From contig NW_012237371.1 in the NCBI RefSeq assembly GCF_000981445.1, positions 1 to 44,720 on the forward strand: a stretch of 44,720 bases of DNA. Direction: 5' to 3'. Of the stretch, positions 1-44,720 are shown one piece after another (within the stretch, counting starts at the first letter, position 1; the number at the start of each line of letters is the position of its first letter). Position numbers and translations under genes: made by a program. A model generated the notes under the pieces. That model worked only from the letters and a program-made list of their open reading frames with translations. It made no database searches and had not been told where the DNA came from. This stretch comes from Babesia bigemina. Taxonomy: Eukaryota.

Positions 1-260
1 GAGCGATGAAGGGTGGATAAAGGGGCGATGTAGAGTGGATAAGGAGCGATGTAGAGTGGATAAAGGGGCGATGTAGAGTGGATAAAGGGGCGATGTGGAG
101 TGGGTTAGGGAGCGATGTAGAGTGAGTAAGGGAGCGATGTAGAGTGGATAAAGGAGCGATGTAGAGTGGGTAAAGGAGCGATGTAAGGTGGGTTAAGGGG
201 CGATGAGGAGTGGATTAGGGAGCGATGCAGAGTGGGTTAAGGGGCGATGTGGAGTGGATA
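1..260 (+). repeat. 22-bp degenerate minisatellite GCGATGTAGAGTGG(G/A)T(T/A)A(A/G)GG(G/A), truncated by window edge
   Basis: Periodicity read directly; G-rich on +. Confidence 0.97.
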
Positions 261-279
261 ATAATCACCACTTAGGTCA

Positions 280-592
280 CCATGTCATCGCTGCCTAACC
301 ATGTCATCGCTGCCGTGACCAAGACATCGCTGCTGTTTCCATGTCACCGCTGCCGTGTCCATGTCATCGCTGCCGTGTCCATGTCATCGCTGCCGTAACC
401 ATGTCATCGCTGCCGTAACCATGTCATCGCTGCCGTGCCATGTCATCGCTGCCGTGTCCATGTCATCGCTGCCGTGACCATGTCATCGCTGCCGTGACCA
501 TGTCACCGCTGCTGTGACCACTTCATCGCTGCCGTGACCATCAACCTCATCGCTGCCGTGACCATCAACTGTCATCGCTGCCGTGACCATCA
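280..592 (+). repeat. 20-bp minisatellite CATGTCATCGCTGCCGT(GA/GT/AA)C
   Basis: Periodicity read directly; some 24-25-bp variant units near the 12-bp array. Confidence 0.95.
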
Positions 593-594
593 AC

Positions 595-1390
595 TTGGTC
601 AGCACTTTGGTCATGGCATTGGTCAGCACTTTGGTCAGCACGTTGGTCATGGCCTTGGTCAGCACTTTGGTCATGGCATTGGTCAGCACCTTGGTCAACA
701 CTTTGGTCATGGCATTGGTCAGGTGGTAGGTCACCACGTTGGTCACCACGTTGGTCACCACCTTGGTCATGGCATTGGTCAGCACTTTGGTCATGGCATT
801 GGTCAGCACCTTGGTCAACACTTTGGTCATGGAATTGGTCAGCACGTTGGTCAGGTGCTTGGTCACCACTTTGGTCAGCACTTTGGTCAGCACATAGGTC
901 ATCACCTTGGTCAGCACTTTGGTCAGCACTTTGGTCAGCACTTTGGTCGTGGCATTGGTCACCACCTTGGTCAGCATCTTGGTCACCACTTAGGTCAACA
1001 CTTTGGTCAGCACATTTGTCAACAACTTGGTCAGCACTTTGGTCATCACTTATGTCATGGCATTGGTCAGCACCTTGGTCAACACTTTGGTCACCACTTT
1101 GGTCAGGTGCTTGGTCAACACCTTGGTCAACACTTTGGTCAGCACTTTGGTCAGCACATTGGTCAGCACCTTGGTCAGCACATTGGTCAGCACGTTGGTC
1201 ACCGCTTTGGTCATGGCATTGGTCAGCACTTTGATCACCACGTTGGTCATGGCATTGGTCAGCACTTTGGTCAGCACCTTGGTCAGCACATTGGTCAGCA
1301 CATAGGTCATTACTTTGGTCAGCACATTGGTCAACACGTTGGTCATGGCATTGGTCAGCACTTTGGTCAGCACTTTGGTCAGCACTTTAG
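595..1390 (+). repeat. 12-bp minisatellite TTGGTCA(GCACT/CCACG/TGGCA/ACACT...) downstream of gene 1
   Basis: Near-invariant TTGGTCA every 12 bp with a variable pentamer. Confidence 0.97.
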
Positions 1391-1510
1391 TTAACTACTA
1401 CACAATCACATACAACAATTAATGAGAGATTCAAAACATTAGATTACAATACGTTGTATAGGTGAGTAGGTGATGCTAGGTGAGTGTAGACAGTAAACAC
1501 GTGAGTACGA
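1391..1510. promoter_or_regulatory. Conserved 3' flank element with core (+) TAGGTGAGTAGGTGA..GCTAGGTGAGT..ACGTGA; also before 8161, 14879, 22071, 29256, 38372
   Basis: Core shared by type A and type B genes directly after the stop codon; function unknown. Confidence 0.5.
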
Positions 1511-4500
1511 TTACGGCTGCAGGTAAAACACTTTGCCCAGTTTGTTAACACGTGCAGCAGCAAGTAGTGATTGAGCAGCTATGCGATGACTCGAGGGACT
1601 ATGTAGATGCGATTTGATGTGGAGCAGGTCCAAGCGGATGACCATGATGTGGAGGAGGTACAATAAAGAGAGGAGCCAGAGGGCGACGTTCAGCCAGATG
1701 AAGGGAGCGCGGATTTTGAAGAGGAATTCGTCGCACTTGTCGAATAGGTCAGTGAAATATTTGGAATTTAGCAACTTATTTAACTGACCGCAGAAATCGG
1801 AACACTTCTTTTTATATTGGTTATTACTCAACTTGTCAGCTTCACCAAAACTGAATCCATATCGGTACAGCGTCGGCGACACGCCCTTACAATCCACTAT
1901 TGATGAACACTGGCAATGTGGGTTCCCGCTTTTTTCGTCAGTGAGACCATGCGATCCTTTCTTGCACGTATCGCCTCTCAAACAGCTGCGGCAGCCCCAA
2001 TCGGCACAGAATATGTTGCAGAAGTCATTGTACAAATCGTTCAGCAATCGCCAGAAATCCCATGAAAGGTATATGGCCCACGATAGGTACAGGCTGCAGT
2101 TGTTGATGGCCATGTATTCATATGAATCTGCACATAACGATTGAAGGTAGGGAGCGCAGGCTACATCTGCAGCATCGTAACGACATATTTCCGAGCTGGT
2201 GAAATTGACAAGGTGCGGATGCTTGCAATCTTCATGCAAAACAGCCTGTGAACCGTACGCTTTCATCAATGTTTTGGTTAGTTCATAGGAATCGGGATAT
2301 AACTTAAGGGAGACATCACGTACGCGTGATTCAAATGACGACTGGAAACTGTATTTACTTTTCATATTCTGGGACAACTTAGAGATATTCGACCATCCCT
2401 TAACCAGCGACAACGCAAAACCGAAATGTTCTGGTAACGTCTTGGGAGGCTTGGGCTGAAGACAGCACAAGTATTTGACATAATCATTATTTAGGAAAGT
2501 TTTGAGCACGGAGCATAGGAACTTGCCCGTTTTGGTGGATCCAGTGAAGGCACGGAAACCGAAGGGCGTAAGGCATGGCTTACCACTGTTACTAGGAGAG
2601 CACGTCCTACATTGAGCTTTGCAGCCAACGGATTCCAATATATGCGGTAGGTGGCCCGGTAGGCAATCGTTTAGCAATGACATTAGAGGGGAAGTTGATT
2701 GACAATTTGGTTGGCAATTTACCTGGCACGTTGCTTGGCACGTTGGTTGACAATTTGGTTGAGTGTTTGGTTGGCTCCTTGGTTGGTCTGTTAATCCGTT
2801 GTTGCAGTGCGATTTGGTAGTCGGAATTTCTTTGCCGTACTGACACTCACTCCAACCGTGGTGTTCAGCAGCTACACTGCAGCGTTTGGATAAATACCTG
2901 AACTGCAAGAACAATCGGCGGAGTATGTCTAGCAACATGTCTAAGCATTGCGCGGGATCTGCTGGATACGACAGACCATCAGGGTTGATACGAAATTCGC
3001 ACGCATAGCGGCCTTCGGCGTTACCGTACCCGAGGATGGCAACGAGGATATCATGGGAGTTTCCGCAAATGGGTAGCAGTTTCGCGTCAAGTGCCCGTGC
3101 TGTAATGTCTGCCTCTGTCTGAACATCCAATGTCAAATTCGCGGATCCAATCTCTTTATGTGTCATCTTTTCCTTCCCCTTTGGCTTAGGGAACAATTCC
3201 ATGACGTGCAACCTTAATGAATAGAGTCCTGGATGATGACATAAACCGCAGACCCAGTAAAGCATTTCATTGATATTACGCGGTGCTTTGGGTTTGCTAA
3301 TATGGCGAAGGTGGCATACTTCGTAAAATGTTTTAAGGTGGCCGACGAGGCAACTAAGAATGTCCAAGGTGCGAAAGTCTTTCGTTTTTCCATTCGGTTT
3401 ACAGGTGGTAAGGTGCGCGTTATTAGAGCCAATAATTGTTTTTAAATATAACTCCATGATTTGCTTACCGTTCTTTCTTCTGTCCAACTCCCCGTTTTGA
3501 GTACGCTCATCGTCTGACACCGTGTATCCACGTTCGTGCAGCCATTTACCAAGGGGGTTTTTGGTTTGATTACCGTCGTTGCTTATGTCATTCAGGCGTA
3601 TATTTCTACCATGAGAATCACCACGAGGAACACATCCTTGTAACAGTTTTGACAAATCATGGAAAAGTATCTCGAGTATGCTCAAAAATATTTTTGCGCC
3701 ATTTCGGCCATCAGCCGTTAATTCTACATCTCCAGTTTCCCTATGTGTCCATCTTTTAATTGTATCACCTCCATCATACCCGTTCACATACACCCGCTCC
3801 ATCTCCTTGACAAGCCCCTCCAGCCCCGCTCTGACCGCATCGAGCAGCTCCGGGTGCCGGGGGTTGGCGAAGAGGGAGGGGGATAAATCGTTAGTGGCGT
3901 TTTTGAGGGAGGCAAGTTTTTCGGTGAAAGGATGATCGTAATTATAAATTCTAGTCTTATCAGAATTATTTTTAAGATGTTCAAGTAATTCGTCGAAGTC
4001 AGTTTTGATTTTGGTTAGCTGTTTGGCTGGGTCGGTGGGTTGGTCGGTGGGTTGGTCGGTGGGCGGGGGGTTGGTTGGAGGTTTGGTTAGCTGGTTCACT
4101 TGGTTGTGAATGTAGTCTAATATTGGTTTGACATAGTTGTTGAGAGCGGTAGATAATGCAACAAGCCGTTCTTTTATTGTCCTTTCCGGCAGAGGTTGAA
4201 GAGTTGTCGGAAACACAGCTTCTTTGACATTTGTAAGCAACGTAGGATCTTCACTTCCGTAAAATTGAGGGATGTTGTTTTGCACATCAAAAGTAGATCC
4301 TCTTACAACTTTCAACAAACCTTTAACGCTAGTCACTGAATCTAGGTCTACGATATTCTGCATAGACATACGCATTTTCTCGACGAAAGTCTGCAGTTCA
4401 TTCAATTCCCTCCTTTTCAACATGACATATCGATTGAGGGCGTCCTTTTTGATGCTGTTGATGGAGTGGGTAATTTGTTCATCCAAATGGATCCATAAGA

Positions 4501-6739
4501 ATGTCCTACACTGTTTCACAACATCTGGGAGGGTGTCTGTAAACAATAACCCTACAGCGTTTCCTAGTTTGACAACTTGATTCTTTTGCAGCAATTTAAT
4601 CTCTTCAATCATTTTTGCTAGACCTTCTGTTGAATCGTTTCTCGAAATTTGCTTTTCTTTAAACGATGTCAAAACGCTCTGCAGCCCACTTTCAATGCTG
4701 CTACCTGCCGCTTTTTCAATATTATTGCAAAGACTGCTTAGATTTTGCGTTACGTATTGGTACTGTTTGAAAGCATCACTCTTAAGGCCATCTATTGTTG
4801 CTAAAGCAGTCTTCACCTCTCTCTCAATATCACCGATCGCCGCGGGGAGGGATCCTTCTCGTTTATCCTTCTCGCCGGTCAGCGTCGCCTTATCACTCGT
4901 AATCTTATCCTGTTGTATGAAACTATTATAATTGCGAAACGTTTTTTCAGTGTTCATATCCACTTTACCCGGCGCATTACCATTATTAGTTTGTCCGATC
5001 TCCTTTTCCAGTATGCCGTCAATAGTTTTTGCAATATTGTCTCCAAGTTTAGGTGTCTGGCTAGAGCCGGAGGTGTATGGGTTGAAGGGATCGGTGGCGG
5101 CATTTGCATTTTCTCGCGCAGGTTTAAGCGCGTCGGTGAAACCATTAAGTAACTCGTCAGTTACTTCAAGCGCCTCGTCGACGTTGCCAATCAAACAATC
5201 ATCCACCAGTTCCTGGATTTGCGAACCAAACTTTTTGGCTATTGACGCGATCGCTGGCAAAATTGATTTCAAGGCGTTTTGAAGATGTGTAGCGTTGCCA
5301 GTGAGAGCAACACCGTGTCGTGCTTGCAATGCTCGATGCATCTGTTCAGCGAATTCTACAATTTGGTCTTGCCTAACTTTTGATTCAACTGTAGCAGCAA
5401 ATGTGGTAAGAAACGACTGGATGTTTGCCAATGCTGTGGACACTTCAGTCGCGTCGACTCTGAGAACACCGTTTGCATCCCGAACAAATTCGTTATATAT
5501 GTGACTACTGATGCCTACCTTCACCTGCTCTGTGTTCGCGCTAACATACCTTCCAAACCAATACTTCGCCATCTCGTCTGTGTCCAATATGCTTCCAACC
5601 CACTCCCCAATGTTTTTTCCGAACGTATCCTCGTTACCGTACTGAGTGACATACTCCATAACTTTTGCATTAATGCCCCCCAGTCCTTTTTCTTCTCCAT
5701 CCCCCTTGATTGCCTTAACTTTCTTTTGAACTTCTTCAACGTACTTACTAAAATACCCGCCAATAAGCATCTGGAGCTCAACTTTCAACCCATTTAAATT
5801 ATCTCTAAGAGCTAGATTCGTTTTAGCAACCTCCGAAAGCGCCGCGGTAACTTTTCTCTCAACACTATCCGCAGCCGCGCTACCTGCCCTCTGAAGAGCA
5901 TCCGCCTTCTGTTTCGATTGCAATGCGGCTGCTATAATTGCATTCTTCAACTTAGCACCTTTGTTGTCGTCTACCTCTTTCAATATTTTCCCTACTTGCT
6001 GTAAGGTGCCATCAATAATTTCATCGGCCTTGCTTACCCACTGCGTCAACTCCAATACGTATTGCATAAGCAATTCATTGATATGCAACACTTGATCATG
6101 AATCATTCTTATATTCGCTTTCAACGACTTCTCTAGCTTTTCAGTCTGCGTTTCCACGACATTGTGAATATTATCTTTCAACATATTAAGCTTATTACTA
6201 AGGTGCTTTACTAGTCCACGTAAATGAAATTCATCCCTTGTCGACGATTTTCTAATGGTCAAGACTTCGGTTTTAATTTTCTCAAAATCTAACCAGATTT
6301 TTGTTTGCAGAGGGCCATCAAGTGTTCTGACGGCTTCGGCAATTATTTTTAGATTTTCTTCCAAACCGTCAGCTACCGTGGACGCCATCTTGTCAATCAC
6401 AATATCCAGGGAATGAGTGTTCAACTGTTGAACTGCCACAATATTGTCACCAATTCTATCTTTCAATGCTTTTAAAGTGCCTTCACCGCCATCTTTTACA
6501 ATTTTATCAATTTTCTTTTGAAGCTCTCCATCCCACTCCCCCAGCGCATCGCTCACAGCCTCAACGGCCGCAGACAATCCGCCAGGATTGTGCATACTGT
6601 TTTTAATTTTTTTGAGTGTTTCAGTCATTTTATCTACAGGATAATACGTTTTAACTGCATCATCATCTTTCACCGCACCAAGCACACCACTCAAAAATCC
6701 CATCACCCCGTCACACAGCCTGTCCAAGTCAGAGTACAC
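1511..6739 (-). CDS. Gene 1: VESA1-like variant erythrocyte surface antigen family protein (family often auto-annotated 'extracellular matrix-binding ebh' in Babesia), tail type A; 5' leader interrupted by a stop
   Basis: 1742-aa open frame with GIVYSDLDRLCDGVMGFL box, Cys-rich C-half, TM (PFIWLNVALWLLSLLYLLHIMVI) and tail RLDLLHIKSHLHSPSSHRIAAQSLL...YLQP. The family leader ATG at 6982 is in frame but has TAA at 6857-6859; next in-frame ATG is 6703. Confidence 0.8.
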   Translation of the reverse strand: MYSDLDRLCDGVMGFLSGVLGAVKDDDAVKTYYPVDKMTETLKKIKNSMHNPGGLSAAVEAVSDALGEWDGELQKKIDKIVKDGGEGTLKALKDRIGDNIVAVQQLNTHSLDIVIDKMASTVADGLEENLKIIAEAVRTLDGPLQTKIWLDFEKIKTEVLTIRKSSTRDEFHLRGLVKHLSNKLNMLKDNIHNVVETQTEKLEKSLKANIRMIHDQVLHINELLMQYVLELTQWVSKADEIIDGTLQQVGKILKEVDDNKGAKLKNAIIAAALQSKQKADALQRAGSAAADSVERKVTAALSEVAKTNLALRDNLNGLKVELQMLIGGYFSKYVEEVQKKVKAIKGDGEEKGLGGINAKVMEYVTQYGNEDTFGKNIGEWVGSILDTDEMAKYWFGRYVSANTEQVKVGISSHIYNEFVRDANGVLRVDATEVSTALANIQSFLTTFAATVESKVRQDQIVEFAEQMHRALQARHGVALTGNATHLQNALKSILPAIASIAKKFGSQIQELVDDCLIGNVDEALEVTDELLNGFTDALKPARENANAATDPFNPYTSGSSQTPKLGDNIAKTIDGILEKEIGQTNNGNAPGKVDMNTEKTFRNYNSFIQQDKITSDKATLTGEKDKREGSLPAAIGDIEREVKTALATIDGLKSDAFKQYQYVTQNLSSLCNNIEKAAGSSIESGLQSVLTSFKEKQISRNDSTEGLAKMIEEIKLLQKNQVVKLGNAVGLLFTDTLPDVVKQCRTFLWIHLDEQITHSINSIKKDALNRYVMLKRRELNELQTFVEKMRMSMQNIVDLDSVTSVKGLLKVVRGSTFDVQNNIPQFYGSEDPTLLTNVKEAVFPTTLQPLPERTIKERLVALSTALNNYVKPILDYIHNQVNQLTKPPTNPPPTDQPTDQPTDPAKQLTKIKTDFDELLEHLKNNSDKTRIYNYDHPFTEKLASLKNATNDLSPSLFANPRHPELLDAVRAGLEGLVKEMERVYVNGYDGGDTIKRWTHRETGDVELTADGRNGAKIFLSILEILFHDLSKLLQGCVPRGDSHGRNIRLNDISNDGNQTKNPLGKWLHERGYTVSDDERTQNGELDRRKNGKQIMELYLKTIIGSNNAHLTTCKPNGKTKDFRTLDILSCLVGHLKTFYEVCHLRHISKPKAPRNINEMLYWVCGLCHHPGLYSLRLHVMELFPKPKGKEKMTHKEIGSANLTLDVQTEADITARALDAKLLPICGNSHDILVAILGYGNAEGRYACEFRINPDGLSYPADPAQCLDMLLDILRRLFLQFRYLSKRCSVAAEHHGWSECQYGKEIPTTKSHCNNGLTDQPRSQPNTQPNCQPTCQATCQVNCQPNCQSTSPLMSLLNDCLPGHLPHILESVGCKAQCRTCSPSNSGKPCLTPFGFRAFTGSTKTGKFLCSVLKTFLNNDYVKYLCCLQPKPPKTLPEHFGFALSLVKGWSNISKLSQNMKSKYSFQSSFESRVRDVSLKLYPDSYELTKTLMKAYGSQAVLHEDCKHPHLVNFTSSEICRYDAADVACAPYLQSLCADSYEYMAINNCSLYLSWAIYLSWDFWRLLNDLYNDFCNIFCADWGCRSCLRGDTCKKGSHGLTDEKSGNPHCQCSSIVDCKGVSPTLYRYGFSFGEADKLSNNQYKKKCSDFCGQLNKLLNSKYFTDLFDKCDEFLFKIRAPFIWLNVALWLLSLLYLLHIMVIRLDLLHIKSHLHSPSSHRIAAQSLLAAARVNKLGKVFYLQP

Positions 6740-6949
6740 AATACCGCTGCCATCGTAGCCTTTGGTCTCAGAGTTGAAGCCGAGGAAAGTTTCGAGCCCA
6801 GAGCAGAGGTTATTAAGGATGTTAGTAGGGTTGTTATTTGAGGTAATTTTAAGGTTTTAAATTTTGTCAAATTTCTTGTCAAGCTCACTAGGCGGCACAT
6901 GGTCAGGGCAGTGGCAAGAGGGGGACGAGGGGAAGTGAAGGGTGACAAG

Positions 6950-7008
6950 GCACAAGTTATTGCTATGGCTAATGGAGGTCATAGCGGTATTATGGCGAGG
7001 TGATTCGA
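6950..7008 (-). promoter_or_regulatory. Conserved 5' leader block TCGAATCACCTCGCCATAATACCGCT-ATGACCTC...AATAACTTG; also at ~13375-13430, 20375-20431, 27474-27529, 34446-34501, 43813-43869
   Basis: Recognisable in all six cassettes at the 22-bp array/gene boundary; function inferred from position only. Confidence 0.55.
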
Positions 7009-7660
7009 GCGATGTAGAGTGGATAAAGGGGCGATGTAGAGTGGGTTAGGGAGCGATGTGTAGTGGGTAAAGGAGCGATGTGTAGTGGGTAAAGGAGCGA
7101 TGTAGAGTGGATTAAGGAGCGATGTAGAGTGGGTAAGGTAGCGATGTAGAGTGGGTTAAGGGGCGATGTAGAGTGCGTTAAGGAGCGATGTGGAGTGGAT
7201 AAAGGGGCGATGTAGAGTGGGTAAGGGGCGATGTAGAGTGGGTTAGGGAGCGATGTAGAGTGGATAAAGGGGCGATGTAGAGTGGATAAAGGGGCGATGT
7301 AGGGTGGTCAAAGGGGCGATGTAGAGTAAATAAAGGGGCGATGTAGGATGAGTAAAGGATCGATGTAGAGTGGGTTAGGGAGCGATGTAGAGTGGGTTAA
7401 GGGGCGATGTAGAGTGGGTTAAGGGGCGATGTAGAGTGGATAAAGGGGCGATGTAGAGTGGGTTAAGGGGCGATGTAGAGTGGGTAAAGGGGCGATGTAG
7501 AGTGGATAAAGGGGCGATGTAGAGTGGATAAAGGGGCGATGTAGAGTGGATAAAGGGGCGATGTAGAGTGGGTTAGGGAGCGATGTAGAGTGGGTTAGGG
7601 AGCGATGTAGAGTGGGTTAAGGAGCGATGTAGAGTGGGTAAAGGGGCGATGTAGAGTGGA
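7008..7660 (+). repeat. 22-bp minisatellite array upstream of gene 1 (~30 units)
   Basis: Same consensus, occasional 21-bp units. Confidence 0.97.
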
Positions 7661-7674
7661 TGATAATCACCACT
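7655..7674. other. Palindromic junction AGTGG(A/G)T(G/A)ATAATCACCACT between 22-bp and 20-bp arrays; also 253-272, 13966-13985, 21074-21093, 28566-28585, 35672-35691
   Basis: Present at all six such junctions. Arms AGTGG/CCACT in all copies; TGAT/ATCA in three. Confidence 0.8.
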
Positions 7675-7685
7675 CTGGTCAGCAC

Positions 7686-7768
7686 TGTCATCGCTGCCAT
7701 GTCCGTGTCATCGCTGCCGTAACCATGCCATCGCTGCCGTGACCATGCCATCGCTGCCGTGACCATCA
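7686..7768 (+). repeat. 20-bp minisatellite, short array (~4 units)
   Basis: catcgctgcc core repeated. Confidence 0.9.
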
Positions 7769-7770
7769 CG

Positions 7771-8036
7771 TTGGTCAGCACATTGGTCACCACGTTGGTC
7801 ACCACCTTGGTCAGCACATTGGTCACCACGTTGGTCACCACGTTGATCATGGCATTGGTCAGCACCTTGGTCATGGCATTGGGCAGCACCTTGGTCATGG
7901 CATTGGGCAGCACTTTGGTCACCACTTTGGTCAGCACTTTGGTCAGCAGTTAGGTCACCACTTTGGTCATGGCATTGGTCAGGTGCTTGGTCAACACTTT
8001 GGTCACCACTTAGGTCAGCATCTTGGTCAACACATC
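7771..8036 (+). repeat. 12-bp minisatellite downstream of gene 2
   Basis: Same consensus. Confidence 0.95.
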
Positions 8037-8160
8037 AGTTAACTATTACACAATCACATACAACGATTAATGAGTGATTCAAAACATCAAACAACAATTC
8101 ATAAGTTAGGTGAGTAGGTGAATTGCTAGGTGAGTGTAGATAGTGAACACGTGAGTGCGA

Positions 8161-11100
8161 TTATGGTTGCAGATAAAACACTCTGTTAAGCTTGTTAACA
8201 CGTCCAGCTGCGAGTAGTGATTGAGCAGCTATGCGATGTGATGAGGGACTATGCAAATGCGATTTGATGTGGAGCAGGTCTAGGCGGATGACCATGATGT
8301 GGATGAGGTAGAGGAAAGAGAGGAGCCAGAGGGCGACGGTGGTCCAGAAGAATTTACTGCGAATGTTCCACAAGAAAGTTGGAATGGTCTCGAATTTCAA
8401 CTTAGCAAGTACGTCATTCACTTTCTTATCGTCGCTGAGTACTCTGTTCAACGCTCTGCAGAAATCTTTGCACGTCCGCTTCTTATCATCGCCATACTCG
8501 CCGTATAGGGATTGAGGACTGTCAAATACGAAGCCATATCTGCAGAAAGTAGGAAGCGTTGACTTGCATGTTACAATGGTACTGCATTTGGAATGGTGGT
8601 ATGGGTTTTGCGATGAAGTTTTAGATTCCGACGTTGACTTGGTTGGACACCCAACCGCGCAGCTGGTGCGATTGCACTTGGAATGGTCCTGACCGCATTT
8701 GTTATTGCAATCATCATATAACATTTTTAGTAGATCATAAAATGTTTCCGTTAGATAAACTATCCACGATAAGTAGTTGCCGGCGTGTTTCTCGGAGAAG
8801 ACAGTCCATATATGTTGACCACAAGGCTGCAGGTACCGGCCGCAGTATGTGTCTTTAGCCATGCTTTGATCGCAGGCTACAAGACTAAACAGATCACCTT
8901 TAACATGGGTGTCACCATGTTTTGATTTATGGCTGATGCTTTTAAACATTGAGCTAACCTCCAACGGGTTATCGCTATTTTCGAAGTTGGCATCTTTGAC
9001 GGCTAGGCTATACGCAATCTCTCTCTGCTTTTCACGAACTCCATTGCCCGAATGCCACCCATTCAAGAAGTTATAATAAAACGCAAACATATCTCCCAGC
9101 GTCTGCGGCGGCCTGGTCAATAGACATGTCAACAGGCCACAGAGACGGCTGAGCGGAGCGTGCTCACTGCCACAGAATTCGCGGAGCACGTCCATGATAT
9201 GCCTACCCTGCTGCCTGCGCGAGGCCATGCCGCTGATGTCGTTGAAGCCCATGGGCGTGATGCATACCTTGCCGAAGTGACCGGGCGCAGTGCAGGTTGG
9301 CTTGCAGTTGGACTTGCTGTACGGGTGAGGGAGGAAGCCTGGTAGGCCGTCCTCAAGGAACGATTGAAGTGGCGATTTGACACCGCACTCAGCTGTTTGG
9401 TCACACCTTTGGTTGCACTTTTGGTTGTGCTCTTGGTCAGCCTTTTGCTCAGCACTTTGCCCAGGACACTGCAGGGTATTGCAGTTCCAAGCGGAGCCTC
9501 CGACTCCCTGACCATACCAGCAATCGTACCAGCCGCCCAGCTTGGTGGTGTACGAGCACTGTTTGAAGAGGAAAAACAGCTGATTATATACCCTGCTGAT
9601 CACCTCGAACAGTAAATCGAGACATTTGGATGGGTCACTTGGGTACGTTAATTTTGCCGAGTTGGTGTTGAACTCACACGCGTAGATGCCACCCGAGTGT
9701 CCGTGGCCCAGGAACGAGATGAGCGTTTCCTCCGCGTGGTGGCAGACATCGCGAAGGGAAGTCGATAGCAAATTAACATTTATAGGTGTAGGATACGCAT
9801 CCAAAGATCGTTCCTTCTCTACATCCACAGGTATACCGCCGTCAATACTTTTGGCGTCTGTTTCCTTCGGCTCTTCAAACAAAGCTTCAAAACCGTTGAG
9901 CGCGAGATCGGAGTAGACAGCATTAAACGGAAGGCCGCTTAGCCACTGGAGCATATCGGAGATGGTAGACGGATGCTTCGATGCGGTGAAAGTGGCGTAG
10001 TGGTTGACACCGTAATACTCATGAAGATGATCGTTGAGACACCCAATGAAGTCCATGATATTAAAGTTATGTTTCTTCTTTGGAGACCTGCATTGCGGGA
10101 CGTGTTCATGCTCCGAGATGTTTATGATTTTGGCGAGGATTGTATGGATGTGCTCTCCCTTCATCTTGGACGAATTCTGCAGCTCGCCATCTTGCAACGG
10201 AACATCGCTCGCAACACTGTAGCCACATGACTTCAGGAAAGGCCCGAGATTGTTTTTAGGATGCGAATTTATTTTAAGTTTATACCACCCCTCTCCCTGC
10301 TGACATTTTTCCTTCACCTTGCTAAGGTCGTTAAGCAACATCGGCAGGCAGGTCATAAAAACTTTAGCGCAGCGCGTAGCGTCGGCGGTTGGTTCTGTTT
10401 TTTGCTGCTTTGTCTCCTCCCAACTGATTCCCTTACTACCACAATACCTATTAACATACGCCTTTTCCATCTCCGCTACCAGCCCGTGCATCCCTGCCTT
10501 CAGCGCATCCAGGAGTTGCGGGTGGTGCGGGTTCGCGAAGAGAGCGGGGTTGAACGTGGACAGGGCGGAGGTCAGGCCGTGGAGGCGGGAGCGGAAACCG
10601 GAGTCAAAGGTGAAGGTGCGATTGTTCTCGTGGAGGTGGGTGAGGAGGGCGTAAGTGCGGGCTTGGAGGTCGGTGACCAGTTGGGAGGAGGGGGTGGTTT
10701 GGGAGGTGATGTAATAGAAAATTGATTGCACATATTCTCGGAGGTTTAGTGACAAGTTGGCGCAATTTACTGAGGCATCTTGGCTTATAGCGCTCATTAC
10801 GTCAACAAGCATATTACGCTGCGGGCCTTGACCGGTATGCCCGCCGCCGTATAGCTTAGTCATTAGGCCTTTGAGGCCGCTGTTCTTGTTGTCGTGAATT
10901 ATAGCGTCAATTTTCGATAGCTGAATGGTGACTAGGGTTTTAAAATTTCTAAGAGTAGGCTCCTTGGACAGCACGAATTGTTTCAGGGACTCTTTTCTGA
11001 TTTCCCGCAGTGCACGATTTGAAGATGTAACGTACGTGTTATGGAATGTGTCAACGGCTGCTTCGACGCGTCGAAATGTATCGACAACTGTTTGGGTAAG

Positions 11101-13404
11101 AGATTGCTGCAGTTTTGAGACGGCTTTCTGTGAGATGTCGTATACCTCGTAGAATGTATTTTGCGATGCTGCAATTTCCGTCGTCAAAGTTTCATTGCCG
11201 TTAGCCACTGTTAAAGTGATTTCATCTATAGTGTCTCTTAAGGTTGTCATGATATTGTCCGTCTGCGTTTTAATTATTGCAATGGTGCCGTTGTCTTTCG
11301 AAAAGTTGGTAAGGTTATCAAGCTCTCCGTCAATTTCAACGATTTTTTGGTCCATTGTCTGTCTCTCTGCTAATATTGGATCTAGCGCGATGACGCTTCG
11401 TTTTACAGTATCCAATGCATCATCAATTTTCTTCGCGGCACTTTCACTGCCATTAAATTTCGTGATGAATTCTTCGACAAGTTTTGTAGCACCGTCTATC
11501 TCTGTTGCTATGCTTGACTTTTTTGACTGACCAATCTTTGTGTCATCGACCATCCATACAAGTTCGGTGGCAGCTGTCTTCGCCTTAGCGGCAAGGCCTC
11601 CAAATATGTGCTTGACGGTATAGTGAAGAGCGCTTTTGTCATGGTCTGTACCACGACCTGTTTGCGTTAGGTTACCTTCCCTCGAAATAGATGAAATAAT
11701 CTCCGGCACTATGGTAGCCGTTTTTAAATCTTTGTTTTGAGTACTACCTGTCAGTTGTTCGGTCAAAGATAGCAGACATTTCCTAATTTTAGTCAAACAC
11801 GTCGAAACATTGTCGCCTTTCGATGCGTCGACTGCTGGCACTGTTTTAACAACTGCGTTAAGTTTAGGGTTAATAACTTTGCTAATATGTTCCGCAACCT
11901 TGGATTTTAATTCCTCTTGGTCCTGCTGCTTAAAATAATTTTTCTTGTTAGTATGAACGTAAGCGTCAATATACTGAGTCACAGCCTCGCTTTTCAAAAC
12001 AGAATTAAACCAGTCCTCCACAATTTTTTTCAACCCACTATCACCATCATCTAGTTTTTTAAATTGGGCGACATACGCCTCTGCTTTCTTCGCAATCTCT
12101 TTTAGGTTTCCATCACTGCCGTTGAGACCACTGACAAGCCCATTCAGTTCTCGAAAAAGACAGTTCCAATCGCTAACTATCCCTTTTCTCGTAGATCCGT
12201 CAATTACCTTATTTTTCAACTCTCTGAAGCTCCCCTGAGCCCGTTTGAGAAGAAGACTTAGTTCCTTTTTATTCCGCTGCAGCGCATCACAAAATTTGTT
12301 TGCTTCTTCTCTTAGAAATTCCAACTTCCGTAGGATATGATTTTTATAATTTTCATCGAACCTACTCAACAGTCCCGTATCACTTATTAAAAGATCATTA
12401 ATATCTTTGAAACACCTTGTCTTATTGTCCATAACGGTTTGCATTTTTTTGCCAATTCTGCTGAACTCATCTTCCAACTTTTTCTGTAGATTGGTAAATC
12501 CTGTGCTGATCGTTACGAGCACAGCATGTTTTTCCATCTCCAACTTACCTTTTAAACCATATGATTTATCACTCAATCCTTCGTTAACCATTTCATCTAG
12601 ATCGAAGAATTCCCTGTCTACCTTGCTTACTGCCTCCGCAAGCCCCTTGAGGTCCTCAATTGTCGAGTCCCTAAGATTCTTAGCAGCCTGCGAAACCAGT
12701 TCCACAGATGGCATTAATTGTTTCTCCACGTAATCATCAAGTCTACGAACATTCAATGCCGTTATGCTACAATACGTCGGGAGCTCTTTTACATCATCAA
12801 GCCAATCCTTAAGGACGCCTTGAGAATAAGCACTGTATTCCGAATTTTTCATAGGTTCAATTTTTGTTATTAAGCTTCCGATTTCAGTCGATATTTTATT
12901 CATTGATGTTTTTATTTCAGAATTCTTTCTTTCCACCTCCCTCTCATACCCCTCCAACCACGCCTTCACCTCCGCGACAGCCTCCAAAAGCCCAGTACGC
13001 CCGGAGCCAATTTTATCTTCTAATTTTGTAATAACTGTATTAATGTTATTATCTGTATTTTTATCATAAGTTGTCACTTCATTTTCGTTTTTCACCCCCT
13101 CAAGCACACCACTCAAAAATCCCATCACCCCGTCACACAGCCTATCCAGGTCAGAGTACACAATGCCACTGCCGTCGTAGCCCTTGGAAGCAGAGTTGAA
13201 GCCGAGGAATGTCTGAAGGCCGGAGCAGAGGTTGTTAAAGATGTTAGTAGGGTTGTTATTTGAGGTTATTTCGCACATTTTAATTTCACCAAATTTCTTG
13301 TCAAACTCCCTAGGCGGCACATGGTCAGGGCAGTGGCAAGCGGTGGAAGCAGGGAAGTGAAGGGCGACAAGGCACAAGTTATTGCTATGGTTAATAGAGG
13401 TCAT
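8161..13404 (-). CDS. Gene 2: VESA1-like variant surface antigen, tail type A
   Basis: 1747-aa ORF intact from leader ATG (MTSINHSNNLC); same conserved box, Cys-rich domain, TM and tail. Confidence 0.85.
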   Translation of the reverse strand: MTSINHSNNLCLVALHFPASTACHCPDHVPPREFDKKFGEIKMCEITSNNNPTNIFNNLCSGLQTFLGFNSASKGYDGSGIVYSDLDRLCDGVMGFLSGVLEGVKNENEVTTYDKNTDNNINTVITKLEDKIGSGRTGLLEAVAEVKAWLEGYEREVERKNSEIKTSMNKISTEIGSLITKIEPMKNSEYSAYSQGVLKDWLDDVKELPTYCSITALNVRRLDDYVEKQLMPSVELVSQAAKNLRDSTIEDLKGLAEAVSKVDREFFDLDEMVNEGLSDKSYGLKGKLEMEKHAVLVTISTGFTNLQKKLEDEFSRIGKKMQTVMDNKTRCFKDINDLLISDTGLLSRFDENYKNHILRKLEFLREEANKFCDALQRNKKELSLLLKRAQGSFRELKNKVIDGSTRKGIVSDWNCLFRELNGLVSGLNGSDGNLKEIAKKAEAYVAQFKKLDDGDSGLKKIVEDWFNSVLKSEAVTQYIDAYVHTNKKNYFKQQDQEELKSKVAEHISKVINPKLNAVVKTVPAVDASKGDNVSTCLTKIRKCLLSLTEQLTGSTQNKDLKTATIVPEIISSISREGNLTQTGRGTDHDKSALHYTVKHIFGGLAAKAKTAATELVWMVDDTKIGQSKKSSIATEIDGATKLVEEFITKFNGSESAAKKIDDALDTVKRSVIALDPILAERQTMDQKIVEIDGELDNLTNFSKDNGTIAIIKTQTDNIMTTLRDTIDEITLTVANGNETLTTEIAASQNTFYEVYDISQKAVSKLQQSLTQTVVDTFRRVEAAVDTFHNTYVTSSNRALREIRKESLKQFVLSKEPTLRNFKTLVTIQLSKIDAIIHDNKNSGLKGLMTKLYGGGHTGQGPQRNMLVDVMSAISQDASVNCANLSLNLREYVQSIFYYITSQTTPSSQLVTDLQARTYALLTHLHENNRTFTFDSGFRSRLHGLTSALSTFNPALFANPHHPQLLDALKAGMHGLVAEMEKAYVNRYCGSKGISWEETKQQKTEPTADATRCAKVFMTCLPMLLNDLSKVKEKCQQGEGWYKLKINSHPKNNLGPFLKSCGYSVASDVPLQDGELQNSSKMKGEHIHTILAKIINISEHEHVPQCRSPKKKHNFNIMDFIGCLNDHLHEYYGVNHYATFTASKHPSTISDMLQWLSGLPFNAVYSDLALNGFEALFEEPKETDAKSIDGGIPVDVEKERSLDAYPTPINVNLLSTSLRDVCHHAEETLISFLGHGHSGGIYACEFNTNSAKLTYPSDPSKCLDLLFEVISRVYNQLFFLFKQCSYTTKLGGWYDCWYGQGVGGSAWNCNTLQCPGQSAEQKADQEHNQKCNQRCDQTAECGVKSPLQSFLEDGLPGFLPHPYSKSNCKPTCTAPGHFGKVCITPMGFNDISGMASRRQQGRHIMDVLREFCGSEHAPLSRLCGLLTCLLTRPPQTLGDMFAFYYNFLNGWHSGNGVREKQREIAYSLAVKDANFENSDNPLEVSSMFKSISHKSKHGDTHVKGDLFSLVACDQSMAKDTYCGRYLQPCGQHIWTVFSEKHAGNYLSWIVYLTETFYDLLKMLYDDCNNKCGQDHSKCNRTSCAVGCPTKSTSESKTSSQNPYHHSKCSTIVTCKSTLPTFCRYGFVFDSPQSLYGEYGDDKKRTCKDFCRALNRVLSDDKKVNDVLAKLKFETIPTFLWNIRSKFFWTTVALWLLSFLYLIHIMVIRLDLLHIKSHLHSPSSHRIAAQSLLAAGRVNKLNRVFYLQP

Positions 13405-13431
13405 AGCGGTATTATGGCGAGGTAATTCGAG

Positions 13432-13972
13432 AAATGTAGAGTGGGTAAAGGAGCGATGTAGAGTGGATAGAGGAGCGATGTAGAGTGGATAAGGGAGCGA
13501 TGTAGAGTGGATAAGGGAGCGATGTGGAGTGGGTTAGGGAGCGATGTAGGGTGGATTAGGGAGCGATGTGGAGTGGATAAGGAGCGATGTAGAGTGGATA
13601 AAGGGGCGATGTAGAGTGGGTTAGGGAGCGATGTAGAGTGGTTTAAGGGGCGATGTGGAGTGGGTTAAGGGGCGATGTAGAGTGGATAGAGGGGCGATGT
13701 AGAGTGGATGAAGGAGCGATGTAGAGTGGGTAAAGGGGCGATGTAGAGTGGGTTAGGGAGCGATGTAGAGTGGATAAAGGAGCGATGTAGAGTGGGTTAG
13801 GGAGCGATGTAGAGTGGGTTAAGGAGCGATGTAGAGTGGACAAAGGGGCGATGTAGAGTGGGTTAAGGAGCGATGTAGAGTGGGTAAAGGGGCGATGTAG
13901 AGTGGGTTAAGGGGCGATGTAGGAAGGTAAAGGGGCGATGTAGAGTGGGTAAAGAGGTGATGTGGAGTGGAT
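13432..13972 (+). repeat. 22-bp minisatellite array upstream of gene 2 (~25 units)
   Basis: Same consensus. Confidence 0.97.
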
Positions 13973-13992
13973 GATAATCACCACTTAGGTCA

Positions 13993-14375
13993 CCATGTCA
14001 TCGCCGCCGTGTACATGTCATCGCCGCCGTGTACATGTCATCGCTGCCGTGTCTGCTGTCATCGCTGCCGTGTCTGCTGTAATCGCTGCCGTGACCAGTC
14101 ATCGCTGCCGTGACCATGTCATCGCTGCCGTGTCCATGTCATCGCTGCCGTGTCCATGTCGTCGCTGCCGTGTCCATGTCATCGCTGCCGTGTCCATGTC
14201 GTCGCTGCCGTGACCAAGACATCGCTGCCGTGACCATGTCATCGCTGCCGTGTCCATGTCATCGCTGCCGTGACCATGTCATCGCTGCCGTGACCATGTC
14301 ATCGCTGCCGTGACCATGTCATCGCTGCCGTGTTGATGTCATCGCTGCCGTGTCCATGTCATCGCTGCCGTGAAC
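13993..14375 (+). repeat. 20-bp minisatellite array
   Basis: Same consensus. Confidence 0.95.
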
Positions 14376-14380
14376 ATTAC

Positions 14381-14756
14381 TTGGTCAGGTGGTAGTTCAG
14401 CACTTTGGTCACTACTTTGGTCATGACATTGGTCACCACTTTGGTCAGCACATAGGTCACCACTTTGGTCAGCACCTTGGTCATGGCATTGGTCAACGCG
14501 TTGGTCAGCACCTTTGTCAGCGCCTTGGTCAGCACATAGGTCAGCACCTTGGTCAACACTTTGGTCAGCACCTTGGTCACCACGTTGGTCACCACGTTGG
14601 TCAGCACTTTGGTCAGCACATTGGTCAACACGTTGGTCAACACTTTGGTCAGCACATTGGTCACCACGTTGGTCAGCACTTTGGTCAACACTTTGGTCAC
14701 CACTTTGGTCACCACGTTGGTCAACACATTGGTCACCACATTGGTCAGCACATTAG
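14381..14756 (+). repeat. 12-bp minisatellite downstream of gene 3
   Basis: Same consensus. Confidence 0.95.
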
Positions 14757-14878
14757 TTAACTATTACACAATCACATACAACGATTAATGAGTGATACAA
14801 CAGATAAAATTACAATTCATTGGTTAGGTGAGTAGGTGATATGCTAGGTGAGTGTAGATAGTAGACACGTGAGTACGA

Positions 14879-17800
14879 TTACGGTTGCAGGTAAAACACC
14901 CTGCCCAGTTTGTTAACACGTGCAGCAGCAAGTAGTGATTGAGCAGAAATACGATGCGATGAGGGACTATGTAGATGCGATTTGATGTGGAGCAGGTCTA
15001 GGCGGATGACCATGATGTGGAGGAGGTACAGGAGAGAGAGGAGCCAGAGGGCTAGGACAAGGTAGGAGAATGGTTTACGTATTTCCCATAAGAAATTTGG
15101 AATTGTTCTGTATATCAAGGTTGCAAGCGGTGCTTCAGCTGATTCTTTCTTGTTGAGCACTCTCTCTAATGTTTTGCATAAGTCTCCACAAGTACGCTTT
15201 GTTTCAATATACTCCGCACCGCTCAGGTTCGTCAAGCTATTTAATACGAACCCGTACTTATACAATGTTGGTCGACTGAAAGGGCATCTAGCTATAGTTT
15301 TGCAGAGTTGGTCATGTTGTTTTTGGGTAGACAGTGCAACTGGTTTTGCAGTTTTTGCGGATTCCGTTGCTGATTCTTGTGCTTCATAATAGGACTTGAC
15401 ATGACAATTCTTCACACATCTAGTGTCGTGGCACCTGGTTCCCTTCTTGTTGCACTTCTCACAACATTCCTTGTATAGGTTCTCAAGATAACTGTAAAAC
15501 GTTTCCGTTAAATATATAATCCAAGATAGATATTTGTCTGCATTTTGGCTTGAGAAGACATGCCACGTCTTCAAGCCAATCGGTGCCATATAGCGACCGC
15601 ACGTGATTTGTACCTCCCCTTCATAATCACAACTGTAGAGACAATATAAATCACCTTTAGTATGGGTAGATTCCTGATTCCGCATATGATGGCTGTTCTC
15701 GAACAATGGAGCGATCTCCAACGTTTTACTGTAATCCCCGAAATTAGCTTTCCTAACAGCGTCAATAAATGCGTTACTTTTGTGCAATGGAGCATTCTTT
15801 CCCCAGCCATTAACGAAGCAGAAATAGAACGCAAACATGTCACCGAGATTTTGCGGAGGCTGCTGCAAAAGACATGCTAAGTCGCCACAAAGCTTGTTAA
15901 GTGGACTGTCGGACTCTCCACAAAACCCTTCAAGAGCACGCATGAGGTGTTCACCTTTACGTGTATGCGAGGCGGTAACGCTTATGTCTTTAAAGCCCAT
16001 CGGTGTTTTGCACGGTAATCCGCGGTGATTGGACACGGTGCATTCTAGCTTGCATCCCGGTTTGGTGAAGGAGTGAGGGAGGAAACCTTGCAAACCATCT
16101 TCTAGGAATGATTGCAACGGTGACTTAAGGCCACAGTTGGGGTGCTGGTCACACGTTTGCTTAGCGATTTGGTCACGCTTTTGGTCGGCCTTTTGGTCAG
16201 CTATTTGGGGACAGTTTTGGTTGGCACATTGCTTCTCGTTGCAGGTCCATGATGACCCGGCTATTCCCCTACCGTACCAACAATCACGCCAACTGTTAGC
16301 TTCGTAGGTACGCTGACACTGGATGAATAGGAAAAACAATTGGTCATACAATCTCTTCAGTATATCTACTAACATATCGAAGCACGCACCTGGAGCTGCA
16401 GGATACGAGAAACCGTCTGGGTTCGTATTGAAGTCGACGGCATAGATGCCTTCCGCGTGGCCATAACCAAGAATTCCTATTAGCACGTCTTCGGCGTCGA
16501 CGCAGACATTTTGAAGAGCACCTCGTATGTTTGCAGCTGTAACTGGAGCTGGATACGCAGGCAGCTGTTCGTCGTCGTCTACCACAGAGATACCGACAGT
16601 GTCGTCGTTCTTTTCTTCCTCCGGCTTCTCAAACAGTTGACCAATATCGCCAACTGATACTTTTGCGAACACGGTATTATGAGGAAGGCCAGTCAACCAG
16701 CGAAGCATATCGTACACGGACGATGGCGATTTCGGTCTCTCGATATGGCGCAAGTGGGAAACGCTGTAGTAGTTTTCAAGGCAGTCATACAGGAAATGGA
16801 GGATGTCGAGGAGACTCATTTTGGTTACATCACTAGTAGCAATGTACCATTCTTTGTTTTTCTCAGTTAACCATTGCTGCAGATGCGCAATCTGGAAAAT
16901 GCTGAACTTTTTGTCATTGATCTTCCTATATATGTCTGTTCCCGTACACTCCTGCTTATTACTCAACTCACTCTCATGGGAGTCACGCAACTTGGGAACC
17001 TTGTAGCCATGACTGCTAAAGAAATCGGCAATAATACTGTTATATTTATTGTACGCTGAGTGAATTGGTTTAAATTGTGCCTGTTTACATGTCTCACTCA
17101 ATGACATCAGATCATTAAGCAAAATACCGAGTATCGTCAAAAACACCTTGGCGCCATTTTTTCCTTCAGGCGTCAAAACTTCTTTTTCACCTTTCGAAAC
17201 CCACTGTTTAATACTTTCACCTCCATCATACCTACTCACATACCCCTTCTCCAACTCCTCCACGAATCCCAGCATCCCATCCCGCAGCGCCTTGAGCACG
17301 GGCCGTCCTGCGTCCGGCAGCGCTTGGGGGTCGAGGGAGGAGGAAAGGTGATTACATAACTTACTAAATTTGTCATCGAATACGCAATTTCGTTTCTTAT
17401 CATGAAGACAAAGATGCTGCAGCAAGTCATCAAATTTGTCTTTAATATTTTTCACATGTACGGATTGCTGGGTGTCCTCCTTAGGCATGTGCGGCGTTTT
17501 TGCTTGATACTCAACATACATTGCAATAGCGTCAACATAATCTTTGAACCTCCAGGACAAGTTAGGAAGTTTTTCTGAGGTTACCAGGTCCGTGTGATTT
17601 TTTAGCTTCAACAACATATCTCCATCGTCCTTGAGCATCAGCTTCAGCAGACCTTTAACACCGGTGTTCAAATCGTCATTTATGATTTTATTAATGACGG
17701 AAATAGGTTCATTAACTAGTGCGCCTAGTGCATTCAAATGAGCTCTGTGATTATCAGCGAAAAGTATTTGCATCTCATCGCTGACTTTGTTGAATGCTTG

Positions 17801-20371
17801 TTCAGCGGATTCGGTGAGATCGACTCGTAAGGTTTGCATAGCATCCGTGGACTCACGGTAGGCGTTTTCCACTGAAGTTCGAAAGGCTTTCATAGTAATA
17901 TCGAACGTTTCATTTGTCCTGTCGACGGCAACGAAAATGCCATTTAGTTTGTCGAATAATACTTTATACAACTCCTCTATTTTTCCTGCAGCCTTATCTC
18001 CCATTTGTTTAATACTGTCGCTCTCTGCATTGCCATTGTTCAGCATTTCTAACTTCTTAGAAACTTCCGTTTCAATTGTATTTACTGTGGTCTTAATGGA
18101 ACCAGTATGTTTATCTAATGTTCTACCAAGCATCTCTATCTGTCGCTTAACCGTCATAAGTGCGTCATCGAGGGCTTTTCCAAACTTATCTTTGGTGCCC
18201 CCTTCTACGAATTGTTTACCGATATCTTTCACTTTAGATATGGCCTCATCTATTTCTTTTGCAATAGCGCAATTTGCGTTTACCGTTGCTTTGCTGTCAT
18301 CAACGGACAGCCATACCAGTTCTGTTGTAGCTTTGGAGGCCTTCTCCACCAGTTGTGGAGCGATGCGGTAAATGGCTGATGTGAGAAGGCTCTTGTCGTG
18401 CTGATCTTGTTTTGCTGTATTCACAATGGTCGAATCTTTCTCAATTAATGCAACCACTTTTTTAACGACTTCAGATTTTCGAAACTCAGTAGCATTCATA
18501 TGAGTATTAATCTGATCGACAAATGAACGGAGACATTTTTTTATATTAGCAACACGTTTGTGGATATCGGAGCCTTCGGTGTTCTGTACTTTAGTGACGC
18601 CGGTGATAACTAATTGCAGTCTTTCGTTAATAGTATCTCTGATGTGTTTTATCACATTTTGCGTTGCCTTCAATTGACCATTTGAACGAAAATAGCTTTT
18701 AGTCACGTTAGTATGCGCATATGCATCAATCGACGAATATACTGGTTCTCCGGATTTGAAAACGTCTTCCAACCATTGTTCAACCTTTGCCTTGAAACTT
18801 TCTCCTTCAAACGTTTTGGCATAATCCTTGACTTTCTTTTCGATATTACCGAGATTGCTTGCTTGTTCACTCTCTACGTATATTCCGTCAACAAGCTTAC
18901 GAATGTGCGCCTGCAACGCCTCCCATTTATTCTCTATACTTTCCTCATTCGTCTCAGTTGTTCCGTTTTTTTGAACACCTTTGCGTATCGCATCAAACTC
19001 TTCATGAGCAAAAGCTGCCAAATTGCTCATTGCCAACGTGTTGGATTTTAAATTTCTATGAATTTCCTCAACCGCATTCCTAATGGTATCGAAATAAAAC
19101 GTTATGTACGATTTGTAATCTACGTCCAATCTGCCAGCCTGCTTCAACGCTTCTTCCAGGAGCCCATTTATTATTTTAAAACGATCTTTCCTTGTTTTAT
19201 TAAGCTCATGAATTCCGTCTAATATCATCGTGAATTTCTGCTCTAACATATATTTGACGTTCTCACTCTGTCTATTTATGTCGTTCTGAAGACGTTTCTT
19301 TTGCTTACGTAACTCATCGTCCACCCTCTTTGCCTGCTCCGCAAATTTTGCGCCGAATGCAGTATTTTTTAAAACATGTACTGCCCCTGCAATCTGATTC
19401 ATTTCGCGTGTTATTTTCATTTTTAATGCGATGTCTAAGGTATCAACATCGTTTTCAATTTCAGTGACCGTTGATGATATACCGTCAACAGTCGACTGCC
19501 AGCGCTGCAACTGTTTTTCTAGGTTTTGAGTGGCATCTATTTCTGTTATTTTTGCGCTTATTTTATCGTCTCTCAAGGTTGCTAATTTAGAATTAACTGC
19601 CTCAGTCCGCTTATTCAACTCGGCAACATAGTCATGAAGTACACGCATCACATGGTCTATGCAAACACCAAATCCATAAACACCATTATGCATATTATCT
19701 AAAATTTTATTAAGGTCAAGTTCAGTTATCAAAGTGTATGTCTTAACGCTTGGATCATCTTTCACCGCACCAAGCACGCCACTCAAAAATCCCATCACCC
19801 CGTCACACAGCCTGTCCAAGTCAGAGTACACAATCCCAGTGCCGTCGTAGCCTTTGGAAGATGGGGAGTAACCAAGAAAAGTCTGAAGACCGTCACATAA
19901 ATGCGTTAAAATATTACTATTAGGGTTATTTCCGAGATCATCAGTAAATGTTTCAAGCTTATCTTTAAGATCATCAAGTTGTTTCTGACGCTCAGTAATT
20001 TCATCATAGGCTTTCTGCTTGGAACCGTCACGGTAATAAGTGTGGTTATTTTGGCAGCGTTGTTTTTGTTTTTCAAGTTCAGTTATTGGAATTTGAGTTT
20101 TAGGATGAACAGAATTTTTAGCGTCCTTGGCTTCCTTAATCAGCCTATCATAATACTGGCAAGTGGACTCATTTCCCTTATACTTAACAGGGCATTCAAG
20201 TTTAGATTTTTCGGCTTCGAGGGACTTTTCAGCCTTATTTATGGCCTCCTCAATCAACTTTTTCAAAGCTTCAGCCAAATGCTTAAGACCATCACCACCA
20301 TCACCATTCCCATACCTAACCTGGATCAACCAGTCGATGGACTCAGTCAGAAGGGAAGTGAAGGGTGACAA
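14879..20371 (-). CDS. Gene 3: VESA1-like variant surface antigen, tail type A; leader ATG out of frame
   Basis: 1830-aa frame from TTG. The N-terminus has ESIDWLIQV, resembling the VESA N-terminal NLKEAIDW-type motif. Leader ATG 20405 reads MTSLDHNNNLCLVTLHFPSD*; first in-frame ATG is 19795. Confidence 0.8.
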   Translation of the reverse strand: MSPFTSLLTESIDWLIQVRYGNGDGGDGLKHLAEALKKLIEEAINKAEKSLEAEKSKLECPVKYKGNESTCQYYDRLIKEAKDAKNSVHPKTQIPITELEKQKQRCQNNHTYYRDGSKQKAYDEITERQKQLDDLKDKLETFTDDLGNNPNSNILTHLCDGLQTFLGYSPSSKGYDGTGIVYSDLDRLCDGVMGFLSGVLGAVKDDPSVKTYTLITELDLNKILDNMHNGVYGFGVCIDHVMRVLHDYVAELNKRTEAVNSKLATLRDDKISAKITEIDATQNLEKQLQRWQSTVDGISSTVTEIENDVDTLDIALKMKITREMNQIAGAVHVLKNTAFGAKFAEQAKRVDDELRKQKKRLQNDINRQSENVKYMLEQKFTMILDGIHELNKTRKDRFKIINGLLEEALKQAGRLDVDYKSYITFYFDTIRNAVEEIHRNLKSNTLAMSNLAAFAHEEFDAIRKGVQKNGTTETNEESIENKWEALQAHIRKLVDGIYVESEQASNLGNIEKKVKDYAKTFEGESFKAKVEQWLEDVFKSGEPVYSSIDAYAHTNVTKSYFRSNGQLKATQNVIKHIRDTINERLQLVITGVTKVQNTEGSDIHKRVANIKKCLRSFVDQINTHMNATEFRKSEVVKKVVALIEKDSTIVNTAKQDQHDKSLLTSAIYRIAPQLVEKASKATTELVWLSVDDSKATVNANCAIAKEIDEAISKVKDIGKQFVEGGTKDKFGKALDDALMTVKRQIEMLGRTLDKHTGSIKTTVNTIETEVSKKLEMLNNGNAESDSIKQMGDKAAGKIEELYKVLFDKLNGIFVAVDRTNETFDITMKAFRTSVENAYRESTDAMQTLRVDLTESAEQAFNKVSDEMQILFADNHRAHLNALGALVNEPISVINKIINDDLNTGVKGLLKLMLKDDGDMLLKLKNHTDLVTSEKLPNLSWRFKDYVDAIAMYVEYQAKTPHMPKEDTQQSVHVKNIKDKFDDLLQHLCLHDKKRNCVFDDKFSKLCNHLSSSLDPQALPDAGRPVLKALRDGMLGFVEELEKGYVSRYDGGESIKQWVSKGEKEVLTPEGKNGAKVFLTILGILLNDLMSLSETCKQAQFKPIHSAYNKYNSIIADFFSSHGYKVPKLRDSHESELSNKQECTGTDIYRKINDKKFSIFQIAHLQQWLTEKNKEWYIATSDVTKMSLLDILHFLYDCLENYYSVSHLRHIERPKSPSSVYDMLRWLTGLPHNTVFAKVSVGDIGQLFEKPEEEKNDDTVGISVVDDDEQLPAYPAPVTAANIRGALQNVCVDAEDVLIGILGYGHAEGIYAVDFNTNPDGFSYPAAPGACFDMLVDILKRLYDQLFFLFIQCQRTYEANSWRDCWYGRGIAGSSWTCNEKQCANQNCPQIADQKADQKRDQIAKQTCDQHPNCGLKSPLQSFLEDGLQGFLPHSFTKPGCKLECTVSNHRGLPCKTPMGFKDISVTASHTRKGEHLMRALEGFCGESDSPLNKLCGDLACLLQQPPQNLGDMFAFYFCFVNGWGKNAPLHKSNAFIDAVRKANFGDYSKTLEIAPLFENSHHMRNQESTHTKGDLYCLYSCDYEGEVQITCGRYMAPIGLKTWHVFSSQNADKYLSWIIYLTETFYSYLENLYKECCEKCNKKGTRCHDTRCVKNCHVKSYYEAQESATESAKTAKPVALSTQKQHDQLCKTIARCPFSRPTLYKYGFVLNSLTNLSGAEYIETKRTCGDLCKTLERVLNKKESAEAPLATLIYRTIPNFLWEIRKPFSYLVLALWLLSLLYLLHIMVIRLDLLHIKSHLHSPSSHRISAQSLLAAARVNKLGRVFYLQP

Positions 20372-20429
20372 GGCACAAGTTATTATTGTGGTCTAAAGAG
20401 GTCATAGCGGTATTATGGCGAGGTGATTC

Positions 20430-21080
20430 GAGCGATGTGGAGTGGATAAAGGGGCGATGTAGAGTGGATAAAGGGGCGATGTAGAGTGGGTTAGGGAGCG
20501 ATGGAGAGTGGATAAGGGGCGATGTAGAGTGGGTTAAGGGGCGATGTAGAGTGGGTTAAGGAACGATGTAGAGTGGGTTAAGGGGCGATGTAGAGTGGGT
20601 AAAGGTGCGATGTAGAGTGGATTAGGGAGCGGTGTAGAGTGGGTTAGGGAGCGATGTAGAGTGGGTAAAGGAGCGATGTGGAGTGGGTAAGGGGGCGATG
20701 TAGAGTGGCTAAAGGAGCGATGTAGAGTGGGTAAAGGGGCGATGTAGAGTGGAGAAAGGAGCGATGTAGAGTGGATAAAGCGGCGATGTAGAGTGGGTTA
20801 GGGAGCGATGTAGAGTGCATAAAGGAGCGATTTAGTGTGGATAAAGGGGCGATGTAGAGTGGGTTAGGGAGCGATGTAGAGTGGGTCAAGGGGCGATGTG
20901 GAGTGGATAAAGGGGCGATGTAGAGTGGGTTAAGGGCGATGTAGAGTGGGTTAAGGGCGATGTAGAGTGGATAAAGGGGCGATGTGGAGTGGATAAGGAG
21001 CGATGTAGAGTGGATAAAGGGGCGATGTGGAGTGGATAAGGGGCGATGTAGAGTGGGTTAAGGAGCGACGTAGAGTGGAT
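20430..21080 (+). repeat. 22-bp minisatellite array upstream of gene 3 (~30 units)
   Basis: Same consensus. Confidence 0.97.
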
Positions 21081-21094
21081 AATAATCACCACTT

Positions 21095-21617
21095 GTGACC
21101 ATGTCATCGCTGCCGTGTCCATGTCATCGCTGCCGTGACCATGTCATCGCTGCCGTAACCATGTCATCGCTGCCGTCACCATGTCATCGCTGCCGTGTCC
21201 ATGTCATCGCTGCCGTGACCATGTCATCGCTGCCGTGTCCATGTCATCGCTGTCGTAACCATGTCATCGCTGCCGTGTCCATGACATCGCTGCCGTAACC
21301 ATGTCATCGCTGCCGTGACCAAGAAATCGCTGCCGTAACCATGTCCTCGCTGCCGTGACCAAGAAATCGCTGCCGTAACCATGTCCTCGCTGCCGTGACC
21401 ATGTCATCGCTGCCGTAGCCATGTCATCGCTGCCGTGATTATGTCATCGCTGCCGTGTCCATTAACTGTCATCGCTGCCGTGTCCATGTCATCGCTGCCT
21501 TAACCATGTCATCGCTGCCGTGACCATGTCATCGCTGCCGTGACCATGTCATCGCTGCCGTGACCATGTCATCGCTGCCGTGACCATGTCATCGCTGCCG
21601 TGACCATGTCATCGCTA
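21095..21617 (+). repeat. 20-bp minisatellite array
   Basis: Same consensus. Confidence 0.95.
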
Positions 21618-21631
21618 CAGTAAGCATCAAC

Positions 21632-21925
21632 TTAGCCTGTTTGCTAGGTTAGCACTTTGCCTGGGTGCTAGCTTAGCACGTAGCCTGTGTGCTAGCTTAG
21701 CACTTTGCCTGGTTGCTAGGTTGACACGTTGCCTGGGTGCTAGGTTAACACTTTGCCTGGGTGCTAGCTTAGCACTTTGCCTGGGTGCCAGCTTAGCACG
21801 TTGCCTGGGTGCTAGCTTAGCACTTTGCCTGGGTGCCAGCTTAGCACGTTGCCTGGGTGCTAGCTCAACACGTTGCCTGGGTGCTAGGTTAGCACTTCAC
21901 CTGGTTGCTAGGTCAACACGTTGCT
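21632..21925 (+). repeat. 24-bp minisatellite GCCTGGGTGCTAGCTTAGCACTTT downstream of gene 4 (type B)
   Basis: 24-bp periodicity; internal inverted repeat GTGCTA-GCT-TAGCAC. Confidence 0.95.
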
Positions 21926-22070
21926 TCGTCTATCACTCATCACTTAATCTCAACGCTATTTAGTTCACAGGTTACTGCTAGAGTAATTCGAGACATTAGA
22001 CTACGTTTGTCGGTTAGGTGAGTAGGTGAGTTATTACGTGAGTTTATGTGAATTACAAACGTGAATACAA

Positions 22071-25000
22071 TTACGGTTGTAGATACGATATCTTGGCAAG
22101 CCTTCCGACTTGCGCTGCAGCCAACAATGATTGCGCCGTTATGCTGTGCGACGACGGTATCCTCAGGTGTGAGCGTATGTGGAGCACGTCCAGTCTGCCA
22201 ACCATCACGCAGATGAGGTAGAAGAGGGACAGCGACCAGAGTGCGACGTTCATCCATATGAACGGCTGCCTGATGATCCAGAGGAAATTATCGCACTCCT
22301 CAAATAGTTTTGCGAAATACTGCGATTCAAGCACCGACTTCAGCTGTTGATGGAAATGATGGCAATATTTTTTACCTTCTTTTGCTAGAAGTGTTTCAGG
22401 ATTGCCAAACGTGAATCCGTAATTGTAGAAAGTGCTTTGTACGCCACGGCATTCAACAAGTCCACGGCACTGGCAGTTGTCGACACCGTGCTGTCCTTTC
22501 TTACATTTGACTCCATGGATGCATTTCGAACATCCCCAGTCTTGGCAAGATATGCTGCAAAAGGCTTGTAGCAGGGCTTTAAGATAACCGTAGAATGTCC
22601 ATGGGAGGTACACTGCCCATGAGAGGTATAAGTTACAATGTTTATCGGCGAAGTAACGATATTCTTCCAAGCACAGAGTTGAAAGATATGGACCGCAGTG
22701 CAGCTTATCGCTACTAGCATATGTACATGACGTTGACGTAGACAGCGTACAGAGGTCTGCATTTTTTGCCTCTGGATGGCTTTCACGCTTATGGCTGCTC
22801 CGTACGTCACCGTACGCGTTACGTAGCGCAGCTGTGAGATCGCTGGGTTGTTCAAAAAGACGAATAGATTGCTCCGTGACGGCGGCTTCAATATTTGTTT
22901 TAAGAGAATGCGTGCCGTTTGATTGCCAATTCCTGACAAGTGACATCGTAAAAGCAAAGTGTTGCGACAATGTTGAGGGCGGTTTAGGAATAAGGCCAAA
23001 GAGGCACGAAGCGACCCCGTTACCGAGGAATTTGGTCAGCACTTTACATAGCTCTTTGCCTGTCTTCTTGCTTCCAGTGAAGCCTCTGAACCCAAGTGGT
23101 GTTATACATGGCGCACCGGGTAGGCTTTTGGGACACGTCTTACATTCCGATTTGCAGCCAGTGGAAGTGAGCTCATGAGGCAAGTGACCGGGTAGGCAGT
23201 CACGTAGGAAGGATTGAAGAGGCGATGTCGATTGGCACTCAACTTCAGTCTTTGAGTGCTCATTACATGGCCACGTTGATGATTTCACATCTCTGCCATA
23301 CGTACAGTCCGACCAACCGTGGTACTTAGCGGCAAAGCCACATCGGGTAAGCAAGAATTGGAAAACTGGTACAATTCTACGGAGATGTTCAATTAACGTG
23401 TTCAGGCAGTCAACGCTCGATGAAGGGTATGCGAAATTATGCGTATTACAATAGAAGTCAACGGCGTACGTAGTATACTCGTTTCCATACCCGACGATGC
23501 TGGTGAGAAGAACGGGTGCCAGCGAAGTTACATGTACGATAGCATTATGTACTTCTGTATACGTGATATTCTGTGGGTATGCTGCCAACTTGTTAGCAGT
23601 TTGGTCCTCGAATGAGATACCGTCGACCTCATTGGTTCCGGCGATTTTATTTTCCCGCTTATCGAACAAGTCACTAAACTCATCGGATATAAAGTTGAGA
23701 TATACTGAACTGTATTGCAGACTCGTAAGCCAGCAGAGCATTTCGTAGATATTACACGGCGACTTCTTCGACCCTGCAGTGGAGATGTGACGAATGCGGT
23801 AATAAGTCGTAAGGCAGTCGTATAGGTTCTCAAGCTGGAATTTGTAATTCTTATTCTTGTGGTAAACGTGACCGTAATTTTCGCCTACAAGTAGACTCAT
23901 GATCTTTGTACCGTTGGCATTCTTGTCCAAGTGACCATTCTGCTCGGTCTCATTGTTGGACACGCCGTAGCCGCTATTTTGCAAAAATGTGCCTAAACTG
24001 CTACCAGCATATATTCTACTTGTTGACCACTTGTGGATGGTACGATTTTTCAAGTACCTCAAATCTTCGTTGTATATCTCCAAGATGGACAGGAACACCT
24101 TGGACAACTGAGTGCCATACGGCGTTACTTTATTCTTTTCGACGAGCTCAGCACCGAAAGTCTCACTATCATACACGCTCACGTACGCCTTGTCGAGCTC
24201 ATCGCACATCCTCTGCACGCCCTTTTTGAGACACTCGAGCAGGGGGTTGCTGTCGTCGGCGTAGGATGCGGGGCGGATGGTTGCGAGGAGGGAGGAAAGG
24301 GCGGAGAGGTGGGTGAGGAATTTGTGATTGTACTTTGTTATTTTGTTAAGCATGGTTCTCACAGCTTTGCCAATTTGAGAAAGTGCGTTGTGCTTGGCGC
24401 CGATATCGTCACTTGAGGCTACTTTTTCAAGCAGGTCACCTATGAATGATGTTGCCGGGCGAGAGAAAGACGCTAGGTTGGTCAAGTCAGCGCGTTGAAG
24501 ATGCATCTCAGAGAATGTTGCTAACTGCTTCATAAACCCTTTCGCACCCTTGTCGGCGTCCTTTGTTATTTCATCGGGTAGCCCATAGAGGTCATTCTTG
24601 CATTTGCTGGAGAACTCTGTTAGAAGCAATTTGATAAAGGCGATATACCTTTTACGTAATTCATGAATGATATCAGTTTCGCCTTTTGTCACTTCAATGT
24701 TTGCGTCCTGCTCGAGATCTTTGACGATTTGTTCTCCGGCTTTGTCGGCGAATTGAGTGAGGAAATTGTTCGTCAAGCCGATGACAGCGCCCAGCTGAGT
24801 TGTTCGAAGGTCATCAATCAGGCCATGAATGCGTTTTAAATTAACGTCAATTTTCGTACTTTTCAGTACATTCAAATTTATTTGAACGTCTTCTGCGGCG
24901 CGTTTAACGTCACGGCAAAGAGCGTCAAGAGTTTTGGTGACCAGCTCTAACTGTTGTCCGGCTTGCTCGTTGAGGTCGGAAATAGATTTCAACGCGATGT

Positions 25001-27503
25001 CTGCAACCTGCTCCCTAATATCTTTTATCTTAATTGGAAGTTCACCGTTTAGGTTTTCTATATTCCCCTGCGAGGTGGCTACGGTATCTTGGTTAACGTG
25101 CCTTTCAAAAGTAGTGAATGTTTTAGGAGCAATAGTGGAAATTTTGTTGCCTTGCACACCTGCACTGGTCATGTCATCCACTCCAATCTCCTTGTTGAGT
25201 ACGCTTTCTCCACCGTCGGTTTTGAAATCGCCGTCTTTGAGGTTTTTCTCGTAGGTCCCGTGGAAATTGGACATAAGATCACTGCCGAGTTTATAATTGT
25301 TTACTTCGCCATTCGTCTTAAAAAACTCGCTGTCGAATTGACCATGATAATTCGTAATGGCAATTTTAATGTTTTTATCAAAATCTCTAACTAGCCAAGC
25401 GAGTCCTTTAGCGTCTTCCTTCGCGCCTTCGTAGTACTCAACTTTATCGCCATCCTGATCCTTTTGTACACCACTGCTAATTTTCTTCACCTTAACATCC
25501 ATGACTCCTGCCAGCGCCTGTACATCCGTCTTCACCTTTGTGTTGATCCCTTGCATGACTGCTTTGACTACCTTGTCAGAGTGAGAGGCTACAGCTTTAG
25601 CAATTGCACCTAATGCAGTGAATAAAGATTTTACATCTTGTTTTGTAATTTGTTCCGCGACGGTAGCGCTAAGAGTATCTATTTGAGAAAACGCCCGTTT
25701 GAACTCCTTTTTAAAATCGTCGAATATGATGTTCCCCAGTAGTGTTTTTACCTCAGTAAGATCGGGTAGCTTATCGAGTGTGTTAACAGTGGATAGTGAT
25801 TTGAGCGCCTCAGCGATTCCATCCTTAATCGGTGATTTTCTAAGTTCATCTTGTAGGTTATTCCCGCCTGCATACGATGCAAGTCTTTCTAACATCTGTT
25901 CACCTATCTTCGTAATACCCGTCTGAAGTTTCGACATGACTTCTTCGTCCAGTATCTTGAAATATACTTTGAGCTTTTGAAAAGGATCGTTGTTACCCCT
26001 AAATGCGTGAATAAATTTCATGTCGGCTGTGCCAACATTTTCCAGCTCTTTAAGTCTTCCAACGTCACCATGAAGTGCCTGAATTGCTCCATCGATAGCT
26101 TGCTTAGTGGCAGCAAATTGTTTAGAAAACGTTTCTACACCACCTACAATGGGATGCAAGCCACTTTTAATCTTTCCCTTCAACGTCGTCAAATCCTGTT
26201 TCACATTTGTTTCCAACGTCTTACCTAATGCCACAACTGCTTTTTTTATGTTAGCTTTAACCTTCCACAAATCTTGCTTAAGCGCATCATTCATCGTTAT
26301 CACCTGCGTAAGCGCCAAGCTAACTTTCTCCTGAACAGTTTTTTTTGCCGCCTCTCCAGCTCTAAAAAGCTCCTCCGCTTTCATCCTCAACTCTCTTGCA
26401 GCGTTGTCAATTTTGTTGCGTTTGACATTGGTGTCACCGCCGTTGTCCCACTTGATTTCCTCCAATATTTTCTGCGCATTAACCCGCGGGTGTTCATCTA
26501 TGAACTTTTTAACATCTTTCATCCACTTCTCTAACTTCTCGAGATGCTTAGTTAAGTCGACATTTATGTCCACCAGTTTAGTCTGCATTTCACGAACCCT
26601 ATCTTTCAGCCTCTCGACAAGATCTTTCACTTTTTTTTTAATATGCTCATTTACCTTACATTTAACGTCGTGAAGCTTTGTTTTAATTTCTGCTTCCATA
26701 CTGTGTAAATCATTCTTTTCATGTTCTGCCAACTTGTTCAATCGTTTACTCTCATGCTTAATATTTTCACGCACATTCTCTATTTTAGTTATCAAATTAG
26801 GATTTAAGTCTTTCATTGCGTTTCTTAGTTCCTCCGCATTATTTTTCATATCTAAAGCTGTATTAAATTCGTCGGCTTTTTTTAGACATTCTGCCACTGT
26901 CTCATTGGCGGCTTCGATGAGATTACCAATTTTCACGGGGTCATCCGCATTTCGTGGAGGCAACAATTTTTCTAATCTTTCTGCTGAATATTTATCTGCA
27001 TCTTTCTGCATTTTTGTTAATACATCACTCACCTTTTTATTAGACTTCATGACAGCATCATTATACCCCCGCACCCCTGCGACCACCTCTCCAATCGCAG
27101 CATTAAAACCGTTTTTACCAAGCTGTTTATTGGTGTTAAGGATGTTAATTGCACTATCTAAAGTACTTTTATGCTGCCCTAAATGCTTGTGGATGTTACT
27201 GAGCACACCATGCAAAAATCCCATCACCCCGTCACACAGCCTGTCCAGGTCGGAGTAGACAATCCCAGAGCCAGTGTAGCCTTTGGAGTCAGAGGAGAAA
27301 CCGAGGAAAGTTTCGAGGCCAGTGCAGAGGTTATTAAGGATGTTAGTAGGGTTGTTATTTGAGGTAATTTCGCACTTTTTATTTTCATCAAATTTCTGGT
27401 CAAGCTCCCTAGGCGGCACATGGTCAGGGCAGTGGCAAGAGGTGGAGGAAGGAAAGTGAAGGGTGACAAGGCACAAGTTATTAGGATGGTTTATAGAGGT
27501 CAT
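22071..27503 (-). CDS. Gene 4: VESA1-like variant surface antigen, tail type B
   Basis: 1810-aa ORF intact from leader ATG; tail MVGRLDVLHIRSHLRIPSSHSITAQSLLAAAQVGRLAKISYLQP. Confidence 0.85.
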   Translation of the reverse strand: MTSINHPNNLCLVTLHFPSSTSCHCPDHVPPRELDQKFDENKKCEITSNNNPTNILNNLCTGLETFLGFSSDSKGYTGSGIVYSDLDRLCDGVMGFLHGVLSNIHKHLGQHKSTLDSAINILNTNKQLGKNGFNAAIGEVVAGVRGYNDAVMKSNKKVSDVLTKMQKDADKYSAERLEKLLPPRNADDPVKIGNLIEAANETVAECLKKADEFNTALDMKNNAEELRNAMKDLNPNLITKIENVRENIKHESKRLNKLAEHEKNDLHSMEAEIKTKLHDVKCKVNEHIKKKVKDLVERLKDRVREMQTKLVDINVDLTKHLEKLEKWMKDVKKFIDEHPRVNAQKILEEIKWDNGGDTNVKRNKIDNAARELRMKAEELFRAGEAAKKTVQEKVSLALTQVITMNDALKQDLWKVKANIKKAVVALGKTLETNVKQDLTTLKGKIKSGLHPIVGGVETFSKQFAATKQAIDGAIQALHGDVGRLKELENVGTADMKFIHAFRGNNDPFQKLKVYFKILDEEVMSKLQTGITKIGEQMLERLASYAGGNNLQDELRKSPIKDGIAEALKSLSTVNTLDKLPDLTEVKTLLGNIIFDDFKKEFKRAFSQIDTLSATVAEQITKQDVKSLFTALGAIAKAVASHSDKVVKAVMQGINTKVKTDVQALAGVMDVKVKKISSGVQKDQDGDKVEYYEGAKEDAKGLAWLVRDFDKNIKIAITNYHGQFDSEFFKTNGEVNNYKLGSDLMSNFHGTYEKNLKDGDFKTDGGESVLNKEIGVDDMTSAGVQGNKISTIAPKTFTTFERHVNQDTVATSQGNIENLNGELPIKIKDIREQVADIALKSISDLNEQAGQQLELVTKTLDALCRDVKRAAEDVQINLNVLKSTKIDVNLKRIHGLIDDLRTTQLGAVIGLTNNFLTQFADKAGEQIVKDLEQDANIEVTKGETDIIHELRKRYIAFIKLLLTEFSSKCKNDLYGLPDEITKDADKGAKGFMKQLATFSEMHLQRADLTNLASFSRPATSFIGDLLEKVASSDDIGAKHNALSQIGKAVRTMLNKITKYNHKFLTHLSALSSLLATIRPASYADDSNPLLECLKKGVQRMCDELDKAYVSVYDSETFGAELVEKNKVTPYGTQLSKVFLSILEIYNEDLRYLKNRTIHKWSTSRIYAGSSLGTFLQNSGYGVSNNETEQNGHLDKNANGTKIMSLLVGENYGHVYHKNKNYKFQLENLYDCLTTYYRIRHISTAGSKKSPCNIYEMLCWLTSLQYSSVYLNFISDEFSDLFDKRENKIAGTNEVDGISFEDQTANKLAAYPQNITYTEVHNAIVHVTSLAPVLLTSIVGYGNEYTTYAVDFYCNTHNFAYPSSSVDCLNTLIEHLRRIVPVFQFLLTRCGFAAKYHGWSDCTYGRDVKSSTWPCNEHSKTEVECQSTSPLQSFLRDCLPGHLPHELTSTGCKSECKTCPKSLPGAPCITPLGFRGFTGSKKTGKELCKVLTKFLGNGVASCLFGLIPKPPSTLSQHFAFTMSLVRNWQSNGTHSLKTNIEAAVTEQSIRLFEQPSDLTAALRNAYGDVRSSHKRESHPEAKNADLCTLSTSTSCTYASSDKLHCGPYLSTLCLEEYRYFADKHCNLYLSWAVYLPWTFYGYLKALLQAFCSISCQDWGCSKCIHGVKCKKGQHGVDNCQCRGLVECRGVQSTFYNYGFTFGNPETLLAKEGKKYCHHFHQQLKSVLESQYFAKLFEECDNFLWIIRQPFIWMNVALWSLSLFYLICVMVGRLDVLHIRSHLRIPSSHSITAQSLLAAAQVGRLAKISYLQP

Positions 27504-27531
27504 AGGGGTATTATGGCGAGGTGATTCAAAG

Positions 27532-28572
27532 GATGTAGAATGGATAAAGGGGCGATGTAGAGTGGATAAAGGGGCGATGTAGGGTGGATAAAGGGGCGAT
27601 GTAGAGTGGATAAGGGGCGATGTAGAGTGGGTTAAGGGGCGATGTAGAGTGGGTTAAGGGGCGATGTGGAGTGGGTTAGGGAGCGATGTAGAGTGGGTTA
27701 AGGGGCGATGTAGAGTGGGTAAAGGAGCGATGTAGAGTGGTTAAGGGGCGATGTGGAGTGGGTTAAGGAGCGATGTAGAGTGGGTTAAGGGGCGATGTGG
27801 AGTGGGTAAAGGGGCGATGTAGAGTGGATAAAGGGGCGATGTAAGGTGGATAGAGGAGCGATGTAGAGTGGGTAAAGGAGCGATGTAGAGTGGGTAAAGG
27901 GGCGATGTAGAGTGGACAAAGGAGCGATGTAGAGTGGATTAGGGGCGATGTGGAGTGGGTAAAGGGGCGATGTAGAGTGGATAAAGGGGCGATGTAGAGT
28001 GGATAAAGGGGCGATGTAGAGTGGATAAGGAGCGATGTAGAGTGGGTTAAGGAGCGATGTAGAGTGGGTTAAGGAGCGATGTAGAGTGGATAAAGGGGCG
28101 ATGTAGAGTGGATAAAGGGGCGATGTAGAGTGGATAAAGGGGCGATGTAGAGTGGATAAAGGGGCGATGTAGAGTGGGTTAGGGAGCGATGTAGAGTGGA
28201 TAAAGGGGCGATGTGGAGTGGGTTAGGGAGCGATGTGGAGTGGGTTAGGAGCGATGTAGAGTGGGTTAGGGAGCGATGTAGAGTGGGTTAAGGGGCGATG
28301 TAGAGTGGGTTAAGGAGCGATGTAGAGTGGGTAAAGGGGCGATGTAGAGTGGATAAGGGGCGATGTAGAGTGGGTAAAGGGGCGATGTGGAGTGGATAAA
28401 GGGGCGATGTAGAGTGGATAAGGGGCGATCTAGAGTGGGTTAGGGAGCGATGAAGAGTGGGTTAGGGAGCGATGTAGAGTGGGTTAAGGGGCGATGTAGA
28501 GTGGATAAAGGGGCGATGTAGAGTGGGTTAGGGAGCGATGTAGAGTGGACAAAGGAGCGATGTAGAGTGGAT
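27532..28572 (+). repeat. 22-bp minisatellite array upstream of gene 4 (~47 units)
   Basis: Same consensus. Confidence 0.97.
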
Positions 28573-28605
28573 GATAATCACCACTTTGGCCAGGTGCTTG
28601 GTCAC

Positions 28606-28705
28606 CATGTCATCGCTGCCGTAACCAAGACATCGCTGCCGTGACCATCACATCGCTGCCGTGACCATGTCATCGCTGCCGTAACCATGTCATCGCTGCC
28701 GTAAC
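28606..28705 (+). repeat. 20-bp minisatellite, short array (~5 units)
   Basis: Same consensus. Confidence 0.9.
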
Positions 28706-28711
28706 ATTAAC

Positions 28712-29133
28712 TTGGTCATGGCATTGGTCACCACCTTGGTCAGCACATTGGTCAGCACCTTGGTCACCACTCTGGTCATGGCATTGGTCAACACTTTGGT
28801 TATCGCATTGGTCAGCACATTGGTCAGCACCTTGGTCAGCACTTTGGTCAGCACTTTGGTCACCACGTTGGTCACCACTTTGGTCAACACCTTGGTCAGC
28901 ACATTGGTCAGCACATTGGTCACCACGTTGGTCACCACCTTGGTCAGCACATTGGTCAGCACGTTGGTCATGGCATTGGTCAGCACATTGGTCAGCATCT
29001 TGGTCAGCATTTTGGTCATGGCATTGGTCAGCACATTGGTTAACACTTTGGTCAGCACTTAGGTCATGGCATTGGTCAGGTGCTTGGTCAGCACGTTGGT
29101 CAACACTTTGGGCAGCATCTTGTTCACCACTTT
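28712..29133 (+). repeat. 12-bp minisatellite downstream of gene 5
   Basis: Same consensus. Confidence 0.95.
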
Positions 29134-29255
29134 AGTTAACTATTACACAATCACATACAACGATTAATAAGTGATTCAACAGATTAAACAACAATTCTTA
29201 TGTTAGGTGAGTAGGTGATGCTAGGTGAGTGTAGGTAGTGAACACGTGAGTGCGA

Positions 29256-32200
29256 TTATGGTTGCAGGTAAAACACCCTGTTAAGCTTGTTAACGCGTGC
29301 AGCAGCAAGTAGTGATTGCGCAGCTATACGATGCGATGATGGTGAGTGTAAGTGAGATTTGATGTGGAGGAGGTCGAGGCGGATGACCATGATGTGGATG
29401 AGGTACAGGACAGAGAGGAGCCAGAGCGCTACAACAAGATAGGAGAACGGTTCACGGATTTTCCACAGGAAGTTGTCACACTCCTCAAACAACTTTACAA
29501 AATATTCAGATGTCAACACATTCTTCAATTGACTACAGAAATCGGAACACTTCTTCGGCGATTGCTTGTCATTCAACGTCGACGCTTCCCCAAAGACGAA
29601 ACCAAATTGGTAGAGCGTTGGTGCGACGCCTTTGCAGTCGACGATGGAAGGGCATTGACAAATGGCAGATGGCTTATCATCATCAACGACACCATGCTCT
29701 CCCTTCTTACACTTATCACCGCGGAGACATCCACGGCATCCCCAGTCCTGGCAGTTGATGGAGCAGAAGGCGTTGTAGAGATTGTTGAGTAGATCCCAGA
29801 ATGTCCACGGGAGGTAGATGGCCCATGACAAGTATGTGTTGGATTGTTTCTTTGCAAGGTGATGATATGAATCGATGCATAGGGATGAGAGATAAGGAGC
29901 GCAATTGACACCGTCAACGGTACATGGTTTTGCTATCGCAAGACTTGACAAGTCAGCGTATGCATGAAGATGATTTTTATCGCCGTATTTGGTATGCGTG
30001 CTACCATATGCGTCACGTAGTTTGTCGGTGAGCGTGCTGGGTGGCTCATATAGATTAATAGACCGGTCGGTGATGGATGCTTCAATGGACTGCTTAATGC
30101 TATGACTTCGTGTCGATTTGTCATCATTCCACCCTTTTACAAAGGATAATGCAAAACCAAAATGTTCCGGTAACGTGGATGGCGTTTTAGCTTGCAAGCT
30201 GAATAGTACCTTTAGGTTGCCGTTGTCGAAGAATTTGCCCAGCACGTTGCATATGTCTCTGCCTTCACGCTTGGTCCCAGAGAAACCTCGGAATCCGAGA
30301 GGGGTCAAGCAGGGCATTCCAGGCATCGATCTCGGGCAGGTAGTACATTTCGCTTTGCAGCCAATGTCACTCAAAACGTGAGGTAAATGGCCAGGTAAGC
30401 AATCGTTCAGATAGGACATCAACGGCGATTTTGGTTGGCAATTTGGTTCGCACTTTGCTTGATCATTTGGTTGGCACGTTACTTTGCTGCTTGAGTGTTC
30501 ACTGCAGGGCCAATTGGTCGTCTGTACGTCTTTGCCATAATGGCAACCTGCCCACCCGTACTCTCTCGCGGCGGTGCTGCACTGCGCCTCCAGGTATTTG
30601 AGTGGCGGGAACAATCTGCGGAGGATGTCGAGAAACATGTCAAGGCATTCCTCAGCCGACGTCGGATATCGGAATTTGAGAGAGTTGTTGCAGAAGTCAA
30701 CGCCGTACGTTGTGTATTCGTCGCCGTGACCGATGATGCGAGTCAGCACGTCATGCGATGTTGCGCAAATATGGTCGACGGCTGCGGTTATGTGGCCATA
30801 TCGGATCTTACTCGGGAACACGTCCACGTAGTACGATGTCAAATCGTCATATTCAGCATCCAATTCCAATCCGTCGTCGCTCGCCTGTATTATCTTCTTC
30901 TTCGGTTTCTCCATCAGACCAGTGAAACCATCGCGCACAAATATCTCGTAAACCGAATTATAATGCAAACCAGCGCACCAAATAAGCATCTCGTACACGG
31001 AACATGGATTACGTTTGGCAGTGAAAGATGCCATGTGGCCGAGTGTATAGTACGTCTCCAGGTGGCAATGGAGGCACTTGAGAACGTCGAAGAAATCAAA
31101 CTCGAGACTTTTAATCTTATTACCATTTGAATCTTTATTTGTCTCACATTCAAGGAGATGGCTAACTTCTGTATTCGAAGTGTATTTCTTCTCCTTAAGT
31201 CTCAGTCGTATCTGATTCCCTGTCATCTTGTCACTGCGCTGCAGTTCACCGTCCTGCTTATCCCTATTGGAAACAACGTAACCGCAATCACTTAAAAATG
31301 TACCGAGACCGCTAATACGATGTATTTCTTTAGTACTCCATTGTAGTTCACATTTCTTGCTTAGGTCAGTCAACCCACCAACCAGTATCTCCACTATCGT
31401 CAGGCAGACCTTGGCGCAGTTGCGACCCTCAGGGGTTAAAACGGTAACAGTTTTTGGAGGACTGTCGGGTTTTTCAGAATCAGTAACTCGCTTAGTTGTC
31501 CACAATTGACCCTCGAATTGTTTACCCGAGTACCTGTTCACGTACGCGAGGCCGAGTTGCGCGGCGAATTCGGCGAGGCCGGCCTTGAGGGGGGCGAGGA
31601 GGGGGGAGGGGGAGTCGGCAAAAGATGAGGGATGTAAAGCGTTAAGAATGCCATTAAGATCATTGCGTAAGTCGACGAATGTGTGATCGTAGGCGTATAA
31701 TTTTGGTTTTTCGAGGTGGTCGAATAATTTTTCAAGTTGGTCAAGAATACCAGTTACCTTGGGAGAGTAGTCGACCTTGGGGGACGTCTGCTTTTCTAAC
31801 AATTCTTTGATGTCCCTAATTATATACATAAGATATGTACGTAGATATGTTTTAACGTATGGAGACGCTTGACTTATAATCACGCTGTGTTCTTCTATTT
31901 TGTTCTTGAGTTGAATGAGCATATTGTTAGTATCCGACGAACTGGCGGGCATTTTGGATTTTACGTAAACCGAAACACCACTCAGCGTCTTCAGCATCCC
32001 CTTCACGCCCGTCACCCTGTCCTTCGCGATTATGTCTTGCACCGCCTTCAGCTGCCGGTCGACGAGGGAGCGGAGGGCGGCGAGGTGGGCGCGGTGGGAC
32101 TCGGCGAAGAGACTTTTAACCTCTCGTACCATTGATGTGAAAGCGTTTTCAGTGACGCGAAGTAGTTCAACTTTGAGGTCTTTGACGGCGTTTTGGATAT

Positions 32201-34475
32201 GATCGTGTGCTGTGCCAACAGCGGTCTCGACCCCAATAATTGCGTCAGTTAATGCCTTCTCGGCGTCCTTGACGTTCGTTTCTACGTTCCGAATCCTATC
32301 AAACAGCTGACCTTTCAACACTTCCATATGATATTCAGCTGCCTTTTGATTTATCTCCACATTACCCGTCTCATCGGCTCGTTGGATTTTCTCCAGCGTT
32401 TCCACCACGGAGGCGATTGAGGCAAGTTTACCATTCATAGAGCCGTTGCCTCCTTGTACTATCAATTTATCAAGATTCGCTATCTTCTCTCTAACGCTTT
32501 TCAATGCTGCGTCAATAGTATTTCCAGTGTGTTGGGGTTTATAGAAATTATTGCCGAACTCTTCGAGTTTTTTCATAGCCGTTTCCACGTATTCTATGTG
32601 AGAGATAACTGTGAATCTCTCGATTTCGGGGCCAGTTTGCCGGGCGACATCGACGAGTTGTCGGAGGATCGAGTGAACGACGCTTTTAAGAGTATAATGG
32701 CTGTATGAGGACGCATTCGCTGCCTTAACTTTGCGTCCTATAGCATGCAGTATATCTTCCAAAAACATTTCAAACCCCGTGTCCTTAAGCTTATATCCTA
32801 GTTCAGTCGCAAATTGGTTGCAGCCACTGTTTAGCGCTTTAACATACATTCTTATCTTTGGTAATGAATGGCGCGAAGCTTCCGCATCTTCCATATGCCG
32901 TTTTACAAGTGCACTAGCCTGGCCAATGATAGTCTGAAGTTCGGTCTTTATCGCTTCTATGATCGTAGGATGTAAATCCTCTACTTGCTTGATGTCAGTA
33001 TTGAAATTATTCGCAAACTGCGTTTTACCTTTTTTAGCATATGATTGGCCATTCTGGTCTTCATTTTTGTTGAACTTGTAATACGTTTTCAGTAAGCTAC
33101 AAATCTCCTCTTCCTTAAGAATTTTCCTTACCCACTCCTCCACTTTTGTTTTGAACCCGTCCCCGTTAAACATAAGAGCATATTGCTTAATGCCGTCGAC
33201 GACTTGCGATAGACCCGCATTTGGGGGTTCAGTCGATGTGCCATTAACACCATTAACAAGCCTACTAATTTTCAATTGAAGATCAAACCAATGTTTTTCT
33301 ATACTATCCACGGTACCCCCTTCAGCAATATTACTGATAGTATTCTGTTTCAACGTCGCGAAATGCTCCTCCGCCTGGTCCACTAAAGAATGGAGTTCCG
33401 CATTATTGCGCTGTAGCGAACCGTGAGCACTTTCTACTTTCTTTCTTATATCAGAGAATAATGTCAAAATATTCTTCTTAAAATTGGTTTCATACTCACC
33501 AAATTCGCTTGTAATAGTGCCCTTTGTTATACCAATGATATTAAGGATATCGTTGATGTGTTTCCTTTTTTCGTCACTCAATCTACCAATGGATTCCAAG
33601 ATTTTTGTGAACTCCTTATGTAATATGTCGTTCAGCGTATTGCATCTCTGAATTATCGTGTTCACAATATGCGCTTGGTGAACTGTCATCTCATTGTCCA
33701 CGTGTTGCGCCTGCTGCATCAGAGCACTATTCATAGAGGTCTCATAAAATGCCTTCACGGTCTCTTCCACCACTTTTACCGGCGTTTCTAACTTTTTACA
33801 GAGCGCTGAGTCCAATGTTTTTCTCGCCTCATCGGCTTGCTGAGCATTTTGTAGGTACAGCCTAGTAAGGTTACGCCACTTATCATGTTGGTGCTGTAGG
33901 GATTCATTTTTTAAGGTTTCGAATTTCTTATCATATTTGTTCATGTCAATTTTCATGGTTTCCATTGGTTCTTTGAATTTTTCAATTTGTTCATTTACTT
34001 TCTCTTCATACCCCCCCAACCACCCCTTCACCGCGCCGACAGACGCCACAAGTCCAGTACGCCCGGAGCCAATATTATTATTTAACAAGTCTAGTACATC
34101 TTTGAGTTTTTTATTGTCTCCAGTGATGTAATTATCATAAGTTGTCACTTCATTTTCGTTTTTAACTGCTTCAAGCACACCACTCAAAAATCCCATCACC
34201 CCGTCACACAGCCTATCCAGGTCAGAGTAGACAATACCAGTGCCGTCGTAGCCTTTGGAGTCAGAGTTGAAGCCGAGAAATTTTTCGAGGCCAGTACAGA
34301 GGTTAGTAAGGATGTTAGTAGGATTGTTTTTTAAGGTATTTTTAAGGTTCAAAATTTTACCAAATTCCTTGCCAAGCTCCCTAGGCGGCACATGGTCAGC
34401 GCAGTGGCAAGAGGTGGAAGAGGGGAAGAGAAGGGTGACAGGGCACAAGTTATAGTCATGGTTTATAGAGGTCAT
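29256..34475 (-). CDS. Gene 5: VESA1-like variant surface antigen, tail type A
   Basis: 1739-aa ORF intact from leader ATG (MTSINHDYNLC); same motifs as the other copies. Confidence 0.85.
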   Translation of the reverse strand: MTSINHDYNLCPVTLLFPSSTSCHCADHVPPRELGKEFGKILNLKNTLKNNPTNILTNLCTGLEKFLGFNSDSKGYDGTGIVYSDLDRLCDGVMGFLSGVLEAVKNENEVTTYDNYITGDNKKLKDVLDLLNNNIGSGRTGLVASVGAVKGWLGGYEEKVNEQIEKFKEPMETMKIDMNKYDKKFETLKNESLQHQHDKWRNLTRLYLQNAQQADEARKTLDSALCKKLETPVKVVEETVKAFYETSMNSALMQQAQHVDNEMTVHQAHIVNTIIQRCNTLNDILHKEFTKILESIGRLSDEKRKHINDILNIIGITKGTITSEFGEYETNFKKNILTLFSDIRKKVESAHGSLQRNNAELHSLVDQAEEHFATLKQNTISNIAEGGTVDSIEKHWFDLQLKISRLVNGVNGTSTEPPNAGLSQVVDGIKQYALMFNGDGFKTKVEEWVRKILKEEEICSLLKTYYKFNKNEDQNGQSYAKKGKTQFANNFNTDIKQVEDLHPTIIEAIKTELQTIIGQASALVKRHMEDAEASRHSLPKIRMYVKALNSGCNQFATELGYKLKDTGFEMFLEDILHAIGRKVKAANASSYSHYTLKSVVHSILRQLVDVARQTGPEIERFTVISHIEYVETAMKKLEEFGNNFYKPQHTGNTIDAALKSVREKIANLDKLIVQGGNGSMNGKLASIASVVETLEKIQRADETGNVEINQKAAEYHMEVLKGQLFDRIRNVETNVKDAEKALTDAIIGVETAVGTAHDHIQNAVKDLKVELLRVTENAFTSMVREVKSLFAESHRAHLAALRSLVDRQLKAVQDIIAKDRVTGVKGMLKTLSGVSVYVKSKMPASSSDTNNMLIQLKNKIEEHSVIISQASPYVKTYLRTYLMYIIRDIKELLEKQTSPKVDYSPKVTGILDQLEKLFDHLEKPKLYAYDHTFVDLRNDLNGILNALHPSSFADSPSPLLAPLKAGLAEFAAQLGLAYVNRYSGKQFEGQLWTTKRVTDSEKPDSPPKTVTVLTPEGRNCAKVCLTIVEILVGGLTDLSKKCELQWSTKEIHRISGLGTFLSDCGYVVSNRDKQDGELQRSDKMTGNQIRLRLKEKKYTSNTEVSHLLECETNKDSNGNKIKSLEFDFFDVLKCLHCHLETYYTLGHMASFTAKRNPCSVYEMLIWCAGLHYNSVYEIFVRDGFTGLMEKPKKKIIQASDDGLELDAEYDDLTSYYVDVFPSKIRYGHITAAVDHICATSHDVLTRIIGHGDEYTTYGVDFCNNSLKFRYPTSAEECLDMFLDILRRLFPPLKYLEAQCSTAAREYGWAGCHYGKDVQTTNWPCSEHSSSKVTCQPNDQAKCEPNCQPKSPLMSYLNDCLPGHLPHVLSDIGCKAKCTTCPRSMPGMPCLTPLGFRGFSGTKREGRDICNVLGKFFDNGNLKVLFSLQAKTPSTLPEHFGFALSFVKGWNDDKSTRSHSIKQSIEASITDRSINLYEPPSTLTDKLRDAYGSTHTKYGDKNHLHAYADLSSLAIAKPCTVDGVNCAPYLSSLCIDSYHHLAKKQSNTYLSWAIYLPWTFWDLLNNLYNAFCSINCQDWGCRGCLRGDKCKKGEHGVVDDDKPSAICQCPSIVDCKGVAPTLYQFGFVFGEASTLNDKQSPKKCSDFCSQLKNVLTSEYFVKLFEECDNFLWKIREPFSYLVVALWLLSVLYLIHIMVIRLDLLHIKSHLHSPSSHRIAAQSLLAAARVNKLNRVFYLQP

Positions 34476-34499
34476 AGCGATATTATGGCGAAGTAATTC

Positions 34500-35680
34500 G
34501 AGCGATGTAGAGTGGATAAAGGGGCGATGTAGAGTGGGTTAAGGAGCGATGTAGAGTGGGTTAAAGGGCGATGTAGAGTGGGTTAGGGAGCGATGTAGAG
34601 TGGGTTAAGGGGCGATGTAGAGTGGGTTAAGGGGCGATGTAGAGTGGATAAAGGGGCGATGTAGAGTGGGTAAGGGGCGATGTAGAGTGGATTAGGGAGC
34701 GATGTAGAGTGGGTAAAGGGGCGATGTAGAGTGGGTTAAGGGGCGATGTAGAGTGGATAAAGGAGCGATGTAGAGTGGATAAAGGAGCGATGTAGAGTGG
34801 GTTAAGGAGCGATGTAGAGTGGATAAAGGGGCGATGTAGAGTGGATAAAGGGGCGATGTAGAGTGGATAAAGGGGCGATGTAGAGTGGATAAAGGGGCGA
34901 TGTAGAGTGGGTTAGGGAGCGATGTAGAGTGGATAAAGGGGCGATGTGGAGTGGGTTAGGGAGCGATGTGGAGTGGGTTAGGAGCGATGTAGAGTGGGTT
35001 AGGGAGCGATGTAGAGTGGGTTAAGGGGCGATGTAGAGTGGGTTAAGGAGCGATGTAGAGTGGGTAAAGGGGCGATGTAGAGTGGATAAGGGGCGATGTA
35101 GAGTGGGTAAAGGGGCGATGTGGAGTGGATAAAGGGGCGATGTAGAGTGGGTAAAGGGGCGATGTAGAGTGGGTTAAGGGGCGATGTAGAGTGTGTTAAG
35201 GGGCGATGAGGAGTGGGTAAAGGGGCGATGTAGAGTGGGTTAAGGGGCGATGTAGGGTGGGTAAAGGGGCGATGTGGAGTGGATAAAGGGGCGATGTAGA
35301 GTGGGTAAAGGGGCGATGTAGAGTGGGTAAGGGGCGATGTGGAGTGGGTTAGGGAGCGATGTAGAGTGGATAAGGGGCGATGTAGAGTGGGTTAGGGGGC
35401 GATGTAGAGTGGGCTAGGGAGCGATGTAGAGTGGGTTAAGGGGCGATGTAGAGTGGGTTAAGGGGCGATGTAGAGTGGATTAGGGAGCGATGGAGAGTGG
35501 ATGAAGGGGCGATGTAGAGTGGATAAAGGGGCGATGTAGAGTGGATAAAGGAGCGATGTAGAGTGGATAAAGGGGCGATGTAGAGTGGGTAAAGGGGCGA
35601 TGTAGAGTGGGTAAGGGAGCGATGTGGAGTGGGTTAGGGAGCGATGTGGAGTGGGTTAAGGGGCGATGTAGAGTGGGTAA
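34500..35680 (+). repeat. 22-bp minisatellite array upstream of gene 5 (~54 units)
   Basis: Same consensus. Confidence 0.97.
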
Positions 35681-35696
35681 TAATCACCACTTGTGT

Positions 35697-35892
35697 CACT
35701 GTCCTCGCTGCCGTAACCATGTCATCGCTGCCGTAACCATGTCATCGCTGCCGTGACCATGTCATCGCTACCGTGTCCATGTCATCGCTGCCGTGACCAT
35801 GTCATCGCTACCGTGTCCATCAACTGCCATCGCTGCCGTAACCAGTAACTGGGTCAGGTGGTTGGTCACCACTGTCATCGCTGCCGTAACCA
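35697..35892 (+). repeat. 20-bp minisatellite array
   Basis: Same consensus, interrupted by 12-bp-type units near 35850-35873. Confidence 0.9.
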
Positions 35893-35896
35893 TCAA

Positions 35897-36110
35897 CTTG
35901 GTCACCACGTTGGTCATCGCATTGGTCATGGCATTGGTCACCACTTTGGTCAGCACATAGGTCATCACCTTGGTCAACACGTTGGTCAGCACTTTGGTCA
36001 GCACTCTGGTCAGCACTCTGGTCAGCACGTTGGTCACCACCTTGGTCAGCACGTTGGTCACCACCTTGGTCACCACCTTGGTCACCACCTTGGTCACCAC
36101 CTTGGTCATC
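35897..36110 (+). repeat. 12-bp minisatellite downstream of the small TM-gene locus
   Basis: Same consensus; homogeneous TTGGTCACCACC run at its right end. Confidence 0.95.
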
Positions 36111-36112
36111 TA

Positions 36113-36447
36113 ATTGATCATCAACGCAACCATTACTGTCTATAACATTAGATGTCAGTTGCCAGTTGGGTGGTCGGTGGGATATGGATTAACAATTTCA
36201 GCACTAACAAATTGCTGAGATCAGCTGTAGAACGCGATGCAGAAGGGTATCTTGCGGACGAGGAAATCGCGGATGTTGCGGCCTACCGGAAAGCGGAAGA
36301 TGCACAGGTCGAGCAGGATGATGGCGACGATGAGGGCAACGATGACGGAGGCAATGGCCTGGGGGATGCTCACCTCACTCTTCATGTCATTGAACATCAA
36401 CGCAATTACTACTTTCTGTAACATTAGACATCAGTTGCCAGTTAGGT
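36113..36447. repeat. 59-bp dispersed direct repeat (36113-36171 and 36389-36447)
   Basis: Manual alignment gives 50/59 identity with no gaps. Confidence 0.85.
36221..36424 (-). CDS. Short TM + cytoplasmic tail module (gene fragment or terminal exon)
   Basis: 67-aa ORF with hydrophobic AIASVIVALIVAIILLDLCIF followed by RFPVGRNIRDFLVRKIPFCIAFYS. Confidence 0.45.
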   Translation of the reverse strand: MLQKVVIALMFNDMKSEVSIPQAIASVIVALIVAIILLDLCIFRFPVGRNIRDFLVRKIPFCIAFYS

Positions 36448-36455
36448 TATTCTGC

Positions 36456-36914
36456 TTAGCTGCGCAGTAGGTACCGCACCCTGTGGAACGGCCGGATGCG
36501 GAAGTAGACCATGACGCAGATGACGACGATGATGAGCGCGACGGGGGCGATGATGTAAGGGACGGGGGAGGATGATGAATTAGAGGGGCTTGCGGAATGC
36601 TGTGACATGGTAGAAGAGGTGACACGGGAAGAGGTAATCGAATGCTCTTGACCGGAGGAACGCTGTTCAAGCGCGACACGCTGCGCTTGGAGTTTGGCGG
36701 CATCGCGTACAGTTCTACGACAGAAACACATACATGTGTCTTTGTCACATTTTATATATCCTTCACGATGGCATTCATCTCTACTTTTACGAGGGAAGTA
36801 GGTATCGCGACATACAGGACATAATCCACTACAGCCTCCACAGGACACGTGACAGCATCTACAATTAGACTTTGTACATCCGGTGCCACACTTACAGTGC
36901 TCCCACCAAGTCAT
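36456..36914 (-). CDS. Small Cys-rich single-pass membrane protein (main exon); Cys-rich ectodomain, Ser/Thr stalk, TM, short basic tail
   Basis: 152-aa ORF with many Cys in the first ~65 aa, an S/T-rich linker, hydrophobic YIIAPVALIIVVICVMVYF, then RIRPFHRVRYLLRS. Confidence 0.6.
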   Translation of the reverse strand: MTWWEHCKCGTGCTKSNCRCCHVSCGGCSGLCPVCRDTYFPRKSRDECHREGYIKCDKDTCMCFCRRTVRDAAKLQAQRVALEQRSSGQEHSITSSRVTSSTMSQHSASPSNSSSSPVPYIIAPVALIIVVICVMVYFRIRPFHRVRYLLRS

Positions 36915-36930
36915 CTTGCCGCTCCGCTCC

Positions 36931-37170
36931 CAGTCCCCTCAACCTGCAAACATATCAATCACCTAGCAACGCACTCACCAACTGCAACGCGTACCACTGC
37001 CGCTACCAGCCCCCTCAACCTGCAAACATATCAATCACCTATGCAAGCACTCACCAACTGCAACACTACCACTGCCGCTACCACTCCCCTCAACCTGCGA
37101 ACATATCAATCACTCAAGCAACGCACTCACCAACGGCAACACTACCACTGCCGCTACCAGTCCCCTCATC
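36931..37170 (-). repeat. Three tandem 75-76-bp units, each a 35-36-nt GT-AG intron plus a 40-41-nt exon-like segment
   Basis: cccctca recurs at 36935, 37011, 37086, 37162. Minus-strand introns GTGAGT...TTYGCAG at 37130-37095, 37054-37020, 36978-36944. Confidence 0.85.
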
Positions 37171-37172
37171 AT
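37131..37172 (-). CDS. Putative signal-peptide exon of the small Cys-rich gene (MMRGLVAAVVVLPL)
   Basis: ATG at 37172, 14 codons (basic then hydrophobic), followed directly by a GTGAGT donor and a 36-nt intron ending TTCGCAG. Confidence 0.55.
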
Positions 37173-37679
37173 CACCTACTCTCACCCCTGTATCCCCCCA
37201 GCCCGGGCCGCCGACACCCACACTGCCCGGGATACCACAGCCGCCCTGAAGCGACGCATGTGATCAGCACCAAGAGCCACTTTATATTTCACTATTCGCA
37301 ACGCCATGTAAATTGCAGCCAACCCCGTGCGCTCAACTCCCACAGTGCAGCAGCACCGTGCTACGAGCCGCGGTATCGGCGCCATGCTGGCGGAGCGTGT
37401 CGGCTACGTGCCTAAATGTGATATTAACAATCGCAACATTGCAGCCTATAAACGCTACTTAACCAGGCCAACGCGGATTACGCCACCCTGCCAGTGACTC
37501 GCAACACACGACTTAGGTCATCCGCCGCGGCGCTCACGGCCGCCTACGTTAGCAACCAATCACCCAGCCTCACGTGACACTGACTCAATGGGCAGCGCGG
37601 ACACCTCTCACAGTCAACGCGCAACTCAAAGCACCAGGCACTCAACGTGCCACAACACCTACCAAATTACGGTTCATCC

Positions 37680-38225
37680 GCCAGCTTAGCACTTTGCCTG
37701 GTTGCTAGGTTAACACGTTGCCCGAGTGCTAGGTTAGCACTTTGCCTGAGTGCTAGCTCACCACTTTGCCTGGATGCTAGCTTAACACGTTGCCTGGGTG
37801 CTCGCTTAGCACCTTGCCTGAGTGCTAGCTTACCACATTGCCTGGGTGCTAGGTCAACACGTTGCCTGGTTGCTAGCTTAGCACTTAACCTGGGTGCTAG
37901 CTTAGCACTTTGCCTGGGTGCCAGCTTACCACTTTGCCTGGGTGATAGCCTACCACTTAGCCTGGTTGCTAGCCTACCACTTTGCCTGGTTGCCAGTTTA
38001 TCACTTTGCCTGTGTGCTAGCTTTGCACTTTGCCTGAGTGCTAGCTTTGCACTTTGCCTGGTTGCTAGGTTAGCACTTTGCCTGTGTGCTAGCTTTGCAC
38101 TTTGCCTGAGTGCTAGCTTTGCACTTTGCCTGGTTGCTAGCTCAGCACTTAGCCTTGGTGCTAGCTTAGCACTTTGCCTGGGTGCCAGCTTAGCACTTTG
38201 CCTGGGTGCTAACTTAGCACATAGC
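37680..38225 (+). repeat. 24-bp minisatellite downstream of gene 6 (type B)
   Basis: Same consensus as 21632-21925. Confidence 0.95.
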
Positions 38226-38371
38226 TTGGTCCTTCACTCATCACCTAATGCATGTGCTATTTAGTTCATAGGTTGCCGCTAGAGTAATTCGATACATTAG
38301 ACTACGTTTGTCGGTTAGGTGAGTAGGTGAGATGCTAGGTGAGTTACTGTGAATTACAAACGTGAATACAA

Positions 38372-41300
38372 TTACGGTTGTAGATACGATATCTTGGCAA
38401 GCCTTCCGACTTGCGCTGCAGCCAACAGCGATTGCGCCGTTATCTTGTGCGACGACGGTATCCTAAGGTGCGATTTGATGTGGAGCACATCCAGTCTGCC
38501 AACCATGACGCAGATGAGGTAGAAGAGGGACAGCGACCAGAGTGCGACGGTCATCCACAGGAAGGGGGCTCTGATTGTGAATATGAATTTGTCGCACTCT
38601 CTGAATAGGTCTGTGAAGCACTTGGAATTTAAAAGATTTTTTAGTTGTTGATAGAAGTTGTGGCAGTAACGTTTACCTTCTTTGTTTAACAGTACTTCAG
38701 GATTTCCATATGTGAAACCGTAGCTGTAGAATGTGCTTAGTACGCCGCGGCATTCTAGGATACCTTTACACTTGCAGTTATCGATGCCGTGCTTTCCCTT
38801 CTTACATTTGGTGCCGTTACCGCATCTGCTGCAGCCCCAGTCTTGGCAAGAAATGTTGCCGAAGGATTGGCATAGGGCTTGAAGGTAGCCATAGAATGTC
38901 CATGGTAGGTATACCGCCCATGAGAGATATAGGTTGCAATGTTTGTTGGCAAGTAGATGATAAGTATCGCTGCATAAGGCATATAAGTAGGGGGAACATT
39001 GAATGTTATCCGCATTGGCATATAAACATGACTTAGTCATCGAGAGGCTTGATAGGTCAGCACGTTCAGCCGCAGGATGCCTTTCGCCGTTACCACCATG
39101 ATTGCTATTATAGGCATTACCCAGTGCGTTGGTGAGTTGTGCGGTGTCGTTATACAGGGCAATCGATTGTTCTTTAATGCACTCTTGCACCCACGTCAGA
39201 GGCAAAGGAACTATTTTGCTATGCCAACCCTTCGTGAGGGATAACGTGAATTCAAAGTGTTCCGGCAATGTGGATGGCGGTTTGGGTATGACGCAGAGTA
39301 GCGTTGTAAGATGGGCGTTGGTAAAGAATTTGGTCAGCACGTTACATATGTCCTTCCCTGTCTTCGTGGATCCCGAGAAACCTCTGAATCCAAGCGGTGT
39401 TAAACACGGCTGCCCAGGCAGGTTTTTAGGGCACGTTGAACAGGATGATTTGCAGTCAACATTGGTAACATGATGCGGTAAATGACCAGGAAGACTGTCT
39501 TTTAGGTACGACATCAACGGAGACGTAGGTTGACAATCAACTTTGGTTTTGGAGTGATCACTGCAGTGCCAGTTGGAAGAGTCGATAGTTGTGCCGTAGC
39601 GGCACTGATACCAACCGTACTCGGACGCCATGTTACTACAACGGCTATGCAAGAATCTGAATACAGGTAGTAATCGACGAAGTAATTCGATCAACATGGT
39701 CAGACAATCCGCAGCTGATGATGGGTAAACGAAAGAAGGTGCGTTGCAGTAGTAGTCAACTGCGTACGTTGAGTACGCATCTCCGTAGCCAACAACAGTT
39801 GTGAGCACTGTGGGAGCAAGGGACGTAATATGCGTTATTGCATCATGTAAATCACTACGCTTAATTTTCTGTGGATAGGCATTCAAGGTATTTGGAGTTT
39901 GATCTTCTAGAGAGATGCCGTCTAAACTAATGCTCTCCGTTTTTGCCTCTTTTGGCTTGTCGAATAGGTCGGCGAAATCATCCGACATGAGGTCGAGATA
40001 TACAGCGTTGTATGGCAAGCCGCTAAGCCAACGGAGCATTTCATATATGGAACATGGGCGGCGAGTTGAGGAGAAAGTGGGTAGTTGACAGACACGGTAA
40101 TAGGTGGGAAGGTAATCGTATAAGTTTTGAAACGCGTTTTTAGTATCTTCACGAGAATTGTAAACATGACTGAAACCTCCGACAAGTGTACTATATATGT
40201 GCTTACCGTCGCATTCTGCCTTGTTACGCAGCTCCCCGTTCTGGTGGGAATCGTGATTAGATACAGTGTAACCGCAATTGCTTAAGAACGTGCCCATACT
40301 GCTGCCTGAATATATTCTACGGTTGTGCCATTTGGAGATGCATTGGTTCTTTAAATAGCTCAGGTCTTCATGCATCATTTCAAAGATGGACATAAACACC
40401 TTGGACAACTGAGTGCCATACGGCGTTAATTTCTGCTTTTCGACGAGCTCAGCACCAAACGTCTCGCCGTCATACACGCTCACGTACGCCTTGTCCAGCT
40501 CCTCGCACATTCTCTTTACGCCCTTTCTAAGACACTCGAGCAGGGGGTTGCTGTCCTCGGCGTAGGATGCGGGGCGGATGGTGTCGAGGAGGGCGGAAAG
40601 GGAGGAGAGGTTGTGGACGAAGGGGCGGTTGAAACGGGAGAGATCAGAGAGGAGAGTATATAGCGAATCATGAAGTTCCGTGATGTTGATAGATTCGGGC
40701 ATAATGTCGCGATTTGTTTTCAGAGTGTCCATTAAGCCTACATAGAATACGGCAACGTCAGACGAGAGTTCCTTCAAATTTGATACGTTCTCGGTACTGC
40801 GTTGCATATTATTTGCTTCATCATGGATCTTCTGCATGAATCCCTTGTAGCCTTTATTGGCATCTTTAGTGATTGCGTCAGGAAGTTCATGTAGTTCGAC
40901 GTTGATTTTTGACGAATACTTCTCGAGCTGCAACCTTAGAAATGTCACATAGCGTTTTTGGATGTTTTTTATTATGGCATTTTTTGCCACATTCGTTTTT
41001 TCGGTGGCGTGCTGGAACAGTTCTTTAAGTATTTGAGCGCTTTCGGTATATGCAAACGTTGTAATATTAGTAGCAGCTGTAACCAATGGATGCAACTGTT
41101 TGTCTTGCAGCTCACCCAGTTTTACGTGCAGGCGTGTCAATTCACCATCGGTTGCTGTGCCGATCAACGTATCCTTTAACATGTCTAGCTTCACCTTAGC
41201 GCTATCTGCATCTGCAGCTGCAGCCTTGACGATTGATTCGCAAAGACCTTTCAAGTGCTGGGTAACTGCGTCATATTTTTTGTTAATTGTTTTATTGTCT

Positions 41301-43768
41301 ACCTTTTTATCAATCACTACTGCGGTAAATGCCTCAAACGTTTTTTTTCGAACGTCTTGTATGGCTTTCGCCAAAGTACCGTTCGTGAAGTCATTTGTTA
41401 AATGGCCGCCATAACGGGTCATTATTTTGCGAACTGCACCAGCATCTAGATGCGCTTCACCAAATTTACTCTCAATTCGATTTTTAAAATTGGAAGTTTC
41501 AAGGACACGATCCAGCTGTTTGATTTCTTTTTTTATAATTTCAAATGCTGCGTCGATTTTACCCCCAAAAGATTTCACGTCCTCTGCACTCGTGTGCCTG
41601 GCGATATCTTCGATATTTTGTATAGCGCCATCCACGTTTCCCCCGATTATCGACTGTTGATTGGCATTATCAATACCCGCAAACGATTTCAATTCCTCCG
41701 CAACCTGATTGGAGGTGGACTGGAGAGAAGCAAGTGTTGTTTTAATGGCACGCTCAAGAAAATAATTGTGGTAGCCCGTTTCGGAGTTTCCATTTTTAAC
41801 GTCTTTCTCAATCTTCGCTACAATTTCTTTGACAAGCTGACTTGCATCGCCGGACGTTATTTCTTCACCCATCAGTTTCGCATTCAGCTGCACGGAGAAG
41901 CCGTGTATACAATCGTAGACAGCCTTTATGTTTTCTTGAACTTTTTCGCCATTCTTCGGTGTGACAGTAGCACCAGGAATTTTACCGCCTTTTAGTTTCG
42001 TTTCAAGCTGTTTCTTAATATGATCTGCGATGGTACCCATTGCTTCCGTAGTTAATTCTTTCTGCCCTGGATCCATTTTCGTACTAACAAGATACTTCTT
42101 ATTCTCCGTGACATACAAGGCAAGCCACCCCTTAACTCCTCCATTATTTTGCATTATCGATTTGATCCACCCGTGCACTATAGTATCAAACTTAACATCT
42201 CCCTCCTCACTGAACTTTTTAGCCCATGCCTTAATACCCTCAACTAGCCTACCGAGATACCCCTTCTTTTCACCATTGGTTCCATGACTGTAAAGTTCTT
42301 TAATAAGCGTCTTTGTCACCGCTTTGAGAAAATCCCAATTATAATCAATGCTATCTTCCTTACCATCCCTTATTAGCAATCTATCGCCAATCTTTTCTTT
42401 CAAAATCTCAAAGTGTTCCTGCTTTATTTCATCAAGGTACATTTCAATGGCTTCTTCAATTCTTCCTTTTAGTATACGTAAATCATCTTTAAGCTTATCA
42501 TCCAGATCTACTATCGCTTTTTTAAGAGCTGCAACTAGCGGCGCCAGCTTCTGTTCTGCAGCATTATAAGCCTCATACAAATCCAGAGCATTACCTTCCA
42601 GATCTTTCACAGCCTTAAGGAGCTCTCCTTTATTATTAGGTTTGGCGTTTCCACTAGCGGCATCCAATATATCAGCAACTTTTTTTGAAGCCGCCAACAC
42701 AGCTTGACGCGCTTTCTCAATCCATGATTTTAATCCAGTAACATATTGCGCTAATGTCTTATCCGCTCTTGTGATGCTTTGTTTAAGAGTGTCTATCGCA
42801 GAAGTCATTTCAACAATAAAACCTTCGACATATTCCTTTGTTCTTTCATTAATAAGTACCGCAGCCCTCTTTAACTGTTGACCAACCAAGGTAGTCACGT
42901 GCTGTAGGTCCTCTTTTTTATGTGACCAAATTTCATACATCCGCTTGGCCTGATATGCAATGAGATCGCTGACATTGTTGACTTTAATTTCTAAATCATT
43001 TTGCAGATCTTTAATGTTGTTCTTCCTCTGCCGTTCTATTCCTTGCTTGTATGCCTCTGCCATGGCGAGGCAGTGTTGAACATGACTGTCAATTTGGTCA
43101 ACATGATCATGAGTTGATAAACCATTTACGTTATCGTTAAGCGTACTCATGTCACTAATTAACGTTGTTATTACGTTTTTAACATTTTCATTACTCTCCC
43201 TCACCCTATCATTATACCCCCGCACCCCTTCGACCACCTTTTCAATCGCAGCATTAAAACCTTTTTTACCGCCGTGTTTATTGGTGTTAAGAGTGTTAAT
43301 TGCAACATCTAAAGTATCTTTATGTTGCCCTAAATGGTCTTTGATGTTGCTGAGAACACCACTCAAAAATCCCATCACCCCGTCACACAGCCTATCCAAG
43401 TCGGAGTACACTATCCCAGAGCCGTCGTAGCCTTTGGAGTCTTTGTTGAAGCCGAGGAAGGTTTCGAGGCCGGAGGAGAGGTTAGTAAGTAAATCACGTG
43501 GATTATTTTGGTTGCCTTCACTTGTTGTTTTAAGGCTCTTAAGTTTCTCTATCTGCTGAGTGATGCTCTGACAATTCGAAGCATCTTGACATTCAACGAC
43601 ATTATTATGCAATTGATTTTTACACTTTTCACACTGTTTATATTGCTTATTAAGAATGTTTTCAGCATTTTTAATAGCTTCAGTTACTTTATCACTCTCA
43701 CCAACAAATCCTCCAAGTTGACCAGCAAGGTGACCAAGGCTAATGAGCTTGGAGTCAATGTCATTCAA
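38372..43768 (-). CDS. Gene 6: VESA1-like variant surface antigen, tail type B; leader ATG out of frame
   Basis: 1798-aa frame from TTG, containing ISLGHLAGQLGGFVG (VESA1-type motif). Leader ATG 43842 reads MTSIKHYNNLLILTILSLTMLLRKP*; first in-frame ATG is 43375. Confidence 0.8.
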   Translation of the reverse strand: MNDIDSKLISLGHLAGQLGGFVGESDKVTEAIKNAENILNKQYKQCEKCKNQLHNNVVECQDASNCQSITQQIEKLKSLKTTSEGNQNNPRDLLTNLSSGLETFLGFNKDSKGYDGSGIVYSDLDRLCDGVMGFLSGVLSNIKDHLGQHKDTLDVAINTLNTNKHGGKKGFNAAIEKVVEGVRGYNDRVRESNENVKNVITTLISDMSTLNDNVNGLSTHDHVDQIDSHVQHCLAMAEAYKQGIERQRKNNIKDLQNDLEIKVNNVSDLIAYQAKRMYEIWSHKKEDLQHVTTLVGQQLKRAAVLINERTKEYVEGFIVEMTSAIDTLKQSITRADKTLAQYVTGLKSWIEKARQAVLAASKKVADILDAASGNAKPNNKGELLKAVKDLEGNALDLYEAYNAAEQKLAPLVAALKKAIVDLDDKLKDDLRILKGRIEEAIEMYLDEIKQEHFEILKEKIGDRLLIRDGKEDSIDYNWDFLKAVTKTLIKELYSHGTNGEKKGYLGRLVEGIKAWAKKFSEEGDVKFDTIVHGWIKSIMQNNGGVKGWLALYVTENKKYLVSTKMDPGQKELTTEAMGTIADHIKKQLETKLKGGKIPGATVTPKNGEKVQENIKAVYDCIHGFSVQLNAKLMGEEITSGDASQLVKEIVAKIEKDVKNGNSETGYHNYFLERAIKTTLASLQSTSNQVAEELKSFAGIDNANQQSIIGGNVDGAIQNIEDIARHTSAEDVKSFGGKIDAAFEIIKKEIKQLDRVLETSNFKNRIESKFGEAHLDAGAVRKIMTRYGGHLTNDFTNGTLAKAIQDVRKKTFEAFTAVVIDKKVDNKTINKKYDAVTQHLKGLCESIVKAAAADADSAKVKLDMLKDTLIGTATDGELTRLHVKLGELQDKQLHPLVTAATNITTFAYTESAQILKELFQHATEKTNVAKNAIIKNIQKRYVTFLRLQLEKYSSKINVELHELPDAITKDANKGYKGFMQKIHDEANNMQRSTENVSNLKELSSDVAVFYVGLMDTLKTNRDIMPESINITELHDSLYTLLSDLSRFNRPFVHNLSSLSALLDTIRPASYAEDSNPLLECLRKGVKRMCEELDKAYVSVYDGETFGAELVEKQKLTPYGTQLSKVFMSIFEMMHEDLSYLKNQCISKWHNRRIYSGSSMGTFLSNCGYTVSNHDSHQNGELRNKAECDGKHIYSTLVGGFSHVYNSREDTKNAFQNLYDYLPTYYRVCQLPTFSSTRRPCSIYEMLRWLSGLPYNAVYLDLMSDDFADLFDKPKEAKTESISLDGISLEDQTPNTLNAYPQKIKRSDLHDAITHITSLAPTVLTTVVGYGDAYSTYAVDYYCNAPSFVYPSSAADCLTMLIELLRRLLPVFRFLHSRCSNMASEYGWYQCRYGTTIDSSNWHCSDHSKTKVDCQPTSPLMSYLKDSLPGHLPHHVTNVDCKSSCSTCPKNLPGQPCLTPLGFRGFSGSTKTGKDICNVLTKFFTNAHLTTLLCVIPKPPSTLPEHFEFTLSLTKGWHSKIVPLPLTWVQECIKEQSIALYNDTAQLTNALGNAYNSNHGGNGERHPAAERADLSSLSMTKSCLYANADNIQCSPYLYALCSDTYHLLANKHCNLYLSWAVYLPWTFYGYLQALCQSFGNISCQDWGCSRCGNGTKCKKGKHGIDNCKCKGILECRGVLSTFYSYGFTYGNPEVLLNKEGKRYCHNFYQQLKNLLNSKCFTDLFRECDKFIFTIRAPFLWMTVALWSLSLFYLICVMVGRLDVLHIKSHLRIPSSHKITAQSLLAAAQVGRLAKISYLQP

Positions 43769-43918
43769 GGCTTTCTTAGTAGCATCGTCAGTGAGAGAAT
43801 GGTCAGTATCAGCAAGTTATTATAATGCTTAATGGAGGTCATAGCGTTAATATAACGAAGTAATTCGAGAGATTTGGAGTTAGGATGAACATGACAAGAC
43901 ATGGCAGTGGACAAGGTG

Positions 43919-44720
43919 AGGGCGATGTAGAGTGGGTTAAGGGGCGAGGTAGAGTGGGTTAGGAGCGATGTAGAGTGGGTTAAGGGGCGATGTAGAGTGG
44001 GTAAAGGGGCGATGTGGAGTGGATAAGGGAGCGATGTAGAGTGGGTAAAGGGGCGATGTAGAGTGGGTTAGGGAGCGATGTAGAGTGGGTTAGGTAGCGA
44101 TGTAGAGTGGGTTAGGTAGCGATGTAGAGTGGGTTAAGGGGCGATGTAGAGTGGGTAAAGGAGCGATGTAGAGTGGATAAAGGGGCGATGTAGAGTGGAT
44201 AAAGGGGCGATGTAGAGTGGGTTAAGGGGCGATGTAGAGTGGATAAAGGGGCGATGTAGAGTGGGTTAAGGGGCGATGTAGAGTGGGCAAAGGGGCGATG
44301 TAGAGTGGATGAAGGGGCGATGTAGAGTGGGTTAAGGGGCGATGAAGAGTGGATTAAGGAGCGATGTGGAGTGGACAAAGGGGCGATGTAGAGTGGGTTA
44401 AGGGGCGATGTAGAGTGGATTAAGGGGCGATGTAGAGTGGGTTAAGGGGCGATGTAGAGTGGATTAGGGAGCGATGTAGAGTGGGTAAAGGGGCGATGTA
44501 GAGTGGATAGAGGAGCGATGTAAGGTGGGTTAGGGAGCGATGTAGAGTGGATGAAGGGCCGATGTAGAGTGGGTTAAGGGGCGATGTAGAGTGGGTTAGG
44601 GAACGATGTAGAGTGGGTTAAGGGGCGATGTAGAGTGGGTTAGGGAGCGATGTAGAGTGGATAAAGGGGCGATGTAGAGTGGGTTAGGGAGCGATGTAAA
44701 GTGGATAAAGGGGCGATGTA
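43919..44720 (+). repeat. 22-bp minisatellite array upstream of gene 6, runs off window end
   Basis: Same consensus; separated from the gene 6 leader by ~50 bp of extra unique sequence. Confidence 0.97.

What the first reader, a model, noticed from the sequence alone, without database searches (positions are those of the whole stretch)
1..44720. Repeat-bracketed cassette archive of VESA-like antigen genes: candidate gene-conversion donor system
Seen: six ~5.2-5.5-kb antigen ORFs, all on the minus strand, in a recurring ordered module (22-bp array, leader, ORF, 3' element, 12/24-bp array, 20-bp array, palindrome). The leader ATG lies only ~26 nt from the repeat array (about 75 nt in gene 6), leaving no unique promoter space. 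Known: Babesia bovis varies VESA1 by segmental gene conversion into a locus of active transcription with divergent ves1alpha/beta genes, and trypanosome VSG cassettes use upstream 70-bp repeats plus conserved 3' sequence as conversion boundaries. Inference: these are silent, modular donor cassettes whose minisatellites supply homology and/or silencing signals. I do not know of a description of this three-repeat grammar in Babesia, but cannot search the literature.
Basis: partly seen in the sequence, partly recalled or inferred. Interest (0 to 1): 0.85.

Follow-up and report, generated by a model that had tools for sequence, protein, structure and literature searches.

The report
Headless antigen cassette archive in Babesia
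Six head-to-tail surface-antigen genes of a cattle blood parasite, each wrapped in the same short DNA repeats, all lack the normal start of the protein, so they are likely a stored library that is copied into start-bearing genes elsewhere to change the parasite's coat.

Summary
The module is real. The window is an array of six Babesia bigemina-type ves1b genes, each bracketed by 22-, 20- and 12/24-bp minisatellites. New here: all six lack the canonical N-terminus (MAP..LTDCPENLRE). The leader ATG is broken in 3 of 6 and evolves almost neutrally (pN/pS 0.76), while the 34-codon block behind it is constrained (0.25) and all six bodies stay open. Among B. bigemina homologs found by the C-terminus, the full start is in 17 of 17 inner-chromosome-3 models but 1 of 150 elsewhere; B. 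ovata shows the same split. Long shared tracts link the two classes, two of them starting at the conserved block. Best reading: start-less donor cassettes that feed start-bearing loci by gene conversion (0.6). Against strict silence: in B. ovata RNA-seq the two top ves1b read-catchers lie on small contigs (one start-less model, one mid-array). That fits copying into an expression locus, or expression in place. No such organisation was found in print.

The parts
1511..6703 (-). gene 1 ves1b body (internal Met to stop, 1,730 codons; one hydrophobic stretch about 60 aa from the end)
8161..13125 (-). gene 2 ves1b body (1,654 codons)
14879..19795 (-). gene 3 ves1b body (1,638 codons)
22071..27224 (-). 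gene 4 ves1b body (1,717 codons; second tail type; last 735 aa identical in P0166 on another contig)
29256..34196 (-). gene 5 ves1b body (1,646 codons)
38372..43375 (-). gene 6 ves1b body (1,667 codons; second tail type)
6704..6805 (-). conserved 34-codon block upstream of the internal Met, gene 1 (also 13126-13227, 19796-19897, 27225-27326, 34197-34298, 43376-43477); candidate 5' recombination block
   Evidence: pN/pS 0.25; tract starts
6806..7008 (-). gene 1 leader (ATG 6982, in-frame stop after 41 codons)
13228..13433 (-). gene 2 leader (ATG 13404, in frame)
19898..20431 (-). gene 3 leader (ATG 20405, out of frame) joined at about 20350 to an N-domain that lacks only the first 15 or so residues
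27327..27531 (-). gene 4 leader (ATG 27503, in frame)
34299..34501 (-). gene 5 leader (ATG 34475, in frame)
43478..43919 (-). gene 6 longer leader (ATG 43842, out of frame) joined at about 43816 to the second half of an N-domain
1..261 (.). 22-bp array, cut by the window start
7009..7659 (.). 22-bp array, 29.6 copies
13434..13970 (.). 22-bp array, 24.5 copies
20432..21082 (.). 22-bp array, 29.8 copies
27532..28570 (.). 22-bp array, 47.5 copies
34502..35680 (.). 22-bp array, 53.8 copies
43920..44720 (.). 22-bp array, cut by the window end
253..272 (-). conserved 20-nt junction between the 20- and 22-bp arrays (also starting at 7674, 13985, 21093, 28585, 35691); weak hairpin
279..590 (.). 20-bp array (also 7689-7766, 13993-14372, 21095-21616, 28604-28705, 35700-35884)
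595..1388 (.). 12-bp array after gene 1 (also 7767-8035, 14397-14751, 28722-29117, 35897-36108)
21630..21911 (.). 24-bp array after gene 4
37683..38220 (.). 24-bp array after gene 6
1389..1510 (-). conserved 3' element after the stop (also 8036-8160, 14752-14878, 21912-22070, 29118-29255, 38221-38371); two subtypes that follow the tail type
36110..37682 (-). 1.5-kb insert in the gene 6 to gene 5 spacer: two short ORFs with a hydrophobic end and a 76-bp x3 repeat; function not found

Best explanation
The six genes are 5'-truncated ves1b copies in a repeat-bracketed head-to-tail array, and they likely serve as donor cassettes whose bodies are copied by gene conversion into start-bearing ves1b loci elsewhere, which would supply the promoter and the N-terminus. 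Shown: the missing canonical start, the decayed leader, the open bodies, the split of the family by location, and long tracts shared between the two classes. Inferred: the conserved 34-codon block and the conserved 3' coding end act as the homology anchors; transfer also runs back into the arrays, leaving N-domain stubs of different length as in genes 3 and 6; the minisatellites mainly drive shuffling and duplication of cassettes between arrays and perhaps silencing. Not shown: direction of transfer, switching during infection, any function of the repeats.
For: (1) No LTDCPENL-type coding sequence in any of six frames; the only strong match to the first 45 aa of start-bearing proteins is gene 3, from residue 13 of the best query on. 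Genes 3 and 6 join the leader at different points of the N-domain. (2) The leader frame is broken in 3 of 6 while 6 of 6 bodies are open for 1,638-1,730 codons at 24-44% pairwise identity. (3) pN/pS: leader 0.76 (95% 0.45-1.53, 4 genes), block upstream of the internal Met 0.25 (0.12-0.42, 6 genes); bootstrap p 0.002. (4) C-terminal searches, blind to the N-terminus: full start in 17 of 17 inner-chromosome-3 models against 1 of 150 at chromosome ends or on unplaced contigs (p 2e-22); B. ovata 5 of 6 on the 3.70-Mb contig against 0 of 58 elsewhere. (5) BBBOND_0310230 (P0146) is identical to start-less P0068 for about 800 aa beginning at the block; P0063 and P0232 share 84-100% tracts that also begin there. 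6 of 31 start-bearing models share a 100-aa segment at 85% or more with a start-less one. (6) In the 150 aa after the block, the nearest neighbour of 15 of 23 start-bearing rows is start-less, whereas tails are class-specific: array-type in 149 of 157 start-less and 2 of 29 start-bearing models. (7) B. ovata RPKM above 0.1 in 8 of 13 start-bearing and 2 of 17 start-less genes, p 0.007. (8) Jackson 2014 (PMC4066756): only 0-3.3% of ves1b at conserved loci are orthologous between strains; 28 ves1b loci lie on chromosome 3; dominant VESA1B BBBOND_0303890 is start-bearing.
Against: The most read-rich B. ovata ves1b seen, BOVATA_049770 (3,972 RPKM), is a start-less model on a 20.8-kb contig, and BOVATA_046440 (2,105 RPKM, start class unknown) sits among near-silent array neighbours; the best start-bearing gene has 487. 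Peptides of strain PR were assigned to start-less reference loci, e.g. BBBOND_0314000 with 12 peptides at 40% of the top abundance. Both results fit copying into an expression locus, but also expression in place. On three trees the two classes cluster more than shuffled labels (15 vs 21.6, 18 vs 27.2, 11 vs 27.3 changes), and 25 of 31 start-bearing models show no recent tract from a sampled cassette, so exchange is not free. P0146 has a decayed start and no normal C-terminus, and the flanks of P0068 were not seen; the pair could be two versions of one locus in a mixed isolate. The leader is in frame in 3 of 6 genes and its interval includes values below 1. Classes outside the window rest on gene models, not DNA. 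No RNA or TSS data exist for this window.
Confidence: 0.6

Rival explanations
1. Each array unit is a self-contained gene switched on in place, one at a time, like var genes in tandem clusters. The repeat spacer is its promoter and silencer, and the protein starts at the leader ATG or the internal Met.
For: One start-less model and one mid-array model capture most B. ovata ves1b reads seen, with neighbours at or near zero. Peptides map to start-less loci. The leader is in frame in 3 of 6 genes and is used as start in 16 unplaced models. A median 5' UTR of 152 nt in B. bovis (PMC4148916) would only require a TSS inside the 22-bp array.
Against: The leader frame is broken in half the units and is nearly unconstrained, while the block upstream of the internal Met is constrained. 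Open N-domain stubs of 199 and 147 codons precede the internal Met in genes 3 and 6 with no in-frame leader start. The missing first 45 aa are conserved even in the distant ebh-type family.
Confidence: 0.2
2. The array is a by-product of unequal crossing-over at chromosome ends. Truncated copies are occasional donors of short patches, as proposed for non-LAT genes in B. bovis; start-bearing genes switch mainly in place and the repeats are neutral subtelomeric minisatellites.
For: Start-bearing genes cluster on trees and 10 of 31 share recent segments with each other. Long identical 3' halves are common among start-less models (40 pairs with 100 aa or more). Brayton 2007 already proposed truncated ves1 as functional pseudogenes (PMC2034396).
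Against: Six of six bodies are open over about 1,700 codons; tracts between classes run to hundreds of codons; in B. ovata the most read-rich bodies seen lie on small contigs rather than at start-bearing chromosomal loci.
Confidence: 0.14
3. The copies are 5'-truncated retrocopies inserted into a minisatellite region.
For: Variable 5' ends; reverse-transcriptase-like genes are annotated in B. ovata and B. caballi.
Against: No poly-A tract after the 3' element; four of six share one junction; the leader and the order of repeats are fixed.
Confidence: 0.03
4. The truncations or the module are assembly or annotation errors.
For: The contig begins and ends inside a 22-bp array; gene 4's 3' part recurs at 100% on other contigs, which may be redundancy.
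Against: The start is absent from the DNA in all six frames; the leader-to-repeat join appears in another run; B. ovata, assembled from long reads, shows the same split; the chromosome-3 end array has 1.2-1.8-kb spacers like the window's.
Confidence: 0.03

Closest known systems
BbigVes1b (VESA1b) family of Babesia bigemina, Jackson et al. 2014 (PMC4066756)
   Same: Same family: large proteins with a Cys-rich C-terminal part, one membrane stretch and the conserved tail; high turnover and recombination; 28 loci on chromosome 3.
   Different: The sections read do not mention start-less copies, repeat-bracketed arrays or a split by location. Figure 3 (gene models) could not be seen.
Babesia bovis ves1 LAT with segmental gene conversion (PMC6630957, PMC2034396, PMC12064010; passages)
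   Same: Variant erythrocyte antigen, one dominant locus, conversion from silent copies; truncated non-LAT genes were proposed as donors.
   Different: No divergent pair here. Start-less copies are the majority of models sampled, are laid out in a fixed repeat module, keep whole open bodies, and share tracts of hundreds of codons.
Pneumocystis msg-I with UCS and CRJE (PMC5676039; passages)
   Same: Subtelomeric donors that lack the start, and a conserved coding junction shared with the expression locus.
   Different: The junction here is a 102-nt block at 76-86% pairwise identity, not a fixed 33-mer; about 30 start-bearing loci, mostly interstitial; 5' ends face the assembled chromosome ends, which argues against telomere exchange.
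Trypanosoma brucei VSG arrays with 70-bp repeats (PMC7897489; passages)
   Same: Subtelomeric arrays of donors with upstream repeats and conserved 3' ends.
   Different: VSG donors keep their own start, and the repeats are shared with the expression site as the 5' boundary; here the 5' boundary seen lies in coding sequence.
Borrelia vls silent cassettes (PMC2632889, start of abstract only); Anaplasma msp2 pseudogenes (recalled)
   Same: Start-less cassettes converted into an expressed gene between conserved flanks.
   Different: Bacterial, single expression site, short cassettes; here 5-kb bodies in a eukaryote with minisatellite spacers.

Membership tests
BbigVes1b | Conserved VESA C-terminal domain with one membrane stretch | tested here: met
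   Best hydrophobic 19-mer 58-60 aa from the end in 6 of 6; 315 and 363 homologs, all listed named ones B. bigemina or B. ovata
BbigVes1b | Homology to a protein labelled BbigVes1b | tested here: met
   Gene 4 C-terminal region is 49% identical to BBBOND_0303890, which Jackson Table S1 labels BbigVes1b
BbigVes1b | Canonical N-terminus of start-bearing members | tested here: not met
   Absent in 6 of 6: these are truncated members
B. bovis-type LAT | Divergent ves1 pair around a bidirectional promoter | tested here: not met
   All six head-to-tail on one strand
B. bovis-type LAT | Segmental conversion into the active locus during infection | not testable with these tools
   Needs switched clones; only static shared tracts were seen
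Pneumocystis msg-I-type cassette system | Donors lack the protein start | tested here: met
Pneumocystis msg-I-type cassette system | Donors lack their own promoter | tested here: inconclusive
   Under 30 nt of non-repeat DNA before the leader ATG in five genes, but a TSS in the repeats is not excluded; B. ovata reads are ambiguous
Pneumocystis msg-I-type cassette system | Conserved junction element shared by donor and expression locus | tested here: inconclusive
   102-nt block in all six, 78-88 of 102 identical pairwise; two tracts start at it, others start mid-gene
Pneumocystis msg-I-type cassette system | Single expression site per genome | tested here: not met
   31 start-bearing B. bigemina models; a preferred one (P0139/P0143 type) is possible
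Trypanosome VSG-type arrays | Repeat tract upstream of each donor | tested here: met
   22-bp array before 6 of 6
Trypanosome VSG-type arrays | The same repeats at the expression site form the 5' conversion boundary | tested here: not met
   Recipients keep their own coding N-domain, and tracts begin at the block or later; DNA of recipients was not available
Trypanosome VSG-type arrays | Repeats confined to antigen cassettes genome-wide | not testable with these tools
   No genome held; metagenome scan empty; true within the window

The most novel reading that the evidence does not exclude
Babesia bigemina and B. ovata vary VESA1b with a two-tier system not described in Apicomplexa: well over a hundred headless cassettes in minisatellite-ruled arrays at chromosome ends feed whole 5-kb bodies into one preferred start-bearing expression locus (the P0139/P0143 type in B. 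bigemina, BOVATA_004360 in B. ovata), with a conserved coding block as the 5' junction. The dominant B. ovata transcript is then a chimera of the 004360 head and array bodies.
Probability: 0.3. Interest if true: 0.9.

Novelty: new variant of a known kind. Interest (0 to 1): 0.72.

Why it matters
Antigenic variation in Babesia is modelled on B. bovis, where paired genes share a promoter. B. bigemina has few such pairs (35% in PMC4066756) and its switching mechanism is open. If most ves1b copies are start-less donors, the annotated repertoire has been misread: the expressible set is about 30 loci or fewer and the rest is a library. It would be a cassette system of the Pneumocystis, Borrelia or trypanosome kind in an apicomplexan, and its main prediction can be tested with RNA-seq that already exists.

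Tried and rejected
No whole genome is held, so the repeats could not be mapped genome-wide; a metagenome scan for the junction motif found 0 loci. Pfam gave no curated hit for the six genes or for 10 homologs. The run search listed no RNA holder; this is no evidence on expression. What lies upstream of start-bearing loci and how the leader continues in other isolates remains open; only one read lay was obtained. The protein atlas could not be reached, so the two short ORFs of the insert are unassigned. The codon-position test alone was weak (block 9/9/19, p 0.067; leader against block p 0.10). The link between tail type and 12/24-bp array (2 of 2 and 4 of 4) has p 0.067. The hairpin role of the junction was not supported. 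No telomere hexamer repeats were found. Calling genes 4 and 6 'ves1ba' was dropped because no ves1a sequence was at hand. A look for the diagnostic SpeI-AvaI primers found no sequences. The index of earlier findings returned nothing. No structure or complex job was run, as none would separate the rivals.


Full report
What is in the window. Six long minus-strand ORFs fill the window; a homolog search shows the window's own protein on a contig of exactly 44,720 bp, which begins and ends inside a 22-bp array. All named homologs listed are Babesia bigemina or B. ovata proteins. Gene 4 is 49% identical over its last 571 aa to BBBOND_0303890, which Jackson's proteome table labels BbigVes1b. The bodies are only 24-44% identical to each other, and each has one hydrophobic stretch 58-60 aa from the end. 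Spacers are 1.2-1.8 kb, and 3.9 kb where a 1.5-kb insert is present. Genes 4 and 6 have a second tail type and 3' element and are the two followed by a 24-bp array.

The genes have no proper head. Start-bearing relatives begin with a MAP..KLTDCPENLRE.IDWL motif and run 130-390 aa before a conserved block. That motif is not encoded in any frame of the window; gene 3 keeps the N-domain from about residue 16, gene 6 its second half, and genes 1, 2, 4 and 5 only the last 40 or so residues before the block. The leader ATG meets a stop after 41 codons in gene 1 and is out of frame in genes 3 and 6, while all six bodies are open. Across genes 1, 2, 4 and 5 the 47 leader codons give pN/pS 0.76 (0.45-1.53). 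The 34 codons just upstream of the internal Met give 0.25 (0.12-0.42) across all six. So a stretch that half the units cannot translate from their own leader is under coding constraint. The simplest reading is that it is translated after transfer to another locus, or is kept alike by exchange with such loci (inference).

The family splits by location. I classed 277 retrieved proteins by N-terminus after dropping 18 ebh-type proteins, P0003 and the window's own three. In the two C-terminal searches (best 120 of 315 and best 120 of 363 listed), the full start is present in 17 of 17 B. bigemina models from inner chromosome 3 and in 1 of 150 from chromosome ends or unplaced contigs; three unnumbered chromosome-3 models (1 full) were left out. 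I set the 'inner' limits (above BBBOND_0300050, below 0313800) after seeing the data, and relabelled P0170 and P0146 as start-bearing by eye. Leaving out models that start downstream of the block gives 1 of 121. In B. ovata the counts are 5 of 6 on the 3.70-Mb contig and 0 of 58 elsewhere; one start-bearing model on a 48-kb contig came from the N-terminal search. The inner set matches the 28 chromosome-3 ves1b loci that Jackson called anomalous insertions. Coordinates in the proteome table show start-less genes in head-to-tail runs at the ends of chromosomes 2, 3 and 4, with 5' ends towards the assembled end and several 1.2-1.8-kb gaps, so the window is likely such an array. Gene callers do skip starts (gene 2 was called from a later Met), so classes outside the window need a DNA-level check.

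Sequence moves between the classes. P0146 (BBBOND_0310230) has its own N-domain and is then identical to start-less P0068 for about 800 aa from the block on; P0063 and P0232 share 84-100% tracts that also begin at the block; P0170 and P0126 share tracts with several cassettes in their second half. In all, 6 of 31 start-bearing models carry such a segment and 10 of 31 share one with another start-bearing gene. On FastTree trees the classes are interleaved but more clustered than shuffled labels. The last 14 residues are array-type in 149 of 157 start-less and 2 of 29 start-bearing models, so most tracts end before the tail. Cassettes also exchange long 3' halves with each other: gene 4's last 735 aa are identical in P0166, which has a different first half. 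Direction is not shown, and a mixed isolate or redundant contigs could produce some pairs.

A candidate main recipient. Of 26 start-less sequences with 60 aa or more before the block, 23 match a start-bearing N-domain, and 20 of these match P0139 or P0143 best (24 of 31 start-bearing models were in that database, and P0139 has the longest N-domain, which favours it). The two share their first 26 aa, lie on small unplaced contigs, and P0139 has an array-type tail. In B. ovata 9 of 14 such stubs with hits match P0117 or P0138 best, the two most expressed start-bearing genes, though several hits are under 30% identical and these two also have the longest N-domains. This is a lead, not a result.

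Expression. From Table S1 of PMC5660447, 8 of 13 start-bearing and 2 of 17 start-less B. ovata genes identified by accession exceed 0.1 RPKM (p 0.007; 2 of 29 with length-matched rows). But the top values are BOVATA_049770 (3,972; start-less model, silent neighbour on the same contig) and BOVATA_046440 (2,105; ves1b cluster, among near-silent array genes, start class unknown), against 487 for start-bearing BOVATA_004360, which lies among housekeeping genes. If 004360 lent only its head, its read mass equals 150-230 codons at the depth of the array genes, and its block lies at residue 310. That is compatible with a chimeric transcript and equally with a minor subpopulation expressing 004360 in place. 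The PR proteome is ambiguous in the same way. This is the main open point and the reason confidence is 0.6.

Role of the repeats. Start-bearing recipients have coding sequence upstream of the block, so the 22-bp array cannot be their 5' boundary, unlike trypanosome 70-bp repeats (PMC7897489). The repeats could mark the ends of exchanges between arrays, seed silencing as SPE2 arrays do near var genes (the motif and its binder are named; the silencing role is recalled), or form G-quadruplexes: 25 of 30 plus-strand G4-like patterns fall in 22-bp arrays. None of this was tested. In other runs the leader joins 22-bp repeats (X1, 6 contigs), and one contig joins a gene-3-type body directly to them.

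Literature seen. PMC4066756: abstract, passages, sections 21, 22 (part 1 of 2), 23, 24 and 26, supplement legends, and part 1 plus searched rows of the proteome table; figures not seen. PMC5660447: text parts 2-4 of 5 and searched rows of Tables S1 and S2; its GFF could not be read, and would give gene order and strand around 049770. PMC6630957, PMC2034396, PMC10463595, PMC9477259, PMC5676039, PMC4148916, PMC12064010, PMC7897489 and PMC3979951: passages only. Searches found no description of start-less ves1b arrays or these repeats; the library lacks most subscription papers.

Verdict. A real and ordered array of truncated ves1b genes. It works most likely as a donor archive, closest in logic to Pneumocystis msg-I but without a single expression site or a fixed junction. 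It is a new variant of a known kind of system, and one reanalysis of existing reads could settle it.

Noticed in passing
window 36110-37682: Insert with two short minus-strand ORFs ending in a hydrophobic stretch (36221-36424, 36456-36914) and a 76-bp x3 repeat (36924-37168); unassigned.
   Followed up: partly
window 43842-43919 and P0192, P0032: Gene 6's longer leader and two database models suggest that the leader is part of a longer unit that can occur in tandem.
   Followed up: partly
P0139, P0143: Two start-bearing models on small contigs share their first 26 aa and are the best match for 20 of 23 N-domain stubs: a candidate main expression locus.
   Followed up: partly
P0025, P0066, P0079, P0270 (B. 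ovata): B. ovata start-less models carry their own shared leader, unlike the B. bigemina one by eye.
   Followed up: no
BBBOND_03139xx-03140xx, 02000xx, 04000xx: End-of-chromosome ves1b arrays all have their 5' ends towards the assembled chromosome end.
   Followed up: partly
window 19756-19851: The conserved block draws far more contig depth in other runs than any other part of gene 3's 5' region; it may also be shared with ves2 genes, which Jackson found homologous to the ves1b 5' end.
   Followed up: no
BOVATA_004330-004360: The most expressed start-bearing B. ovata ves1b lies three genes from an ebh-type gene that has the same kind of N-terminus, a possible LAT-like pair, but the ebh gene has only 6.8 RPKM.
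   Followed up: no
window 22-bp arrays, + strand: Strong G skew (about 0.8) and 25 of 30 G4-like patterns lie in these arrays.
   Followed up: no

What the first reader, a model, noticed from the sequence alone, without database searches (positions are those of the whole stretch)
6692..43842. Lesions confined to the 5' ends; one leader fused at three different depths
Seen: gene 1 has an in-frame TAA at leader codon 42 (6857-6859, where gene 5 has TTG). In genes 3 and 6 the leader ATG (20405, 43842) is out of frame and stops after 20 and 25 codons. Yet >5 kb downstream is stop-free in all six. The same ATGACCTC...AATAACTTG leader joins antigen sequence at ESIDWLIQV (gene 3, ~190 codons before the CDGVM Met), at ADTDHSLTDDATKKALNDI (gene 6, ~145 codons) and near SCHCPDHVPP (genes 1, 2, 4, 5; ~70 codons). 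Inference: nested 5' truncations as in Borrelia vls or Anaplasma msp2 donor pseudogenes. The alternative is initiation at the shared CDGV-Met with the leader acting as a uORF.
Basis: partly seen in the sequence, partly recalled or inferred. Interest (0 to 1): 0.75.

Follow-up and report, generated by a model that had tools for sequence, protein, structure and literature searches.

The report
Decapitated Babesia surface-antigen gene array
Six back-to-back surface-antigen genes of the cattle parasite Babesia bigemina have lost their normal start but kept long open bodies behind a shared block of repeats, and they likely serve as a spare-parts archive that is copied into active genes to change the parasite's coat.

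Summary
The window is a head-to-tail array of six Babesia bigemina ves1b-type antigen genes. None has the family's N-terminus (M..KKLTDCPENLRESIDW). Each sits behind the same cassette: three satellites, a linker and the 'leader'. The gene 1 stop and the out-of-frame leaders of genes 3 and 6 are real in the sequence, and 10,058 downstream codons have no stop. The junctions of genes 3 and 6 recur in 2 and 5 other public B. bigemina proteins, so they are inherited fusions, not read errors. The first 52 codons look close to neutral (pN/pS 0.70). The 40 codons just before the CDGVM Met are constrained (0.27) and hold 19 of 20 invariant family residues, which argues against that Met as a designed start. 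Bodies are mosaics that share patches with intact genes. Best reading: a donor archive for gene conversion, analogous to trypanosome VSG arrays with their 70-bp repeats (0.6). Main rival: low-level expression in place, since published proteomics assigns peptides to 17 such array genes. Truncated ves1 donors were proposed for B. bovis in 2007; I found no description of this cassette architecture.

The parts
1511..6982 (-). Gene 1: ves1b-type, 93-codon leader type, stop at leader codon 42 (6857-6859); CDGVM Met at 6703
8161..13404 (-). Gene 2: ves1b-type, leader in frame, open for 1,747 codons; CDGVM Met at 13125
14879..20405 (-). Gene 3: about 55 nt of leader fused out of frame just before ESIDWLIQV (20344); lacks about 14 N-terminal codons of the family; CDGVM Met at 19795
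22071..27503 (-). Gene 4: leader in frame, open for 1,810 codons; second tail type (RIPSS); CDGVM Met at 27224
29256..34475 (-). Gene 5: leader in frame, open for 1,739 codons; CDGVM Met at 34196; 5' end nearly identical to P0112, 3' half to P0039
38372..43842 (-). Gene 6: 30 nt of leader fused out of frame before ADTDHSLTDDAT; second tail type; CDGVM Met at 43375; codons ~1100-1600 nearly identical to P0104
6704..6823 (-). Conserved box of 40 codons before the CDGVM Met (gene 1; likewise 13126-13245, 19796-19915, 27225-27344, 34197-34316, 43376-43495); kept in 6 of 6 genes; pN/pS 0.27
6983..8033 (-). Cassette before gene 1: 12-mer array 7767-8033, 20-mer array 7689-7766, 22-mer array 7009-7659, 27-nt linker
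13405..14751 (-). Cassette before gene 2: 12-mer 14397-14751, 20-mer 13993-14372, 22-mer 13434-13970
20406..21911 (-). Cassette before gene 3: 24-mer 21630-21911, 20-mer 21095-21616, 22-mer 20432-21082
27504..29117 (-). Cassette before gene 4: 12-mer 28722-29117, 20-mer 28604-28705, 22-mer 27532-28570
34476..36108 (-). Cassette before gene 5: 12-mer 35897-36108, 20-mer 35700-35820, 22-mer 34502-35678 (a 24-mer array follows gene 6 at 37683-38220)
43843..44720 (-). Cassette before gene 6: 22-mer 43920-44720 (cut by the window end) and a longer linker
3..1384 (-). Seventh cassette after gene 1 (12/36-mer 595-1384, 20-mer 279-590, 22-mer 3-261): the array likely runs on past the window end

Best explanation
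These are six B. bigemina ves1b-type genes that lack the family's N-terminus and sit behind a shared satellite-plus-leader cassette, and they likely act as silent donors whose sequence is copied by gene conversion into intact, expressed ves1b genes. Shown: the decapitation at three depths, the common cassette, the open bodies, an almost unconstrained 5' part, a constrained box before the CDGVM Met, and patches shared among array copies and with intact genes. Inferred: recombination joined the cassette to antigen genes at several depths without regard to frame; the cassette replaced the promoter and start; the conserved box and the conserved 3' tail give the homology for strand invasion; bodies stay open because donated patches are tested in the expressed gene or because bodies are refreshed from intact genes. 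Speculative: the G-rich 22-mer array marks or initiates recombination, as 70-bp repeats do for VSG genes.
For: Full-length relatives start M..KKLTDCPENLRE(S/A)IDW (43 of 120 hits); 0 of 6 window genes do. The same off-frame junctions recur in 2 (gene 3 type) and 5 (gene 6 type) of the 227 proteins held, and two of them were bridged in annotation by gaps of 11 and 17 nt. Codons 1-52 of genes 1, 2, 4, 5: pN/pS 0.70 (bootstrap 0.41-1.39), variable columns 14/12/14 by codon position; codons 53-104: 0.32 (0.18-0.51); permutation p = 0.014. In 19 leader-type proteins, 61% and 58% of variants in codons 2-31 and 32-52 are BLOSUM-negative against 29% in the box. One stop among four copies is what neutral change predicts (11-37% per copy for 5-20 substitutions). 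19 of 20 invariant columns lie before the Met, which falls inside a predicted helix. Mosaics: gene 6 shares 451 residues in identical tracts with P0104, gene 5 shares 281 with P0039; full-length P0001 shares 160 with leader-type P0056, P0031 85 with P0116, P0040 69 with gene 5. Leader-type and intact genes are mixed in two trees (at least 5 and 3 label changes forced by well-supported branches). 26 G4-like motifs lie in 5.1 kb of 22-mer arrays against 13.8 in shuffles (p = 0.005) and 6 in the other 39.6 kb. Segmental conversion from silent ves genes is established in B. bovis (PMC6630957).
Against: Published B. bigemina proteomics assigns peptides to 17 chromosome-end array genes, including two with the gene 6 type junction, at up to about 40% of the top VESA1b signal. 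This fits mosaics in an expressed gene, but it also fits expression in place. Genes 2, 4 and 5 are open from the leader ATG and would give complete membrane proteins. Leader codons 1-20 have pN/pS 0.36 and no indel occurs in 156 nt among four copies or among 19 aligned proteins (these are ascertained as in frame). Patch sharing has no direction, and most 100-residue windows of P0001 and P0031 match their best array copy at only 27-70%. Both trees still show leader-type genes clustered more than chance (5 of 500 and 3 of 500 shuffles). No transcript, promoter or chromatin data were available, and no conversion event was observed. I could not see DNA upstream of any intact ves1b gene, so the absence of the cassette there is untested.
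Confidence: 0.6

Rival explanations
1. The array genes are expressed in place: in-frame copies (genes 2, 4, 5) start at the leader ATG, and others start by leaky scanning or re-initiation at the CDGVM Met, giving a shortened VESA1 class. Genes 1, 3 and 6 would be weakly translated or dead members.
For: Peptides assigned to 17 array genes; stop-free bodies with intact transmembrane segment and tail; 3 of 6 genes in frame; leader codons 1-20 pN/pS 0.36 and no indels; 43 of 136 B. bigemina and 20 of 87 B. ovata proteins are annotated from this Met; G at -3 and +4 of the CDGVM ATG.
Against: The Met is an internal residue in 43 of 43 full-length proteins; starting there drops 19 of 20 invariant residues; the codons upstream of it are constrained at protein level; 2-13 ATGs lie between the leader start and this Met; 16 of the 17 array genes rest on 1-3 quantified peptides from another strain searched against the reference; annotation starts are predictions.
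Confidence: 0.25
2. The array is a by-product: intact ves1b genes are repeatedly captured and decapitated by recombination at the cassette, spread by unequal crossover, and are young enough not to have decayed. They are never used.
For: Mixed trees fit repeated origin from intact genes; near-identical blocks in other contigs show recent duplication.
Against: Leaders differ from their majority by 6-16 of 156 nt. Bodies neutral for as long would carry roughly 5-13 stops each (my arithmetic) but carry none; this assumes cassette and body have the same age, which recombination may break. No near-identical intact parent was found for any window gene among 22 full-length B. bigemina proteins.
Confidence: 0.1
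3. The lesions are sequencing errors, or splicing removes them.
For: No reads could be examined. Public annotation joins leader and antigen through predicted introns in several relatives (P0009, P0017, P0087, P0110). Gene 1's stop is a single site.
Against: The same offsets recur at independent loci. Of 50 frame-restoring GT/GC-AG pairs enumerated for genes 1, 3 and 6, only one has a donor close to the GTGAGT seen in three in-window introns, and its use would delete much of the invariant box. A full-length expressed ves1b is single-exon (span equals coding length). Splicing would not bring back the missing N-terminus. An error remains possible for gene 1's stop alone.
Confidence: 0.05

Closest known systems
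BbigVes1b (B. bigemina variant erythrocyte surface antigen 1b; Jackson et al. 2014, PMC4066756)
   Same: Same body, invariant box, one C-terminal transmembrane segment and tail; close relatives with the same junctions are labelled ves1b in the table of PMC5660447; recombination and transposition are reported for the family.
   Different: The paper describes head-to-head pairs and interstitial insertions. In the sections I read it does not describe 5'-decapitated head-to-tail arrays or the satellite cassette, and it says only that flanking repeat motifs 'may exist'. Relatives on unplaced contigs carry no ves label in the later table.
Truncated B. bovis ves1 genes proposed as 'functional pseudogenes' (Brayton et al. 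2007, PMC2034396)
   Same: Truncated ves1 copies outside head-to-head pairs, suggested as material for segmental gene conversion.
   Different: Those are described as variably truncated genes without a common cassette. Here the loss is strictly 5', bodies are nearly whole, and the cassette is stereotyped.
Trypanosoma brucei silent VSG arrays with upstream 70-bp repeats (PMC3610638)
   Same: Promoter-less archive genes, a satellite upstream of most copies, repeats defining the 5' limit of recombination.
   Different: No sequence relation. A matching repeat at the Babesia expression site is untested, and here the coding start itself is lost at varying depths.
Anaplasma msp2/p44 functional pseudogenes (PMC11946796) and Borrelia vls silent cassettes (PMC2632889)
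   Same: Silent partial copies that keep conserved sequence on both sides of a variable region; conversion into an expression site; mosaics.
   Different: Bacterial; donors are short central segments; one defined expression site. Here donors are 5 kb, keep their 3' ends, and many intact genes exist.

Membership tests
BbigVes1b | Homology to B. bigemina ves1b proteins, including the conserved C-terminal domain with one transmembrane helix | tested here: met
   labelled relatives
BbigVes1b | Family N-terminus (M..KKLTDCPENLRE(S/A)IDW) of full-length, proteomically detected members | tested here: not met
   absent in 6 of 6 genes; gene 3 keeps only ESIDW onward. They are truncated ves1b derivatives, not canonical members.
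BbigVes1b | Head-to-head arrangement with a partner ves1 gene (35% of cases in the paper) | tested here: not met
   all six on one strand, head to tail; not required for membership
BbigVes1ba | ves1b body with a ves1a-type 3' end | tested here: inconclusive
   Genes 4 and 6 have a second tail type, but the 120 best hits to it held no protein with a ves1a label or that I could recognise as ves1a, and its carriers P0109 and P0106 are labelled ves1b.
BbigVes2 | Short, lacks the C-terminal domain, predicted signal peptide | tested here: not met
   1,739-1,841 codons with C-terminal transmembrane segment
Gene-conversion donor archive (VSG, msp2, vls type) | Copies lack an intact 5' end or promoter | tested here: inconclusive
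   Coding 5' end lost; promoter absence not testable
Gene-conversion donor archive (VSG, msp2, vls type) | Conserved sequence on both sides of the variable region | tested here: met
   5' box and 3' tail at 75-95% DNA identity between genes while most of the middle gives no blastn match
Gene-conversion donor archive (VSG, msp2, vls type) | Transcriptionally silent in place | not testable with these tools
   no sequencing run was listed; published peptides are ambiguous
Gene-conversion donor archive (VSG, msp2, vls type) | One-way transfer into an expressed locus | tested here: inconclusive
   shared patches and mixed trees without direction
Gene-conversion donor archive (VSG, msp2, vls type) | The upstream repeat is also present at the expression site | not testable with these tools
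   no DNA of intact loci was available

The most novel reading that the evidence does not exclude
B. bigemina has evolved a trypanosome-like two-tier system: a large chromosome-end archive of decapitated ves1b genes, each behind a G-quadruplex-prone satellite that acts like the VSG 70-bp repeats, feeding a few expression-competent loci (candidates: the two full-length proteins that share an identical 26-residue MRHVPKK start but have different, array-like mosaic bodies).
Probability: 0.3. Interest if true: 0.78.

Novelty: new variant of a known kind. Interest (0 to 1): 0.55.

Why it matters
How ves1 variation works outside B. bovis is largely inferred, and the 2014 comparative paper left open whether flanking repeats guide recombination. 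This array supplies a candidate: a stereotyped repeat cassette in front of every truncated copy, with fixed 5' and 3' homology blocks that can be followed by long reads. It also suggests that much of the B. bigemina ves1b repertoire is mis-modelled: at most 23 of the 136 B. bigemina proteins I held have the full N-terminus, and many start at an internal Met or through tiny false introns. That bears on repertoire counts and on reading expression data.

Tried and rejected
No whole genome is held for the window. No sequencing run was listed (no evidence either way), so no reads were laid. A scan of metagenome contigs for the leader found 0 matches. Pfam gave no family at its curated cut-off for 8 proteins. 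Foldseek found no PDB match at E <= 0.001. Earlier findings: none. Origin of the leader: I tested whether it is decayed antigen coding sequence (1 of 9 frame tests at p = 0.01, not repeated in sister genes), the decayed native start or 5' UTR (apart from gene 3's own SIDWL match, 1 of 30 alignments at p = 0.02; 0 of 16 codon-level tests) or satellite-derived (SCHCPDHV resembles the inverted 20-mer, p = 0.017, 1 of 6 tests). None is established. I first read the proteomics table as naming only full-length ves1b; a second search showed array genes listed as 'hypothetical protein', so that reading was dropped. The single-cell paper's supplement gave only a gene list. The careful tree search did not finish; both trees are quick searches. 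The label ves1ba for genes 4 and 6 was considered and not adopted.
Full report
Identity. The window holds six minus-strand frames of 1,760-1,860 codons in head-to-tail order. A search with the first 320 residues of gene 3 gave 154 hits; the 118 named ones among the 120 listed are all Babesia bigemina or B. ovata proteins. The leader motif occurs in B. bigemina proteins and in 0 of 87 B. ovata proteins (species labels were copied by me), so the species is B. bigemina. Chromosome-placed relatives with the same junctions are labelled ves1b in the supplementary table of PMC5660447. All six genes end in one predicted transmembrane segment about 60 residues from the end. Pfam gave nothing at cut-off.

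Observation. The coordinates and the three lesions are as stated. Full-length members begin M..KKLTDCPENLRE(S/A)IDWLIQV (43 of 120 hits). Gene 3 matches these from ESIDW onward (70% to P0001), so it lacks only about 14 codons; gene 6 joins in a later module; genes 1, 2, 4 and 5 keep little more than the box before the CDGVM Met. SCHCPDHV is in 0 of 43 full-length N-termini and is part of the cassette. Relatives show at least two more depths (P0088, P0056) and doubled leaders (P0057, P0093).

The cassette. Each gene is preceded by a 12-mer or 24-mer array, a 20-mer array, an 11-nt linker, a 22-mer array of 25-54 copies, and a linker of about 27 nt to the leader; a seventh cassette lies at 3-1384. 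The 24-mer follows only genes 4 and 6, which share a second tail type and 3' flank (32 of 35 nt with each other, 15-18 with the rest). The 22-mer arrays are G-rich on the template strand and hold 26 G4-like motifs against a shuffle mean of 13.8 (maximum 21 in 200) and 6 in the remaining 39.6 kb. G4 motifs are reported to be enriched near B. bovis ves loci (PMC9047050, passages). The origin of the leader stayed unresolved.

Errors or splicing. The off-frame text of the gene 6 junction is read in five public proteins (P0057, P0075, P0094, P0106, P0120) and the gene 3 junction in two (P0004, P0007), among 227 held. For two of them the published gene span exceeds the coding length by 11 and 17 nt, which looks like annotation bridging a frame offset; a full-length expressed member has no gap (coordinates). 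Of 50 frame-restoring intron candidates in genes 1, 3 and 6, one has a near-canonical donor, and it would remove much of the invariant box. Gene 1's stop could not be checked in reads.

Where selection acts. In genes 1, 2, 4 and 5, codons 1-52 give pN/pS 0.70 (0.41-1.39) with variable sites spread evenly over codon positions, and codons 53-104 give 0.32 (0.18-0.51), p = 0.014. Across all six genes the 40 codons before the Met give 0.27 and the last 45 codons 0.29. Against my reading, codons 1-20 alone give 0.36 and there are no indels; the sample is four sequences, and constraint in the box may be inherited from intact ancestors. Nineteen leader-type proteins show radical changes in the first 52 residues and 28 of 41 invariant columns in the box. 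One stop in four copies matches a neutral rate. In a 40-sequence alignment (40 of the 81 first tried), 19 of 20 invariant columns precede the Met. An AlphaFold2 model of gene 3 from ESIDW onward (384 residues, pLDDT 79.7, pTM 0.47) is helical and puts the Met inside helix 173-195, but confidence over the box is only about 60 and contacts were not examined; no solved fold matched.

Traffic. The six bodies are old paralogues: blastn finds matches mainly at the 5' box and the 3' end. Yet blocks are nearly identical to other loci: gene 5 with P0112 at the start and P0039 in the 3' half, gene 6 with P0104 over about 500 residues. Full-length P0001 and P0031 share an identical 26-residue start and then best match different truncated copies window by window, up to 95% and 84%, though most windows are far lower. 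Quick trees of the box region (61 rows) and the tail (54 rows; 7 rows without a complete tail left out) mix leader-type and intact genes; gene 5's tail sits beside that of the top VESA1b of the published proteome; some clustering by class remains. Direction is not shown.

Expression. In the proteomics supplement of PMC4066756, the 18 rows labelled BbigVes1b include 10 proteins I hold, all with the full N-terminus. But 17 further rows are chromosome-end genes at roughly 7-kb spacing on one strand, labelled hypothetical; the 8 of them I hold all lack the full N-terminus, and two carry the gene 6 junction. Sixteen rest on 1-3 quantified peptides and one on 7. The data come from a non-clonal strain searched against another strain's proteins, and no unplaced-contig gene appears in the table. 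This is what mosaics of donors in expressed genes would give, and also what weak expression in place would give.

Mechanism. I favour a donor archive (0.6): the cassette replaced the start, conserved blocks at both ends allow conversion into intact genes, and use keeps the bodies open. Expression in place stays at 0.25, unused by-product at 0.1, error or splicing at 0.05.

What is known. Segmental conversion from silent ves genes is established in B. bovis (PMC6630957, passages), and truncated copies were proposed as functional pseudogenes (PMC2034396, passages). PMC4066756 (sections 8, 12, 13, 21-24, 26, passages, supplement legends and searched table rows; figures not visible) reports ves1b, recombination and tandem subtelomeric copies in B. 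divergens, and leaves flanking repeats as an open possibility. PMC5660447 (passages, table parts 5 and 7 and searched rows) notes B. bigemina-specific ves1b clusters; 3 of the 20 relatives I looked up fall in cluster 4. PMC10463595 and PMC9531838 (passages; one supplement part) add nothing on this architecture. Analogies were read as passages in PMC3610638, PMC11946796 and PMC2632889. Nine searches listed no paper that describes the cassette or the nested decapitation; subscription journals, theses and the figures of the 2014 paper were not seen and could hold it.

Verdict. Real, correctly seen, and part of a genome-wide class. A new variant of a known kind; interest 0.55.

Noticed in passing
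window 36456-37300 (minus strand): A small multi-exon gene between genes 6 and 5: three introns of 35-36 nt with GTGAGT donors (37095-37130, 37020-37054, 36944-36978) separating repeated Gly/Ser mini-exons, then a cysteine-rich exon and a C-terminal hydrophobic segment. Family not determined.
   Followed up: partly
window ~36220-36400 (minus strand): A short open frame with a hydrophobic stretch right after that gene, flanked by a duplicated ~45-nt sequence; may be a further exon or a tiny membrane protein.
   Followed up: no
window 21630-21911 and 37683-38220: The 24-mer satellite replaces the 12-mer only after genes 4 and 6, which share the second tail type and 3' flank, so tail, flank and first satellite travel as a unit.
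   Followed up: partly
window 22071-27503 (gene 4), relatives P0128 and P0129: The last 251 residues of gene 4 are 100% identical in proteins from other contigs, one with a different 5' part: recent block duplication or assembly of variant alleles.
   Followed up: no
B. ovata proteins P0020, P0065, P0089: Their annotated N-termini also lack KKLTDCPENL and join low-complexity text to SIDWL, and 20 of 87 B. ovata relatives are annotated from the internal Met: a similar truncated class without this leader may exist there.
   Followed up: partly
22-mer arrays, e.g. window 34502-35678: The 22-mer aligns with the reverse complement of the 20-mer and contains CCCTAA-like words (44 on the minus strand against 6 on the plus strand): the satellites may be related and telomere-like.
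   Followed up: partly
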